Positions 1-64,000 of a DNA stretch of 64,000 nt are shown one piece after another. The DNA lies in NCBI GenBank assembly GCA_004431415.1, contig QPMI01000201.1, positions 1 through 64,000 of the forward strand. Reading direction: 5' to 3'. This DNA is from Cyanophora paradoxa CCMP329 (lineage: Eukaryota; Plantae; Glaucophyta). A model generated the notes under the pieces. It did no database searches and had not been told where the DNA came from. It worked only from the letters and a program-made list of their open reading frames with translations. Each line of letters begins with the position of its first letter. The stretch's first letter is position 1. The translations under genes and the position numbers were made by a program.

Positions 1-164
1 CGCTGCGGGCGACAGTTGCGCACACTCGCTTGTTGGCAGTGAGGTCGCCCTAGATCGGCGCTGTACGGCGCTATGGGCGCTAGGGGCGCCAAGGCGTTAA
101 TGGCGCTAGAGCGCTCCTGGAGTCCTGCTGGAGGTTGGTGCTGCGACACGGGTACGTCATTGTA

Positions 165-2415
165 ATGGCGGTTCGCCGGCTAGCGCAGCTGGCGCTGCGC
201 CGCGACGCGCACAGGCTAGCGCGCGCTGCAGCAAAGCCGCATCCAGTACCAGCAAAGCCGCGACCCCCGCCGGTCGTGCTGGCCCATCCCGAGCTGGATC
301 GGGTTGCCGGCGTCCTGAGCGGCTTCCTTCCAGCGATTCCCGTCAGGTCGGACTACGTTGAGATCCTCAGGGAGCCGAAGGACTTCCTCTCCTGCCTCCA
401 GGTCCGGACGGGGAACGCGCGGCCGCGCGCGACGGTCTCGAGCGGAGCGCAGGCCGGGATCGAGCGTGCGCGGCGACGTATCGTGCTCGCAACGCTTTAC
501 CTGGGCAATGGAGAGCTGGAGCGAGACCTGGTGAGCCTGCGCCCGCCGCGCGGGGCGGGCTCGAGCACCCTCGGGCGCGCGCGCGAACAGCAGCGCAGGT
601 CCGACGACTCACGGAGGCGTGCAACCGGAACCCGGCGCTGCGCGTGACGATCCTTATGGACTGCCTGCGGGCAACGCGCACGTCGAGTCGGGATGCGCAT
701 GATTCGAGCGTGCACGTCCTGAGCCCCCTCATCGACGCGCACCCGAGCCGAGTGCACGTGCGCCGCGCCGCGCCGCCCGCCCCCAGCCAGGCGCTGGGGC
801 GAGGTATGATGCGCGGGGCGCTGTGGCAGGTGGCGCTGTTCCACACGCCGCAGCTGCGGGGCCTGCTGAAGCGGGTGCTCCCGCAGCGCCTCAACGAGAC
901 GGTCGGCGTGCAGCACATCAAGGCCTACGCCTTCGACGACGACATCGTCCTCAGCGGGCACGCCCCGCCGGCCGCCGCCGCTTCCGCCGGCTGACGCGGG
1001 GCGGGGCAGGGCGAACTTGAGCGGGCAGTACTTCACGCAGCGGCAGGACCGGAACGTGCTGCTGCGGGAGGCGCCGGCGCTGGCGGACTTCTACCACGAG
1101 CTCGTCGACACCGTCGCTGGCCTCTCCTTCGCCGCCACGCCGGCCGCCGCCGCCGCCGCCGCGCCCCTGCGCATGGCCGACGCGGCGGCGCCCGACCCGA
1201 GCGACGCCGCGCAGCGCGCGCTTCAAGGACCTCCTCCGCCTCCGCCTCTCCGACCTCTTCAGCCCCGCGCCACCCCCACGCCACACCCACCTCCGCGACA
1301 CCTGTCCGCACCCCCCCCCCCCGCACTCCGCCACTCTCCCACGCCTCTCCTCGCTGACGGCGTGCAGAGTCTTTCCGACGGTGCAGCTGGGCCCATGCGA
1401 CCTGCGACTCGACCAGCGCGCCACGTGCGAGCTCCTGCTCCGCGCCGCCTCCCTTGTGCGCGGCCGCCGCCCTCGCCCTCGGCTCCCGCGCCAAACCCCA
1501 CGGGACGCCTTCTCCGGCAGGGCGGCTCGGAGGCGCTGCTCTCTTCGGGATACTTCAACTTCACGCGCGAGTACGCGGACGCAATCCTTCAGGCGCCCCC
1601 GCCCGCCCGCCCCACCGCCTGACGCCGCACTGAGGCCGCCGGCAGGGCGCGGCCGCCCCCCGGGCACCGCCTCGCTCCGCATCGTCACCGCCTCGCCCCG
1701 TGTGCGGCCGAACCCGTCAACCCCACGACCCCCCCCCCCCCCCCCCTCACCCCCCTCCCCCCCCCCCCTCCCCCCCCTGCTGATCGCCGGCCGGTGGCAG
1801 GCGAACGGCTTCTACGGGGCACGGGGCATGTCCGGGCTCATCCCCCCCGCCTACACGTACCTCGAGCGCCAGTTCTACGAGCGCATCAAAGCCGTGCGTC
1901 CAGCCCTGCGCCGCCGTCGCGCCCCAGCGGAGATGCGGCAGATGGGCCTGCGGGAGCGCGTCTCCATCCTGGAGTACTCGCGGGCGGGCTGGACCTACCA
2001 CGCCAAGGGGCTCTGGTGGAGCCCCGCCGCCCCGGGCGGGCGCCCCGGTCCCTGCGGGGCCACCATGGTCGGGAGCCCCAACTTTGGTGCCCGCGGGGCG
2101 GCGTGGGCGAGCCGAGGCGAGGGCTGCGAGGTGACGGGGTCGGGGGCGGGCGGCGGGGGACAGGGAGCCGGTCGGTGGAGCGGGACCTGGAGAGCCAGGT
2201 GGTGCTTTTGACGCGCGGGGAAGCCCTTCAGGAGGCCCTCGCGCAGGCCCGCCCCCGCCCCGCCCCGCCCCCTCGCCCCTTGACCTTCTCCGCAGGAGCG
2301 GGAGGGGCTCCTGGAGCACTGCGAGGCGGTGACAGGGGAGACCTTTCGGCGCCCCGAGCGGCGCCTCAGCCTCGTCAACCGCGTCGCCACCCGCGTCGCC
2401 CGCGGCTTCCTCTGA
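165..2415 (+). CDS. PGS1: CDP-diacylglycerol--glycerol-3-phosphate 3-phosphatidyltransferase (PLD-family PGP synthase), multi-exon
   Basis: Spliced exons give RRRIVLATLYLG, NETVGVQHIKAYAFDDDIVLSGANLSGQYF, ANGFYGARG and WTYHAKGLW...TMVGSPNFG.RS.ERDLESQ, the two HKD-like motifs of eukaryotic Pgs1. Arg-rich N-terminus resembles a mitochondrial presequence. Stop TGA at 2413-2415. Confidence 0.9.
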
Positions 2416-3025
2416 GCCCCGCGCCCCCGCCAGCCTTCCTCCGCCCCTCCCAATCACCTCCAGCCCTACAACTTGGCAATCGCCGACTCGGCAGCCACTG
2501 CAGCTGGCCCGCCAGATGCCGGCCGCGGACCGGACGCCCCGCTGCATGACTTGCAATTGAATTGCAAGCAGGCAGCCTGGCACTGGTCGTCTCAGCTAGA
2601 GCCAGCCCAGGTTCAGCGTTAGCTCAATCGAGCTTGCCAGGCAATCGCCCACTGGGCGCCGTGACGACTACTGTGGAACACAGCTTCTGACCCACACGGA
2701 GCCGTTGCAGCCCGGCCCCACCGCGCCCTGCTCTTCCGGCGGCGTGTCGAGTGGGATCTGCTCCCGACGTCGACCATGCGTCGACACGACTTTCAAAAAA
2801 AAAATCACATATTGACATAATACACACAGTTTGAATCTGACCATGACGGTCTGTTATGTCATTGCGAAGGGAAAGCTACCTAAGCGGGAGGGAAGACGGC
2901 AGGGTCGCGTGATGCATGCGGCCTGCATGCCTAGTATCGTACACGGGCGCCGGGCCTCCACCCTGGCTCGCGGGGCGGACAAAATCGGTATCCGAGGGGA
3001 TGGGGCGTCACAGGGGCCGGCGTGG

Positions 3026-5163
3026 CTAGTTCCTCCGGGGCACCATCTGGCCGGTCGTCCAGTCACGCACGTATTCGACGTTCTGCGAAGACTCTGCGTG
3101 CGGCCTCTCACGGTCAGCACGCGCGCGTGCGCCGGGCGGGGCACTCGCGGGCTTGGGGGCGCACGGCCGTTGCCGCTGTACGAGTAGGGGGCCGGGGTCG
3201 GGGCCGGCGAGGGGGCCGGCGAGTAGTAGTCCGGGGGCGGGGAGTAGGCGCCGCCGGGGCCGCGGTACTCGGGCTGCACGGGCTCGCCGAACTGGGTGAG
3301 GGGGCGGCCGCCGGCGGGGACGGCGGTCTTCTTCTTGCCGGAGGAGGAGCGGGGCTTGGAGACGCGGGCGGCGGTCTTCTTCTTGACGACGCGGACGGGC
3401 TCGTCCTCGACGACGTCGGCGGCGGCGGCCTTGAGGGCCATCGAGGCCGCCTCGAACGCCTGCGCCGCCGCCTCGAGCGCCTTGGACATGCCCTCCCCCG
3501 GCAGCGTCTCGTTCGCCGCGTCCGCCCGCGTCACGCGGTACGGCGTGAAGTCCACCTCCACCTCGTGCCGCACGCCGTGCACGATCGCGTACATCTTCGA
3601 CCTGCGCCCGCCCCGTGCGTCGGCCCCGGCGCTGCCCGGCGCCCGGGACCAGAACGATCAGGGGGCGAGCGCACGGCCAGATGTAGTTGGTGCCATCGGG
3701 CCCGTGGATCTGGATGCCGGTGACGACGGCGTAGTGGCAGCGCCGGTTGTAGACGACCTCGGGGACCACGCGGTCGAGCGTCTCCTCCGCCAGCCGCAGC
3801 GCAGTGTCCGTCACCTCCACCAGGGTCGGGTGGTACTGCGCGCGGCGTCGGCCACATGGGGCGGCGGGGCAGCGGCGCAAAGGGCGCACGCCGGGGGGCA
3901 TGATGTCGAAGAACTGCTGCATGAGGTTGGACATCTCGAGGTCGCCCTCGTCCAGCTCCGGGCGGGTGCGCAGCTTGCCGGCCGCGAACGCCTCCTCGAG
4001 GCCGATCAGCGCTCCGCACGCGTGCGACTTCTCGCGCCGCCCGACACGCGCCACCGAGCCCACGCGCCCGCGGTAGTCGATGGCGATGTGAGGGAACGAC
4101 ATGAACACGTAACGCTCGAAGCCGTCCATCTGCCGGGCGCCCGCGGGTCGGCACTACGAGATGCACGCGCTTCCTGGGCGGCCGCGCACCATGGGGGCGT
4201 GCGACACGGCGGCTTTCACGGCGGTGCGACCCGAGCTCATGATGCCGGCGAGCGACGTGAGCACGAACTTGCCGTCGTACTCGTCACGGCACCACAGATC
4301 CTCAGTCTCGATGGCGAGCGGCCGGCAGATTTCGTCACGGCACATGGTCTGTAACGTTCATTAGCGGGATCCAGCAGCGTTCCAAGGCGCCGGCGCCCCG
4401 ACGCCTGTGTAGCTGCCTTGGCGCACCACGCAGGGCAGAGTGTTCTGCGCGGGGCTACTCATCAGCGCGAGTTTGAACGGAACACGATAATGCTGCGCAC
4501 GATCTTCGAGAAGCCGAGCTTCAAGAGCGCCTGTGCGCGCGACAGCGTCAGCGAAGAGACAGCCATAGTGGGCGAATTTGCCGCCGCCACGGGACACCTT
4601 CTGGGTCTGGCGGAGGAAGTCCTTCGACGGAACGGCCTCCGGATACAGCTCGTTGATGACCTGCGTGAACGCCGGGTGCGGGTCCTACACCGACCCAAAC
4701 CGGTAAGAACCGACGCGGGCCCGCGAGCGCACGTTTGAGGCTTCCGCCGCGCGCAGCAGAGCGTGCGAACCTCGGGATCATAATCGCGCGTGATATCAGC
4801 GGGCGTGTGGAAGTCCCGGGAGCGGGAGATCTTGCCGCGCTGCTCGACTGCGCGACGTTCATAATTGGTTAGTTCGACGAACGGTCCCGCGGTAAGCGCC
4901 TGAACCAGCGCGATCTAAAGCCGCGAAAGCTGTTCGAAGCAAGCACCGCTGATGGCCTCGACGGTAAAGGTGCGCGGCTCGGCGCCTGGAGTCGACGCGA
5001 ACCGGGCGGCGGTCTGAATCTGGGCGCCGAACACGCTCTTGCGGCCGATCCGGGCGCTCGCCGGGCAGACAGCCGGGCTGCTGGATGCACGCTGAGAGGT
5101 CGCGCGCAAGTCGGACGGGCCGGCGCGCGCCACCGCGGGGGCGGCTGTGATGAAAGCCTCCAT
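3026..5163 (-). CDS. LCIB: LCIB/LCIC-family (theta-type carbonic anhydrase-like) protein with plastid transit peptide, multi-exon
   Basis: Exon 1 MEAFITAAPAVARA...RTFTVEAIS splices in frame (GTGCTT...CTAAC...GCAG) to VEQRGK...YDPE/DPHPAF. Downstream: NTLPCVTMCRDEIC, FPHIAIDYRGRVGSVARVGR, SHACGALI, YAVVTGIQIHG, YIWP. The Cys/His/Cys metal ligands are present. Confidence 0.85.
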
Positions 5164-5175
5164 GAGCGCTGGAGA

Positions 5176-5482
5176 CGAGAGCCTAGAAAGAGAGGCTGCT
5201 GGGACCAACGCCTGCTGCCACTCGCCTGAGTACTGGTGCGCGCGTCGAAGGGGGGAGGGTGCAGTCCAAGTCGAATTTGCCAATTATGCGTGCCAGGTGA
5301 GCCCTCTACCCCCGAGGCTTCGGGCGGGTACGTGTGCGAGCGATGCAGAGAGTCCCGCACACGCGACGCGGCGAGGGGCGGAAGCTCGCGCACGACCGAG
5401 CGAGAGTGGCCGGACGAGGGGCCCGGCCCGCCCGGCCCGCGGTTATTTCGGGCGCCGAGTTCACACGACTGGATTGAAGTCA
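5176..5482. repeat. Copy 1 of a ~300-bp direct repeat (LCIB-like 5' UTR/promoter region)
   Basis: Colinear with 7464-7868. Shared blocks include CGAGAGCC, AGAGGCTG, CTGCTGCC, CAGTCCAAGTCGAA, CCAATTATGCGTGCCA, GAGCGAGAGTGGCCGGACGAGGG and GCGGTTATTTCGGGCGCCGAGTTCACA. Confidence 0.85.
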
Positions 5483-5593
5483 TATGAGGGAAGTCAAGCG
5501 CAGGCGGCAACTTCCACCAAAGCCAGCTATCCTAAGCAGCAGAACAACATCAGAACCAACCACCGCCCGCTTACACTTCACCAGCCTAACAAG

Positions 5594-7287
5594 ATGGCAA
5601 CGACAACAACAGGCCGTAGCATAGCGCAGCGTACGACAACTCGCCGCAACGCGATGTCGTCCCAGAACTCGTCTTCTTCCTCGCGGACTCGAGGGCAACA
5701 ACAGTCGCGTCATCGCGGTGCCGGCATGCGCAGCTCCAGAACCACCGGCGCTGCCGGCAAGGCCGCAGCTGTCGTCTGCGGCGGGGAAAACTCCGCGTCT
5801 GGTGATCGGGGCGGAGACGCCCCCATCAGCGGCGGCCCAGCTCGCCACGGCCTATCCTGCAGCGGTAGTGAAGACCAGGACGGTGAGAGGGCCGGCATTC
5901 TCGGTTTCGGATGCGGTCGTATCTACGACTTCAACCCGCGCGCAGCACTCGAGCTCGTGCGTACCTTGTTTCTCTCCACATCGCTGCTCCCCGCATTTCT
6001 GAAGGCCGCGGCAGCGCGCGGGGGCGCCTGTCGCCTGAGCCCCGGAAGGGGCGGAGGGCGGGGGCGACGTCGATCGTGCTCTCGTCGGACGCGGCGATCC
6101 GGTCGAACGCTCGCTCCGAGTCCATGCTGCGGGCCGTCCTTGAGAACGGCGGCCCTGCAGGTCCGCCGCCCGGCCCGGACCGGCTGCCCGCACACAACTT
6201 GCCTCTGACTGAGCGCGCGATGCAGGGGCAGGGGCGAAGAGGGGTCTCTTCTACACGAACTGCTTCGAGCCGCTCCGGGCTGTACCGGTGCTCTCCACCT
6301 CGGCGCGCCGCGTGCTGACGACTGAAAACGCCGGCGGCTCCTCCGTGCGCCCCGCGCCGCGCGGCTCCCGGGGGAAAACAAGGCGGCTTGTGTCCTCGCT
6401 GACGACCTCGCCGGGGCAGGAGTTTTCGGAGGCGCTCTCCTTCGAGGTCCTGCACCGCGCCTACAACGCCAAGCTCGTCGCCACCGAGATGGAGATCGCC
6501 TACTACCCCCTCGGTGCCCCGCCCCCGGCCCCCCGTGCTGCCGCGCCGCGCCCTCGGGCCCGCGCTCACGACGTTCCGGTGCACGTGCACAGGCTCGAAG
6601 CGGACGGACTACGTCGTGGAGATCCTGGGCAGCACGCTCGGCGTCTCCGTCTCTCGCGCCATGGCCCACCGCGGCGTCGTGCGCCCCGCCGCTCGCCCCC
6701 TTGTCGTCGCCGGCGGGGCCGACGGGGGCCGGCGGGGCGTGCAGTTCACGCCGAGCGACGCGCGGGCGCTCCTCTGGAAGAAGCTCTCCGGCGTCCAAGC
6801 CTCCACCGCCAACGGTCCGCCCCGCCCCTCCCCGCCCCCCCTGCGCCACCCCTTGCGCTCGCCTCGAAGGAGGGGGCGCCAGTGCTGCCTCGGGGCCTCT
6901 TCACGCGGCAGCTACTGCACATTTGGGCCCCCACGCTGCGCGTCGCCCGCATCGTACGTCCCCGCCGCGGCGCGCCTCAAGACCGGCAGTGACGGCGGCG
7001 GCCGGCGGGGCGCAGCTGCGGCGCGTGTACTGCAAGGACTCCGCCCTGAACGCCGTCCGCGGCTCCACTGTCGTCCTTGTCACCGTCAGCGGTTCGCGCC
7101 CGCCCCCGCGCGCCCCCGTCTGCCCTTTGCGTTCGAGCCGCCATTCGCAGGTGCCTCGGCCTCCGCCGCGGCCGCCGCTGCGACCAAGGCCGACGTGGCC
7201 GCCTGGCGGGCAGCGCACTCCCAGCCCTCGCCCAAAGATCTCATCTTCTACCAGCACGCCAAAATCGGCCAGTGCTCCGTCATGTGA
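5594..7287 (+). CDS. AAC4-like protein (Dictyostelium AAC-rich mRNA clone AAC4 family), multi-exon
   Basis: Spliced core RVLTTENAGGSS/EFSEALSFEVLHRAYNAKLVATEMEIAYYPLG/SKRTDYVVEILGSTLGVSVSRAM...LLWKKLSGV...QLLHIWAP matches the NAGGSS..SE.LSFE.L / TDY / GVSV.RA pattern I recall for this family. Start is uncertain because the N-terminus is low complexity. Confidence 0.65.
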
Positions 7288-7463
7288 TTCCGCTAACGTT
7301 CGGTTGCGAATCCCTGCGGCCGCTTCTTTAGCTAAGAGCCCCTCGGAGCTGAATCGTACACGTTGCAATTGCACTCTGATATTGATGTGAACCGTTGTCC
7401 TTTTTATGCGTTTTGGCTTCAGCACGCTGACATGTACAGCAGCCCGCCAGGCTCGCAGATCAT

Positions 7464-7868
7464 CGAGAGCCCAGAGTACTGGTGAGATCTAGAGGCTGTA
7501 CATGCATGTACATGTTGGGAACGTCGGACCAACTTGGCAACGTCTGCTGCCGCTCGCCCGACTCGGCGAGATATATAGTATACGTACTAGTATACGTACG
7601 CGTACGCGCGTACTGGTACCGGCGCGCGTCGAGGGGCCCGGGGGGGAGGACCGGGTGCATGCGCAGTCCAAGTCGAACCAATTATGCGTGCCACGGTGAG
7701 CCCCCTACCCCCGAGGCTTCGCCTAGTCGAGCGGGTACGTGTGCGAGCGACGGAGAGAGTCCCGCACAACGCTCGCAAAAGGCCGAGCGAGAGTGGCCGG
7801 ACGAGGGACCTGGCACGCTCAGCCGGCGGTTATTTCGGGCGCCGAGTTCACATGGCCGGATTCAAGTC
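7464..7868. repeat. Copy 2 of the direct repeat, expanded by palindromic insertions
   Basis: Same blocks as 5176-5482, interrupted by inserts such as AGATCTAGA, TGTACATGCATGTACA, GTATACGTACTAGTATACGTACGCGTACG, GGTACC, GGGCCCGGG and GCATGCGCA. Confidence 0.85.
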
Positions 7869-7977
7869 ACATTGGCTCAAAAGAGGGGGCGGGGCGAGCA
7901 GCGAGGGTGCAGTGATGGACGAGACGGGGGCGCGGGGCGGGGCGAGCGGGCGCGGCGGCCTGCGGCGGGGCGTGGGC

Positions 7978-8600
7978 CTAGGCGAGGTCGGCGGGCTGCT
8001 CCTCGTCGAAGGCGGCGAGGACGTCGAGCAGGTCCGCCGAGGCCGCCGCCCACGCCTCGTCCAGCCCCGCGCACACCTCGAAGCCCTGCGCCCCGCCCGC
8101 CCCCTCAACCCCCACCACCCCGCCCCCCCCGCTTCGCGGCGCCGTGGCGGACCGTGGGGAGCTCGACAGAGCGCAGCCAGTCGACGCCTGCGCGAGCTCT
8201 TGTGAGAGGGATGGGGCGGGGCGGGCGGGCCTGGCGGGGGCGGAGGGCGGGCGCGCCGGAGCCGTTATCGTCGCTGTCGTCGTCGTCGGCAGAGTACTTG
8301 GGCCTCCAGACGCGCGGCGGCTTCTCCTGCGGCTTGGGCTTTCCCACGTCGCTCAGCGGCTTCCCCCTGGAGCCACCCCGCTCCCACGGGTTGCTCTCCC
8401 CCGAGTGCAGCGTCTCCACCGCCCACAACAAGCTGCGACGATTCGTGAGCCGCGAGTCGATTCAGCGAGCACTCTGTCTCGCGGCAGGGAAGATGGCACT
8501 GACTCCGACATCGAAATGCTGCGCGGCAAAGGGCATCAGAAGCGCGGCAGCAGAGTTCTTCGCAGCTCGCTCACTATTGTTCCACCTCGCTCGCGCTCAT
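7978..8600 (-). CDS. Small hypothetical protein, ~5 exons
   Basis: GT-AG splicing gives MSASEVEQY/ISMSD/LLWAVETLHSGESNPW...DDDDSDD.../GFEVCAGLDEAWAAASADLLDVLAAFDEEQPADLA*. Includes a 15-nt exon at 8504-8518. No family recognised. Confidence 0.55.
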
Positions 8601-9487
8601 GCCATCAGGAACAGCGATGCGTATGCTCGAGGACTCGAACGTTACGTCGAGACCAGCTTCCGCTAAGGCCCTTGCCGCCCACAAGACGTCGCCGGACACT
8701 CTTTCCAGCTGGTATCCTTTTTCCCTGCACGGCCGGCCGTTAGCGGCAAGCATTAAGCGTGCGGCTCGTTATATATCGTTGCCAAGATGCGTTGAGCGTG
8801 CGGCCATCGCACCATGAGGGAGTGATTGAAAGTGCAGGCCCGGAGGTTGACGCAACCGGCTCCTCTTCCGGCGGCGAGCTACTACTAGCGCTACTCTCCG
8901 GATCTACCAGCGCAATGAGCCCCAAGTGGCCGTGAAGCACAACGAAAGCATACCTCGCGGAGTTGGTCGCCCTCGCTCCGTGGCCAGTTCCAACGATGTG
9001 AGCAATGTCGAGTCGCCGAGCGTTACAGACGTGGCGCTCCCGCTGAAGATGAACTGCCCGCAAAGTCAGCAAAGTCAGCCGCAGAGAAGATGGCAGGATC
9101 AGCCGCAGTAGGCTACCGCAATGTTTTCCTCCATCCGAGAGAGCGATCGAATGAACGCTATAACCGCCTGCGCAGCTGCAGAAGGCCAACGCCGCCGTTT
9201 ACGCCGGCACAAGGTGGGTACAGCGCAACTCGGTGTTGTCTGGCTTTGGAGCACCGGCCGGCAGCTCGGCGCGCTGAGCAGCGTATAAGCTTAAGTATAA
9301 GCAGCTGTAGCTCAAGTACTTCCTGGGCTTCAGGCTGGCGGTCCGGTCGGCAAGGCAGAGGCGCGGGCGTGCGGCCGCTAGCTAGGCAGGCGCCTTTCAA
9401 CCCCGATAGAGACATAAGGCCGCAATAGAGTCATCAGGCCGCTACCTGGTGCGTCCCGGCGCCGGAGCGGCCAGCGGATCGCGGGAC

Positions 9488-12400
9488 ATGGCGAGCTCTG
9501 CCGAAGGCACCCGGGCAGCCAGGAGGGCGTTGCGCTGCTGCTGGCCGGGTTCAACGCAGAGCGTAGCGCCCTCCCCAACAGCGGCCAGGCGCGACGATGA
9601 GACCAGACGAAGCATACCGACCTCGGCACGGGGGCCCGCTTCAGGCAGCGATCTCACTTCTAAAGCAGCTCCGGCCTCCCCAGCGCCGGCGGCAAGTTCC
9701 TCGTCAAGCGTTGCACAGGCTGCTGCAGGCGCAGACAAGGACAAGGACAAGCCAGAAGACAGTGCGCTCCGTCTGTTACTTCGTGTTGCCTAGCTAGAGA
9801 TCACAGCTAAGCGATTGTCCCCGTTTGCAGAGAAGACATGGAAGCAGCGGATAAAGGACAAGTTCCACTGGCCTACGCTCCAGCCAGGGTCGCCTTTACT
9901 GAAGCATCTCATGCTTGCCCTCTTTGTCTTTACAACATACAACGCTGTGATTATACCTTTTCGATGGTGCAATCCATGAAGAGGCCGCGGTGCCCCTCGC
10001 TGAAGCGCGCCAGGTCGTTCCTGCGCTCGAACAACGAGCGCTGGATGATCATCTTCAACATCATTGACTACACTGGCGACCTTCTCCTGTGGCTGCACCT
10101 GGCCCTGTCGCTCAACTCAATCTGCTACCACGAGGACGGCACGCCGCAGCCCCGTTCCTTTTTGCGGGCTCGCGATGACGCCCCCCCGCAGGCCTCTTCA
10201 TCACGGAGCGCGCAAAGGTCTCCGCGCTCCTTTTACGCCGCGCAAGCGCAGCCTGCTGAAGCGGCGCCAGATCCGCAAGCACTACCTGCGCTCTCACGCC
10301 TTCATCTACGACGTCGTCTCCCTCCTCCCCCGTGCGCCGCGCCGCGCCGCCCAGCAGCACCGGCCCGCACGGCCGCCGCCGACGGGGCGGCAGTGGACTT
10401 CATTGCGTTCCTCGCCGGCTACGAGAACTATGTCTATCTGCGGTGCGCGCGGCACGCCGGCCGCACCGGGAGCGCTCAGGCGGGGCGGGGGGCAGCATGT
10501 TCCGCTTCGTGCGGCTGCCGCAGGCGATGGGCGTCTTCGGCATGTGGGAGTACGGCGCCGTGCGCCCCGCCCGCCCCGCCGGGCGGCCGCTGCCCGGGCC
10601 GGCACTGACGGGGCGTGGCGGCGGGGGCGTGCAGCTCTACTCGAACGCGATCCGGCTGGTGAAGTCGCTGATGATCCTGACGATGATGATCCACTGGATC
10701 TCCTGCCTCTACTACATGGTCGTCCTCGCCGACGGCTTCGGGTGCGGCCGCGCCAGGCGCCCCGCGGCGGGGCCGGCTGAGCGGGGGGGGGGCGGGGCCA
10801 GGACGTCGTCGTGGGTGCTCTCGGACGACCCCATCGTGCTCGACAACCTCGACGTCCAGTACTTCCGCTGGCGCGCCGGCCCCCGCCCCGGCCCCCGCCC
10901 CGCCCCCACCCCACGTGAGGCCTCTGCCGCAGCGCCATCTGGACGATGCAGGTGCTGCTGCAGCAGGTGGACGGGACGCCGATGACGCGGAGCCAAGTCT
11001 ACCTCACCGTCGTCGTCATGTTCATCGGCCTCTCCGCCTTCGCCGCCTTCGTCGGTCCGCCCTCCGCCCCGCCGCCCCAGCACGGGCCTGCGGGGCCCCG
11101 CGGGGCCGCCCCTGAGGTTGCGCAGGTGGCATCTCGTCGCTGATCACGAACATGAACGCGTCGGAGGTGGTCTTCCGGCAGAAGATGGACGTCCTCTCGC
11201 AGTTCATGGCCTACCGCCGCCTCCCCGCCTCCCTCCAACAGCGCATCATGAAGTCCGCCCCCGCGCGCCCCGCCTCTCGCCGCGCGGGGCCGGTGCGAGT
11301 GGGTGCGGGGGGTGCGCGCAGCTACCAGGACTACATGTGGCGGCGGCAGCGGGGCCTGGACGACCGGGAGATCCTGGGGGACCTCCCGCCGCACCTGCAG
11401 AACGAGATCGCGCGGTACCTGAACCGGGAGATCCTGCAGAAGGTCCCCCTCTTCTCCAACGCCGACACCGGCTTCCTCTCCGAGCTCGTCACCCGCCTCA
11501 AGCCCCGCCTCTACGGCCCCGGCGAGTACATCGTCCGGTCCGCCCCCGCCCCGCCCCGCCCCACTCGGGGCCGACGCGACGGGCCGCGGCAGCTACGGCG
11601 AGGTCGGGCGCGAGATGTTCTTCATCTCGCGGGGCGTCGTGGAGGTGTGCAGCGAGGACGGGCGGGTCGTCTTCAAGTGCATGGCGGACGGGGAGTACTT
11701 CGGGGAGATCGCCCTCCTCTACTCGGACAAGCGCACGGCGTCGGTGCGGGCCAAGGGCTACTGCGACCTCTTCACCCTCAACCGCGAGGACCTCGAGGGT
11801 GCGCCGCTCCACCCGCGCCGCCCCACCCCCACCCCGCTCCCCGCCGAGGCCGCTCCTCGCAGCCGTCCTCGTCGACTACCCCGAAGTGCACGCCATGCTT
11901 CGCGAGGTCGCCCGGTCCGCCCCCCCGGGCCCCGCCCCGCCCGCCCCCGCGTCCCGGGGCACCCCGCGAGCGGGGCCGGGGCTTGCAGGTCGCGGATGAC
12001 CGGCGGGCACGTGCCCCAAAAGAAGCCGGCGAGCGCGATCATGAACGGCAACACGGGCTCGGCGCGCTCGCAGATCCGCCGCACCTCCTCCGTCACTGCC
12101 ATGGGCAACTCGGTCGGCCGCGGCACACTCTCCCGCTCCTCCTCCTTCGTGCGCCCGCCCTGCACGCCCCGCCCCGCCCCGCGCGCCCCGCGCCGACGCG
12201 GGGCGGGACCTCGCAGAACGACCAGAACCGGATGGCGCAAGTGCAACGGGCGCAGTGGGCGTTGCGGACTATCCGGCGGTTCATCCACGCGTGGATCCTG
12301 ATCCACCGGAGCCGCAAAGCTGGCAACGCGACGGCGGAGCCGCTGCGGATGCTGCTCGACCGCAAGGCCTCCTCCGAGTCGATGTCGCACCTCCTCGGCG

Positions 12401-14391
12401 GGGGCACGGCGACGCCCCCCGCGGGGGCATCGCCGGCAGAGAAGGGCAAGGGCCTGGCGGCGCTCCTTCCGCAGTCGCGCTCCTTCACGAGCTCGAGCAA
12501 GGCGGCGCAGCGCCCCGAGTCGGGCTCGCTGGCCCGCCGCCGCTCCAACTCCCTCCCCGCCGCCGACCCCGAGGTCGCCGCCAACGCCGCCGCCGCCGCC
12601 GCCGCCCTCGCCGCCGCCGCCAGCGCCACCTCCCCGCCCCGCTCCCCCCGCGCCGAGGGCCCCGCCGAGCGCGCCGCCGCCGGCCTCTCCCTCATGACAC
12701 CGGCGGGGAAGCTGGACCTGCCGCTTCTGCCGCGCTCGCGGCACAAGTCGACGCTGAGCCCGATCCCGTCGCCCAACACGACGGCGCGCCACTTCGAGCT
12801 GCAGGAGGTCGAGGAGGAGGGGGAGGACGAGGAGGAGGAGGAGGAGGAGGCGGGGGCGGGGCGGGAGGGCGAGGAGCGCCCCCCCGCGCTCGTCTCGCAC
12901 CGCTCCGTGCGCTCCACCGCCTCGCGCAACTCTGTGCGCGAGGCCCCCTCGCGCTCCTCGGCCGGCGAAGCCCCCGCCTCGCCCAAGCCGGGCATCCTCT
13001 CCGCCGCCCGCTCCCTCGCCGAGGAGCCCCTCTCGCCCGTCAGCGCCACCCCCGTGCGCCGGCTGCCCGCGCGCCCCGCCCTCCGCTTCCCCTCGCCTCT
13101 CATTTGGCCCCGCAGTCGCTGAACGGGCGGGAGGGCGGGAAGGGCAAGGAGGGCCTCCTTTACGCCTCGGCGGTCATGACGATGCTCGGCCTCGGCTCCA
13201 ACAACCCACTCCAGCCCGCCTCCCGCTCCTACTCGGCCCGCTCGCGTGCGCCCCTCCCACACGCCCCGTGCGCACCTCCTGGCCGCTCACACCGCCACCC
13301 CCGCAGCGGAGTACGTGGTGCTCGGGGGCGCAGAGGCGGCGACGCGGCAGTCGCCGAAGGGGTCCCAGGGGCAGGCCTCGCGGGAGCTCCCGCCCTTCCT
13401 CCCGGGCCAGCAGCGCGGCTCGCCACGGGGGCGCACCGTCTTCGAGGCGCCGAGCCTGCCGCTGGGCCTCCCCGGCGCCGACCCCGTCCCCTCCCTCATC
13501 GAACTCTCCGAGCGCGAGCCGTACGTGCCGCGCGCCCTCTCAACGGGCCCCCACACGGGACCCCACTCCCGCGCCGACTCCCCGAAACTCGAGCCCCGCC
13601 GGCCCCGCGCCGAGCCGCCCCTCCCCGGGGCCCCTGCCGGGGCCCCCGGGGCAGCGCCGGCCCTCCCCGCCCTGCTCGCCAACGTCAGCCTGCGGCGCCG
13701 CCTCATGGAGCGCGAGGCGCCGGCCCCCGTGCCCCTCAACCCTGAGCTGCCAACTTCCTCCCCGGGGGCCGGCGGCCCAGGCGCCGTCCCCTCCATCCCC
13801 ATCCCCCTCATGGTCATCCCGCCCTCGCGCCCCGAGAGCGATCGCACCGCCCGCACTGGCCGCTGTGCGCCGCCCCGCCCCACCCCGTCCTGCCCCGCCC
13901 CGTGCGCTGACTGTCGCAAAGCCATCAAGTTCAGCAACACCGTCTCCCTTGTTGGCGACTCGGACGACACGACCACTGCCCCCGCGCCCCGCGCCCCGGC
14001 TGCGCCGGTGCCGCCGCTGCCACCGCTTTCGCTGGCGGCCACAATGGACGCGGACACGGAGACGGTGCTTGCCTCCGCAGCGCGGAAACTTCAGCAGCTG
14101 TCCGACGATGTCCTCGCCGGGCGCCTCCCCTCGGGCGATGTCGCCAGCCCGCCGGGCGACACCACCAGCCCCCCCGCCGCGCAGCAACCTGTGCAGGGGA
14201 ACCCCTTCACAGGCCCGGCGAGCTGGACTCGGCCGCTCAGCCCGCGTCTAGGTGACTTCGGCATAGCCGGTGGGTCGGGCGGAGGTGGTGGAGGCGCTAA
14301 AACAGGAGCTCCGCTCGCGCCCCTCGGCAAATCCCTCAAGAAGATCACTCTGCCGCCTCCCACGGCTCTCGTAGAGGAGGACGAGTCGTAG
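9488..14391 (+). CDS. Cyclic-nucleotide-gated/HCN-like cation channel (6TM, C-linker, cNMP-binding domain, long low-complexity tail)
   Basis: Exons encode YNAVIIPFR, IRKHYLRS.AFIYDVVSLLP, S4-like YLRMFRFVRLPQ, IHWISCLYY, C-linker FRQKMDVLSQFMAYRRLP...LPPHLQNEIA and CNBD GEVGREMFFISRG...GEYFGEIALL...RTASVRA. Start codon uncertain. Confidence 0.9.
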
Positions 14392-14666
14392 GGCAAGCTC
14401 ACGTTCCCTGATCGTTGTGGTTCAACAGCGAGGTGCAGGAGCAGGCCTGCTGTCCAAGTAGCTCTTATTCGAGAATGCACAGTCAACTTAGCCAGCTTTA
14501 GCTACCATGCACGAGTTCCATGATTCTCTTGTAGAAATATCTTTTTCAATGTCCTTTAAAACATATGTGCATGTCAGTTTATAATTATTATACAATAGAT
14601 ATGAGAATCTTTTGATCCTGGATCCGATGATGATAGTGCTCGATATGCTCCACAATGCGTGTCATG

Positions 14667-17600
14667 TCATGGACAAAGAGGAGAAGGATTCGAACACTGA
14701 ACTGAATCATTGAATCGAACAGTCAGCCCAGCAGCGGCATTCTCAAGACGGCCATGCTCCGCACTTGAGGGCCACCAGCTGCAGGCGTGGGCCCCGAGGG
14801 CGGAGGTCCCATGCCCTGTGCGACGAGAGATCTCCTCCTGCCGGTCTTGTGTGTGAGCGGCCACAGGAGGGGCCGCGGGCAGGGCGTCTGACCTTTCTTC
14901 CGCGGCCTCGACCTGCTCGGTCTGCCACGTGGGGGACGAAAAGGCGAAGCCAGTCGCTGCACCGCCGCAGTCAGCGCCGCGGGGCGCGGGGGAGGAGCCG
15001 GGCGCACGGAAGGCCTGCTTGAGGGCGTTGGTGGAACGGGAGCGCCAGTACTTGACGGAGCGCACGGCCGTCACAGCGACGCCCCAGCGCGACCACGCCA
15101 TAGCCGCCCGCATCGCCACCCCCCCCTCCGGCCCCCGCCGCCCGCCACCGCCGCCGCCGGCGCGCGCCTCGGGAGGCGCTGCGCGCGAGGCAGAGCGCCC
15201 GAGGCCGGCACCGGAGGCCTCCCATTGCGGCCTTGGCGGCGAGGAGCTCGGAGCTACGGCGCATGGTCGGGCCGGCGCTGCCGGCCTCCTCACCGCCCTC
15301 GCGCTACGGCGCATGGTCGGGCCGGCGCTGCCGGCCTTCTCACCGCCCTCGCGCAGCGCGAGCCGCTGGAGCTCGCGGATGATCTCCAGGTACGTCGGGA
15401 AGTAGTTCGCGGTAATGCTGCGCGCACGCCCCGGACACGTCAGGCGCCGGCGCCGCAGAGCGAGGCAGATCAGAGCGCAGCAGAGGGGCACACTATTTGA
15501 AGCAGAAATCGGGAAGGTTGGCGACGACGGGGACGAGGAGGGCGCAGAGCCAGAAGGCTGCCGTCTTGAACATTGCGTACGCGAGGAAGTAGAAGTCGGA
15601 GGAGATCTTGAGCATCGCCGAGTAGACGATGACGAAGAGGAACCAGAAGGCGACCGAGCCCCAGGTGAAGAGGTGGTTCAGCCACGTCCAGTGCCGCGTC
15701 TCCAGGCAGATCTTGTACGTCACCGTGAGCACCAGGCAGAAGTTGACGACAGTGCCCAGGTAGAAGAGGTCCCCGCCCGTGCCGTCCGGCAGCGGCGCGT
15801 CCTTGCCGACGGCCCCCACGCACATGAAGTAGACGACACAGGAGTGGGCGATGGCCTGGGCGAGCCAGACGGCCATGCGCTTGGCGTTAAAGTCCATGCC
15901 CCACTGGCCGGCGAGGTACAGCCGCGGGTTCTCCTCGCTGCTCGCCGCGCTGACGTCCTGGTCCAGGATCCCCACGAGGATGATGGGCGCCAGAGTGAAG
16001 CCGACGTTCCAGAAGGCCCCGAGCCACGACTCGAAGAGCGTCGTCCCCGACTTGCCGTTGTAGAAGCCGAAGTAGAAGAGCGTGAGGACGAACGAGATGT
16101 TCTTGTAGAAGCTGTACAGGATGACCTTGGAGACCCGCTTGTAGTTCCAGCGCCCGTGCACGAGGAGGAGCCGCTTGAGGAAGCGGAACTGGGCGATCGC
16201 GTAGTCCGCGGCACGCACCGCCTGCATGCCCTCCTTCCCCGAGATGCCGATCCCAATGTGGGCCTCCTGGATCATGGTCACGTCGTTGGCGCCGTCGCCG
16301 ATGGCGAGGGTCATGGGGGTCGGCTTGACGTTGTCCTTGACCATCTTGACGACCTGGGCCTTCTGCAGGGGGCTCACGCGGCAGGCCACCACTGCCTTGC
16401 AGATTTTGCATATCGTCAGGAAGAGCTCCATGAGCTCCTTTTCCTCCATCACGAAGCGCAGCGCCTTGCCGTCCACGATCACCGCCAGGTTCTCGCTCTC
16501 GAACCCGATCAGCTCCTTGTACTGCTCCCGCTTCGAGAGCAGCGACTCCCGCACGTCCTTCTTCGTCTCCTCGCTGCGGGCGGGCGCGCACCAGCGCCAT
16601 CAGCGCAGCGGGGGAGCCGGCGGCGCGAAACGCACTTGATGACGATGAGAACCATCTTGTCGGTGAGGAGGCGGCAGGAGAAGCCGATGTTGATCGCCGT
16701 CTCCACCTTGTCGCCGGTGAGGACCCAGATCTTGATGCCGGCCGCTGCGAGCGTCGCGATCGCGTCCGGCACGCCCTCCTGCAACTTGTCCTCGATGGCG
16801 GTGGCCCCCACGAGGACGAGCTCCTTCTCGATGAGCTCGGCCGCCGCGTCGAGCTTGGCCTCGCGCCCATCGAGCGCCGTGGCGGCAGCGAGGAAGGTCC
16901 GGGACCACTCGTCGTACTCGGCCTGCGCGATCTCCCGCCGCCCGATCACGAGCGTCCGCAGGCCCTCCGTCGCGAAGTCGTTCAGGTGCTCCAGCAGCGC
17001 CTCCTTGCCGGCGGCGGCGGCGTTCAGGCGTTCGAAGATGACGGTGTCGGCACCCTTGGTGTAGAGCACGATGCGGCCCTCCGGGGTGCGCACGATGACG
17101 GACATGCGCTTGCGGGCCGAATTAAACTCGCACGTCGCGAGCACCTCGTAGGTCTCCTCCCGCCCGAACACGGTGATGGTGACGGAGCGCGCCGTGCGGC
17201 CGCGGAAGCCGTAGCCGAGGCACTTGGCTGCTGTCATGAGGGCCCCCTCGTCGGGGCTCGACGCCTGGTACACGATGTGTGCCGCGTCATGGCCCCGCTC
17301 CGGGATCACGGTGTGGCACACCGCCAGCGCACGCAGAAAGTCGTCGATTCTCTGCGCAAAGCGCCCCCGCTCGCCTCAGCGCCTTCCCGACGGCCCAAAC
17401 CCCACGCCGGGGATGCGGCGGGGGCGCACGGCGGCGTTCTCGTGGGCCTCGCGGACGTGCCCGAGCAGCCGTGTGTCAGCGAAGTCGAACTGCGCGGCCA
17501 CGCCGGCGTCAGAAGCTGCCTGGCCTCCACGGGGGGCGGGGGGCGGGGTGGGGCGTGCGCGCCTTGCCGGCGGGGTCCTGCTCGAAGACGGCGGCCCCCG

Positions 17601-18066
17601 CGGGGATGCGTTCGGCGCCCGGCACGGGGACCGTCGCGCGGCCCGGGAGAAGGCTGGAGCTGACAGGGGGGCGGGCGGGCTGCTTGAGGAGGGGACCCTC
17701 GTCTTCGAGCTGCCCGTACGCGACGCCCCCAATCGAGCACTTCTTGAACTCCATCTCGTTGCGCGTAAGCGTCCCCGTCTTGTCCGAGAAGATGTAGCGG
17801 ATCTGCCCGAGGTCCTCGTTGAGGTTCGACGTCCGCGCGCTCGCCGGCGTGTCGCTCTCGTCGTGATACATCGTCCCGTCGCTCTCCATGAGGCGCGCTT
17901 GGTAGATCTTCACCAGCTCCAGCGAGACGTACAGCGAGATCGGCACCAGGTTGTTGTACAGTATCAGGAACGTCACCCAGCCCTGCAGGCCCCGCCCCCG
18001 CCCCAGCGTCGGCCGGGGTGCGGCGGAGGGGCAGGGGGGGGGAAGGGGCGGGGTTGGGCACGGCGG
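14667..18066 (-). pseudogene. P4-type ATPase 3' fragment (copy A, 5'-truncated)
   Basis: Near-identical to 24831-28090; contains [27 protein letters not shown] and TGFAFS. Lacks the N-terminal exons and has a ~50-bp internal duplication at ~15252-15352. Confidence 0.8.
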
Positions 18067-18071
18067 TTGCG

Positions 18072-19583
18072 CTCCAACAGCGAATCATGAAGTCCGCCTC
18101 CGCGCGCCCCGCCTATTGCCTATTGCAAGAAGATGGACGTCCTCTCGCAGTTCATGGCCTACCGCCGCCTCCCCGCCTCCCTCCAACAGCGCATCATGAA
18201 GTCCGTCCCCGCGAGATGATGTTCTGATGTTCTTCGCGGTCCTGGCAGCGGGGCAGCGGGGCCTGGACGACCGGGAGATCCTGGGGGACCTCCCGCCGCA
18301 CCTGCAGAACGAGATCGCGCGGTACCTGAACCGGGAGATCCTGCAGAAGGTCCCCCTCTTCTCCAACGCCGACACCGGCTTCCTCTCCGAGCTCGTCACC
18401 CGCCTCAAGCCCCGCCTCTACGGCCCCGGCGAGTACATCGTCCCGTCCGCCCCCGCCCCGCCCCGCCCCACTCGGGGCCGACGCGACGGGCCGCGGCAGC
18501 TACGGCGAGGTCGGGCGCGAGATGTTCTTCATCTCGCGGGGCGTCGTGGAGGTGTGCAGCGAGGACGGGCGGGTCGTCTTCAAGTGCATGGCGGACGGGG
18601 AGTACTTCGGGGAGATCGCCCTCCTCTACTCGGACAAGCGCACGGCGTCGGTGCGGGCCAAGGGCTACTGCGACCTCTTCACCCTCAACCGCGAGGACCT
18701 CGAGGGTGCGCCGCTCCACCCGCGCCGCCCCACCCCACCCCGCTCCCCGCCGAGGCCGCTCCTCGCAGCCGTCCTCGTCGACTACCCGAAGTGCACGCCA
18801 TGCTTCGCGAGGTCGCCCGGTCCGCCCCCCCGGGCCCCGCCCCGCCCGCCCCCGCGTCCCGGGGCACCCCGCGAGCGGGGCCGGGGCTTGCAGGTCGCGG
18901 ATGACCGGCGGGCACGTGCCCCAAAAGAAGCCGGCGAGCGCGATCATGAACGGCAACACGGGCTCGGCGCGCTCGCAGATCCGCCGCACCTCCTCCGTCA
19001 CTGCCATGGGCAACTCGGTCGGCCGCGGCACACTCTCCCGCTCCTCCTCCTTCGTGCGCCCGCCCTGCACGCCCCGCCCCGCCCCGCGCGCCCGCGCCGA
19101 CGCGGGGCGGGACCTCGCAGAACGACCAGAACCGGATGGCGCAAGTGCAACGGGCGCAGTGGGCGTTGCGGACTATCCGGCGGTTCATCCACGCGTGGAT
19201 CCTGATCCACCGGAGCCGCAAAGCTGGCAACGCGACGGCGGAGCCGCTGCGGATGCTGCTCGACCGCAAGGCCTCCTCCGAGTCGATGTCGCACCTCCTC
19301 GGCGGGGGCACGGCGACGCCCCCCGCGGGGGCATCGCCGGCAGAGAAGGGCAAGGGCCTGGCGGCGCTCCTTCCGCAGTCGCGCTCCTTCACGAGCTCGA
19401 GCAAGGCGGCGCAGCGCCCCGAGTCGGGCTCGCTGGCCCGCCGCCGCTCCAACTCCCTCCCCGCCGCCGACCCCGAGGTCGCCGCCAACGCCGCCGCCGC
19501 CGCCGCCGCCCTCGCCGCCGCCGCCAGCGCCACCTCCCCGCCCCGCTCCCCCCGCGCCGAGGGCCCCGCCGAGCGCGCCGCCG
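18072..19583 (+). pseudogene. Duplicated internal fragment of the CNG channel gene (copy 2) with scrambled 5' junction
   Basis: 18252-19583 copies ~11347-12681 including introns. No TM exons. Confidence 0.85.
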
Positions 19584-21831
19584 CCACGCACATGAAGTAG
19601 ACGACACAGGAGTGGGCGATGGCCTGGGCGAGCCAGACGGCCATGCGCTTGGCGTTAAAGTCCATGCCCCACTGGCCGGCGAGGTACAGCCGCGGGTTCT
19701 CCTCGCTGCTCGCCGCGCTGACGTCCTGGTCCAGGATCCCCACGAGGATGATGGGCGCCAGAGTGAAGCCGACGTTCCAGAAGGCCCCGAGCCACGACTC
19801 GAAGAGCGTCGTCCCCGACTTGCCGTTGTAGAAGCCGAAGTAGAAGAGCGTGAGGACGAACGAGATGTTCTTGTAGAAGCTGTACAGGATGACCTTGGAG
19901 ACCCGCTTGTAGTTCCAGCGCCCGTGCACGAGGAGGAGCCGCTTGAGGAAGCGGAACTGGGCGATCGCGTAGTCCGCGGCACGCACCGCCTGCATGCCCT
20001 CCTTCCCCGAGATGCCGATCCCAATGTGGGCCTCCTGGATCATGGTCACGTCGTTGGCGCCGTCGCCGATGGCGAGGGTCATGGGGGTCGGCTTGACGTT
20101 GTCCTTGACCATCTTGACGACCTGGGCCTTCTGCAGGGGGCTCACGCGGCAGGCCACCACTGCCTTGCAGATTTTGCATATCGTCAGGAAGAGCTCCATG
20201 AGCTCCTTTTCCTCCATCACGAAGCGCAGCGCCTTGCCGTCCACGATCACCGCCAGGTTCTCGCTCTCGAACCCGATCAGCTCCTTGTACTGCTCCCGCT
20301 TCGAGAGCAGCGACTCCCGCACGTCCTTCTTCGTCTCCTCGCTGCGGGCGGGCGCGCGCCAGCGCCATCAGCGCAGCGGGGGAGCCGGCGGCGCGAAACG
20401 CACTTGATGACGATGAGAACCATCTTGTCGGTGAGGAGGCGGCAGGAGAAGCCGATGTTGATCGCCGTCTCCACCTTGTCGCCGGTGAGGACCCAGATCT
20501 TGATGCCGGCCGCTGCGAGCGTCGCGATCGCGTCCGGCACGCCCTCCTGCAACTTGTCCTCGATGGCGGTGGCCCCCACGAGGACGAGCTCCTTCTCGAT
20601 GAGCTCGGCCGCCGCGTCGAGCTTGGCCTCGCGCCCATCGAGCGCCGTGGCGGCAGCGAGGAAGGTCCGGGACCACTCGTCGTACTCGGCCTGCGCGATC
20701 TCCCGCCGCCCGATCACGAGCGTCCGCAGGCCCTCCGTCGCGAAGTCGTTCAGGTGCTCCAGCAGCGCCTCCTTGCCGGCGGCGGCGGCGTTCAGGCGTT
20801 CGAAGATGACGGTGTCGGCACCCTTGGTGTAGAGCACGATGCGGCCCTCCGGGGTGCGCACGATGACGGACATGCGCTTGCGGGCCGAATTAAACTCGCA
20901 CGTCGCGAGCACCTCGTAGGTCTCCTCCCGCCCGAACACGGTGATGGTGACGGAGCGCGCCGTGCGGCCGCGGAAGCCGTAGCCGAGGCACTTGGCTGCT
21001 GTCATGAGGGCCCCCTCGTCGGGGCTCGACGCCTGGTACACGATGTGTGCCGCGTCATGGCCCCGCTCCGGGATCACGGTGTGGCACACCGCCAGCGCAC
21101 GCAGAAAGTCGTCGATTCTCTGCGCAAAGCGCCCCCGCTCGCCTCAGCGCCTTCCCGACGGCCCAAACCCCACGCCGGGGATGCGGCGGGGGCGCACGGC
21201 GGCGTTCTCGTGGGCCTCGCGGACGTGCCCGAGCAGCCGTGTGTCAGCGAAGTCGAACTGCGCGGCCACGCCGGCGTCAGAAGCTGCCTGGCCTCCACGG
21301 GGGGCGGGGGGCGGGGTGGGGCGTGCGCGCCTTGCCGGCGGGGTCCTGCTCGAAGACGGCGGCCCCCGCGGGGATGCGTTCGGCGCCCGGCACGGGGACC
21401 GTCGCGCGGCCCGAGAGAAGGCTGGAGCCGACAGCGGGGCGGGCGGGCTGCTTGAGGAGGGGACCCTCGTCTTCGAGCTGCCCGTACGCGACGCCCCCAA
21501 TCGAGCACTTCTTGAACTCCATCTCGTTGCGCGTAAGCGTCCCCGTCTTGTCCGAGAAGATGTAGCGGATCTGCCCGAGGTCCTCGTTGAGGTTCGACGT
21601 CCGCGCGCTCGCCGGCGTGTCGCTCTCGTCGTGATACATCGTCCCGTCGCTCTCCATGAGGCGCGCTTGGTAGATCTTCACCAGCTCCAGCGAGACGTAC
21701 AGCGAGATCGGCACCAGGTTGTTGTACAGTATCAGGAACGTCACCCAGCCCTGCAGGCCCCGCCCCGCCCCAGCGTCGGCCGGGGTGCGGCGGAGGGCAG
21801 GGGGGGGAAGGGGCGGGGTTGGGCACGGCGG
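19584..21831 (-). pseudogene. P4-type ATPase internal fragment (copy B)
   Basis: Copy of ~15816-18066 at offset 3768. Shares copy-A variants (e.g. GTCATGAGG vs GTCACGAGG in copy C). Confidence 0.85.
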
Positions 21832-21836
21832 TTGCG

Positions 21837-22975
21837 CTCCAACAGCGAATCATGAAGTCCGCCTCCGCGCGCCCCGCCTATTGCCTATTGCAAGAAGATG
21901 GACGTCCTCTCGCAGTTCATGGCCTACCGCCGCCTCCCCGCCTCCCTCCAACAGCGCATCATGAAGTCCGTCCCCGCGAGATGATGTTCTGATGTTCTTC
22001 GCGGTCCTGGCAGCGGGGCAGCGGGCCTGGACGACCGGGAGATCCTGGGGACCTCCCGCCGCACCTGCAGAACGAGATCGCGCGGTACCTGAACCGGGAG
22101 ATCCTGCAGAAGGTCCCCTCTTCTCCAACGCCGACACCGGCTTCCTCTCCGAGCTCGTCACCCGCCTCAAGCCCCGCCTCTACGGCCCCGGCGAGTACAT
22201 CGTCCCGTCCGCCCCCGCCCCGCCCCGCCCCACTCGGGGCCGACGCGACGGGCCGCGGCAGCTACGGCGAGGTCGGGCGCGAGATGTTCTTCATCTCGCG
22301 GGGCGTCGTGGAGGTGTGCAGCGAGGACGGGCGGGTCGTCTTCAAGTGCATGGCGGACGGGGAGTACTTCGGGGAGATCGCCCTCCTCTACTCGGACAAG
22401 CGCACGGCGTCGGTGCGGGCCAAGGGCTACTGCGACCTCTTCACCCTCAACCGCGAGGACCTCGAGGGTGCGCCGCTCCACCCGCGCCGCCCCACCCCCA
22501 CCCCGCTCCCCGCCGAGGCCGCTCCTCGCAGCCGTCCTCGTCGACTACCCCGAAGTGCACGCCATGCTTCGCGAGGTCGCCCGGTCCGCCCCCCCGGGCC
22601 CCGCCCCGCCCGCCCCCGCGTCCCGGGGCACCCCGCGAGCGGGGCCGGGGCTTGCAGGTCGCGGATGACCGGCGGGCACGTGCCCCAAAAGAAGCCGGCG
22701 AGCGCGATCATGAACGGCAACACGGGCTCGGCGCGCTCGCAGATCCGCCGCACCTCCTCCGTCACTGCCATGGGCAACTCGGTCGGCCGCGGCACACTCT
22801 CCCGCTCCTCCTCCTTCGTGCGCCCGCCCTGCACGCCCCGGCCCCCAACACGGGCTCGGCGCGCTCGCAGATCCGCCGCACCTCCTCCGTCACAGCCATG
22901 GGCAACTCGGTCAGCCGCGGCACCCACTCCCGCTCCTCCATCGTGCGCTCGCCCTCCACGCCCCGCCCCGCCCGC
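21837..22975 (+). pseudogene. Duplicated internal fragment of the CNG channel gene (copy 3)
   Basis: Repeats the 18072 junction and the CNBD exons with single-base deletions. Ends in a diverged local re-copy of its last exon (~22847-22975). Confidence 0.8.
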
Positions 22976-23435
22976 ACGGAGCGCGGTCAGCCCAGGACCT
23001 GTTTACGGTGTTCGTTTGCCAGTCTTCTGTCCTGGGCCGTTTCTCGCACTCGCTGATTTGTATGACAGGCATGTCGGGCTTATGTCAGGCATACGTAGTT
23101 AAAAGATGATAGTTACCGTAGTAATGCAGCTGCTTCAGCGAGCGGCACCGATATCGGTGTGAGCGGCACCCACACGGGAAGGACCCCCTTCCCCTTTCCC
23201 CACTTGGGGGTGTTCGGGTGCCCACCCTAGGCAAAAATGAAATGTCCACACCTCCCAAAACCCAGGTTTTCTCGCCGGATCCTAGCAAGGCATGTCCCTA
23301 GGAGTCCGGAAACGTGGTCCGGGAGATCCGGGTCCCGTCGGGTCGACCAGGAATTCGAATGAGGAATAACACATTAAAAATATTTATGCAAAATGCAATC
23401 TAGAGCCTCACCAAGTTGCGGTATGTCAAGCGGAC

Positions 23436-23503
23436 TGATGTCATAACATGTCATAACTGCGTACGAGTATGATGTCATAACATGTCATAACTGCGTACGC
23501 GTA
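23436..23503. repeat. Two 34-bp tandem units containing ATGTCATAAC x4
   Basis: TGATGTCATAACATGTCATAACTGCGTACG(A/C)GTA starting at 23436 and 23470. Confidence 0.85.
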
Positions 23504-23769
23504 TGCCTTGCAGTGCACTTCGCTCGGCCCGACATCTTGTACCGGAACATGAATGAGTGCAGGAAGAGTGAGCGCCGATATCGATGGTTCTGACTGTCCC
23601 GCGCTCGCCGTCCGAAGATGCGACGCTCTTGCGCCGAAAGGTGCGCTCGCGCGCTGCCTGGCAATCTCGCGCCGGGCGCGCACAGAAGCCGACGCGTGTC
23701 GTCGAACAGCTTCTCTTGCGCAAAGTGCACAGCTAGATTCGATTTGTGCCGCGCTCCGCAGCAGACGGC

Positions 23770-24133
23770 GGGCGGCGGCGCGGCTCGCCGGGCGGGGCGG
23801 AGGCGCGGCGGGCGGCCGCGTGGCGCGGCGGGCGGGGTGGAGGCGCGGCGGGCGGCAGCGCGGCTCGCCGGGCGGGGCGGAGGCGCGGCGGGCGGCAGCG
23901 CGGCCTTCCTATCGGGGTGGAGGCGCGGCGGGCGGCCGCGCGGCTCGCCGGGCGGGGCGGAGGCGCGGCGGGCGGCCGCGCGGCTCGCCGGGCGGACGGA
24001 CGCGGGGCGGGCGGCCGCGCGGCTCCGGGAGGCACGGCGTGTGGCCGCGCGGCGCGCAGGGCAAAGTGTCCCATTCCCGCACAGCGGGTGGCCGGCCGCG
24101 TGGCGCGCAGGGCAAAGTGTCCCATTCCCGCAC
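23770..24133. repeat. GC-rich minisatellite plus a duplicated ~35-bp unit
   Basis: GCGGCTCGCCGGGCGG and GGAGGCGCGGCGGGCGGC recur about 5 times, followed by GGCGCGCAGGGCAAAGTGTCCCATTCCCGCAC twice. Confidence 0.8.
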
Positions 24134-24165
24134 GGCTTCTTGATTCAGGTCTACGCCTAGCTATA

Positions 24166-24293
24166 GCGAGCATTTCAAAGTTTGCTGCAGCCTGCAGATG
24201 CTGTCTTTGTTGAATTAGACCACATGGCCACCTTGCACGAGCACCTCGTCGGGCGGGGCGAGCATTTCAAAGTTTGCTGCAGCCTGCAGATGC
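24166..24293. repeat. 36-bp direct repeat
   Basis: GCGAGCATTTCAAAGTTTGCTGCAGCCTGCAGATGC at 24166 and 24258. Confidence 0.85.
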
Positions 24294-24786
24294 AGTCTTG
24301 CCACCTTTCACGAGCAGGGGGCGGGGGCGAGTCGAAGACCTAGAACTTAGTAACCTACCTGATTGACCTGCAAGTCCTCTTCTGGTCCCACGAGCTCGAT
24401 CGCGAGCCCGGCCGACCGTCCCGGCTGGCGACCTTTCCAGGGCCTGCTCATGATCAACCGTTAGAGGTCCTTAAAGCTTCCCCTCCAACAGGGGCAGTGC
24501 ATGCGCAACTGGAGTGTCCGTGTTCCGTTCATAGTTCATTCCCACAGTAAATTTACTACTAAGTTATACGGGCCAATAAAGCTTTTCAAGTTTTGAATGG
24601 GAATGGGATTGCGCACATAATATTCAAAGAAGTTCTGAGTCCATCCACTCTCGGGGCCTACGTATCTATCATAAGCTCCGGCCTGCCTAAATCATATGAA
24701 CGTAAGCTGCGTCGATTTAACTGATACACTAGCTAGCTACTCTGCTGCACTTCTCTATCCATACATTAATCCATAAACTATAGTTG

Positions 24787-27700
24787 TCAATAATAACGGG
24801 GGTCCTTGAAGGAGCCACTCGCTGCCGTTACAAGACGGCCATGCTCCGCACTTGAGGGCCACCAGGCGTGGGCCCCAAGGGCGGAGGTCCCATGCCCTGT
24901 GCGACGAGAGATCTCCTCCTGCCGGTCTTGTGTGTGAGCGGCCACAGGAGGGGCCGCGGGCAGGGCGTCTGACCTTTCTTCCGCGGCCTCGACCTGCTCG
25001 GTCTGCCACGTGGGGGACGAAAAGGCGAAGCCAGTCGCTGCACCGCCGCAGTCAGCGCCGCGGGGCGCGGGGGAGGAGCCGGGCGCACGGAAGGCCTGCT
25101 TGAGGGCGTTGGTGGAACGGGAGCGCCAGTACTTGACGGAGCGCACGGCCGTCACAGCGACGCCCCAGCGCGACCACGCCATAGCCGCCCGCATCGCCAC
25201 CCCCCCTCCGGCCCCGCCGCCCGCCACCGCCGCCGCCGGCGCGCGCCTCGGGAGGCGCTGCGCGCGAGGCAGAGCGCCCGAGGCCGGCACCGGAGGCCTC
25301 CATTGCGGCCTTGGCGGCGAGGAGCTCGGAGCTACGGCGCATGGTCGGGCCGGCGCTGCCGGCCTCCTCACCGCCCTCGCGCAGCGCGAGCCGCTGGAGC
25401 TCGCGGATGATCTCCAGGTACGTCGGGAAGTAGTTCGCGGTAATGCTGCGCGCACGCCCCGGACACGTCAGGCGCCGGCGCCGCAGAGCGAGGCAGATCA
25501 GAGCGCAGCAGAGGGGCACACTATTTGAAGCAGAAATCGGGAAGGTTGGCGACGACGGGGACGAGGAGGGCGCAGAGCCAGAAGGCTGCCGTCTTGAACA
25601 TTGCGTACGCGAGGAAGTAGAAGTCGGAGGAGATCTTGAGCATCGCCGAGTAGACGATGACGAAGAGGAACCAGAAGGCGACCGAGCCCCAGGTGAAGAG
25701 GTGGTTCAGCCACGTCCAGTGCCGCGTCTCCAGGCAGATCTTGTACGTCACCGTGAGCACCAGGCAGAAGTTGACGACAGTGCCCAGGTAGTAGAGGCCC
25801 CCGCCCGTGCCGTCCGGCAGCGGCGCGTCCTTGCCGACGGCCCCCACGCACATGAAGTAGACGACACAGGAGTGGGCGATGGCCTGGGCGAGCCAGACGG
25901 CCATGCGCTTGGCGTTAAAGTCCATGCCCCACTGGCCGGCGAGGTACAGCCGCGGGTTCTCCTCGCTGCTCGCCGCGCTGACGTCCTGGTCCAGGATCCC
26001 CACGAGGATGATGGGCGCCAGAGTGAAGCCGACGTTCCAGAAGGCCCCGAGCCACGACTCGAAGAGCGTCGTCCCCGACTTGCCGTTGTAGAAGCCGAAG
26101 TAGAAGAGCGTGAGGACGAACGAGATGTTCTTGTAGAAGCTGTACAGGATGACCTTGGAGACCCGCTTGTAGTTCCAGCGCCCGTGCACGAGGAGGAGCC
26201 GCTTGAGGAAGCGGAACTGGGCGATCGCGTAGTCCGCGGCACGCACCGCCTGCATGCCCTCCTTCCCCGAGATGCCGATCCCAATGTGGGCCTCCTGGAT
26301 CATGGTCACGTCGTTGGCGCCGTCGCCGATGGCGAGGGTCATGGGGGTCGGCTTGACGTTGTCCTTGACCATCTTGACGACCTGGGCCTTCTGCAGGGGC
26401 TCACGCGGCAGGCCACCACTGCCTTGCAGATTTTGCATATCGTCAGGAAGAGCTCCATGAGCTCCTTTTCCTCCATCACGAAGCGCAGCGCCTTGCCGTC
26501 CACGATCACCGCCAGGTTCTCGCTCTCGAACCCGATCAGCTCCTTGTACTGCTCCCGCTTCGAGAGCAGCGACTCCCGCACGTCCTTCTTCGTCTCCTCG
26601 CTGCGGGCGGGCGCGCGCCAGCGCCATCAGCGCAGCGGGGGAGCCGGCGGCGCGAAACGCACTTGATGACGATGAGAACCATCTTGTCGGTGAGGAGGCG
26701 GCAGGAGAAGCCGATGTTGATCGCCGTCTCCACCTTGTCGCCGGTGAGGACCCAGATCTTGATGCCGGCCGCTGCGAGCGTCGCGATCGCGTCCGGCACG
26801 CCCTCCTGCAACTTGTCCTCGATGGCGGTGGCCCCCACCAGGACGAGCTCCTTCTCGATGAGCTCGGCCGCCGCGTCGAGCTTGGCCTCGCGCCCATCGA
26901 GCGCCGTGGCGGCAGCGAGGAAGGTCCGGGACCACTCGTCGTACTCGGCCTGCGCGATCTCCCGCCGCCCGATCACGAGCGTCCGCAGGCCCTCCGTCGC
27001 GAAGTCGTTCAGATGCTCCAGCAGCGCCTCCTTGCCGGCGGCGGCGGCGTTCAGGCGTTCGAAGATGACGGTGTCGGCACCCTTGGTGTAGAGCACGATG
27101 CGGCCCTCCGGGGTGCGCACGATGACGGACATGCGCTTGCGGGCCGAATTAAACTCGCACGTCGCGAGCACCTCGTAGGTCTCCTCCCGCCCGAACACGG
27201 TGATGGTGACGGAGCGCGCCGTGCGGCCGCGGAAGCCGTAGCCGAGGCACTTGGCTGCTGTCACGAGGGCCCCCTCGTCGGGGCTCGACGCCTGGTACAC
27301 GATGTGTGCCGCGTCATGGCCCCGCTCCGGGATCACGGTGTGGCACACCGCCAGCGCACGCAGAAAGTCGTCGATTCTCTGCGCAAAGCGCCCCCGCTCG
27401 CCTCAGCGCCTTCCCGACGGCCCAAACCCCACGCCGGGGATGCGGCGGGGGCGCACAGCGGAGTTCTCGTGGCCCTCGCGGACGTGCCCGAGCAGCCGTG
27501 TGTCAGCGAAGTCGAACTGCGCGGCCACGCCGGCGTCAGAAGCTGCCTGGCCTCCACGGGGGGCGGGGGGCGGGGTGGGGCGTGCGCGCCTTGCCGGCGG
27601 GGTCCTGCTCGAAGACGGCGGCCCCCGCGGGGATGCGTTCGGCGCCCGGCACGGGGACCGTCGCGCGGCCCGGGAGAAGGCTGGAGCTGACAGGGGGCGG

Positions 27701-29602
27701 GCGGGCTGCTTGAGGAGGGGACCCTCGTCTTCGAGCTGCCCGTACGCGACGCCCCCAATCGAGCACTTCTTGAACTCCATCTCGTTGCGCGTAAGCGTCC
27801 CCGTCTTGTCCGAGAAGATGTAGCGGATCTGCCCGAGGTCCTCGTTGAGGTTCGACGTCCGCGCGCTCGCCGGCGTGTCGCTCTCGTCGTGATACATCGT
27901 CCCGTCGCTCTCCATGAGGCGCGCTTGGTAGATCTTCACCAGCTCCAGCGAGACGTACAGCGAGATCGGCACCAGGTTGTTGTACAGTATCAGGAACGTC
28001 ACCCAGCCCTGCAGGCCCCGCCCCCGCCCCGGCGTCGGCCGGGGTGCGGCGGAGGGGCAGGGGCGGGGAAGGGGCGGGGTTGCGCACGGCGGCCGACTCG
28101 CCGCCGGAGAGGCCGAAGAGGAAGGGGAGGTACCACGCGTTTCGGTTCGAGCCGGACCACGCCGCCCTGCGCGGCTCTCCTGTTCACGCCGGCCGAAGCC
28201 AAGGCGGGGGCGTCGGGCGGGGCGGGGGCGCGGCGCACCCGACGATGGTTGAGACAGTGCACATGAGGAGCAGCGTGACGAAGATGATGACGAGGAGCGC
28301 GTTCACCACCCGCTCGATGTTGCTCCGCTTGGACGGCGTCGCCCGCGCGTTCTGCATCAGCTTCGTCTCCTTCCCCGTGAAGACGACCAGGCCGTAGATC
28401 CAGGCCGTGTTCCGCAGCTGCGCGCCCCGCAGCGCAATCGACTTGACGTCGACGGGGATCTCATCGCGGGCCCCCTCGAGGGCCAACGTCCCCTCGAAGT
28501 TGTAGAGGCGGTTGTTCGGGAGCTCGTAGCGCAGGGAGCCCCGCAGCTTCGACGCCGTCGCCACTTCCGTGCACCTGCTCGTCGCGTCCAACGCCTGCCT
28601 GATTTTGAGGTTCGTCTCCCTGCGACCCGCAGCCGCGCTCAGAGGTCGCGGCGCCCCGCGCGCCCCGCCCCGCCCGCGGCAGCCGGCAGACCCGTCGAGG
28701 TTGGAGGTCTCGATGTAGCACATTCCCTGATCCTCGCTGGAGGAGACGATGATGAGGTCGGCGGGGAACTCGTCCCGGTTGGCGACGTGCACGATGTCCC
28801 CGACCTGCAGCTCCTTCCACCGCGCCTCCACGAATTGCCCGCCCCGCAGCACCTTCGCTTTGCTGTTGTTCACCGTGTGGTCCATCCGGTGCCGCTTCTG
28901 CGCGCCCCGCCCGCCCCGCTCGCTCGAGTCCCGCGCGGCCGGCGCGATGCGGCGCGGGCGGCCGGCGCACATAGTCCTCGAACGCCTCTTTCACCATCGT
29001 GGCTGCAAGGACCCCGCACAGCGGCAGCGCCGTGCTATACTTGTTCGTCGGCGACAGGTCTGTCGCAAGCTGCGCGGGGGAAAGGAGTGAGCGCCGCGGC
29101 AAGGAGTGGGCGGCGCTGCAGGCCTTCGTCTCGGCCGATAAAAAGAAACTAACCTGAAGAATGGAGATAATAAGGAAGTAGAAGTTCGCTATTCTCCGGA
29201 ACTGCCCAAAACAGAAACGTCAGCAGCGGGACCACAGGGCAAGAGCGAGAGAACGCGCGCCTGCTCGAACAAGTTTTTGGGCACAAAGTTCCATAGGGAG
29301 TACTTTGCAGTCTTCACGACGTTGGGCACGTACCTGCGTGGCGGCACCCGGCGAGCAAGGGTAGACGCGGTCAGTATTAGCTTCTCAGTGCGGCTCGTGC
29401 GCATGTATTGCGCACTTGAAGAGCTTGTTTTGCTCGAAGTCGTTCAGGTATGCTGTCCGGAACTGCCAAACTTGGTCAGGCGGACTGGTCCGGCCTCTAG
29501 GTGCGCGCCCCGGGGCGCATCAGACGCATACCTCTGCTTGCCCTGGTTTGCCAGCCTTAGCTTCTGCTCTTGCAGGGCCCGGCCGGCCTCCCCGCTCCGC
29601 AT
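24787..29602 (-). CDS. Phospholipid-transporting P4-type ATPase (flippase, ATP8A/Drs2/ALA3-like), full-length copy C
   Basis: [80 protein letters not shown] and C-terminal GFAFS. One missing G at ~26397 shifts the frame relative to copies A/B, probably a homopolymer error. Confidence 0.9.
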
Positions 29603-29873
29603 CCGTCCCTGGCCCAGCTGGGGCAATCCTCGGAGCACCGGGTGGGGCCATGCTGCTGGGACTGCTGCCGATCTCCCGCCGTCTATGCTAACTCATCAGA
29701 TCGGCCTGAGACGGAGACAGAGACTGTTATTTGTCTCTAGTGCCAACTTATGCTCGCTGCGCTGGTCTGGAGCTCGCTTATATGAATGCGCGGCGTTGGT
29801 GGCCGGAGTTAGTTCAAAGCCACGCCTCAAGTGTGCCGACGACGAAGTCTAAGCTTGGCCGGGAGTAGCGACA

Positions 29874-32800
29874 ATGAATCGTGTACTCCCCTGAACTCGC
29901 AAGTCGCAACTTCGATCAGATCGTCGCAAGCCTGAAGTCGGTCTCGCGTTCCGGCTCTGCTTTAGCACTATCGCGTCAACAGCAGTCCTGGCAGGAGAGC
30001 TTGCACCCTCTCTGACCGAGCGCGAAAACTGGCCCGCCGCGAGTAGCGAAGGGGCCGCGCCCCCGAATCTGACACTACCAATGCGCGCCCATTCTGCCCA
30101 GCGACGACGCCCCACTTCGGCCCGCCCGCCGTCAACGGCGGAGTATGGAGCGGCCGAGTTCAGCGGGTTCAGCAGCCGGCCCGCCTCTGCTCTGGACCAC
30201 GCCGGGCCGTCGTCGACGTCGCAGATCGCAAATACTGCGTACCGTGGAATCACGAGGGTGGGCCGCAAGATGCGAGGCGAGGTTGAATGGGCCCTTGCAT
30301 CCGACGAGGAATTGCTGCACGCGGAGGAGCTCCGAGCCCAGAACCGCATCCTCAGGGAGGCCATCGTCCGCGCTTACAGGTCCGCTGGCCGCGACACGCG
30401 CGTCGGCCGGCGACCCGACCGCGGGGGGGTCGCAGGCAGCTGGAGTCGACGCGGATTGCGCGGGAGGAGATCAGCCAGCGGGTCTCGCAGGCGCTGGACT
30501 TCGTGTACTCTGCGAGGAAGGAGCACGACCTGCTGCTCGCCCGCATCCGCGAGGCCGCCGACCCCGAGGGCGCCGCCGCCGCCGCGCGCGCCATGCAGCG
30601 GCTCGGCCGCGGCTTCGAGCGCGCCTGGGACGGGCTCGTTGCCGCCGAGAAGGAACTCCGGCCCGGGGCGGAGCGGCCGCGCTGGGCCCGCGAAGGGGCC
30701 GAGGAGGAGACGCGGGCGCGGGAGGAGGGGCTATGGGCGGAGCGCGAGGCCGCCCTCCGCGAGCTCGAGCGCGCCAGCGCCGCCCACGCCGCGCCCGCCG
30801 AAGAGCGCCCCGCCCGCTCCCCCGACCCCTCCTCGCCCCCGTCATTCTCTCCCGTCCCCGCCCCGCCCGGCCCGCCTCTCCCCTCCCCCGGTCCTGTCAG
30901 CCCCACGCGAGACTCCGAGATGCTCCAATACTCCCAGCCCGCTCCGCCCCTGGACCCCGAGGTGCCCCTCCGCCCCCGCCCCCCTCCCCGCCTCTCGCCC
31001 CCCCCCCCCTCCCCCCCCCTCCCCCCTCACATCGCTCTGCGAGGCCAGGCCGGGCTTTCGCGCGGGCCGCAGCGACCGCAGACGGCTCCGGCGCGGCGTG
31101 CGGCGGCGGCGGCGGCGGCGCATCAGCCTGCGCAGCTTGCGGCGACGGGACGGGAGGAGGCGGGGGCGGCGGTCGAGGCGCGGCAGGCAGAGCTGCACGC
31201 GCGCATCGAGCGCCTCTCCGCCGCCATCGACGCCCTCGCCGGTGCCGTCCCCGCCGGCCCCCCGCATGGAGCGACCCTGCGCCGCCCGCCCCGCCCCGGT
31301 CTGTCCCGCCCCGCCCCGCCCCGCCCCGCCCCGCCGCTCCACGGACGCCGAACTCGGAGCGCAGGGTCGCTTCTCGGGCGAGCATGGGACGCCCCTCACC
31401 GTCAGCCGCCTTCGCGACAGCGCCGCGGCGGCCGCCGCCTCCTCCACTCGAGGCCCGCCGGCGGCCTCGCCGCGGGTCCGGCCGGCCACTGCGGCGCACC
31501 GGCACCCGGGAGGGAGCCCTCCTCGCCCGCGCACCCCCAGCCGCCCACCTTCGTCCGGAGCGGGCCGCGCGCCAACCCCGGCCCCGTGCGCCGGCCCGCC
31601 TTGCGAGGCTGCCTGGGGCCGGCGCGCCTCACGATCGCGCAGGCGTGGGGCGAGGCGGGGCGGGAGAGGGAGCCGTCTCCAGGGGGCGCCGGGCTTCCCT
31701 CGGTGGAGCCGCCGCGCCTCTCGCCGAGGGCGGAGCGGGCCGGCCGGCGGCGGCGGCGGCGCGCTTCGCGGACATGCGGGGCTCCTTCGTGGTGCCCACG
31801 CTGGCGTGCGCCCCGAAGAGCCCGAGCCCAGCCACTATGTCGACGCCACCGTCCGCCCCCCCCCCCCCCCCCCCCCCCGCCCCGCCCCGCCCGCTCCCGC
31901 GCCCCGCCTCACGCCCCGCCTCACGCCCCGCAGCGCCCCGCCTCCACACCGCCCGATCACGAGCCCGAGGACTCATGGCGGGAGCCGGCGTCGGCCCTGC
32001 GCCCGCCCCCGCCCCCCGTCTTCGGCGCGCCCTCGCCAGCCCCGAACGTCACCGACCCGTCCTGGAAACCGCCGGCCGACGCCGCCGGAATGGGAGGGAA
32101 CAGCGAGAGGAGAGCGCCGTCGGTGCGCCTTGGTCTCGCAGCTGCGGGGTTGCCGCGGGGGCTGACCGCAGCGCAGGCCGCCTCCATCGAGGACCTCGTT
32201 GCTCAGCTCGCCGCCGTCGGGGGCCCCGCCCCCGCCCCCGCCCCCGTCACCGTCCCCCCGCCCCGCGCCCCTTCCCCGCCCCCTCCGCGCGCCCCGTCGC
32301 CCCTTCCTCCCCGCGTTCCGTCGCTTCCGCCAGCTCCGGCGCCACAATCGCAGCCGGCGCCCGCCTCCGCCTCCGCGCCGCCACCGCCACCCCAAGGTGC
32401 CGGACCGCCCGCCTCTCCGCCTCCAGAACCCGCCCCGCCCGCCCTCGGGCCCGAGCATGCAGCCCCCACGGCGCCTAGCGAGCCGCCGCCGCCGTCGCCG
32501 CTAGCTCCGGTATCGGCTCCTGCTCCGGCAGCACGACCTCCGCCCCCGGATGCTCCGCCGCAGGCGGCGACTGCCTCTGCTCCTCCTCGACCCCCCTCCC
32601 CTCCGCCGCCCGCGCCGGCTCCAGCGCCGGCGGGTGAGCCGCCTGCGGCGGCGGCGGCGGCGATGGAGCGGGGGGCGGCGGCGGCGGCGGGTCGGGAGCT
32701 GCTCGCCACGGTCGCTCCACCAGCGCAGCCGGCGCACGGGCAGCCGATGAGCACGGAGCTTGTGCTGCTCGCGGCCACCGCCGCCCTCGCCGCCCTCTCC

Positions 32801-33549
32801 GCGCCCCACGGCGAGGACCCCGCCCCCGCCCCGCCCGCCCCGAGCTGCCGGGCCCGCCACCGCCCCTGCCACCGCCACCCCTGCGGTGGCGCCGGCCGCC
32901 CCCGCGGCCCGACGCCGGCCGCCCCCCGGCCCCGACGCTTGCTGCCCCCCCGGCCCCGACGCTTGCCGCGGCCTCGGCGCCGGGACCTGCTGCGGTGGCG
33001 TCCTCGACCGAGGGGCCCCCCGACGAGGAGAGCAAGCCGCCGGCCGCCGAGATACCTCTGCAGGCCGCCGAGTCCCCTCCGGCTGAGGCGGCGCCGCTCG
33101 CCCCGCCGGCTGCCAGCGAGGCGCCGCAGGCCCAGGCCGTACCGGCGCTGGTCGTCGGCAAGGCGACAGCCGGCGCGGCTGCGGCGGCGGCGGAGGAGCT
33201 CAAGGAAGCGCCGACCTCGTTCGAGACGCGACTGGAGGCGGCGCTTCGGCAGCTCGCGGCAGCCCCGCTCGTGATTGTCCCCGTGAGGGAGGCCGCTGGG
33301 GGCGCCGCCCCGCCCTCCGCCGACCCTCTAGAGGACTCGTTCGACCTGGAGGAGGTGCCGGCGCCAGCGGATGTGGCCGGCGCCGCCGCGGCGGCGGCGG
33401 CGGCGGCACTGGCGCGCAGCCTCGCCGTCTCGGCGGAGCGGGAAGCGGGGCGGGAGGAGGAGCATAGCGGGGGCCTCGGGGCGGGCCCCAACGCCTCCTC
33501 CAGCGTCTCCCTCCTCGAGGTCCCTGTCACCCCGCGCCGCCGCCTCTGA
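29874..33549 (+). CDS. Hypothetical coiled-coil, Pro/Ala-rich protein, multi-exon
   Basis: Spliceable exons EELRAQNRILREAIVRAYR/QLESTRIAREEISQRVSQALDFVY..., long Pro-rich ORF, terminal ORF 32995-33549. Start could be 30081. Confidence 0.5.
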
Positions 33550-33744
33550 GTCGACACGAGGCCCCGGCAGCTCTTCCTTCCGCCGCCTCGTCGTTGCTCG
33601 CAAATACAGCTAAATAGGTTTACTGTTGCGCGACATTCATGCGGCGCGGCCTCGGGAAGGCCGGAAGATAAGAATGCAGCTACGAATACCTAGGGAGGGG
33701 GCTGCCCGTGGAAGGGGCAGCTCGGCCTGGGTCGCCGGCGCCGG

Positions 33745-36700
33745 CTACGCATATCGGAGGGAGGCGGTGCGGGGTCGCGCCCAGCCGGCGCTTGGTGGCC
33801 GCGTGGCGGCGTCGGGCCCGCGGGGCCGGCCGGAGCCTGCGCTCGAGAGAGCAGAGCGCGGGGGGGCGCTGGTGCGGTGGGAGCGCTGGTCCTCGTGCTC
33901 GTCCTCCGCGTCCTCCTCGTCGGGCGGCGGGCGGGCGGACTCGGCCTCAAGCTCGTCGACGAGGGCGAAGAGGGAGTCCTCGTAGAAGTCGGCCCCCAGC
34001 GCCCCGCCCTCCACCAGCCCCAGCACGCCCTCCCCCGAGCTCCGCGCCTCCGACCGCGCCCCCTCCCCTTCCCCGTCCTCCGAGCCGGCCCCCGCCTCCG
34101 CCGCCGCAGCCGCCGCGACAGCCGCAGCGCGCAGCAGGCGCCGCGCGGCGCGCCGCTGCGAGTCGGAGAGAGACGGGAGGGCGGCGGCGGCGGCGGCGGC
34201 ATCGCGGTAGCGGGCGGCGACGCGGCGCGAAGCCGACCGCCGTGCCGGCATCTCCCCCTCGCTCTCCGTGCCCTCCAGTGCCGCCTCGGGCTCCTGCTCA
34301 TCCTCCTCCGCCTCCTCCCACGCCGGCGCGGGGGACGGCGGGAGGCGCTTGGCGGGGGCCGGCTTGGAGCGGGGCGCGAAGGGGACCGGGCGGCGTAGGC
34401 GCGGGGAAGGCGCGGACGAGGGGCGGCTCGAGGTGGGCGTGGCAGACGGCGTGGCGGCCCATGCAGCGCGCGCAGTGCCGCTCCAGCTCCGCCCCGCCGT
34501 GCGAGCGCGGCGTCGTCGCGATCGCCGGCCGCCCCGCCGCCCGCTCCTTCACGGGCGAACGCCGCACCACCCGCTTGACCACCCGCAGGCTCGAGCTCCG
34601 CCGCAACGGACCCCCCGCGCCCTGCGCGCCCAAGCGCCGCGTGAGCGGGCGGGCGAGGGGCGGGGCGGGGCGGGGCGGGTGTGGCGCACGGGCCGCTCCT
34701 CGGTGCGGGACTCCTCGTGGACGTACTCGCGCTCCTCCTCCGCCTCGCCGGCGCTGGCAGCGAGCTCCTCCTCGAGCAGCAGCTCCCGCTCCTCGTGCAC
34801 CTCCTCCTCCTCCTCCTCCTCCGCCTCCTCGGGGAGGATGCCGCGGGCCTCCAGCGCGCGCTGCGACTCCAAGATCGCCCGGATGAGCGCCGCCTCCTCC
34901 TCCAGCGCCGCCCGCACCCGCCCCTCCCGCCCCCCCGCCCCCGGCCCCGCGCCCCGCACCGCCCCCTGCCGCCCCGTGAGGAGGACTTGTGGAGGGCCGG
35001 GGGCCGGCCGGCGGACCTTGATCGGGGGCGGGGGGGCCTCCGCGCTGCGGGCCTTGGCGGCGGCGCGGGCGGCCACGGCGGCGTTGGCGAGGGGCGCCGT
35101 CGTGGGCCGCGGCGAGGCTCGCAGGGCCGAGCCGCCCGAGTCGCGAGAGGGCCGCCGCTCGGGCCGCTGCGGGGCCGGGGGCGCGGACGCCCCCGCGGGC
35201 CCAGGGGCGGAGCGGCGAGAAGAGGCCTCCGAGGCGGGGCGAGAGGAGGGGCGGGGCTCGGGGGCGGCGGCGGCGACGGAGAGAGCGGCGGCGGCGAGGG
35301 CGAGGTCGCTGTCGGCGGTGCACTCCGGGTCCGTCTCGAGGATCTCGCTCAGGCCGCCCCCCGGGGCCTCACCGTGGGCGGCGCCCTCTGCCCCGCTCTC
35401 GTCGCCCTCCTCGCCGGCGTGCTCGACGTCCGAGAGGCCGCACTCGCGCAGCAGCACGGCGTCCCCGTCCTCGGCCGCGCTGCTCCCCCGGTCGTCCTCG
35501 GGGATCCCCGCCGACCCCGCCTCGCTCGCACCAGACGAGGCCGCCTCCGCCCCGCTCCGCCGCAGCGCCGCGCTCCCGTCCGGGCTGGAGAACTTCGGGG
35601 GCGGGGCGGCCGGCGCCGGCGGCACAGGGGGCGGCGCGGGGGCCGGGCCCTCGCGGGAGCGGCGGAGGGGCCGGGGCCGGGCGCGGCGAGGGGCGGCCCG
35701 TCGCGGGAGGAGCGGGCGCTGCTGCGGCGGGAGGAGCCGCGGGAGGTGCGGGGCCCCGCCTCGGGCCCCGGGCGGAGGGTGAGGCGCCCCGCGATGATGC
35801 GCTGCAGCTTCTCGCGCAGGCGGTCCGACTGGGCGATGAGCTCCGCGATCGGCAGGCTCGAGGCGCTGCTCGCCACCGCCGCCGCCGCCGCCAGCAGCGA
35901 CGAGCCCGAGGTGTCCCCCTGCGGCCCGCTCAGCGCCCCGCCCTGCCTCCCGCCTCGCGGCCGCCCGCGCGCACCGAGTCGTCGCCGCGCTCGGCGCCAC
36001 GCTGCGCCTCCTCCGCTGCCTTCGCCTCGGCCTCCGCCTCGTCCTCGGCGGCCTCGCGGGCGGCGCGACGGCGCTCGGCATCGGCGGCGGCCCACTCGGC
36101 CGAGCGGCGAGCCTCAGCGGCGGCCTCGAGGGCCTCCTCCGCCCGCTGCGCCGCCGCCGCCCGCACGATTCCGTGCTCCGACGCCCCGCCCTGCCGCCCG
36201 TCAGGCGCTGCCGGCGAGCGGAGGCGGAGCGGTCGGCACCTCGTCGCCCGAGTCGGAGTCCGGCGCGGACCAGGCCTCGAGGCGGCCGCCGAAATCAACC
36301 TGCGACGCCTTGGCCTCGCGCTGCGCCGCGCCGCCGCGCCGGCCCCGCGGGATTGCCCCCGCCGAGGCGCTCTCCTCGGGGGCCGGCTCGCCCGCGCCGC
36401 CGCCACCGCGAGCGCCGAGAGCGCGGCCGCCCCCGCCGCCGAGGAGCGCACCGCCGAGCGCCGCAGCGGGGAGGAGGAGGAGGAGGCGGAGGCGGGGCGG
36501 GAGGGGAGGGCGGGCCGGGGAGGGGAGCTCGATGGAGAGGCGGGCGCCGCGGGGCCCCACCTCGGCTTCCACGCTCGCGGGCCGACCGGGGCCCTTCACG
36601 GGCGAGCGGCGGCCCCGCGAGGCCGGCGAGCCGCTCGCCGAGCGGCGCTGCGGGCCGGCGCGCGGCCGCTGCGGGGAGCCCAGCGGGCGCTGGAGGCGCA

Positions 36701-39020
36701 CGGGGAGGAGGAGCTGCGCAGGGGCCGCGCCGGCGAGGCGGAGTGGGAGCGGGGGCCGAGGAGGGCCCCGGGGAGGGCTCGCGGGGCGTCAGGTCGGTCT
36801 GGCACGCGGCGCTCGTCGTGATGGCTATCAGGCGGCTCTTCGGCGGCGACGGCGACCGGGGCGCGGCGGGGAAGGGGGCCGGCGAGTGGAGCGCGACGAG
36901 GGCCGGAGGCGGCCGGGGCGAGCCGATGGGGGAGGAGGGGATGGATGCGTAGAGGGCCGAGGGGACGGTCGAGGGCCGCGGCGAGGCCGCCCCGAGGCGC
37001 CGCGGCGAGGGGCCCGGCGACGCCGACGCCGGCCGCGAGAGGGGCCGCCCCGGCGAGGGCGACGGCGAGCGCGGGCGGGCCGCCCCCGAGGCCCCCGCGG
37101 CGAGGGGCGGGGCGGCGTGGCGGCGGCGTGGCGGAGGGCGCGGGAGGAGGCGGGGCGGGGCCGCGCGGGGGGCGACGAGGGCGCCGACCGCGCGAGCTCC
37201 TCACTCGGGGCGCCGTGGCCGGCGGCGGCGGCTGCCCGGCGCCGGCGCCGGGGGCGCGCCCCGCGCTGCGCGGGGCGTGGCGGGAGTAGATGGCAAAGTC
37301 CTCCTCCGAGCGGCGCCCCGCGGCTCGCGGGCCCGAGGAGCGCACGCCCAGGCCGGCCCCCTCCGCCGCCGCCGCCAGGATGAACGCGCTCCCGTACTCC
37401 CCAGAGCTCCGCGTCGGGTTCGGCGCCAGCGCCGGCGCCCCCCGCGGCTCGGCGCCGGCGTCGGGGGTGGCGGAGGAGGAGGCGGCAGCGGTGGCGGCGA
37501 CGGAGAGGGAAGAGGCGTCCGAGCGGGAGGAGCGCAGGCTCGCCCCCGCCCCCGCCTCCGACCCCACGAACGGCTGCGACAGCAGCCGCTGCCCCCGCAC
37601 CTCAGCGAGCGCGCGGGTGGCGGAGCGGGCTCCCAGGGAGAGCGCACCTCGGCGCGCCGCATGAGGGCATCCACATCGACGGGGCCGCCCCACGCTCCGG
37701 ACCCGAGCCCTGCCGCCGGCACCGGCGAGGGCGAGGAGCGGCGGCCGCCCCGCGCGTGCGGCGACGGCTCGCGCGATGGGCCGCGGCTGCGGGGGCCTTC
37801 GCCGCCGCCGCCGCCACGCTCGGGGATGCCGGGCGCGGTGGCGGCCTCGGCCTCGAGGGCGGCGGCGCCGGCGCTGCTGCTGCTCTCCGCCTCGGCGATC
37901 TGACGGGAGAGGCCGTCCTGCCGCGACTGCTCCCGCGCGATCAGCTGCTGCAGCTTCGCCACCTCCACCTGCGCCCGCCCTCAGCCCCGCCGCCCGCCCC
38001 CGGCCCGCCCGCCCCTCCGCGACGCGCCTGCAGCTCGTCGTAGCGGGAGCGGTCTGTGTGCGAGCGCTCCTGCTCGTCCTGCATCTGCTTCAGGCGCTGC
38101 TGGTACGTCTTCAGCAGCAGCAGCGACTGGCTGAACTTGCTCCGCAGGTCTGTGCGTTGGAGGGCGGCGGTGAAGGGGAGCAGCGAACTCGCCTCGCGGC
38201 GCGGAACGCGGAGCAGGCGCGGTGGCTGCGCAAAGGATACTGACAGTCTCCGCGATGATCTGCTGGTTCTGGGCGCGGAGGCGGTTGATGCGCTCCGTAA
38301 AGATGGCGCGCTCGCGCTCGATCATCTGCGCCACCTCGTCCTTTTGCCGCCCCGCCTTCACCAGGTGCCTGATCAGCTTCGCCACCTGCGTCGGAGCGCG
38401 AGGGTAAGCGGCGCGCGCCGGCTCGCTTTCCGGTCGCGGTACGGCGTCGCGTGCCTTCTGCTTGTCCTCCTCGCACAGGTCCTTCAACCGCACGCCCTTC
38501 GACGTCATGTCCAGCGACCCGCTCTTTGTCCTCTGCTCCGGGCGGCCATTCGTCTTGGTCGGGCGCGGCATCCGAGGCGCCGGTCTGGACTTTCCTGACG
38601 ACTCTGATCGGCTCCCCGAATTCGGCACTGCAGGCCGTCAGCTCTGGGAACCGCAGATACGCTGGTGACGACGGAGCCAGCGTGGCGCGCACCCGCGTTT
38701 GAACTTGCGAGGCTGTGCGTCACGCTGGATCCTACGGTACCCAAGCTCGCTACGGAAAAGCTGGGCCCCGCCGGCACGCCGCCACCAAGTCCCGCCGCCC
38801 CCGTCGCGCCAAATGCCTCCAGCCGAACATGGCGCGCTGCGTCTAGCGACGACGCGGCACGTGCTGTGGTCATTGCCGACGCAGCTAGAGCCGCTGAGAG
38901 CTTTGCTGCCGCCGCATCTGCAGCCGTTGACACGCCGCTGGGCGGGAGCGGCCTCGGGTGCCGGCGGGCGGGCTCCTCGAGTCTTGCCGCAAGGTCTGAA
39001 TCCAGGCCGCTCGCGTGCAT
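33745..39020 (-). CDS. Hinderin/KIAA1328-domain coiled-coil protein with long low-complexity tail
   Basis: RLKDLCEEDKQK/VAKLIRHLVK...FTERINRLRAQNQQII...SLLLLKTYQQRL resembles the KIAA1328 motif LKDLC.EDK..IA.LI..L. The 3' structure is uncertain. Confidence 0.6.
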
Positions 39021-39085
39021 GCCGATGCCGTGCGCTGGTGGCCCCGGGGGTCCCAGCGCGCCTAGCCTTTTTTGAAAGACTCTTT

Positions 39086-39114
39086 CTTTGTACCCCAACC
39101 AAGGGGGTACAAAG
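39086..39114. promoter_or_regulatory. 11-bp inverted repeat in a 100-bp divergent intergenic region
   Basis: CTTTGTACCCC-AACCAAG-GGGGTACAAAG lies between ATGs at 39020 (-) and 39121 (+). Regulatory role is inferred. Confidence 0.45.
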
Positions 39115-39120
39115 CGCAAG

Positions 39121-41511
39121 ATGTTCGTGCAGCCGGCTCCGCTCGGCCCGTCGCGGCGCAGCTTCTACACCGGTGGAGATGCTTTACACGTCCTTCCGGC
39201 GCGGTCGCGGGCTGGTCCCGCGAAGCGACGGCCGGCTGTCTCGCACGTACGCGTGCGCATGGAAGCAGCGTCGAATGGGGCGGCCGGGGCCCCGGCCAAA
39301 AAGGATTTCCGGTTCGTCATGTTGAAGCGCACTGCAGGCCTGGCTTAACAGCGCGGCTTGCGACAATACGCGCAAACCGCCACGCGCTCGCGCACGCGCC
39401 CCGCAAACGGTCTCTGACGCGTCCCTGGGCAGCGTGATCCTTCTCACGGGCAAGGGAGGCGTCGGCAAGACCAGTGTGGCCGCCGCAACCGGTTCGCGTG
39501 CCGAGTCTGCCGACGTCACGGGGCGCGTGCACCCTGAGAAGAGCGCGCGCAGGGCTGCAGTGCGCGGAGCTGGGATACAAGACGCTGTACGTGCTCTTTG
39601 GGGTCGTCCTCGCCCGCGCGCTCACCGCAGGCGCGCGGGGCCGGGGGGCGCAGGGTGCTCTCGACGGACCCGGCGCACTCGCTGGCTGACAGCTTCGACA
39701 TGGAACTCTCGCACCAGCCGCGGCAGGTGGCGGAGCGGCTCTACGGGGCGGAGCTGGACGCCATCGTCGAGCTCGAGATGAACTGGGGCAGCGTCAAGCG
39801 GTCCGCCCCGCCCCGCCCCGCGCCTCGCGCACCATGAACCGGGCAGCGCCGCAATCGTCTCTCCGGGGGCAGGTACATCACCGAGGTGCTGCAGGCGCGG
39901 GGCCTGGAGGGCGTGCGCGCCGAGGAGCTCGCCATCCTCCCCGGCATGGACGAGATCTTCGGTGCCGCGCCCCCGCCGCCGCCTCCCGAGGCACCTGACG
40001 CCGGCGCGGCGCAGGGCTCGTGCGGATGAAGCGGGAGGCGGACAGCGGGGAGTTTGACGTGCTCATCGTCGACTCGGCGCCCACCGGCACCGCCCTCCGC
40101 CTCCTCTCCCTCCCCGAGGTCGCCGGCTGGTCCGCCCCCGCCCCCGCCCCCGCCCCCACCCCCGCTCCGGCCTGCCTGCGTCGCCCGCCCCAGAGGCCCG
40201 ACGGGGCGGGCATCGGCTGGGGGCAGGTACATGCGGCGGTTCTACAAGCCGCTGCAGGGGATGGCGAACGTGCTGAACCCCGTCTTCGACCCCCTCTTCA
40301 AGCAGGCGCGCCCCCCGCGCCACGCCGGCGGGGTGGCGCCGGGCTGAGGGCGGGGGTGGCAGGTGACGGGCTTCTCGCTGCCCTCGAAGGAGGTCATGGA
40401 CGTCCCCTTCGACCTCTACGAGGTCCGCGGGGGCCCCCGGGGGCGCGCGGGGGAGCCCCGGCCGGCGCCGGGCCAAGGCGGGGCGGGGGGCGGGGGCAGG
40501 ACATCGAGGCCCTGCAGCGCGTCCTCTGCGACACCGCTAAGACGACCGTCCGCCTCGTCACCAACCCCGAGAAGATGGCCCGCCCCGCCCCGCCCCGCCC
40601 CGCCCCGCCCCGCCCGGGCCCGAGGCGCCTGACATGCGTACCCTCCCCCCCTCGGCAGGTGATCAAGGAGTCGCTGCGGGCGCACGCGTACCTCTCGCTC
40701 TACGGCGTCGCCACCGACCTCGTCGTCTGCAACCGTCCGCCCCCGCCCCGCCCCCGCCGCGGGCCGGGGGCCGGCGGCGACGGGCGGGCCCCCGCAGGCG
40801 TGCTGCCGGAGAGCGTGCAGGACCCGTACTTCGCGCGCTGGAAGGAGGCGCAGCGCGGCTACCGCGAGGAGATCCGCGAGGACTTCCACCCCCTCCCCGT
40901 CAAGGCCCGCCCCCCCGCGCCGCCCCCGCCTCCCCCGCCGCGGCTGGGAGGGAAGCGAGGGGGCCGGGGGGGCAGGAGGTGCCGATGTTCGGGGAGGAGC
41001 TGTGCGGCCTCCCCGCCCTCCACCGCCTCCGCGAGACCCTCTACCCGGGCTCCGAGGACCCCACCCAGGCGCCCCCGCCCCCCGCCCCCCAGCGCCCCCC
41101 GGGCCCCCGCCCCGCCTCACGCCCAGCGCCGCCCCGCAGGTCTACCACAAGGAGGTCACCATGCGCGTCTCGCCCGCCGAGGCCGGCAAGGGCTACTCCC
41201 TCGAGGCGCGCCCCGCGCTCGGCGCACCCCGCCCCGTGCCCCGCCCCTCTCACGCCTCGCGCTGGCAGGTCTTCCTGCCGGGCATCCCCAAGAGCGACGT
41301 AAAGCTCACCAAGACAGGCGACGAGCTCAACATCCGCATCGGCGCGCCCCCTCTCCCGCCTCCGCCGAGCGCGCGTCGCCCCCGGGGGCCCTGAGGGGGC
41401 CGGGGCGCAGGGAACCACCGGCGGAACCTGGTGCTGCCGCAGGCGCTGGCGGGGCTCGAGCCGAAGGGCGCGAAGATGGACGAGGACTACCTCAAGATCT
41501 CTTTCGCCTGA
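39121..41511 (+). CDS. arsA: ArsA/GET3/TRC40-family ATPase, cyanobacterial type with C-terminal HSP20-like domain and N-terminal transit peptide; 15 exons
   Basis: [91 protein letters not shown]. Confidence 0.92.
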
Positions 41512-41699
41512 GCACGCTCTCCGCGGAGCCGCCGGGCCGCCCCGGCCCCACCCGCCCCGCCGCCCCGGCCCAGCCGGCCGGCCGGAGGCTGGGCCCATGG
41601 CCATGGCCCCGGTCAGCGGTCCAGGCATCGGGCAACTCTAGTATTTTGGTCCTCACCGTGGCCGGCCCCGTGACCCCGAACCTCGCGATCGTGCACATA

Positions 41700-42800
41700 C
41701 CGTGGCAACCGCACGTCTACCACGACGTCGACCGCACTCGAGTCGCGATCGATATATCGGCCGTCGGACGTCGACGCGCGCCCCACACACTTTCGATACA
41801 CCACTTTAAGGACCTTATAAGCTTGCATTAATCTATAATAACTGTCTGCTGCTGTTCATGGTCATTCATATGTCAACGTTGATCATGATCATGATCAAAT
41901 TGACTCAGTGACAATTGCAAGTTGCAACATAAACGTTAACCGCGCCCGGCCGGCTCGATTGCAAGACTCTTAGAGGCTAGAGCTAGCGCTAGCCTAGTTA
42001 ACAATTGAACACGTACGGGTGACATGCCGCTTGAATGCAATTGATGAACGTCAACAATTTCGGAATTCGGGGTCCGGACCGATCCGGTGGGCAGGCCCGG
42101 CGGGATCCGGATTCCGGATCCGGATATCGAGTCCGACGGTCTAGATATCGACATCTATCTGCCCTGCATGCAGCTGCAGCTGCCAGGCTCAGCGGCTGTC
42201 GACGTCAGGCTGGCCGCATCGATATCATTATCGATATCATGGCATCATGATCATGGCATGTCGACTCCCGATCCGGTACAGACTCCGGGAATTCGAATGC
42301 CGTGACGTGCACGTGTACATGTCGCAGACTAGCTATAGTACTGCCGCCTGCAATTTAGCTATAGGTGACCGTCGGACGTCGACCTAGATCTAGAGCTAAT
42401 TTCAAGTTTTATATAATTATAAGCCTTGAAGTGACCCGCCGGGCCGGTCATGATCATGCATATATATGAAGCTGATCATGATCATCATGAAGTAGTGAGC
42501 TCGAGGCTGATCATGATCGATACTATGATATCCAGTGTACCAGTGTACGTATACATGTGTGATCATGATTAGGATTGCGGAAATTAAATTTGAAATAAAG
42601 ATCGCGATCAATCCGCGACCGGATTGATCGCGAGTGCCGAATTCGAAATGCTGATATATCGATTTCTACAGCTCGAAGCTTGCAGTTGAAATTAAATATT
42701 GCCAAGTTAACAGAAATAGAGGCGGCGGCCACGATGTCGACACGTTTGCCTTGCATGCACACAGCTTAGATCTAGATCTAGACCATGGCCTGGCCCCGCG
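41700..42800. repeat. Non-coding tract saturated with overlapping 6-bp palindromes
   Basis: TGATCATGATCATGATCA, CAATTGCAA, AACGTTAAC, GCTAGCGCTAGC, GGATCCGGA x2, CAGCTGCAGCTG, GAATTCGAA x2, TTATAATTATAA, AGATCTAGATCTAGA. Confidence 0.85.
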
Positions 42801-43239
42801 GCTGGCCAGCAGCTGCAGCGACGGCGCTCCAAGGCTTGAGGCCCATCGTCGCCTCGTCCCAAAACTCGCCCCCCTGCGCATGCGCGGTGCCGGCAGAAAT
42901 TAAGGGTACGTTTGCATGCGCATGCGCAGTCACTAGAATTCCGGCATCAGCTCACGAAGGTGGAGCGGACGTATTCCCGGATCAGCTGCGTGATCATGGC
43001 GAGGTCGACGTTGCCCGCCTGGATCCTGATCATGAGAATTGCGAAAGTCAACGTTCGACAACGATACTCGAGAGCGACCACAACAGCAGATCGAATGGGG
43101 CGCGGACATTGCCGTCGTGATCGCGAGGCGCTGCTCCGACACCTTCGTGGTGACCTCCTGGTAGCGGTCCCACAGCGAGGGCCCGGGCCCGCTCCAGCTA
43201 GCGCTGGCCACGGCCGGCGGCGGCGCGCACGCCCCGCCC

Positions 43240-44600
43240 CCATGCGCAGCGGCGCCGCGACCGGAGACGTCCGTGCGCGCGCGCTTCGATCGCGAGCTGC
43301 GCTTCGCTCTTAACTCTAGGCGACTACGGGGTCGCCTGTGCGAGATCGATATCCGGAGGGGGATGGGCGCACCGCTGCCCCTGATCAGTACCAGGCCCGA
43401 CCGCCGGAGCCGCTCCGGGGCCCGCATTCGGGCTCGAGCTCGACGCGTGCCGGCGCCCGGCGGATCCGAGGGCGCCCGCGTCCGGGGCCCGCGCCGGCGG
43501 AGGCGCAGAATTTGAAGGCGGCGCCGGCGGAAGCGGCCGAGGCGCAGAGTTCGAAGGCGCGGCCCGAGCACGTGCACCCGTACCTGCCTCGAGCTCGCCC
43601 TCATCGCTAGAGCTCGATGACGAGCTCGAAATCCACGCGTACGTTTCCCTGAAGAAGGTGCCCACCGATCGCGATCAGAGCTCGACGCAACGGAGCTCGA
43701 AAAAAATCATTTTTTGCAAGCGCACCCATTTGGATTACGATCTTGCGCGCCATTCTCCATTTGCATCGCTGCAGTATTACTGCTACTGTTTTGGAGATCT
43801 ATAGCTCGCGATCGTTTCGCAGCTAGCTCCTGCCTGCGCGCCGTGTTCTTCTCCGCCGCCCTGCGCGAACGGAATGAGGTTATGATAAGCCCGCGGCCGG
43901 TGCAGCAGAGATCGGCCGCGGCGGCGGGCAGTCGTCGATCGCGAGCTGAGCTGGAGGAGGCGCATGCACGCACGCTGCGATCTTCTTGCGGTTCTTCTCG
44001 TACATGGCCTTGAGCTCGGGGAGGCCTCCGGGGAAGTAGGACTGGAGGCGCGGGATGACGTGCTCGTCCATGTACTTGACGTCCAACAAGAGCCGCGTCG
44101 CGGTCGCCTTGTCGACCGAGGCCGACTCGCGCTGCTTCGCCGCGAGCTCGTACCTGCAGCCAACAATGTGAGTCAGCGCCAATTTCTCTGACTCGTTCTC
44201 TCGTTTAGTTTAGAAGCTTAACTTCCCGCCCACCCCCCCCCCCTCTCTCCCCCCCCCCCCCTCCCCCCTCCCTCCCCTCTCCCCGGGACGAGGCTAGTGT
44301 GCACATCAAATCCATCCTCTCGAGGAACGGCTTCATGTAGGACGACAGGCTCTTGACTTCCTCAAGCAGCGTGCGCGCTGTGCGGAAAATGGAGCGAGCG
44401 ATCTCAATGGTTATTTGGCCCTGCCCCGGATCAAATGAAATCAGCTGCAGAGAATCTCTTTGCAGATCGAGGCCGCAAATGTGTACTCACTTTGTATGAT
44501 CGAAGGAACGCCGTCTTATCCCCGTTGAAGAACACGGTGGTGGCATAGGAGTCGGTGATCATGTGGTAGCCTGTCGTACCGGACATCGACTGCGCTTGTG
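43240..44600 (-). pseudogene. Decaying gene of unknown family, paralogue 1
   Basis: Residual exon RYELAAKQ...VIPRLQSYFPGGLPELKAMYEKNRKKIAACVHAPPP with splice-like sites and broken frames. Paralogous to 44780-45660. Confidence 0.55.
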
Positions 44601-44779
44601 CACGGCGCCCGCGCCTGAGTATCAGGAAAAACGAAAGAGCACTGAGGGGCGTGTATGTGTCCATACTATATAGCTATCTATACGCAGCAGTAGACTGCAG
44701 CTGCAGGATATATATATCGATACGCACCCTTTGGGGGCGACCAGTAGCTATAGGCGTCCCTGAACGTCCGCTGGCCGCT

Positions 44780-45660
44780 GGTGCGCCCTTCGCAGCCGCG
44801 GGATCTCCGGGCGCGCGCTTGGAGCTGCGCTTCGGTTTGAGCTTGAGGCGTGCACGGGGGCGACGAGTACTGCGCGGGATGGCGGGCGCACCGCTTCCCG
44901 TGACCGGTCGAGGCCGCTGAGGTCGGCGCCATTTGGAGGCCCGCATTCGGGCCCGAGCTCGACGCTTGCGCGTCGGATCCGAGGGCGCCCGGCGCCGGCT
45001 CCGGCGGAGGCGCGGAATTTGAGGGCGCCGGCCCTGCGTGCGCCTCGCCCTCCTCGCTCGAGCTCGACGACGAGCTCCCAGCGGCCCCCCTCGTCGCACT
45101 TGCGCTGATGGTACTTGCTTGCTCCTGCTTGCGCGCCGTGTTCTTCTCCGCCACCCTGCGCGAACGGAATGAGGTTATGATGAGGCTGCGGCCGGGGCAC
45201 CAGATCTAGAGATCGGCCGCGGCGGCGAAAAGTCGTCGATCGCGAGCTGAGCGGGAGGAGGCGCATGCACGCACGCTGCGATCTTCTCGCGGTTCTTCTC
45301 GTACATGGCCTTGAGATCGGCGAGGCCACCGGGGAAGTAGGTCTGGAGGCGCGGGATGACGTACTTTTCCGCGTAGATGATGTGTATACACAGGCGTGCT
45401 GCAGCTGCCTTGCTGATCGAGCTCAAGGCCGATTCGCGGTCCGTTGTCAGGCCGTATCTGCAGCGTTCAAGCTAATCATATGATGAACGATCGCGACGGC
45501 CACGCGCGCGGGCGCACATAATTTCCATCATCTCGAGGACGGCTGTCGATCGCGCGTACTGAATCAAATGCTCAAATAGCTTGATGTCCTCAAGAAGAGG
45601 GCGCGCCGCGATGAATACGGTGCGAGGGACGATGCTACTCAATTCGCCCTGCCCCAAACG
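44780..45660 (-). pseudogene. Decaying gene of unknown family, paralogue 2
   Basis: YVIPRLQTYFPGGLADLKAMYEKNREKIAACVHAPPP; frameshifts and stops upstream. Confidence 0.55.
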
Positions 45661-46101
45661 CGATCAAATCAGAGACAGTCAGATATCGATGAGATGTTAG
45701 GAGATTCTCGTATCGATCTTGAGGGTTTAAGCTCTAGATCATAGTACATGCTATGATATCGATATGAGAAATGATGAATGCGGAGGACGCAGCAGATCGA
45801 TCGTGCGGTGGACACAGCAGATCGAATTGTTAACATTTAGCCGTTGCCTTGCTCTAAATCTTGCACGCGTCTCAGTGTCACAGATCTCGCTAATATTTCT
45901 AATCATTAGAGATTCCAAAATCAATGTGCGCTCACTTCATATGATTTGAGATACGCTGCCTCATCCCCTCCGAAAAATGTTGCCGTGCCATAAGCTTCGA
46001 CGTATCTGCGTTTGTCCATTTTCTGCATTTGTGCGGGGCCCGTACCGGGGAATCAGGGGAAATGAAACGAGGAATGGCAAGGTCTCAGGCCCTATATATA
46101 G

Positions 46102-47100
46102 CTAGCTATAGGCGGCATGCGCAGGCTGCACCTCTTTTCGGGGACGCTTCGGCTGCCCATCGCGACGTCCACGCCTTGGTGCTGCCGCAGCTGCAGGAGC
46201 CGCGTCCGGGGCGACGGCGGAGGCGGCGGCCGCCTGCGCCGTGTGCTCGTCGCGCAGCTCCTCCCGCATCAAGCCGATGATGGGCGCGAAGCGCGGGTCG
46301 GCCCCCAGGCTCGCGTCGTCCGGGGCCTTCTCCCCGCGCTCCAGCGCGAGGAAGAAGAGCGCGTCGCACACGAGCGCGTGCCCGCGGCTCTCCAGCCGCA
46401 GGTGCTCCTCCAGCGCGCCCTTCACCGCCTGCCGACGCCCACGTGCGCGGGGGCGCGGGCCGGGCGTTCAGTGAACACGATTGTCGAACGCATGTCGAGC
46501 TAGCGATCGTGTGCATGGGCATACATGCGCACCACATCCGTGGGGAGCCTTTTGAAGACGCCGGGGGCCCGCAGCTGCAGCAAGGCGAGATCTTCCGCCG
46601 GCACGGACTCCGGGGCTCCTGCTTTCTGCAGTACCTCCTTCGCTAGGAAGCTGCGAATGCCGGCGCAGGCCACGGCGCCTCCCGCGGCCGCAGCTGCAGC
46701 CTCGCTGGCGGGCAGCTTGCTGACGCCGGACAGGAGCCGATCGAGACCCGCGGGTGCATTCTCCTTCTTCTCGGCGCACGCGGAGAGAATCCGCAGTCGC
46801 AGCGCATCGCTTATCGCGAAGCGGAAACTGATGCTGATGGCGCCGGCCATGGACACGCTGGCGATGCGTTCAGCTGTATCGGATGTCCAGCCGCTTCGCC
46901 ACCATCCTCTTGGGGCGTTCCGCAGCGAGCCGGCAGCCGCCCAGAAGCTTCACCGTGCTCCGAGGTGCTGGCCGGAGGCGCCCGCACAGCGCGGCCGGCG
47001 CCGGCCGCTCCAGATCTATGTTAAGCGCGCGAAACTTCTCTGCGCATGCAGCACTCTGCAGCTGCCAGCTGCTGATCAAGGGGTACGGCGAAAAGTTATC
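46102..47100 (-). pseudogene. Probable pseudogene of unknown helical protein
   Basis: Coding-like ORFs 46500-46856 and 46102-46425, separated by a TAG inside the palindromic run CGATCGCTAGCTCG and a probable intron. Confidence 0.45.
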
Positions 47101-47325
47101 TTCCGGGGTACGGATCACGACCGTCGGAGTACGGGTACCGGTCACGACCGTTTGTCGGGGTAAGCTTAAGGCTAACGGCTGCAGCGCCGTGCATGCGCAT
47201 ATGCGTGAGACGTCACGGCGTCGACGGATCCCGGACGGACACAGCGAATGGGCCGGCCAGTGCAGCGCTACGGCTGTGGCTAGCGCTAGCTATATAGGCC
47301 GGCGGCGGCCCTAGGGGCCCTAAAG

Positions 47326-50140
47326 CTAGGACGCGGAGCTCGAGGGGGCCGGGGTGGGGCACTGTGCGAGGGCGGCGCGGAGGGCGGCACAGTGGGCCTC
47401 GAGGCGCTGGGCGGCGAGCTCCCAGAAGACCCAAGAGCGGAGCTCGACGCCGAGGGCGGCACGGAAGCTCTCCTCGGCGGGGCGCGCCCCGAGGCCGGCG
47501 AGCAGCGCGTCGAACTCGGCCCCGAAGGCCGCGCCCCGCTGCTGCTCCAGCTCCAGCAGCCCGCACGCCGCCAGCCGCCCGAAGCGCTCCGCGAAGCCCG
47601 CCCCCGGCTCGCCCAGCGCCGCCAGCCAGACCGCGCCCAGCGAGGCTGCCCCGCAGTCAGGGGCGGGGCGGGGCGGGAGGGGCGGGCAGGGGGACGGACT
47701 GGGGAGGGCCGTGAGGGTGTCCTCGCCGTACCACTCCCGCAGGCTCTGCGACCCGCGGGCGATCAGCGAGGGGCGGGCTGGGGGCCCCGGGGTGGGAGGG
47801 CGGGGGGGGCGGGCCTGCTCCATGAGGGCGGGGAGGGCGCCCTCGGCGGCGACGGCGGGGACGCCCTCGAGGCGGAGGAGGGCGCGCTGGAAGTCCCAGA
47901 GGGCGGGGCGGTAGAGGCCGAGGTCGGCGGCGCGCTGGGCGCCGGCCCAGGCGAGGGCGGCGCGCTCGGGGGCGGCGAGGGCGGGGTCGGCGAGGGCCCC
48001 CTCGAGGGCCCGCAGCTCGAAGAAGGAGGCCACCGCGTCGCCCAGCGCCGGCCCCTTCGCCCCGTACCGCGTCCCCAGCACCCCCGCCTCCCGCCGCCGC
48101 TCCTCCAGGTAGCTCTGCCTGCGCCCGCCGCTCGCTTGCGCCCCAGCGAGCGCCGCCCCGCGGCCGGCGAGCGCACCCGACGGCGCGGGCGAGGGTCGGC
48201 AGCGCGAGGGGCCTGCGGAGGGGGTCGGGGGCGCTGGCGGGGGCGGGCAGCGGGGCGGACCCCAGGGCGGCGGAGGGGAGGGCGATGTAGGCCGCCCGCG
48301 AGCGGGTCATGAGGTGCACGGCGGGGAGCCGACCTCCGCCGAGACCCCTGCCGCCCCTCAGCGGCCGCCAGCACGGGGCGCGGGGCGGGGCGGGCGCACG
48401 GAGGCGGCCGGCGGCGAGGGCGGCGGGGAGGTCGCGGCCGAAGTGGGGCCGAGGAGGGCGGCGAGGCGCGCGAGGGCGGCCTCGGGGCGCGCCTCGGGGA
48501 AGTCGGCGGGGAGGGCGGCGGGGCGGCGGTGCGAGAGCGCGAAGTCGCGCTCGGAGAGGGCGCCCCGTACAGCGCCGGGCCGGCGGCGCGCAGCAGGCCC
48601 CGCACCGCCTCCCGGCAGCGCGCCTCGGCGAGCGCCACGCCCTCCGCCGTCTCCCGCCCCACCAGCGCCTCCTCCTCCGCCCCGCGCGCCGCGTCCGGCG
48701 CCCCCAGGCCCCGCGCGACGTGCCCCACCTCTGCCCCGCATGCACCCCGTCAGACGGGAGCCGAGCGAGGGCGGGGGCGGAAAGAGCAAAGCCTGGGGCG
48801 GGCCGGAGAGGAAGAAGGCATAGACGACGACGTGCTCCGGCGGGGGCGCCTCGTTCGGCAGGTACCTGCTCGCCCGCCGCCGCCCCGCCCACACCTCGAT
48901 GCCGAGCCGGGGAGGAGCAGGCAGGGGTGTACCCCATCTGGGCGGCAGCGGTGACGTCCTGCATGCTCTCGACGACCTGCGCGGGGTCAGCTGCGGGGGC
49001 GGGGCGGGGCGGGGCGGGGCGGGCCTGGCGGGCGTCGTTGGGGAGGCGCTGGAGGACGTCGTCCTGCGCGAGCGCATGCAGCGCCTGCCGCCGCCTGCCC
49101 CGCCCCGCCCTGCCTCGTCGGCCCCGGCCCCGGCGCCCGGGCGGGGCGGGGCGCGCACGCGCGGCCGAAGAAGAAGCGGAGGTGGAAGGCCGCCTCCTCG
49201 TGGTTCTCGCCGGGCCCCGCCAGCTGCCTGCGCGCCCGCCGCCGTCGCCCGGGGGCGCGGGGGCGCGGGGGCGCGGGGGCGCGGGGGCGGGGCGGACGCG
49301 GCGAGGGCGGCGAAGGCGTCGTCGCGGAGGGTCAAGTCCCCCGCCATCGCCCGCAGCGTCGTTGCCCGCTCTGTGAAGCCCTGCGGCCGCCCTCAGGCCC
49401 CTCTCTGCCTCCCGCGCCCCTCACTCCGCACGCGCGCACGTTGAGGGCCCCCGCGACGCGCTCCTCGAGCTCCTCGCGCGCCACCAGCTGCGCCGCCGCC
49501 GCCAGGTCACTGCACACCCCGTACGCCTCGAAGTACTGCTTGAGAAGGCCACCCATCTCGCCGAGCAGCGGGAGGAAGAGCGCCGGCGGCAGCTCGCCCC
49601 CGTGCGCCCTGTGCATCTCCTGCGCCGCCGCGCCCCGTCGGAAATCTAACTGCAACGATAACAAAGCGCATGCATATGGGATGGAGCTCGAGCGCACCTC
49701 CATGCGGCCGGCGAGGTCGTCCGATGCTTGCTCGAGCGCCCGCCCCACTTCGTCGATGTACGCAAGGTCCTGTGGACCGCGCGGCTCGCCGGCGATGGCG
49801 CACGCCTCAGCGCAGGCGAGCGAACCCGCTCAAAGGCCGGGTCCTCGCCGTCCGCCAGCTGCGGGTACTCGGCCAAGCGCCACTCCGCATCGACTGGCGC
49901 CGACGTCGGCTCCGTCGCGAGCGGCCGGCGCGGAGCCGCTCGGATGGATGGCGCTGGGAGAGCGCGGCTCGCGTATGCGGCTTGCACAGCCGCGCGGGCC
50001 GAACTGGCGGGCGCGATGTGAGCATGCCTTGCGCCGGCCGCGGAGATCGGCCGCGCGGCGCCAATGTGCGCCTGCGAGGGAGCGACGCTCGCCGCGCTCC
50101 TCCAGCAGCGCCGGAGGCCCCGGAGCGCCTGCGTATGCAT
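47326..50140 (-). CDS. Hypothetical Ala/Leu-rich protein with mitochondrial-like presequence, multi-exon
   Basis: MHTQALRGLRRCWRSAAS... followed by spliceable exons ending ...RSWVFWELAAQRLEAHC...SSSAS*. No family recognised. Confidence 0.55.
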
Positions 50141-50308
50141 GATATCGATCGACCAGCTGCAACTCCCTGACTTCTCCCCCCCTCCCCCGGCCGAGGTCTT
50201 CAAGCTTTGCCCGGCCCCCTTCCCCTGCCGCCGGCTCCTCGAAGGCGGTGTTTCGTTGCGAGCTGCTCTATCTTGGACTCCTTAAACATCGAATTCAACA
50301 GCGCCTCG

Positions 50309-51340
50309 CTAGCTGCCGCCTCGCCCACGCTGTGGGAGCCTACAGCTGCCGCCACGCCCTTCTAGTCCTGCAGCAGCCGACGCGTACGATGTCGACGTGG
50401 AGCCCTGGTTTCCCGCAGGCGCAGGCACGGGCGCCGGGGCGCTGGGCGGGCTAGCTATAGGGGGCGTGGCGGCCGATGGGCGCGGTTGGTGGGACTCGGA
50501 CGGGGCGCCGGAGGAGGATCCTGCGGGGCGGGGGAGGGGCCGGCGGGGCGCCGCGGGGAAGGGGAGGGGGTCCCGAGAGGGAAGGCGGAGGACGCGCTGG
50601 AAGTAAGCGGGGGGCAGGACGCCCGCCGCGTCTCCGGGGCACAGGATCACGCCGTTCGCCGAGCGGTAGAACTCGTATCCGTCCTCCAGCGCCCGCCGCA
50701 CGTCCACGTACACAGCCACCTCGCAGTTGCCCCGCATCCCTGCCGCCACGGCCACGCCGCGTCGGCGCGCGGCGGGGGCGGGACGCAGCGGGGCGCGAAC
50801 CACTGATGACCTCCCCCGGCTCGCCCTCGGCGAGGTGGATGTGGGCGCGGCTCATTCGCTTGAGCCCCTCTCCCTTGATCACCTCCCAGGCGCGCAGATA
50901 GGTGCCGTGCACGCAGACGAGCGGGGCGGAGGAGGCGTCCACGCGCTGCAGCTCGAGGTCCTTGACCTCAATCGAGTGGCCTTGGTTCGCTCGGATGTGC
51001 AGCGCCCCCTCGATCTCTTCTAGCTTGAATCGCTGCTTCGCATTTTCCGCTACAACGCGCTCCACGTCCGCCAGCGTCCAGCCCCGCAGGCTCTTGTGCG
51101 CCAGCACGTCCTCCACCCTAGCGAAGCCATCCGTCCGCATCGCCACGCCTGGGCCGTGCGACGATCATGGAACGCGCCTGCGTGATTGGCTCTTACTCCT
51201 GCACCTTCCTTGTCGGCGGCGTGCCGCAGGAGCCACGAGAGCTTCTTACTCAGGCTCACCAGCGGGTCCTCGTCGCGCGCGCCACCGCGGCCGCCACCGC
51301 GGCCGCCACCTCGACCACCGCGGTCTCCGCGACCCGACAT
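50309..51340 (-). CDS. TRPT1: tRNA 2'-phosphotransferase (Tpt1/KptA), 3 exons
   Basis: LSKKLSWLLRH, NAKQRF, IRANQGHS, VHGT, LKRMSRAHIHLA, FYRSANGVIL; RGG-rich N-terminus. Confidence 0.92.
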
Positions 51341-51620
51341 TCACGCCGCTGGAACTGCGGAACTCCGGGCCGCGTCGGACTTGCGATGGGCAGCTATGAG
51401 CGACACACCCAGACGCGGATATCGATGGGCCCGAAGAATCTTGCGGGCCACCTGCGGCTGGCTGCTGGTGCTCAGTCCGCGGCCGCGGCTCAGATCGATT
51501 GCGGATGAAGTTGGGGGGGATACGCGAATCAACAAACGGTTCAGCGTGAACCCAGCTGCTGAGCTTCCGACAGCATCGCCGCGTGCACGGGCGGCAGCCG
51601 AAGGCGAGGGAGCGCCGGAA

Positions 51621-54600
51621 ATGGATCGCGTGGATGAGACCCCCGCGCGGTCGAGAGTGCTAGAACCCGCTAGCGCCTCCCGCGGGGCCGGGACGCTCAG
51701 CCGCTCGATGACCTTCTCGGCATCGACAATTAGAGCGCATCATCAGCCGCTCGAGCCGCCAACGCCTTCTGGCGCGTCGCGGAGGCTAGATTTGGATGCA
51801 GTGCAGGGGCTCGCTCCAGCCGCGACGGGGCCTTCGGCCAAGAGGCAGAAGGCTGAAGAGCCCGTACGCGGCGCCGTCATCATTCGGGGCAACATGGAAA
51901 AGTACAGTGCGCAGCATGCAGGGGCCGCTCGACGCGCCTCACGGCGCGCGCCGATCATTCTCCCGGCGCGCAGACGCCATCGGGCAGCCGTGCGTCAGGA
52001 TCCAAATCTCGCAGGACGGGACGAAGCTCGTGTGGACGGACGGGTCGGAGAAGAGCGAGCAGCACTTCGAGCTGGGCAGCAGCAAGGCCTACCCGGCGTG
52101 TAGCACACACGAGGAGGTCTTCGAGGGGACGGTCCGCGAGGTCGTCGACAAGTTCGTGCGGGAGGGCTCCAACGCGGCCCTCTGCGCGGTGCGGCCCGCA
52201 CCGCGCGCCCCGCCCCGCCCACGCGCTGAGGCCGGGGGCGGGCCGGGGGCGGTGCAGTACGGGCAGACGGGCTCGGGCAAGACGTTCATGATGAGGGGCG
52301 CCGGCGGGGCGGCGGACGGGCGCGGCGGCCTCGTGCACCTGGCCATCCGGCACCTCTTTGCGGCGGCGGCGCGCCCCGGGCGCGAGGTCAGGGTCTCGAG
52401 CTTCCAGGTCGACCAGGACGGGGTCGGGGACCTGCTGCAGCCCGGGGGCCCGCAGCTGAGGCTCTTCGACCACGCCGAGCGGGGTACCGTCGTACGGGAC
52501 CTGCGGAGCGAGCCCGTGGCGAGCGCGGAGGCGGCGGTCGCGGTCTTCGAGCGGAGCTGGGAGGGCCGCGCGGTGGCGAGCACGGGCGCTAACGACAAGA
52601 GCTCGCGCTCGCACGCCTTCTTCCGCGTGGAGCTGACGGACCTGCTGCTGGGGACGCGGACGCTGGACCTGGTGGACCTGGCCGGCTCGGAGAACGCGAA
52701 GGTGACGGAGGGCCTGTCGCCGCGCTCCCGCAAGAAGCGCCTCGACGAGGGCGCCGCAATCAACGAGTCCCTCTGCGCCCTCCGCCGCCTCGTCCTCCAG
52801 CTCAAGCAGGCCCGCCGCCCCCGCTCCGCCCCGCCCCGTGCCGCCGGCACCTCTCGCCTGACGGCCCGGCGGGCGGCGGGGCGGCAGGGCGAGTCGGGGA
52901 CCTTCCGGGAGCAGGCGCTGACGCGGCTGCTGAAGGGCGCCCTGACGAGCAACTCGGCGACCTGCGTCCTCGCCTGCGTCAAGCCCGAGCCCGAGGCCGC
53001 ACCCGAGACCAAGAACACGATCAGCGTGCGCGGCGATCCGCTCCGCGCTGCGCCGCGGATCCGCCCCGATGTGACGGCCGCGGCAGTTCCTGCGGGACGT
53101 GACGAGCCTGCGGGTGGCGGCGCGGGGCGCCGCTGCCCCCTCTGGCGCCACCTCCGCGCAGCTCGAGACCCTCCGCGTCCGCCCCGCACCGCCCGGCCCC
53201 CCGCCCGCCGAAGACCTCCCCCGGGGCGCCGTACTCACGACCGGCGGCCGCGGGCGCAGGTGGCGCTGGGCGAGGCGGAGGCCGGGGCGGAGGCGGCGCG
53301 CGCCGAGCGGGACGCGGCGCTGCGGGAGGCGCAGGAGGCGGCCAGGCTCGAGGCGGCGCTGCGGGCCGAGCTCGAGGCGGCCCGGCGCGAGGCGGCGGCG
53401 CGCGAGGAGGCGCTCCGGGGCGAGCTCGCCGCCGCCGAGGCCCGCGAGGCCTCCGCCCACCGCGCCGTCTCCGTGCGCCACGCCGCCCCGCCCCGCCGCA
53501 CCACTCGAGCGTGGGCCGACGCGGCGGCGCGGGGGCAGCTGGCGCGGCGGGAGGCGGAGCACGCGCGGGCCGAGGCGGAGCAGGCGGCGACGAGCGCCGG
53601 GGAGATCGCCGCGAAGCTCGCCCGCGCCACCGCCGACCTCGCGGCGCGCCCCCGCCCCGGCCCCGCCGCCCGCCTCCGGCCGTCCCGCTGATGCGAGCGA
53701 GGGCAGGCGGCGGAGGAGAGGGCGGCGGGGGCCGCCGCGGAGCGGGAGGAGGCGCTCGCCGAGGCCGGGCGCCTGCGGGCCGCCCTCGAGGCGCGCCCGC
53801 CCCCTCCGCCCTCGACGCCGGCCGCGGGGCCGAGCCGTGCACGCAGGAGGCGGAGGCGGCGGCGGGCCGGGCGGCCGCGGAGCGGGCCTCGGCGGAGGAG
53901 CGGGCGCGCGCAGCCGAGGAGCGGGCCCGCATCGCCGAGGAGGCGGCGGCTCGGGCGGTGCGACCCCGCCCGCGCAGCGCTCCCTGCTGCTCTCGCCTTA
54001 GTCGGCGCGGCAGGGAGCGGAGGCGCGGGAGGCATCGCAGAGGGCGGCGCGCGCTGCTGAGGGCCTGCGGGACAAGCTCGCGGTGCGCGCTGACCTCCGC
54101 CGGGCCCCGCGGCTGCCGGCGGCGGGCGAGGCGGGGCGGCGGGCGCAGCGCATGGAGGAGCGGGCGCTGGCGGCGGAGGTGGAGGCCGCGGAGGCGCGCG
54201 AGGCCGCCGCCGAGGCCGCCGCCGCCCTCCAGGCCCGCCTCGACGTGCGCCCCGCCCGCTCCCGCGCCCCGCTACCCGCCCGCCGACCCTCGCTTCGGTC
54301 GAACAGGCCGCCGAGGCGGCGGCAGAGGCGGCGCGCGCGGAGGCCCTCGGCCGGGCGGAGGAACTGCGCGCCGAGCAGCAGGCGCGGCGGGCGGCAGAGG
54401 CGGCAGCCGAGGCGGTGCGCGCGCAGGGACAAGGCCGGTCGGAAGAAGCGCGCGCGGCGCAGCGGGCGCGGGAGGCTGCGGAAGCGGCGGTCGAGGCGGC
54501 GCGGGCGGAGGCATCTGGCCGGGCGGAGCAGCTGCGCTGCGAGCAGCGGGCGCGGGAGGAGGCGGAGGCGGCGGCGAGGAGGGCAGCCGACTCTGCGAGG

Positions 54601-56746
54601 GCGGCGGCGGAGGCGTCGGTGGCGATGTCCGAGCGCCTCAAAGCCGCGGAAGCGGAGTCCAGCGAAGTGCGTCGGCCCTTTGCAGGCCCCGCGCCCCGCC
54701 GTCGCGCTCTGAGAGAGGGGCCGGCAGCTGCGGGGCCAGCTCGACGCGCGCAATGCAGAGGCCGCCGCGCTCCGCTCCCGTGCCGAGGCGGCCGAGGCGA
54801 GCAGGGCGGAGCTGGAGGCGAAGCTGGAGTCTGCGGAGGCGCAGCTCGAGCGCAGCCGCGCCAGCCTCGCCAACCGCACCCGTAGCGCCGTGCGCTCGCC
54901 TGCCCCGTGCGTCTGCTGCCGCCGAATTCCGCCGACGCCGCCGTCAAACAGGCGGAGGCGAACGCGGAGCTGGGGGCGGCGCGGGAGGCGGCCGCGGGGC
55001 GGGAGCGCGAGCTGGAGGCCCGGCTCGAGGCGGCAAAGGAGGAGCGGGCGACCCTCACCGCGGCCCTGAACGCTGCCCGAGAGGTGCGCATGCGCGTCCC
55101 GCCGGCGCCTTGGCGGGGCCGGCGGGAGCGAGCGGGGGCGGGGCGCAGGAGGCGGGACGGGGGCGGGAGGAGCTGGAGCGGGCGCAGCGGCAGCTGGAGC
55201 GGGCACGGGCGGAGAGCCACGAGGCCTCGCTGGCGCACCGCCGCGAGATGGACTCCCTGCGCGCCGAGCGCGACGCCATCAAGACGACCCTCGAGGCGCC
55301 CCCGCCCCGCCCCGCCCCGCCCCGCTTGCTTCGCCTCGCTCGTCCGACGGAGGCTGACTGAGCGGGGGCGAACGGCAGCTGACGAAGCGGCAGCTCGAGA
55401 ACGCGAACCAGCAGCGCGAGCTGCAGACCAATCCCGCGGCGGCCGCCGCCGTTGCCGGCACCCCGAGCCGCCGGCCGGCGGCCTCTGCTGCGGGCGTCCC
55501 GGCCTCCCCCGCCCTCTTCCGCTCGCCGGCCCTGCCGCAGCCGCGGCCGGCCGCGACCCCTGCGGCAGCCGCGGCGGCGCCTGAGACGGTTTCGCCGGCG
55601 CAGCCGGACCCGCTCAATGACTCGCCGGCCGCCGACCCGCCCGCGCAGTCGGGCTACGAGGCGGCCGCCGAGCCGAGCGCGCCGGGCGCAGAGCAGGGCG
55701 CTGAGGAGTCGTCGGAGCGCTCGAGCGGGGGCAGCGCGGCGAGCGGCGAGGGGGCCCGCTCGCGCCGCCGCCGCCGCGAGGGGGCGGACGGGAACCTCGG
55801 GGATGCGCCCGGCGAGGAGAAGCCCGCCAAGCGGCGCGGGGGCGGCGGAAGGCGGCGGGGCCGGCGGAGGAGGAGGCGGAGCTGCGGGCGCTAAAGGAGG
55901 CGAACAGCGTCGTGCACTTCCGTCTCGAGCGGGAGCCGGACGTCAAGGCCAGCGAGGAGATGTACTTCGCCCTCGCCCTCGAGCGCGGGCCCTTCCTCGC
56001 CGGCCCGCAGCCTCCGCAGCCGCCGGCGCCGGCGCGGGAGGGGCGGCGCACGCGGAGCGCGGGGCGGGCCGGCGCGCTGGGGATCAGGGCGGAAGGCGGG
56101 GAGACGGTGCCGCTGCGCGGGGCAGAGGACCCCGTGCCGCGGGACCCCTACCAGGCACTCCTCCACGCCCTCTGGAAGGAAATCACTTCCGTGCGCCGGC
56201 CCCCGCCCCCCCCCCCCCCCCCGTCCCCTCGTGCGAGCCCGCGGGGCGGGACAGAACTCGCCGCACTGGTGGGCGATCTACATGCGGGAGGACATGTGGA
56301 ACGTCTACGTGCTGGCGTGCCCCGAGACGGGCGCCGCCATCGCGAGCTTCGAGGCGCTCGCGGAGTACATGCGCGGCAGGGGCGACGCGGGGCTCGCCCC
56401 CGACCGGCCCCTCGTCCTCCGCTTCCGCTTCCGCCCCGACGACAAGGACCTCCAGGAGCGCGCCAGGACCGGCGCCTACGGCAAGCCGCGCCCGCAGCCG
56501 AAGGACCCTGAGAAGGCCCAGAAGCCGAAGACCAAGATCGGGCGCTCGCGGGACGAGAACAGCGACCCGAGCCCCGCGCAGGCGCGCCCTGACCCCGCCC
56601 CGCCCTCCTCGACGGGCGCTGACCGCGAGGCTCGCCCCGGCCGGCAGGCGGCCAGCGCCGGCACCGGCGCCGAGAAGGCGCCGAAGCAGGGCCCCGGAGC
56701 CACCCTCGAGGCCCCGCTCCGCTCGCCCCTTGCCGTCCGCCGCTGA
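51621..56746 (+). CDS. Kinesin-like protein (N-terminal motor, long coiled coil, C-terminal globular segment)
   Basis: YGQTGSGKT, NDKSSRSH, LVDLAGSE, EGAAINESL, LTRLLKGAL, then Ala/Glu/Arg coiled-coil exons. Whether the 3' end belongs to this gene is uncertain. Confidence 0.8.
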
Positions 56747-57125
56747 TCGACCGGAGCGGCCCCGCTGCCGGCTAGGACATCTTTTTCGCGTGATAGGATC
56801 ACTTGTTGGGCCCCCCTCTCTCTCGGCCTGCCTTGCTCGGGCCTCCTGTTCTTTGGTTGTAAATGTTTCATCAAGAATCTGCTTGAGCACATAAGCTGGT
56901 GGGGCCGCTGGATCTAGAGGCCTCTACACGAATTGAAACTACACGGAATCTGGCGCCAGCCACAAGGCCGGTGTAAAGTTGGTGCTGGCCCGCGACCCAC
57001 GCGGGGCCGCGGGGCCGACGGAAAGAACGCCTCGCGCGGGCGGAAAGTAAAGTAAAAACGGGGGCGCCGTACGCGTGCGGGCTGGGGCCCGCTGGGCCGG
57101 CGGGGCGGGGCGTCGCGCCGGGGCC

Positions 57126-59427
57126 TCACTTCTCGACGATGCGGGCCTTGGTCTCGCGGACGCCGTAGAAGGCGGCGTGGATGGCGGTGAGGGTCCTCTC
57201 CGCGTCGGCGTCGTCGACGCAGAAGGAGATGTTCACCTTCGAGGCGCCCTGCGACATCAGCTGGCAGTCCACGTGGATCGCCTCCAGCGTGTCGAACACC
57301 TGCCCCCGCCCCCGGCCGCCTCGGCCCCGCTCCTCTCCGACCACCGCCCGGGGCCGGGGGGGCGCACCTTGCGGAGGATGGCGGACGAGTGCTCGACGTT
57401 GCCCACCAGCGAGATGATCGCCTTGCCAGAGTGCACGCTCACCGTCGCGAACTGCGCCGCGCCGAGTCGGCGGGCGCGCGGGGGGAGGGACGCCCGGCGG
57501 CGCGGCGCGCCTTGCTCATGGCCGGCTCGATCTGCTGGACGTGCGCGGCGGCGGTCTTCTGGTCCAGCGTGCACGAGACCGAGATTTCCGAGGTGGCGAC
57601 GACGTCCTGCGCGGGCGGCCGCCGCACACTCGGATCGCGGCGGGGGGAGAGGGCGGAGGGGACGGCGCTCGCGCACGACGGAGATCTCGAGGTTGCGGAA
57701 GACGTCGAAGACCTGGGCGAGGAAGCCGCTGGCGCCGAGCATGCGCGTGCTCACGACGTCCACGATCGTCACGTTGCGCTTCATCGTCATCGCCGTGATC
57801 ACGGGCCGGTCCTTCGGCGCGCGGTCCCGCACGATGCTCGTGCCCGGGTGCATCGGATCGTACGAGTTCTGCCGCCGACATCACTCGCGCCGCTGCGGGG
57901 CGGGGCGGGGCGGGGCGCGGGTCGGGGCGGGGCGCGGCGGACCTTGACTTTGACGGGGATGTTGGCGCGCATGGCGGGGATGATGGAGAGGGGGTGGAGG
58001 ACGTTGGCGCCGAAGTGGGCCATCTCGGCGGCCTCCTCGAAGGAGACGCAGTCGACGGGGAGAGCGTCGCCCACGATGCGCGGGTCCGTCGTCATGATCC
58101 CGTCCACGTCCTTCCACACCTGGATCTCCTTCATGTGCAGCGCCACGCCGATCACCGACGCCGTCAGGTCCGAGCCACCGCGCCCCAGCGTCGTGATGTT
58201 CCCGTCCCGGTCCTTCCCGATGAAGCCGGTCACAACGGGCAGCCGCAGGTCGCCGTCCAGCTCGCGCGAGTACGTCATCCGCGACCGGATCAGGTCGTAC
58301 GTCTCCGTGTCGACCTCCGCCTGCCCCGCAAGCTCAGCGGGCGCGGCGGCGGCGGGCGGTGGCGTGGGCGGGCGGGACGGACGTTCATGAAGTTGGAGTC
58401 GGTGAGCATGCCGAGATCGAATGCGTCGATGAAGCGCGCCGGGATGCCGCACTTGTCGTTCAGGAAGCGCGCGAAGATGCGCACCGACATCCGCTCGCCG
58501 AACGAGACCAGGTAGTCCCTGCGAGCGAGCGCCCGCGCTCGACCAAGCGAAAGAGAGGGAAAAGAAAGCTGAGCGGAAGATAGGCGCACTTGGTCTTGGG
58601 CGAGAGCTCGCGAATGAGGGAGATGCCGGTGAGGAGGGCCTCGAGCTCGGAGAGGAGCGGGTCAACGTCCTCGGTGCTGATGCCGAGGTCGTGGCAGGCC
58701 TTGTAATGCGAGTCGCGGATGTTCTCGGTGTTGACGGTGCCCTGACGCGCGTGGGCGGGCGATTCGATCCAGATCAGATCCAGGTGCGAGCGCGTGCAGA
58801 GATGGGAGCGGCGGGGGGCAGGGACGGACCTTGAGCGCGTTGTCGCCCGCTGCGAGCAGCTGGTTCGTGGTTTTGCCCATAGCCGAGAGGACCACAACCG
58901 GGTGCATATCCAGCTGGGTCTTCACCACCTCGACGACGTGCTTGATGCGGTCAGCGTTCATCACCGACGATCCTCCGAACTTCATCACGACGTCCAGCTT
59001 CGGGACGTGGCCGTTGTCTGCGGCATATGCCCTTTCGGTCAAACCGCAGCGCTCCCGACTTGCGCGATTTCTCGCGCGAGGAGAGATTACCCTTCGGCCG
59101 AACGGAGTTCGAGACCTTGCTGTTGCCTTCAGCCTCGCAGCGGATCACGGCAGCCGAACGCTGGGAGCGGGCAAGGTGCGTAGCAGTCGCCGCGCGGCGG
59201 AGCGACCGATTCGCGTCGCTCTGGGGCCGTCCGACCATGGTACGGGCCGTCTTGAGGCCCACGAACGCGGGCATCTGGGCCCGGTGACGAGGAGCGGCTG
59301 ACGCGGACGCAGAGCCGGCAAGGCGGGCCGCGGGGCGCTCCGAAAGCGCCACCGTGGCGGAGACAGCCTCCAGACCCGCATACGGGCGCTGAGCGACGGG
59401 AAGGCTCGTGCTGAACGCGGCCGCCAT
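57126..59427 (-). CDS. lysC: Monofunctional aspartate kinase with ACT domains, plastid-targeted
   Basis: VMKFGGSSV, VLSAMGKTT, DYLVSFGERMS, TTLGRGGSDLTA, WKDVDGIMTTDPR, RMLGASGFLA, SQGASKVNISF; transit peptide MAAAFSTS...VIRCEA. Confidence 0.93.
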
Positions 59428-59666
59428 CCTTTGTTTCGAACTGCCCTGTACCCGGGAGGGTTGCCAACTAGGCCCAACTTGTCCTTGTCGCTCCTATGTT
59501 CGCAGCGGCAGTCGCAGCGCCGTCGCAGATCCGCTCGGTATGCTAACAAGCTAGCTCTTCGAGCGCAACTGATGCCCGTCTGACCGTCTCGTCGCAGTCG
59601 TCGTTTGCAGGCACGAGCGTCGCCGTCCGCGCCAGCAAGAAGTCCAGCAAGAAGTTCGAAGTCACT

Positions 59667-60299
59667 ATGAGCGCGGCCCCGTTCTCCAAGGTCACTCTGC
59701 CGTTTTGATGTCGGCCGCCGAACTCGAGAACGTCGGCTGGCGCGCTGATGCAACGCGAGCGTAGAAGAAGCCGAGCGACGCGGAGATCGCCCAGTTCAAG
59801 AGCTACCCGGTGCGCGCCTTATCCCCGAAGCTTTTCGCCGTCCTCATGCGTCGGCCGGCGCAGACCTGGGGCTGCGGCGTCTCCAAGTTCGACTGGAGCT
59901 ACTCGGACCGCGAGACGTGCTACGTCCTCGAGGGCGATGTGACTGTCACCGACGACAAGGTGCCTCGCTCCAGGACCTGCTCTCGTTTATGCCTAGCTCT
60001 GCGCGCGAACCGCTGGCGGAGCGGCTCACTCGTGCGCCGCCTCGCACCTCGCATTCGCAGACGGGTCAGAGCATCCACGTCGAGGCCGGTATCCTTGCGC
60101 GAGGTCATGCGCGCCCGCGAGAGGCGCCGGCGCTGACCGCGGCCCGCGCGCAGGCGACCTGGCGACCTTCGAGGCGGGCCTCTCCTGCGTTTGGGACGTC
60201 AAGAAGCCCATCAAGAAGCACTACAAGGTCACTCAGAAGCCCGCGCCGGCCCCGGCGACCGGCCCGGCCCCGTCTGACGCCCTCCCGCAGTTCGGCTGA
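59667..60299 (+). CDS. Cupin_3 (DUF861)-type protein, multi-exon
   Basis: YP/TWGCGVSKFDWSYSDRETCYVLEGDVTV.../GDLATFEAGLSCVWDVKKPIKKHYK/FG*. Confidence 0.85.
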
Positions 60300-60631
60300 T
60301 CGCCCAGGCGAGATCGCGGCACGTGTTTTTGTCGTACGAGATGTTATGCGGTAAATTTTTAAGCGATACGTTTATAGTAAGAACAGCGGCGGGTCATCGT
60401 GGTGAAAGTAGGACGGGCGGGAGCTCCGCAGCGCCGGCGCAGGGAGCCCGCCTGGGGCGGGGTGGCGTCACCGCGGGAAGGCCCGTCCCCTCCGGAGGGG
60501 CAGCCGCCCGGGCGCGCACCGGGGCGGGAGAGCGCTCAGGACATCTCCCCCGCCCCACGGCACGCTGCAGCGGCGCCAGTCACCAGCGCCGCGGCGCCGG
60601 CCGCGGCGCCGGCCGCGCCGCGCGGAAAGGG

Positions 60632-61435
60632 TCACCTTCGTATGCAGGGGCAGCAGGGGAAGCAGCCCCTGCGCGCGGAGCTCGTCCCGGCGCGAGAGGG
60701 GCCCGGGGGAGGCCCGGGGGCGCACAGTGCCGCGCTGGCGCCGCCGGCGCGCTTCCCGCTGGGCGCGGGTCTCGAGCGGAGGTGGGCGAGGGCGTGGTCC
60801 GGGGAGCGGGCGTCGAGGGGGAGGGCGGAGAGGGGGTTCCCCTCCAGCGTCAGAACGTCCACGCCCCCGAGCGCGAGCTCCACCGGCAGCGCCTCCAGCT
60901 GGTTCCCCGAGAGGCTAAGCGCCCTCAGCGCGGGGGCGCGGCCCAGCCTGCCGGTCGTCGTCAGCGCATGAGAGGCCGGCCGTCGCGGCAGGCGACCACG
61001 CGGAAGCGGAGATGACGCACGCAGCGGGCACAGAGCTGAGGAGGTTGTTGCTGAGGTCGAGTACGCGGAGCGTGGGGAGCTGGGCGACCTCGGGCGAGAC
61101 GTCCCGGACCGAATTCCCTTTCAGATAGAGCTCCTCCAGCGACACGAGCCTGGAGACCTCCTGCGCGTCCGCGTCGGGCCCGGGGCGCGGCCGGACGCCA
61201 ACTGACGAACCGGCGGGATGCTCTCAATCGCGTTCTGCGAAAGGTCCAGCCGTCTGCAAAGCTGATAAGCTTTCTGGAGAAGGCGTGCTATGACGCGTAC
61301 GGCGCCGCGTTGCGCGTCGTACCTTATGCGAGAGTAGCCTATCTTCCTCAGTTCGTCGTCGGGCCAGGAGCCAAGCCCGTGTCGATGCCACTCAATGTCG
61401 ACGAAGATACCATCATAATCCTTCGCAGTGTGCAT
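60632..61435 (-). CDS. Small leucine-rich-repeat protein
   Basis: RRLDLSQNAIESIPP, LEELYLKGNSV, LRVLDLSNNLLSSVP, LRALSLSGNQLEALP, LTLEGNPL. Confidence 0.8.
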
Positions 61436-61701
61436 TTCCGCCCAGCCTGGCAGGAGCCCGCCGGCCGGAGTAACTGCCGCCCTGCCTGCGTTGTCCCTCG
61501 TCCGTCCCCCCTGTTCCACACTTGCAGCTCTCGCGTGTCTGATACTCTCTACCGGCTTCGATTAGGGCGCAAGTGCTGTTGTAGCAGCGCGAGTCGTTTC
61601 TACCCCCCTCGCGCCAGCTGAGCGGCTTCCAAATAGTTCGATCGTCCTCCGCCTACGCAACAGGGTTGTCGTTCTCGACAAAGCAGGGCGAGCCTATTAA
61701 C

Positions 61702-63251
61702 ATGAATGACACCGGTGCATGAAGCCCGATGCCGCTCTAAATCGGTCCAGCGCAGAGGCCGAGTCGTTGTCCGCGAAGCGAACGCCCTGATTCGGCATGC
61801 AGATATCATTGCGTTCATTGACGCGCCGGACCCGGACAACTTCGTCCAGGTGAGGCGTCGTTTGACTCCCCAAAACCGCGCTCATGCCAGCGCGCCTCGC
61901 AGCTCCTCGCGCTCCGCCGGCTTTACCCGAACTCAAAGCTGTACGTGTCGCTGACTGGCCGGCCCGTCAAGTTCGGCGCGAAGAAGGAGGACGAGATCTG
62001 GGACTACGACCTGGACGAGTCGCGCCTCGTCCAGCGCATTAACGCGGCGCGCATTTTGAAGTTCCTGGAGACGTGCGGCTGCAAGGTTGATCACGTGTAC
62101 GACGGCGGCATCGCGCCCCGCACCCTCGTGCCCCACTGGGTCCACTTCCCTGGTCCGCCCGCGCCCCGGCCCGAGGCGCTCCGGCGCGGCCGACGCGCCG
62201 GCCGCGGGACAGAGTACAAGGGCTTCAACGACATCGACCCGGTGGAGGCGCTGCAGAAGATCCCGGCTCTGCAGCCGGCGGCGAAGCTGATCAAGGCGAT
62301 GCTTTCGAGCGAGCGCAAGTTCGTGGCGGTCGTCGGCGGGCCGATGACGGGCCTCTACAACATCCTCGTGCAGTGCCCCAAGGTCGCCGCCACGATCGCC
62401 GAGGTCCACGCCATGTTCGCCACCTGGGGCAAGGTGCCTCGCCTGCTGGAGCCGCGCGCCGCGCCGCCCCTGACGCGCGCGCGCGCTCGCAGGTGGAGCT
62501 GATGCAGTTCGGTGGCGCCCCGCGCGGCGCGCTTCAGTTCAACGCCGCCTGCGACCCGCTCGTGCGCCCCGCGTTGCCCCTCCGCTCGCCTCGCCGTTGC
62601 GCTGGGGCCGAGCGGGGCGTGCGGGGCGGGGGCGCAGGCGGCGCAGTTCGTGCTGACGAGCCTGCCGTGCCCGATCTACCTGGCGCCGACGGAGGTGACC
62701 CGCGTGGAGGCGATCGCCTTCGCGGACCCCGCCGCCCTGCAGGCCGCCATCGCCAAGGGCGAGGCCGCCGGCGGCGCGGCGGCGGCGAGCGTCAAGGCCG
62801 TCGTCGGCATGTACGAGACCTGGTTCAAGAACGCCTGCGCGCCCCGCAAGGAGATCATCTACATCCACGACCTCGCCCCCGCCCTCACGTGCGCGCCTCC
62901 GCCCCGGCCCCGCTGCACTCGTCTCCCCGTGCCGAGGTGCGGCGGGGGCGGGCAGGGCGGACCGGAAGCTGCGGGAGGCGGTGTACGACTTCGTCCCAAT
63001 CGACATCGCCGCCGTCCCCGCGTCCCTCTCCGACGCCGCCCAGTGGGGCGTCATCCAGATGAAGGCGCCCCCCCGCCCCGCCCCGCCCCGCCCCGCCCCG
63101 CCCCGCCCCGCCCCGCCTGAGGCCCGTCTCCGGGGCGCAGGAGCTGGAAGCGGGGCAGCAGGGCGCGCTGCCGCGCTTCGCGGCCAAGGCCTGCAAGGCG
63201 CCGGCAGCCTACCTCGCCGCCCTCCAGGGCATCTTCTCGGCCGGCAACTGA
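61702..63251 (+). CDS. Divergent inosine/uridine-preferring nucleoside hydrolase-like protein, multi-exon
   Basis: N-terminal IDAPDPDN, VGGPMTGL, QFNAACDPLAA, IYIHDL, in the order expected for IU-NH motifs. Confidence 0.65.
63065..63117. repeat. (CCCCG)n intronic microsatellite
   Basis: About nine tandem CCCCG units following a GC donor. Confidence 0.8.
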
Positions 63252-63386
63252 GCCCCGGAGCCCCCCTCGCCCCCCGCCCCTCCCGGCCCCCCGCCTCCTC
63301 CACGGATCAACGGAGCTATTGCTGCTATTGTACATGCGAGCCGGGGGCGGGCGCTTGCGGGGGCGGGGGCGGGGGGGCCGGTGGGG

Positions 63387-64000
63387 TCAGGAGTTGGAGA
63401 AGGAGGGGGCGCGCTTCTCGGCGAAGGCGGTCATGCCCTCCTTCTGGTCGCGGGTGGCGAAGGAGGCGTAGAAGAGGCGGCGCTCGAGGAGGAGGCCGCC
63501 CCGCAGGCCCGTCTCCTGCGCCGCGTTCACCGCCTCCTTGGCCATCGCCACTGCGCCCCCGCCCCCGCGCCCCCTCAGTGGGGCCCGCGCTCCAGCCAGC
63601 GCCGGGCGGGGGGGCCCGGGCCCGGGGCGCGCCGATTGGCTGGGAGAAGGAGGCGACGCGGGCGGCGAGCTCGACGGCGGTGTCGAGGAGCTGCGCGTCG
63701 GGGACGACGCGCGAGACGAGGCCGAACTGGAGCGCCTCACGCGCGTCCACGCGGGCCCCCGTCAGCACCATCTCCATCGCCTTCGACTTGCCCACCGCCC
63801 GCGTCAGCCGCTGCGTGCCCCCCATCCCTGCGCCCCCTCAGCTGCAGCCGGTGGCCACGGGCGACGTCGGGCGGGGCGCCTGCGGACCGGGGATGGTGCC
63901 GATCGTAATCTCCGGCTGGCCGAACTGTGCATGCGCATGCAGCGGGGCGTGAGGCGCGCCGGTGCGCACGGGAACGCGGACTTTCGGGGGCCGGCGCCGG
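63387..64000 (-). CDS. ECHS1: Enoyl-CoA hydratase (crotonase), 3' part; continues beyond the window
   Basis: [36 protein letters not shown]...AMAKEAVN...[17 protein letters not shown]. Confidence 0.9.

Follow-up and report, generated by a model that had tools for sequence, protein, structure and literature searches.

Why does a stretch of DNA from the glaucophyte Cyanophora paradoxa contain so many trinucleotides that are followed by their own reverse complement and then by a second copy of themselves? The stretch analysed here (the window) is 64 kb long, and the initial annotation had claimed that in unconstrained DNA a trinucleotide X is recurrently converted to X-rc(X)-X, a gain of six bases. 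A count of these 9-mers against Markov backgrounds, which had been suggested as a check, showed a clear excess over orders 1, 3 and 5: the window contains 232, compared to 72-94 expected, and the highest count in any simulation was 125. In the non-redundant window there are 221 compared to 82 in local shuffles, and in 41600-47350 there are 97 compared to 5.6 (z about 24). The signature is therefore real, and the 9-mers cited as examples were all located at or close to where they had been placed.

The pattern is a geometry and not a fixed motif, as had been proposed, because its length is constant at three bases while its seed is not. In local shuffles the excess for X of 3 bases is far above that for every other length. 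It is small or nil for 2 or 4 bases, and the 5 cases with five bases (0.8 expected) include several that are GC-only or lie within nested scars. Seeds of any sequence occur, with 25 of the 32 seed classes represented; the outer base shows a weak preference for T (p 0.0003). Forms with one mismatch are also in excess (187 vs. 89 expected), and these are scars decayed by point mutation.

The scars are unevenly distributed. The densest tract (41620-42680), identified by comparing scar counts with shuffles, comprises the 3' UTR of ArsA and the spacer of two convergent genes, with RNA contigs ending at 42019 and 42681. It holds 34 perfect +6 scars and 9 perfect scars of a +8 class described below, compared to 0.6 in shuffles, and perfect scars account for 26% of its length. 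A second dense tract at 47000-47350 contains 8 +6 scars and 1 +8 scar, 16% of its length. Scar density is 31 per kb in the spacer vs. 0-0.9 per kb in gene bodies, which confirms the suspected bias toward unconstrained DNA.

Could these tracts have arisen during amplification or assembly, or by chance in GC-rich DNA? Duplicates in the assembly also differ by homopolymer indels, GC-only seeds are frequent by chance in gene bodies, and the sequencing runs carry no record of library preparation or amplification status. However, the inserts, for which Illumina confirmation had been advised, are present in contigs of three Illumina DNA runs from three studies, one of which (X1) may be the source sample. 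From 41500 to 43032, and over most of the remainder of 41500-47400, these contigs are identical to the window. Because they show no differences in the densest tract, the scars there are not an assembly artefact. Scars are moreover common to old paralogues, have decayed by point mutation and are confined to non-coding DNA, and we regard an artefact or chance origin as hardly credible. Within 41500-47400 the runs revealed neither a filled allele nor a 6-base indel polymorphism, most likely since they all represent one strain; their contigs report presence only.

One comparison is provided by a duplication of the region upstream of an LCIB/C-family gene (3041-5163, minus strand), which matches a predicted Cyanophora paradoxa protein and has scar-free coding exons. 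The gene-linked copy, upstream of the start codon (5170-5480), serves as the empty reference, with zero perfect scars across 5170-5345. In the orphan copy, the +6 scar GCA-TGC-GCA (7657-7665) faces the empty site 5261-5263 and is a +6 indel as described, beside a separate +5 insertion. Two further examples from the initial annotation fared less well. The scar GGG-CCC-GGG (7634-7642) is present opposite a G-run at about 5250, but the net difference is +7 with one substitution and not a clean +6, and the GGT case (7615-7622) is an insertion of just +4, which breaks the rule. A nest of four +6 scars with the seeds GTA, GTA, AGT and ACG (7578-7606) is missing from the gene-linked copy. The +8 scars CAA-C-TTG-G-CAA (7530-7540) and CGA-C-TCG-G-CGA (7559-7569), and one with the seed TCG and one mismatch in its inverted copy (7719-7729), correspond to a lone CAA, TGA and TCG, respectively. 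Another +8 scar, GTG-C-CAC-G-GTG (7688-7698), is common to both copies, with one base lost from the gene-linked one, and predates the duplication. In total, the orphan copy has about nine rule-built insertions compared to about six substitutions, and its blind collapse by rule removed 72 bases and lowered the gap columns against the clean copy from 107 to 55.

The comparison also bears on direction. Slippage can remove a 6-bp unit between direct repeats, so that the long form might be ancestral, and the clustering of scars near promoters and 3' ends might suggest that the palindromes are selected regulatory sites. We consider both versions very unlikely. Deletion cannot raise the long form to a 17-fold excess, and the net direction is therefore insertion. 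Furthermore, the seed sequences are arbitrary, and the functional LCIB upstream copy is without scars while it is the orphan copy that gained them.

Alignments of other paralogue pairs, which had likewise been recommended, bring the clean +6 cases to three (7657, 14776 and 45202) and add two near-clean ones (43287 and 43449); spliced models were inspected one exon at a time. The scar CAG-CTG-CAG (14776-14784) lies in a recent 3.3-kb duplicate with its empty site at 24863-24865, and AGA-TCT-AGA (45202-45210) lies in an intron of gene B with its empty site at 43907-43909; both are the exact +6 indels that had been reported. In gene A, the paralogue of gene B, a scar with the seed CGA (43287-43295, minus strand) opens an RNA-supported exon and adds two codons in frame relative to gene B (44821-44823). 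Here the reading of the CGA and GGA pair as +6 with one substitution was correct, but the position is 43287, not 43284. Within an RNA-supported exon of the same gene, a scar with the seed GCC (43449-43457, minus strand) also adds two codons in frame relative to gene B, although this seed is GC-only and three mismatches lie nearby. These two sites support the earlier suggestion that X-rc(X)-X insertions can add amino-acid pairs, in this case to the predicted product of gene A.

While the +6 rule of the initial catalogue is right, a second class with the form X-C-rc(X)-G-X (+8) had been overlooked, with 15 cases vs. 0.3 expected. It is strand-oriented: the reversed G..C form occurs once, compared to 15 times for C..G (binomial p 0.0005). 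Next to +8 sites the neighboring bases vary, so the C and G derive from neither flank, and an element with the ends 5'-C...G-3' would leave just these bases. Compared to the CAC../..GTG ends of CACTA elements, the +8 class carries one base only, an oriented C then G, while +6 scars contain no base from an element. Hybrids of +7 are rare (9 vs. 2.6 by chance), whereas about 70 would be expected with independent ends. Since the two geometries seldom mix, they probably represent two element families or tightly coupled cutting. With this class, the existence of the insertions, their length specificity, direction and compartment bias, and the +8 form itself are established.

Template switching during replication or repair, either through a pair of brief switches onto the other strand or through Pol theta-type snap-back synthesis, could also yield micro inverted triplications, as had been mooted earlier. 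The generic product of a double switch has the same direct-inverted-direct order as our scars, the few 5-base cases would fit, and the outer-base T bias could mirror a polymerase preference. Short template-switch mutations are, however, variable in length, homology-dependent and free of fixed added bases, and a variable tract with every base locally templated is not what we find: length is constant at 3 and not spread, the turn has no loop, and the C then G of the +8 class has no template, with its reverse nearly absent and +7 hybrids rare. As template switching predicts neither the fixed length nor the strand-oriented C then G, we judge it improbable.

We therefore favor, with a probability of about 0.7, footprints left by the excision of cut-and-paste DNA transposons, most likely of the CACTA/EnSpm type, whose target-site duplications (TSDs) are 3 bp long. 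This option was one of three raised at the outset with no choice made between them (TSD, inverted TSD, TSD), and the length of 3, the free choice of seed and the +8 class speak for it. The window was searched for TIR pairs with TSDs and for CAC...GTG ends with 3-bp TSDs, which gave low-complexity chance matches only. No filled site of the form X-element-X was found in the 64-kb window or in the runs, and a Pfam search of 20 ORFs or exon pieces of the window returned ArsA and LCIB only and no transposase. Because neither a filled site nor a transposase was found in the window, we infer the cause, including all enzyme-related parts of the model.

An element would insert at X, and gap filling would generate X-element-X. 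On excision, the transposase may close each flank into a hairpin, as do RAG, Transib, hAT and Muta1, and a host nuclease would nick each hairpin open 2-3 bases beyond the tip. The two new 3' ends would be complementary at their very tips because both flanks hold the same three bases; their pairing, followed by fill-in and ligation, would give X-rc(X)-X. A cut precisely at the element border would result in +6, whereas a first nick one base inside a C-starting element would place a C in each hairpin tip and result in X-C-rc(X)-G-X, or +8. Scars would then accumulate wherever selection tolerates them. When the TSD was set to 3 bp in a toy model, openings at (2,2), (2,3), (3,3) and (1,3) each led to the observed product for 88-100% of randomly chosen sites, while with an 8-bp TSD the products do not converge. 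In this model, a 3-bp TSD thus funnels repair into a single product.

Hairpins on the flanks, their opening by the host and joining through microhomology are known from hAT, Transib, RAG and Muta1 (PMC5499845; PMC5873905; PMC1978519), and CACTA elements have 3-bp TSDs, excise frequently and leave footprints behind (PMC6379663). CACTA/EnSpm (CMC) elements resemble our case in their TSD of any sequence, their C-starting ends and their frequent, footprint-leaving excision (PMC6379663), and here too a 3-bp duplicated target of arbitrary sequence bounds the insertion on both sides. The footprints published for hAT and Pack-CACTA elements are, in contrast, heterogeneous (PMC5873905; PMC6379663). Those reported for CACTA at one locus comprise several variants, whereas here the spacers are saturated with scars, most of which belong to two exact products. 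Hairpins at CACTA flanks are assumed, as no accessible paper gives CACTA footprint sequences or cleavage chemistry.

The hAT elements (Ac/Ds, Hermes, Tam3) share flank hairpins, palindromic insertions and microhomology joining (PMC5873905; PMC1978519). Their TSD is 8 bp, compared to a repeated unit of 3 bases here. Their palindromes are variable in length, and the central base is complementary to the neighboring flank base, whereas the +6 class has no central base and in +8 scars the C and G are unrelated to the flanks. A TSD of 4 or 5 bp in a hAT-type arrangement was also ruled out, the spacer bases being independent of the flanks. RAG and Transib nick exactly at the border; the TSDs of Transib are 5 bp long, and the diversity of RAG joints is deliberate. 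Our scars differ in having a unit of 3 and a uniform product, with only 5 five-base compared to 232 three-base cases. They share with RAG1/2 P-nucleotides and Transib loop-less palindromes, the X-rc(X) and rc(X)-X junctions being perfect in the +6 class, and, under the favored model, the flank hairpin at the element border (PMC5499845). Among algal elements, Jordan and Idaten of Volvox have 3-bp TSDs, and Jordan revertants reportedly keep both TSD copies plus 3-9 extra bases, but these are a handful of selected revertants at one locus. In the literature available to us the signature is nowhere described in Cyanophora; the classic footprint studies of En/Spm, Jordan, Idaten, Tgm9 and Ascot-1 were beyond reach.

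With more than 100 scars and zero intact elements in the window, the excision model requires that nearly all insertions were excised or purged. This requirement and the low repeat load reported for the genome count against it. Is an element needed at all? A domesticated or orphan DDE transposase, for example CMC/RAG-like, or a host nuclease might cut ordinary DNA, duplicate three bases, form hairpins and rejoin the ends. Such a genome-wide mutator would write +6 and +8 scars into accessible DNA at close to the base-substitution rate, and be a main source both of new spacer sequence and of protein insertions two residues long. The lack of any filled site or element remnant among the scars of the window, the extreme density and uniformity of the scars, and the low reported repeat load of the genome, in which repeats are little expanded (PMC6704402), would all suit it. 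On geometric grounds, however, X must be double-stranded on both sides before hairpinning, and if an unfilled strand-transfer intermediate were hairpinned, X would come out restored or inverted, not triplicated; in addition, +8 scars need a source outside the flanks for their oriented C and G. We therefore hold a mutator of this kind to be rather unlikely.

If the scars do stem from transposon excision, a process known at single mutable loci is a leading type of mutation here, and its products would record, in a form that can be counted and dated, the passage of transposons through a genome that has been described as poor in repeats. They would also allow a test of the old proposal that transposon visits diversify promoter and protein sequences. 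Moreover, the two exact footprint classes predict a chemistry for CACTA-type transposases, in which the flanks form hairpins and the first nick falls either on the border or one base within the element; we did not find this documented in the literature.

Finally, iterated forms occur as had been noted: six alternating triplets at 41880-41897, consisting of two scars on a palindromic hexamer, and, on inspection of the sequence, five triplets each at 42768-42782 and 42914-42928. These 15- and 18-mers are present but nothing special, since their frequency is that of chance at this scar density. Runs of four or more triplets number 10, compared to 10.7 in simulations of independent insertions at the same density, which makes re-targeting or slippage unnecessary as an explanation.

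The window has a G+C content of 71% and abundant introns, and it contains 232 copies of the scar X-rc(X)-X, in which X stands for three bases, compared to 72–94 in Markov simulations. In the non-redundant part of the window 221 copies are found versus 82 under local order-2 shuffles, and the stretch 41600–47350 alone holds 97 versus 5.6, and the signature described in the initial annotation is confirmed. In a scan of X of two to six bases with spacers of 0–3, the three-base form (+6) is dominant and the two-base signals are mostly sub-words of it. Two five-base forms lie within nested scars at 7500–7514 and 42164–42178; they may represent a rare class with a 5-bp TSD or arise as by-products when scars stack. 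At their outer base the seeds of the +6 scars prefer T (59 vs. 36, p 0.0003). Forms with one mismatch are also above expectation (187 vs. 89), which indicates that the scar-making process has been running for a long time.

The scars were thought to accumulate in unconstrained DNA, and their distribution agrees with this. When GC-only seeds are set aside, there are 31 scars per kb at 41.6–43.0 kb and 8 per kb at 43.0–47.35 kb, compared to 0–0.9 per kb in gene-rich stretches and none in the body of the LCIB gene. The densest tract (41620–42680) is situated where two genes converge with their 3' ends, RNA contigs stopping at 42019 and 42681. Iterated removal of perfect scars takes out 276 of its 1061 bases, comprising 34 scars of the +6 class and 9 of a +8 class, where shuffles give 0.6; eight scars become visible only once an inner one is removed. 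The iterated forms reported earlier are present, but they do not exceed chance stacking, because a forward simulation of independent insertions at the observed density yields as many.

Among the paralogous pairs on which the signature was originally based, CAG (14776/24863) and AGA (45202/43907) differ by an exact +6 indel, as does CGA (43287/44821) if one substitution is allowed. The GCA pair (7657/5261) carries the six-base indel, but a separate +5 adjoins it; the G-run pair differs by +7 rather than a clean +6, and the GGT pair, at +4, lies outside the rule. An additional +6 scar was located at 43449. An artefact had also been considered. Contigs from three DNA runs, taken from three studies, contain the scars and match the window with zero differences over 41500–43032 and most of the remainder; one of the runs may be the source sample, and library amplification status is not on record. 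Moreover, the scars are common to old paralogues, decayed and scarce in coding DNA, which rules out library preparation as their source. At a poly-C tract (44225–44284) the short-read contigs break and deviate slightly from the assembly. The runs look like one strain, and they showed neither polymorphic scars nor a filled allele.

The direction of change is seen in the two copies of the LCIB upstream region. The gene-linked copy has no perfect scar in 5170–5345, compared to 11 in 7480–7750 of the orphan copy. When scars in the orphan copy are collapsed by rule and with no reference to its counterpart, the gap columns fall from 107 to 55, and the alignable part holds nine orphan-specific rule-built insertions versus six substitutions, as counted by eye. 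A young 3.3-kb duplicate shows one scar versus 14 mismatches. Since deletion could not make an excess of long forms over chance, the net process is insertion. The orphan copy (7340–7870) covers the region upstream of LCIB together with the first codons of the gene, and the LCIB coding sequence does not follow.

The insertion had been suggested to add residue pairs to proteins, and two cases bear this out at the level of predicted protein. Genes A (about 42.7–44.6 kb, minus strand) and B (about 44.6–46.0 kb, minus strand) are spliced paralogues supported by contigs from a run presumed to be RNA, which skip introns with GT..AG ends; their exons were read singly. The A exon at 43373–43647, open throughout in a single frame, contains scar 43449 and has two codons more than the matching exon of B, while scar 43287 lengthens the following exon of A by two codons at its start. 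Both lie in frame within the low-complexity tail of the predicted protein, for which no Pfam match was found. Across 42681–46030 (minus strand) A and B are tandem orphan paralogues with shifted exon borders, and sequence that is exonic in B has, in A, an AT-rich insert of 200 bp as well as a stop. Read depth suggests more A/B copies elsewhere in the genome.

The +8 class, X-C-rc(X)-G-X, has 15 members in the non-coding zones that are richer in AT, where 0.3 are expected, and the reversed grammar X-G-rc(X)-C-X has one (p 0.0005); the asymmetry is real, as both grammars are strand-symmetric. Three +8 indels distinguish the LCIB copies (7530, 7559, 7719) and one scar is common to both (7688). The bases next to the 16 collapsed +8 sites vary, and this excludes a hairpin of the hAT type formed on a 5-bp target C-NNN-G. 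Nine hybrids carry just one of the two added bases, C or G, versus 2.6 by chance, where about 70 would be expected if each end had independent geometry. Among the +8 seeds, a small sample, there is no bias. The form X-G-rc(X)-X, pooled with its reverse complement, exceeds chance about sixfold (15 vs. 2.6; for example 41739, 41763, 41918, 42059, 42177 and 42371, some overlapping other scars) and is predicted by neither main class.

In hAT, Transib, RAG and Muta1, cutting closes the flank into a hairpin; host enzymes then open it and rejoin the ends, frequently via microhomology (PMC5499845, PMC5873905, PMC1978519). Had an element been bordered by X on both sides, each opened hairpin would carry part of rc(X) and its complement at its end, and openings two to three bases past the tip would allow terminal pairing and give X-rc(X)-X. 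A C in both tips would result if the element had 5'-C ends and was first nicked one base in from its border. In a toy enumeration with a 3-bp TSD, openings at (2,2), (2,3), (3,3) and (1,3) bases past the tip gave X-rc(X)-X in 88–95% of random sites; with C in the tip, 93–100% yielded X-C-rc(X)-G-X; with an 8-bp TSD there was no convergence at any of the same openings. This difference would account for uniform footprints here as opposed to the non-uniform ones of Ac/Ds. The scars work in the same mode as RAG, Transib and hAT excision repair, but they differ from Transib in TSD length and from hAT in TSD length and palindrome centre, so they belong to neither. The combination of C ends with a 3-bp TSD of any sequence fits CACTA/EnSpm elements, which excise frequently and leave footprints behind (PMC6379663).

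While the products, their length, direction and distribution are established here, we infer the element, the flank hairpins and the opening positions. Most likely the scars are CACTA-type excision footprints, unusually uniform and dense, and typical of the genome; they are compatible with membership in this group. The main weakness of this model is that over 100 visits would have run to completion within 64 kb and left zero elements: no filled site, paired ends or transposase were found within the window. This would require that excision is almost certain, or that large inserts are strongly purged from so gene-dense a genome. The PacBio genome of C. paradoxa has 67.6% G+C, a mean intergenic distance of 770 bp and ‘little or no expansion’ of repeats (PMC6704402). 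The same arithmetic keeps alive the most interesting rival, a mutator that makes scars without an element ever having been at the site. Our literature search, which several classic footprint papers lay beyond, returned no report of the signature in Cyanophora, nor of footprints this dense. At individual loci, such as that of Jordan in Volvox, a footprint of this shape may well have been described already. New from this window are the test based on the rarity of hybrids, the convergence model, the null for iterated forms and the two in-frame exon cases.

Elsewhere, near-identical segmental duplicates (93–99.6%) form two sets, at 11180–12681, 18128–19585 and 21893–22862 and at 14744–18066, 19580–21831 and 24831–28092. 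They differ largely by one-base homopolymer indels resembling long-read errors, and the ORFs tried in 11180–28100 gave no Pfam match. Between them, a unique AT-richer block (22980–24830) with a 40-bp satellite (23766–24025) and direct repeats of 34, 42 and 43 bp could be the interior of a decayed non-autonomous element; paired ends were not found for it. The LCIB ORF (3026–4129, minus strand) matches Pfam LCIB_C_CA, and its best homologue, EukProt tig00000851_g4886.t1, maps onto 3041–5163 with 98.6% identity over the longest uninterrupted piece, exons being placed by exact peptide words. The name of this homologue follows the convention of the C. paradoxa PacBio assembly, and C. paradoxa is accordingly taken as the host. 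An ArsA/GET3-type ATPase gene (38900–41510, plus strand; PF02374) has short, GC-rich introns, several of which apparently begin with GC rather than GT, and its transcript contig extends to 42019, reaching into the scar-rich tract.
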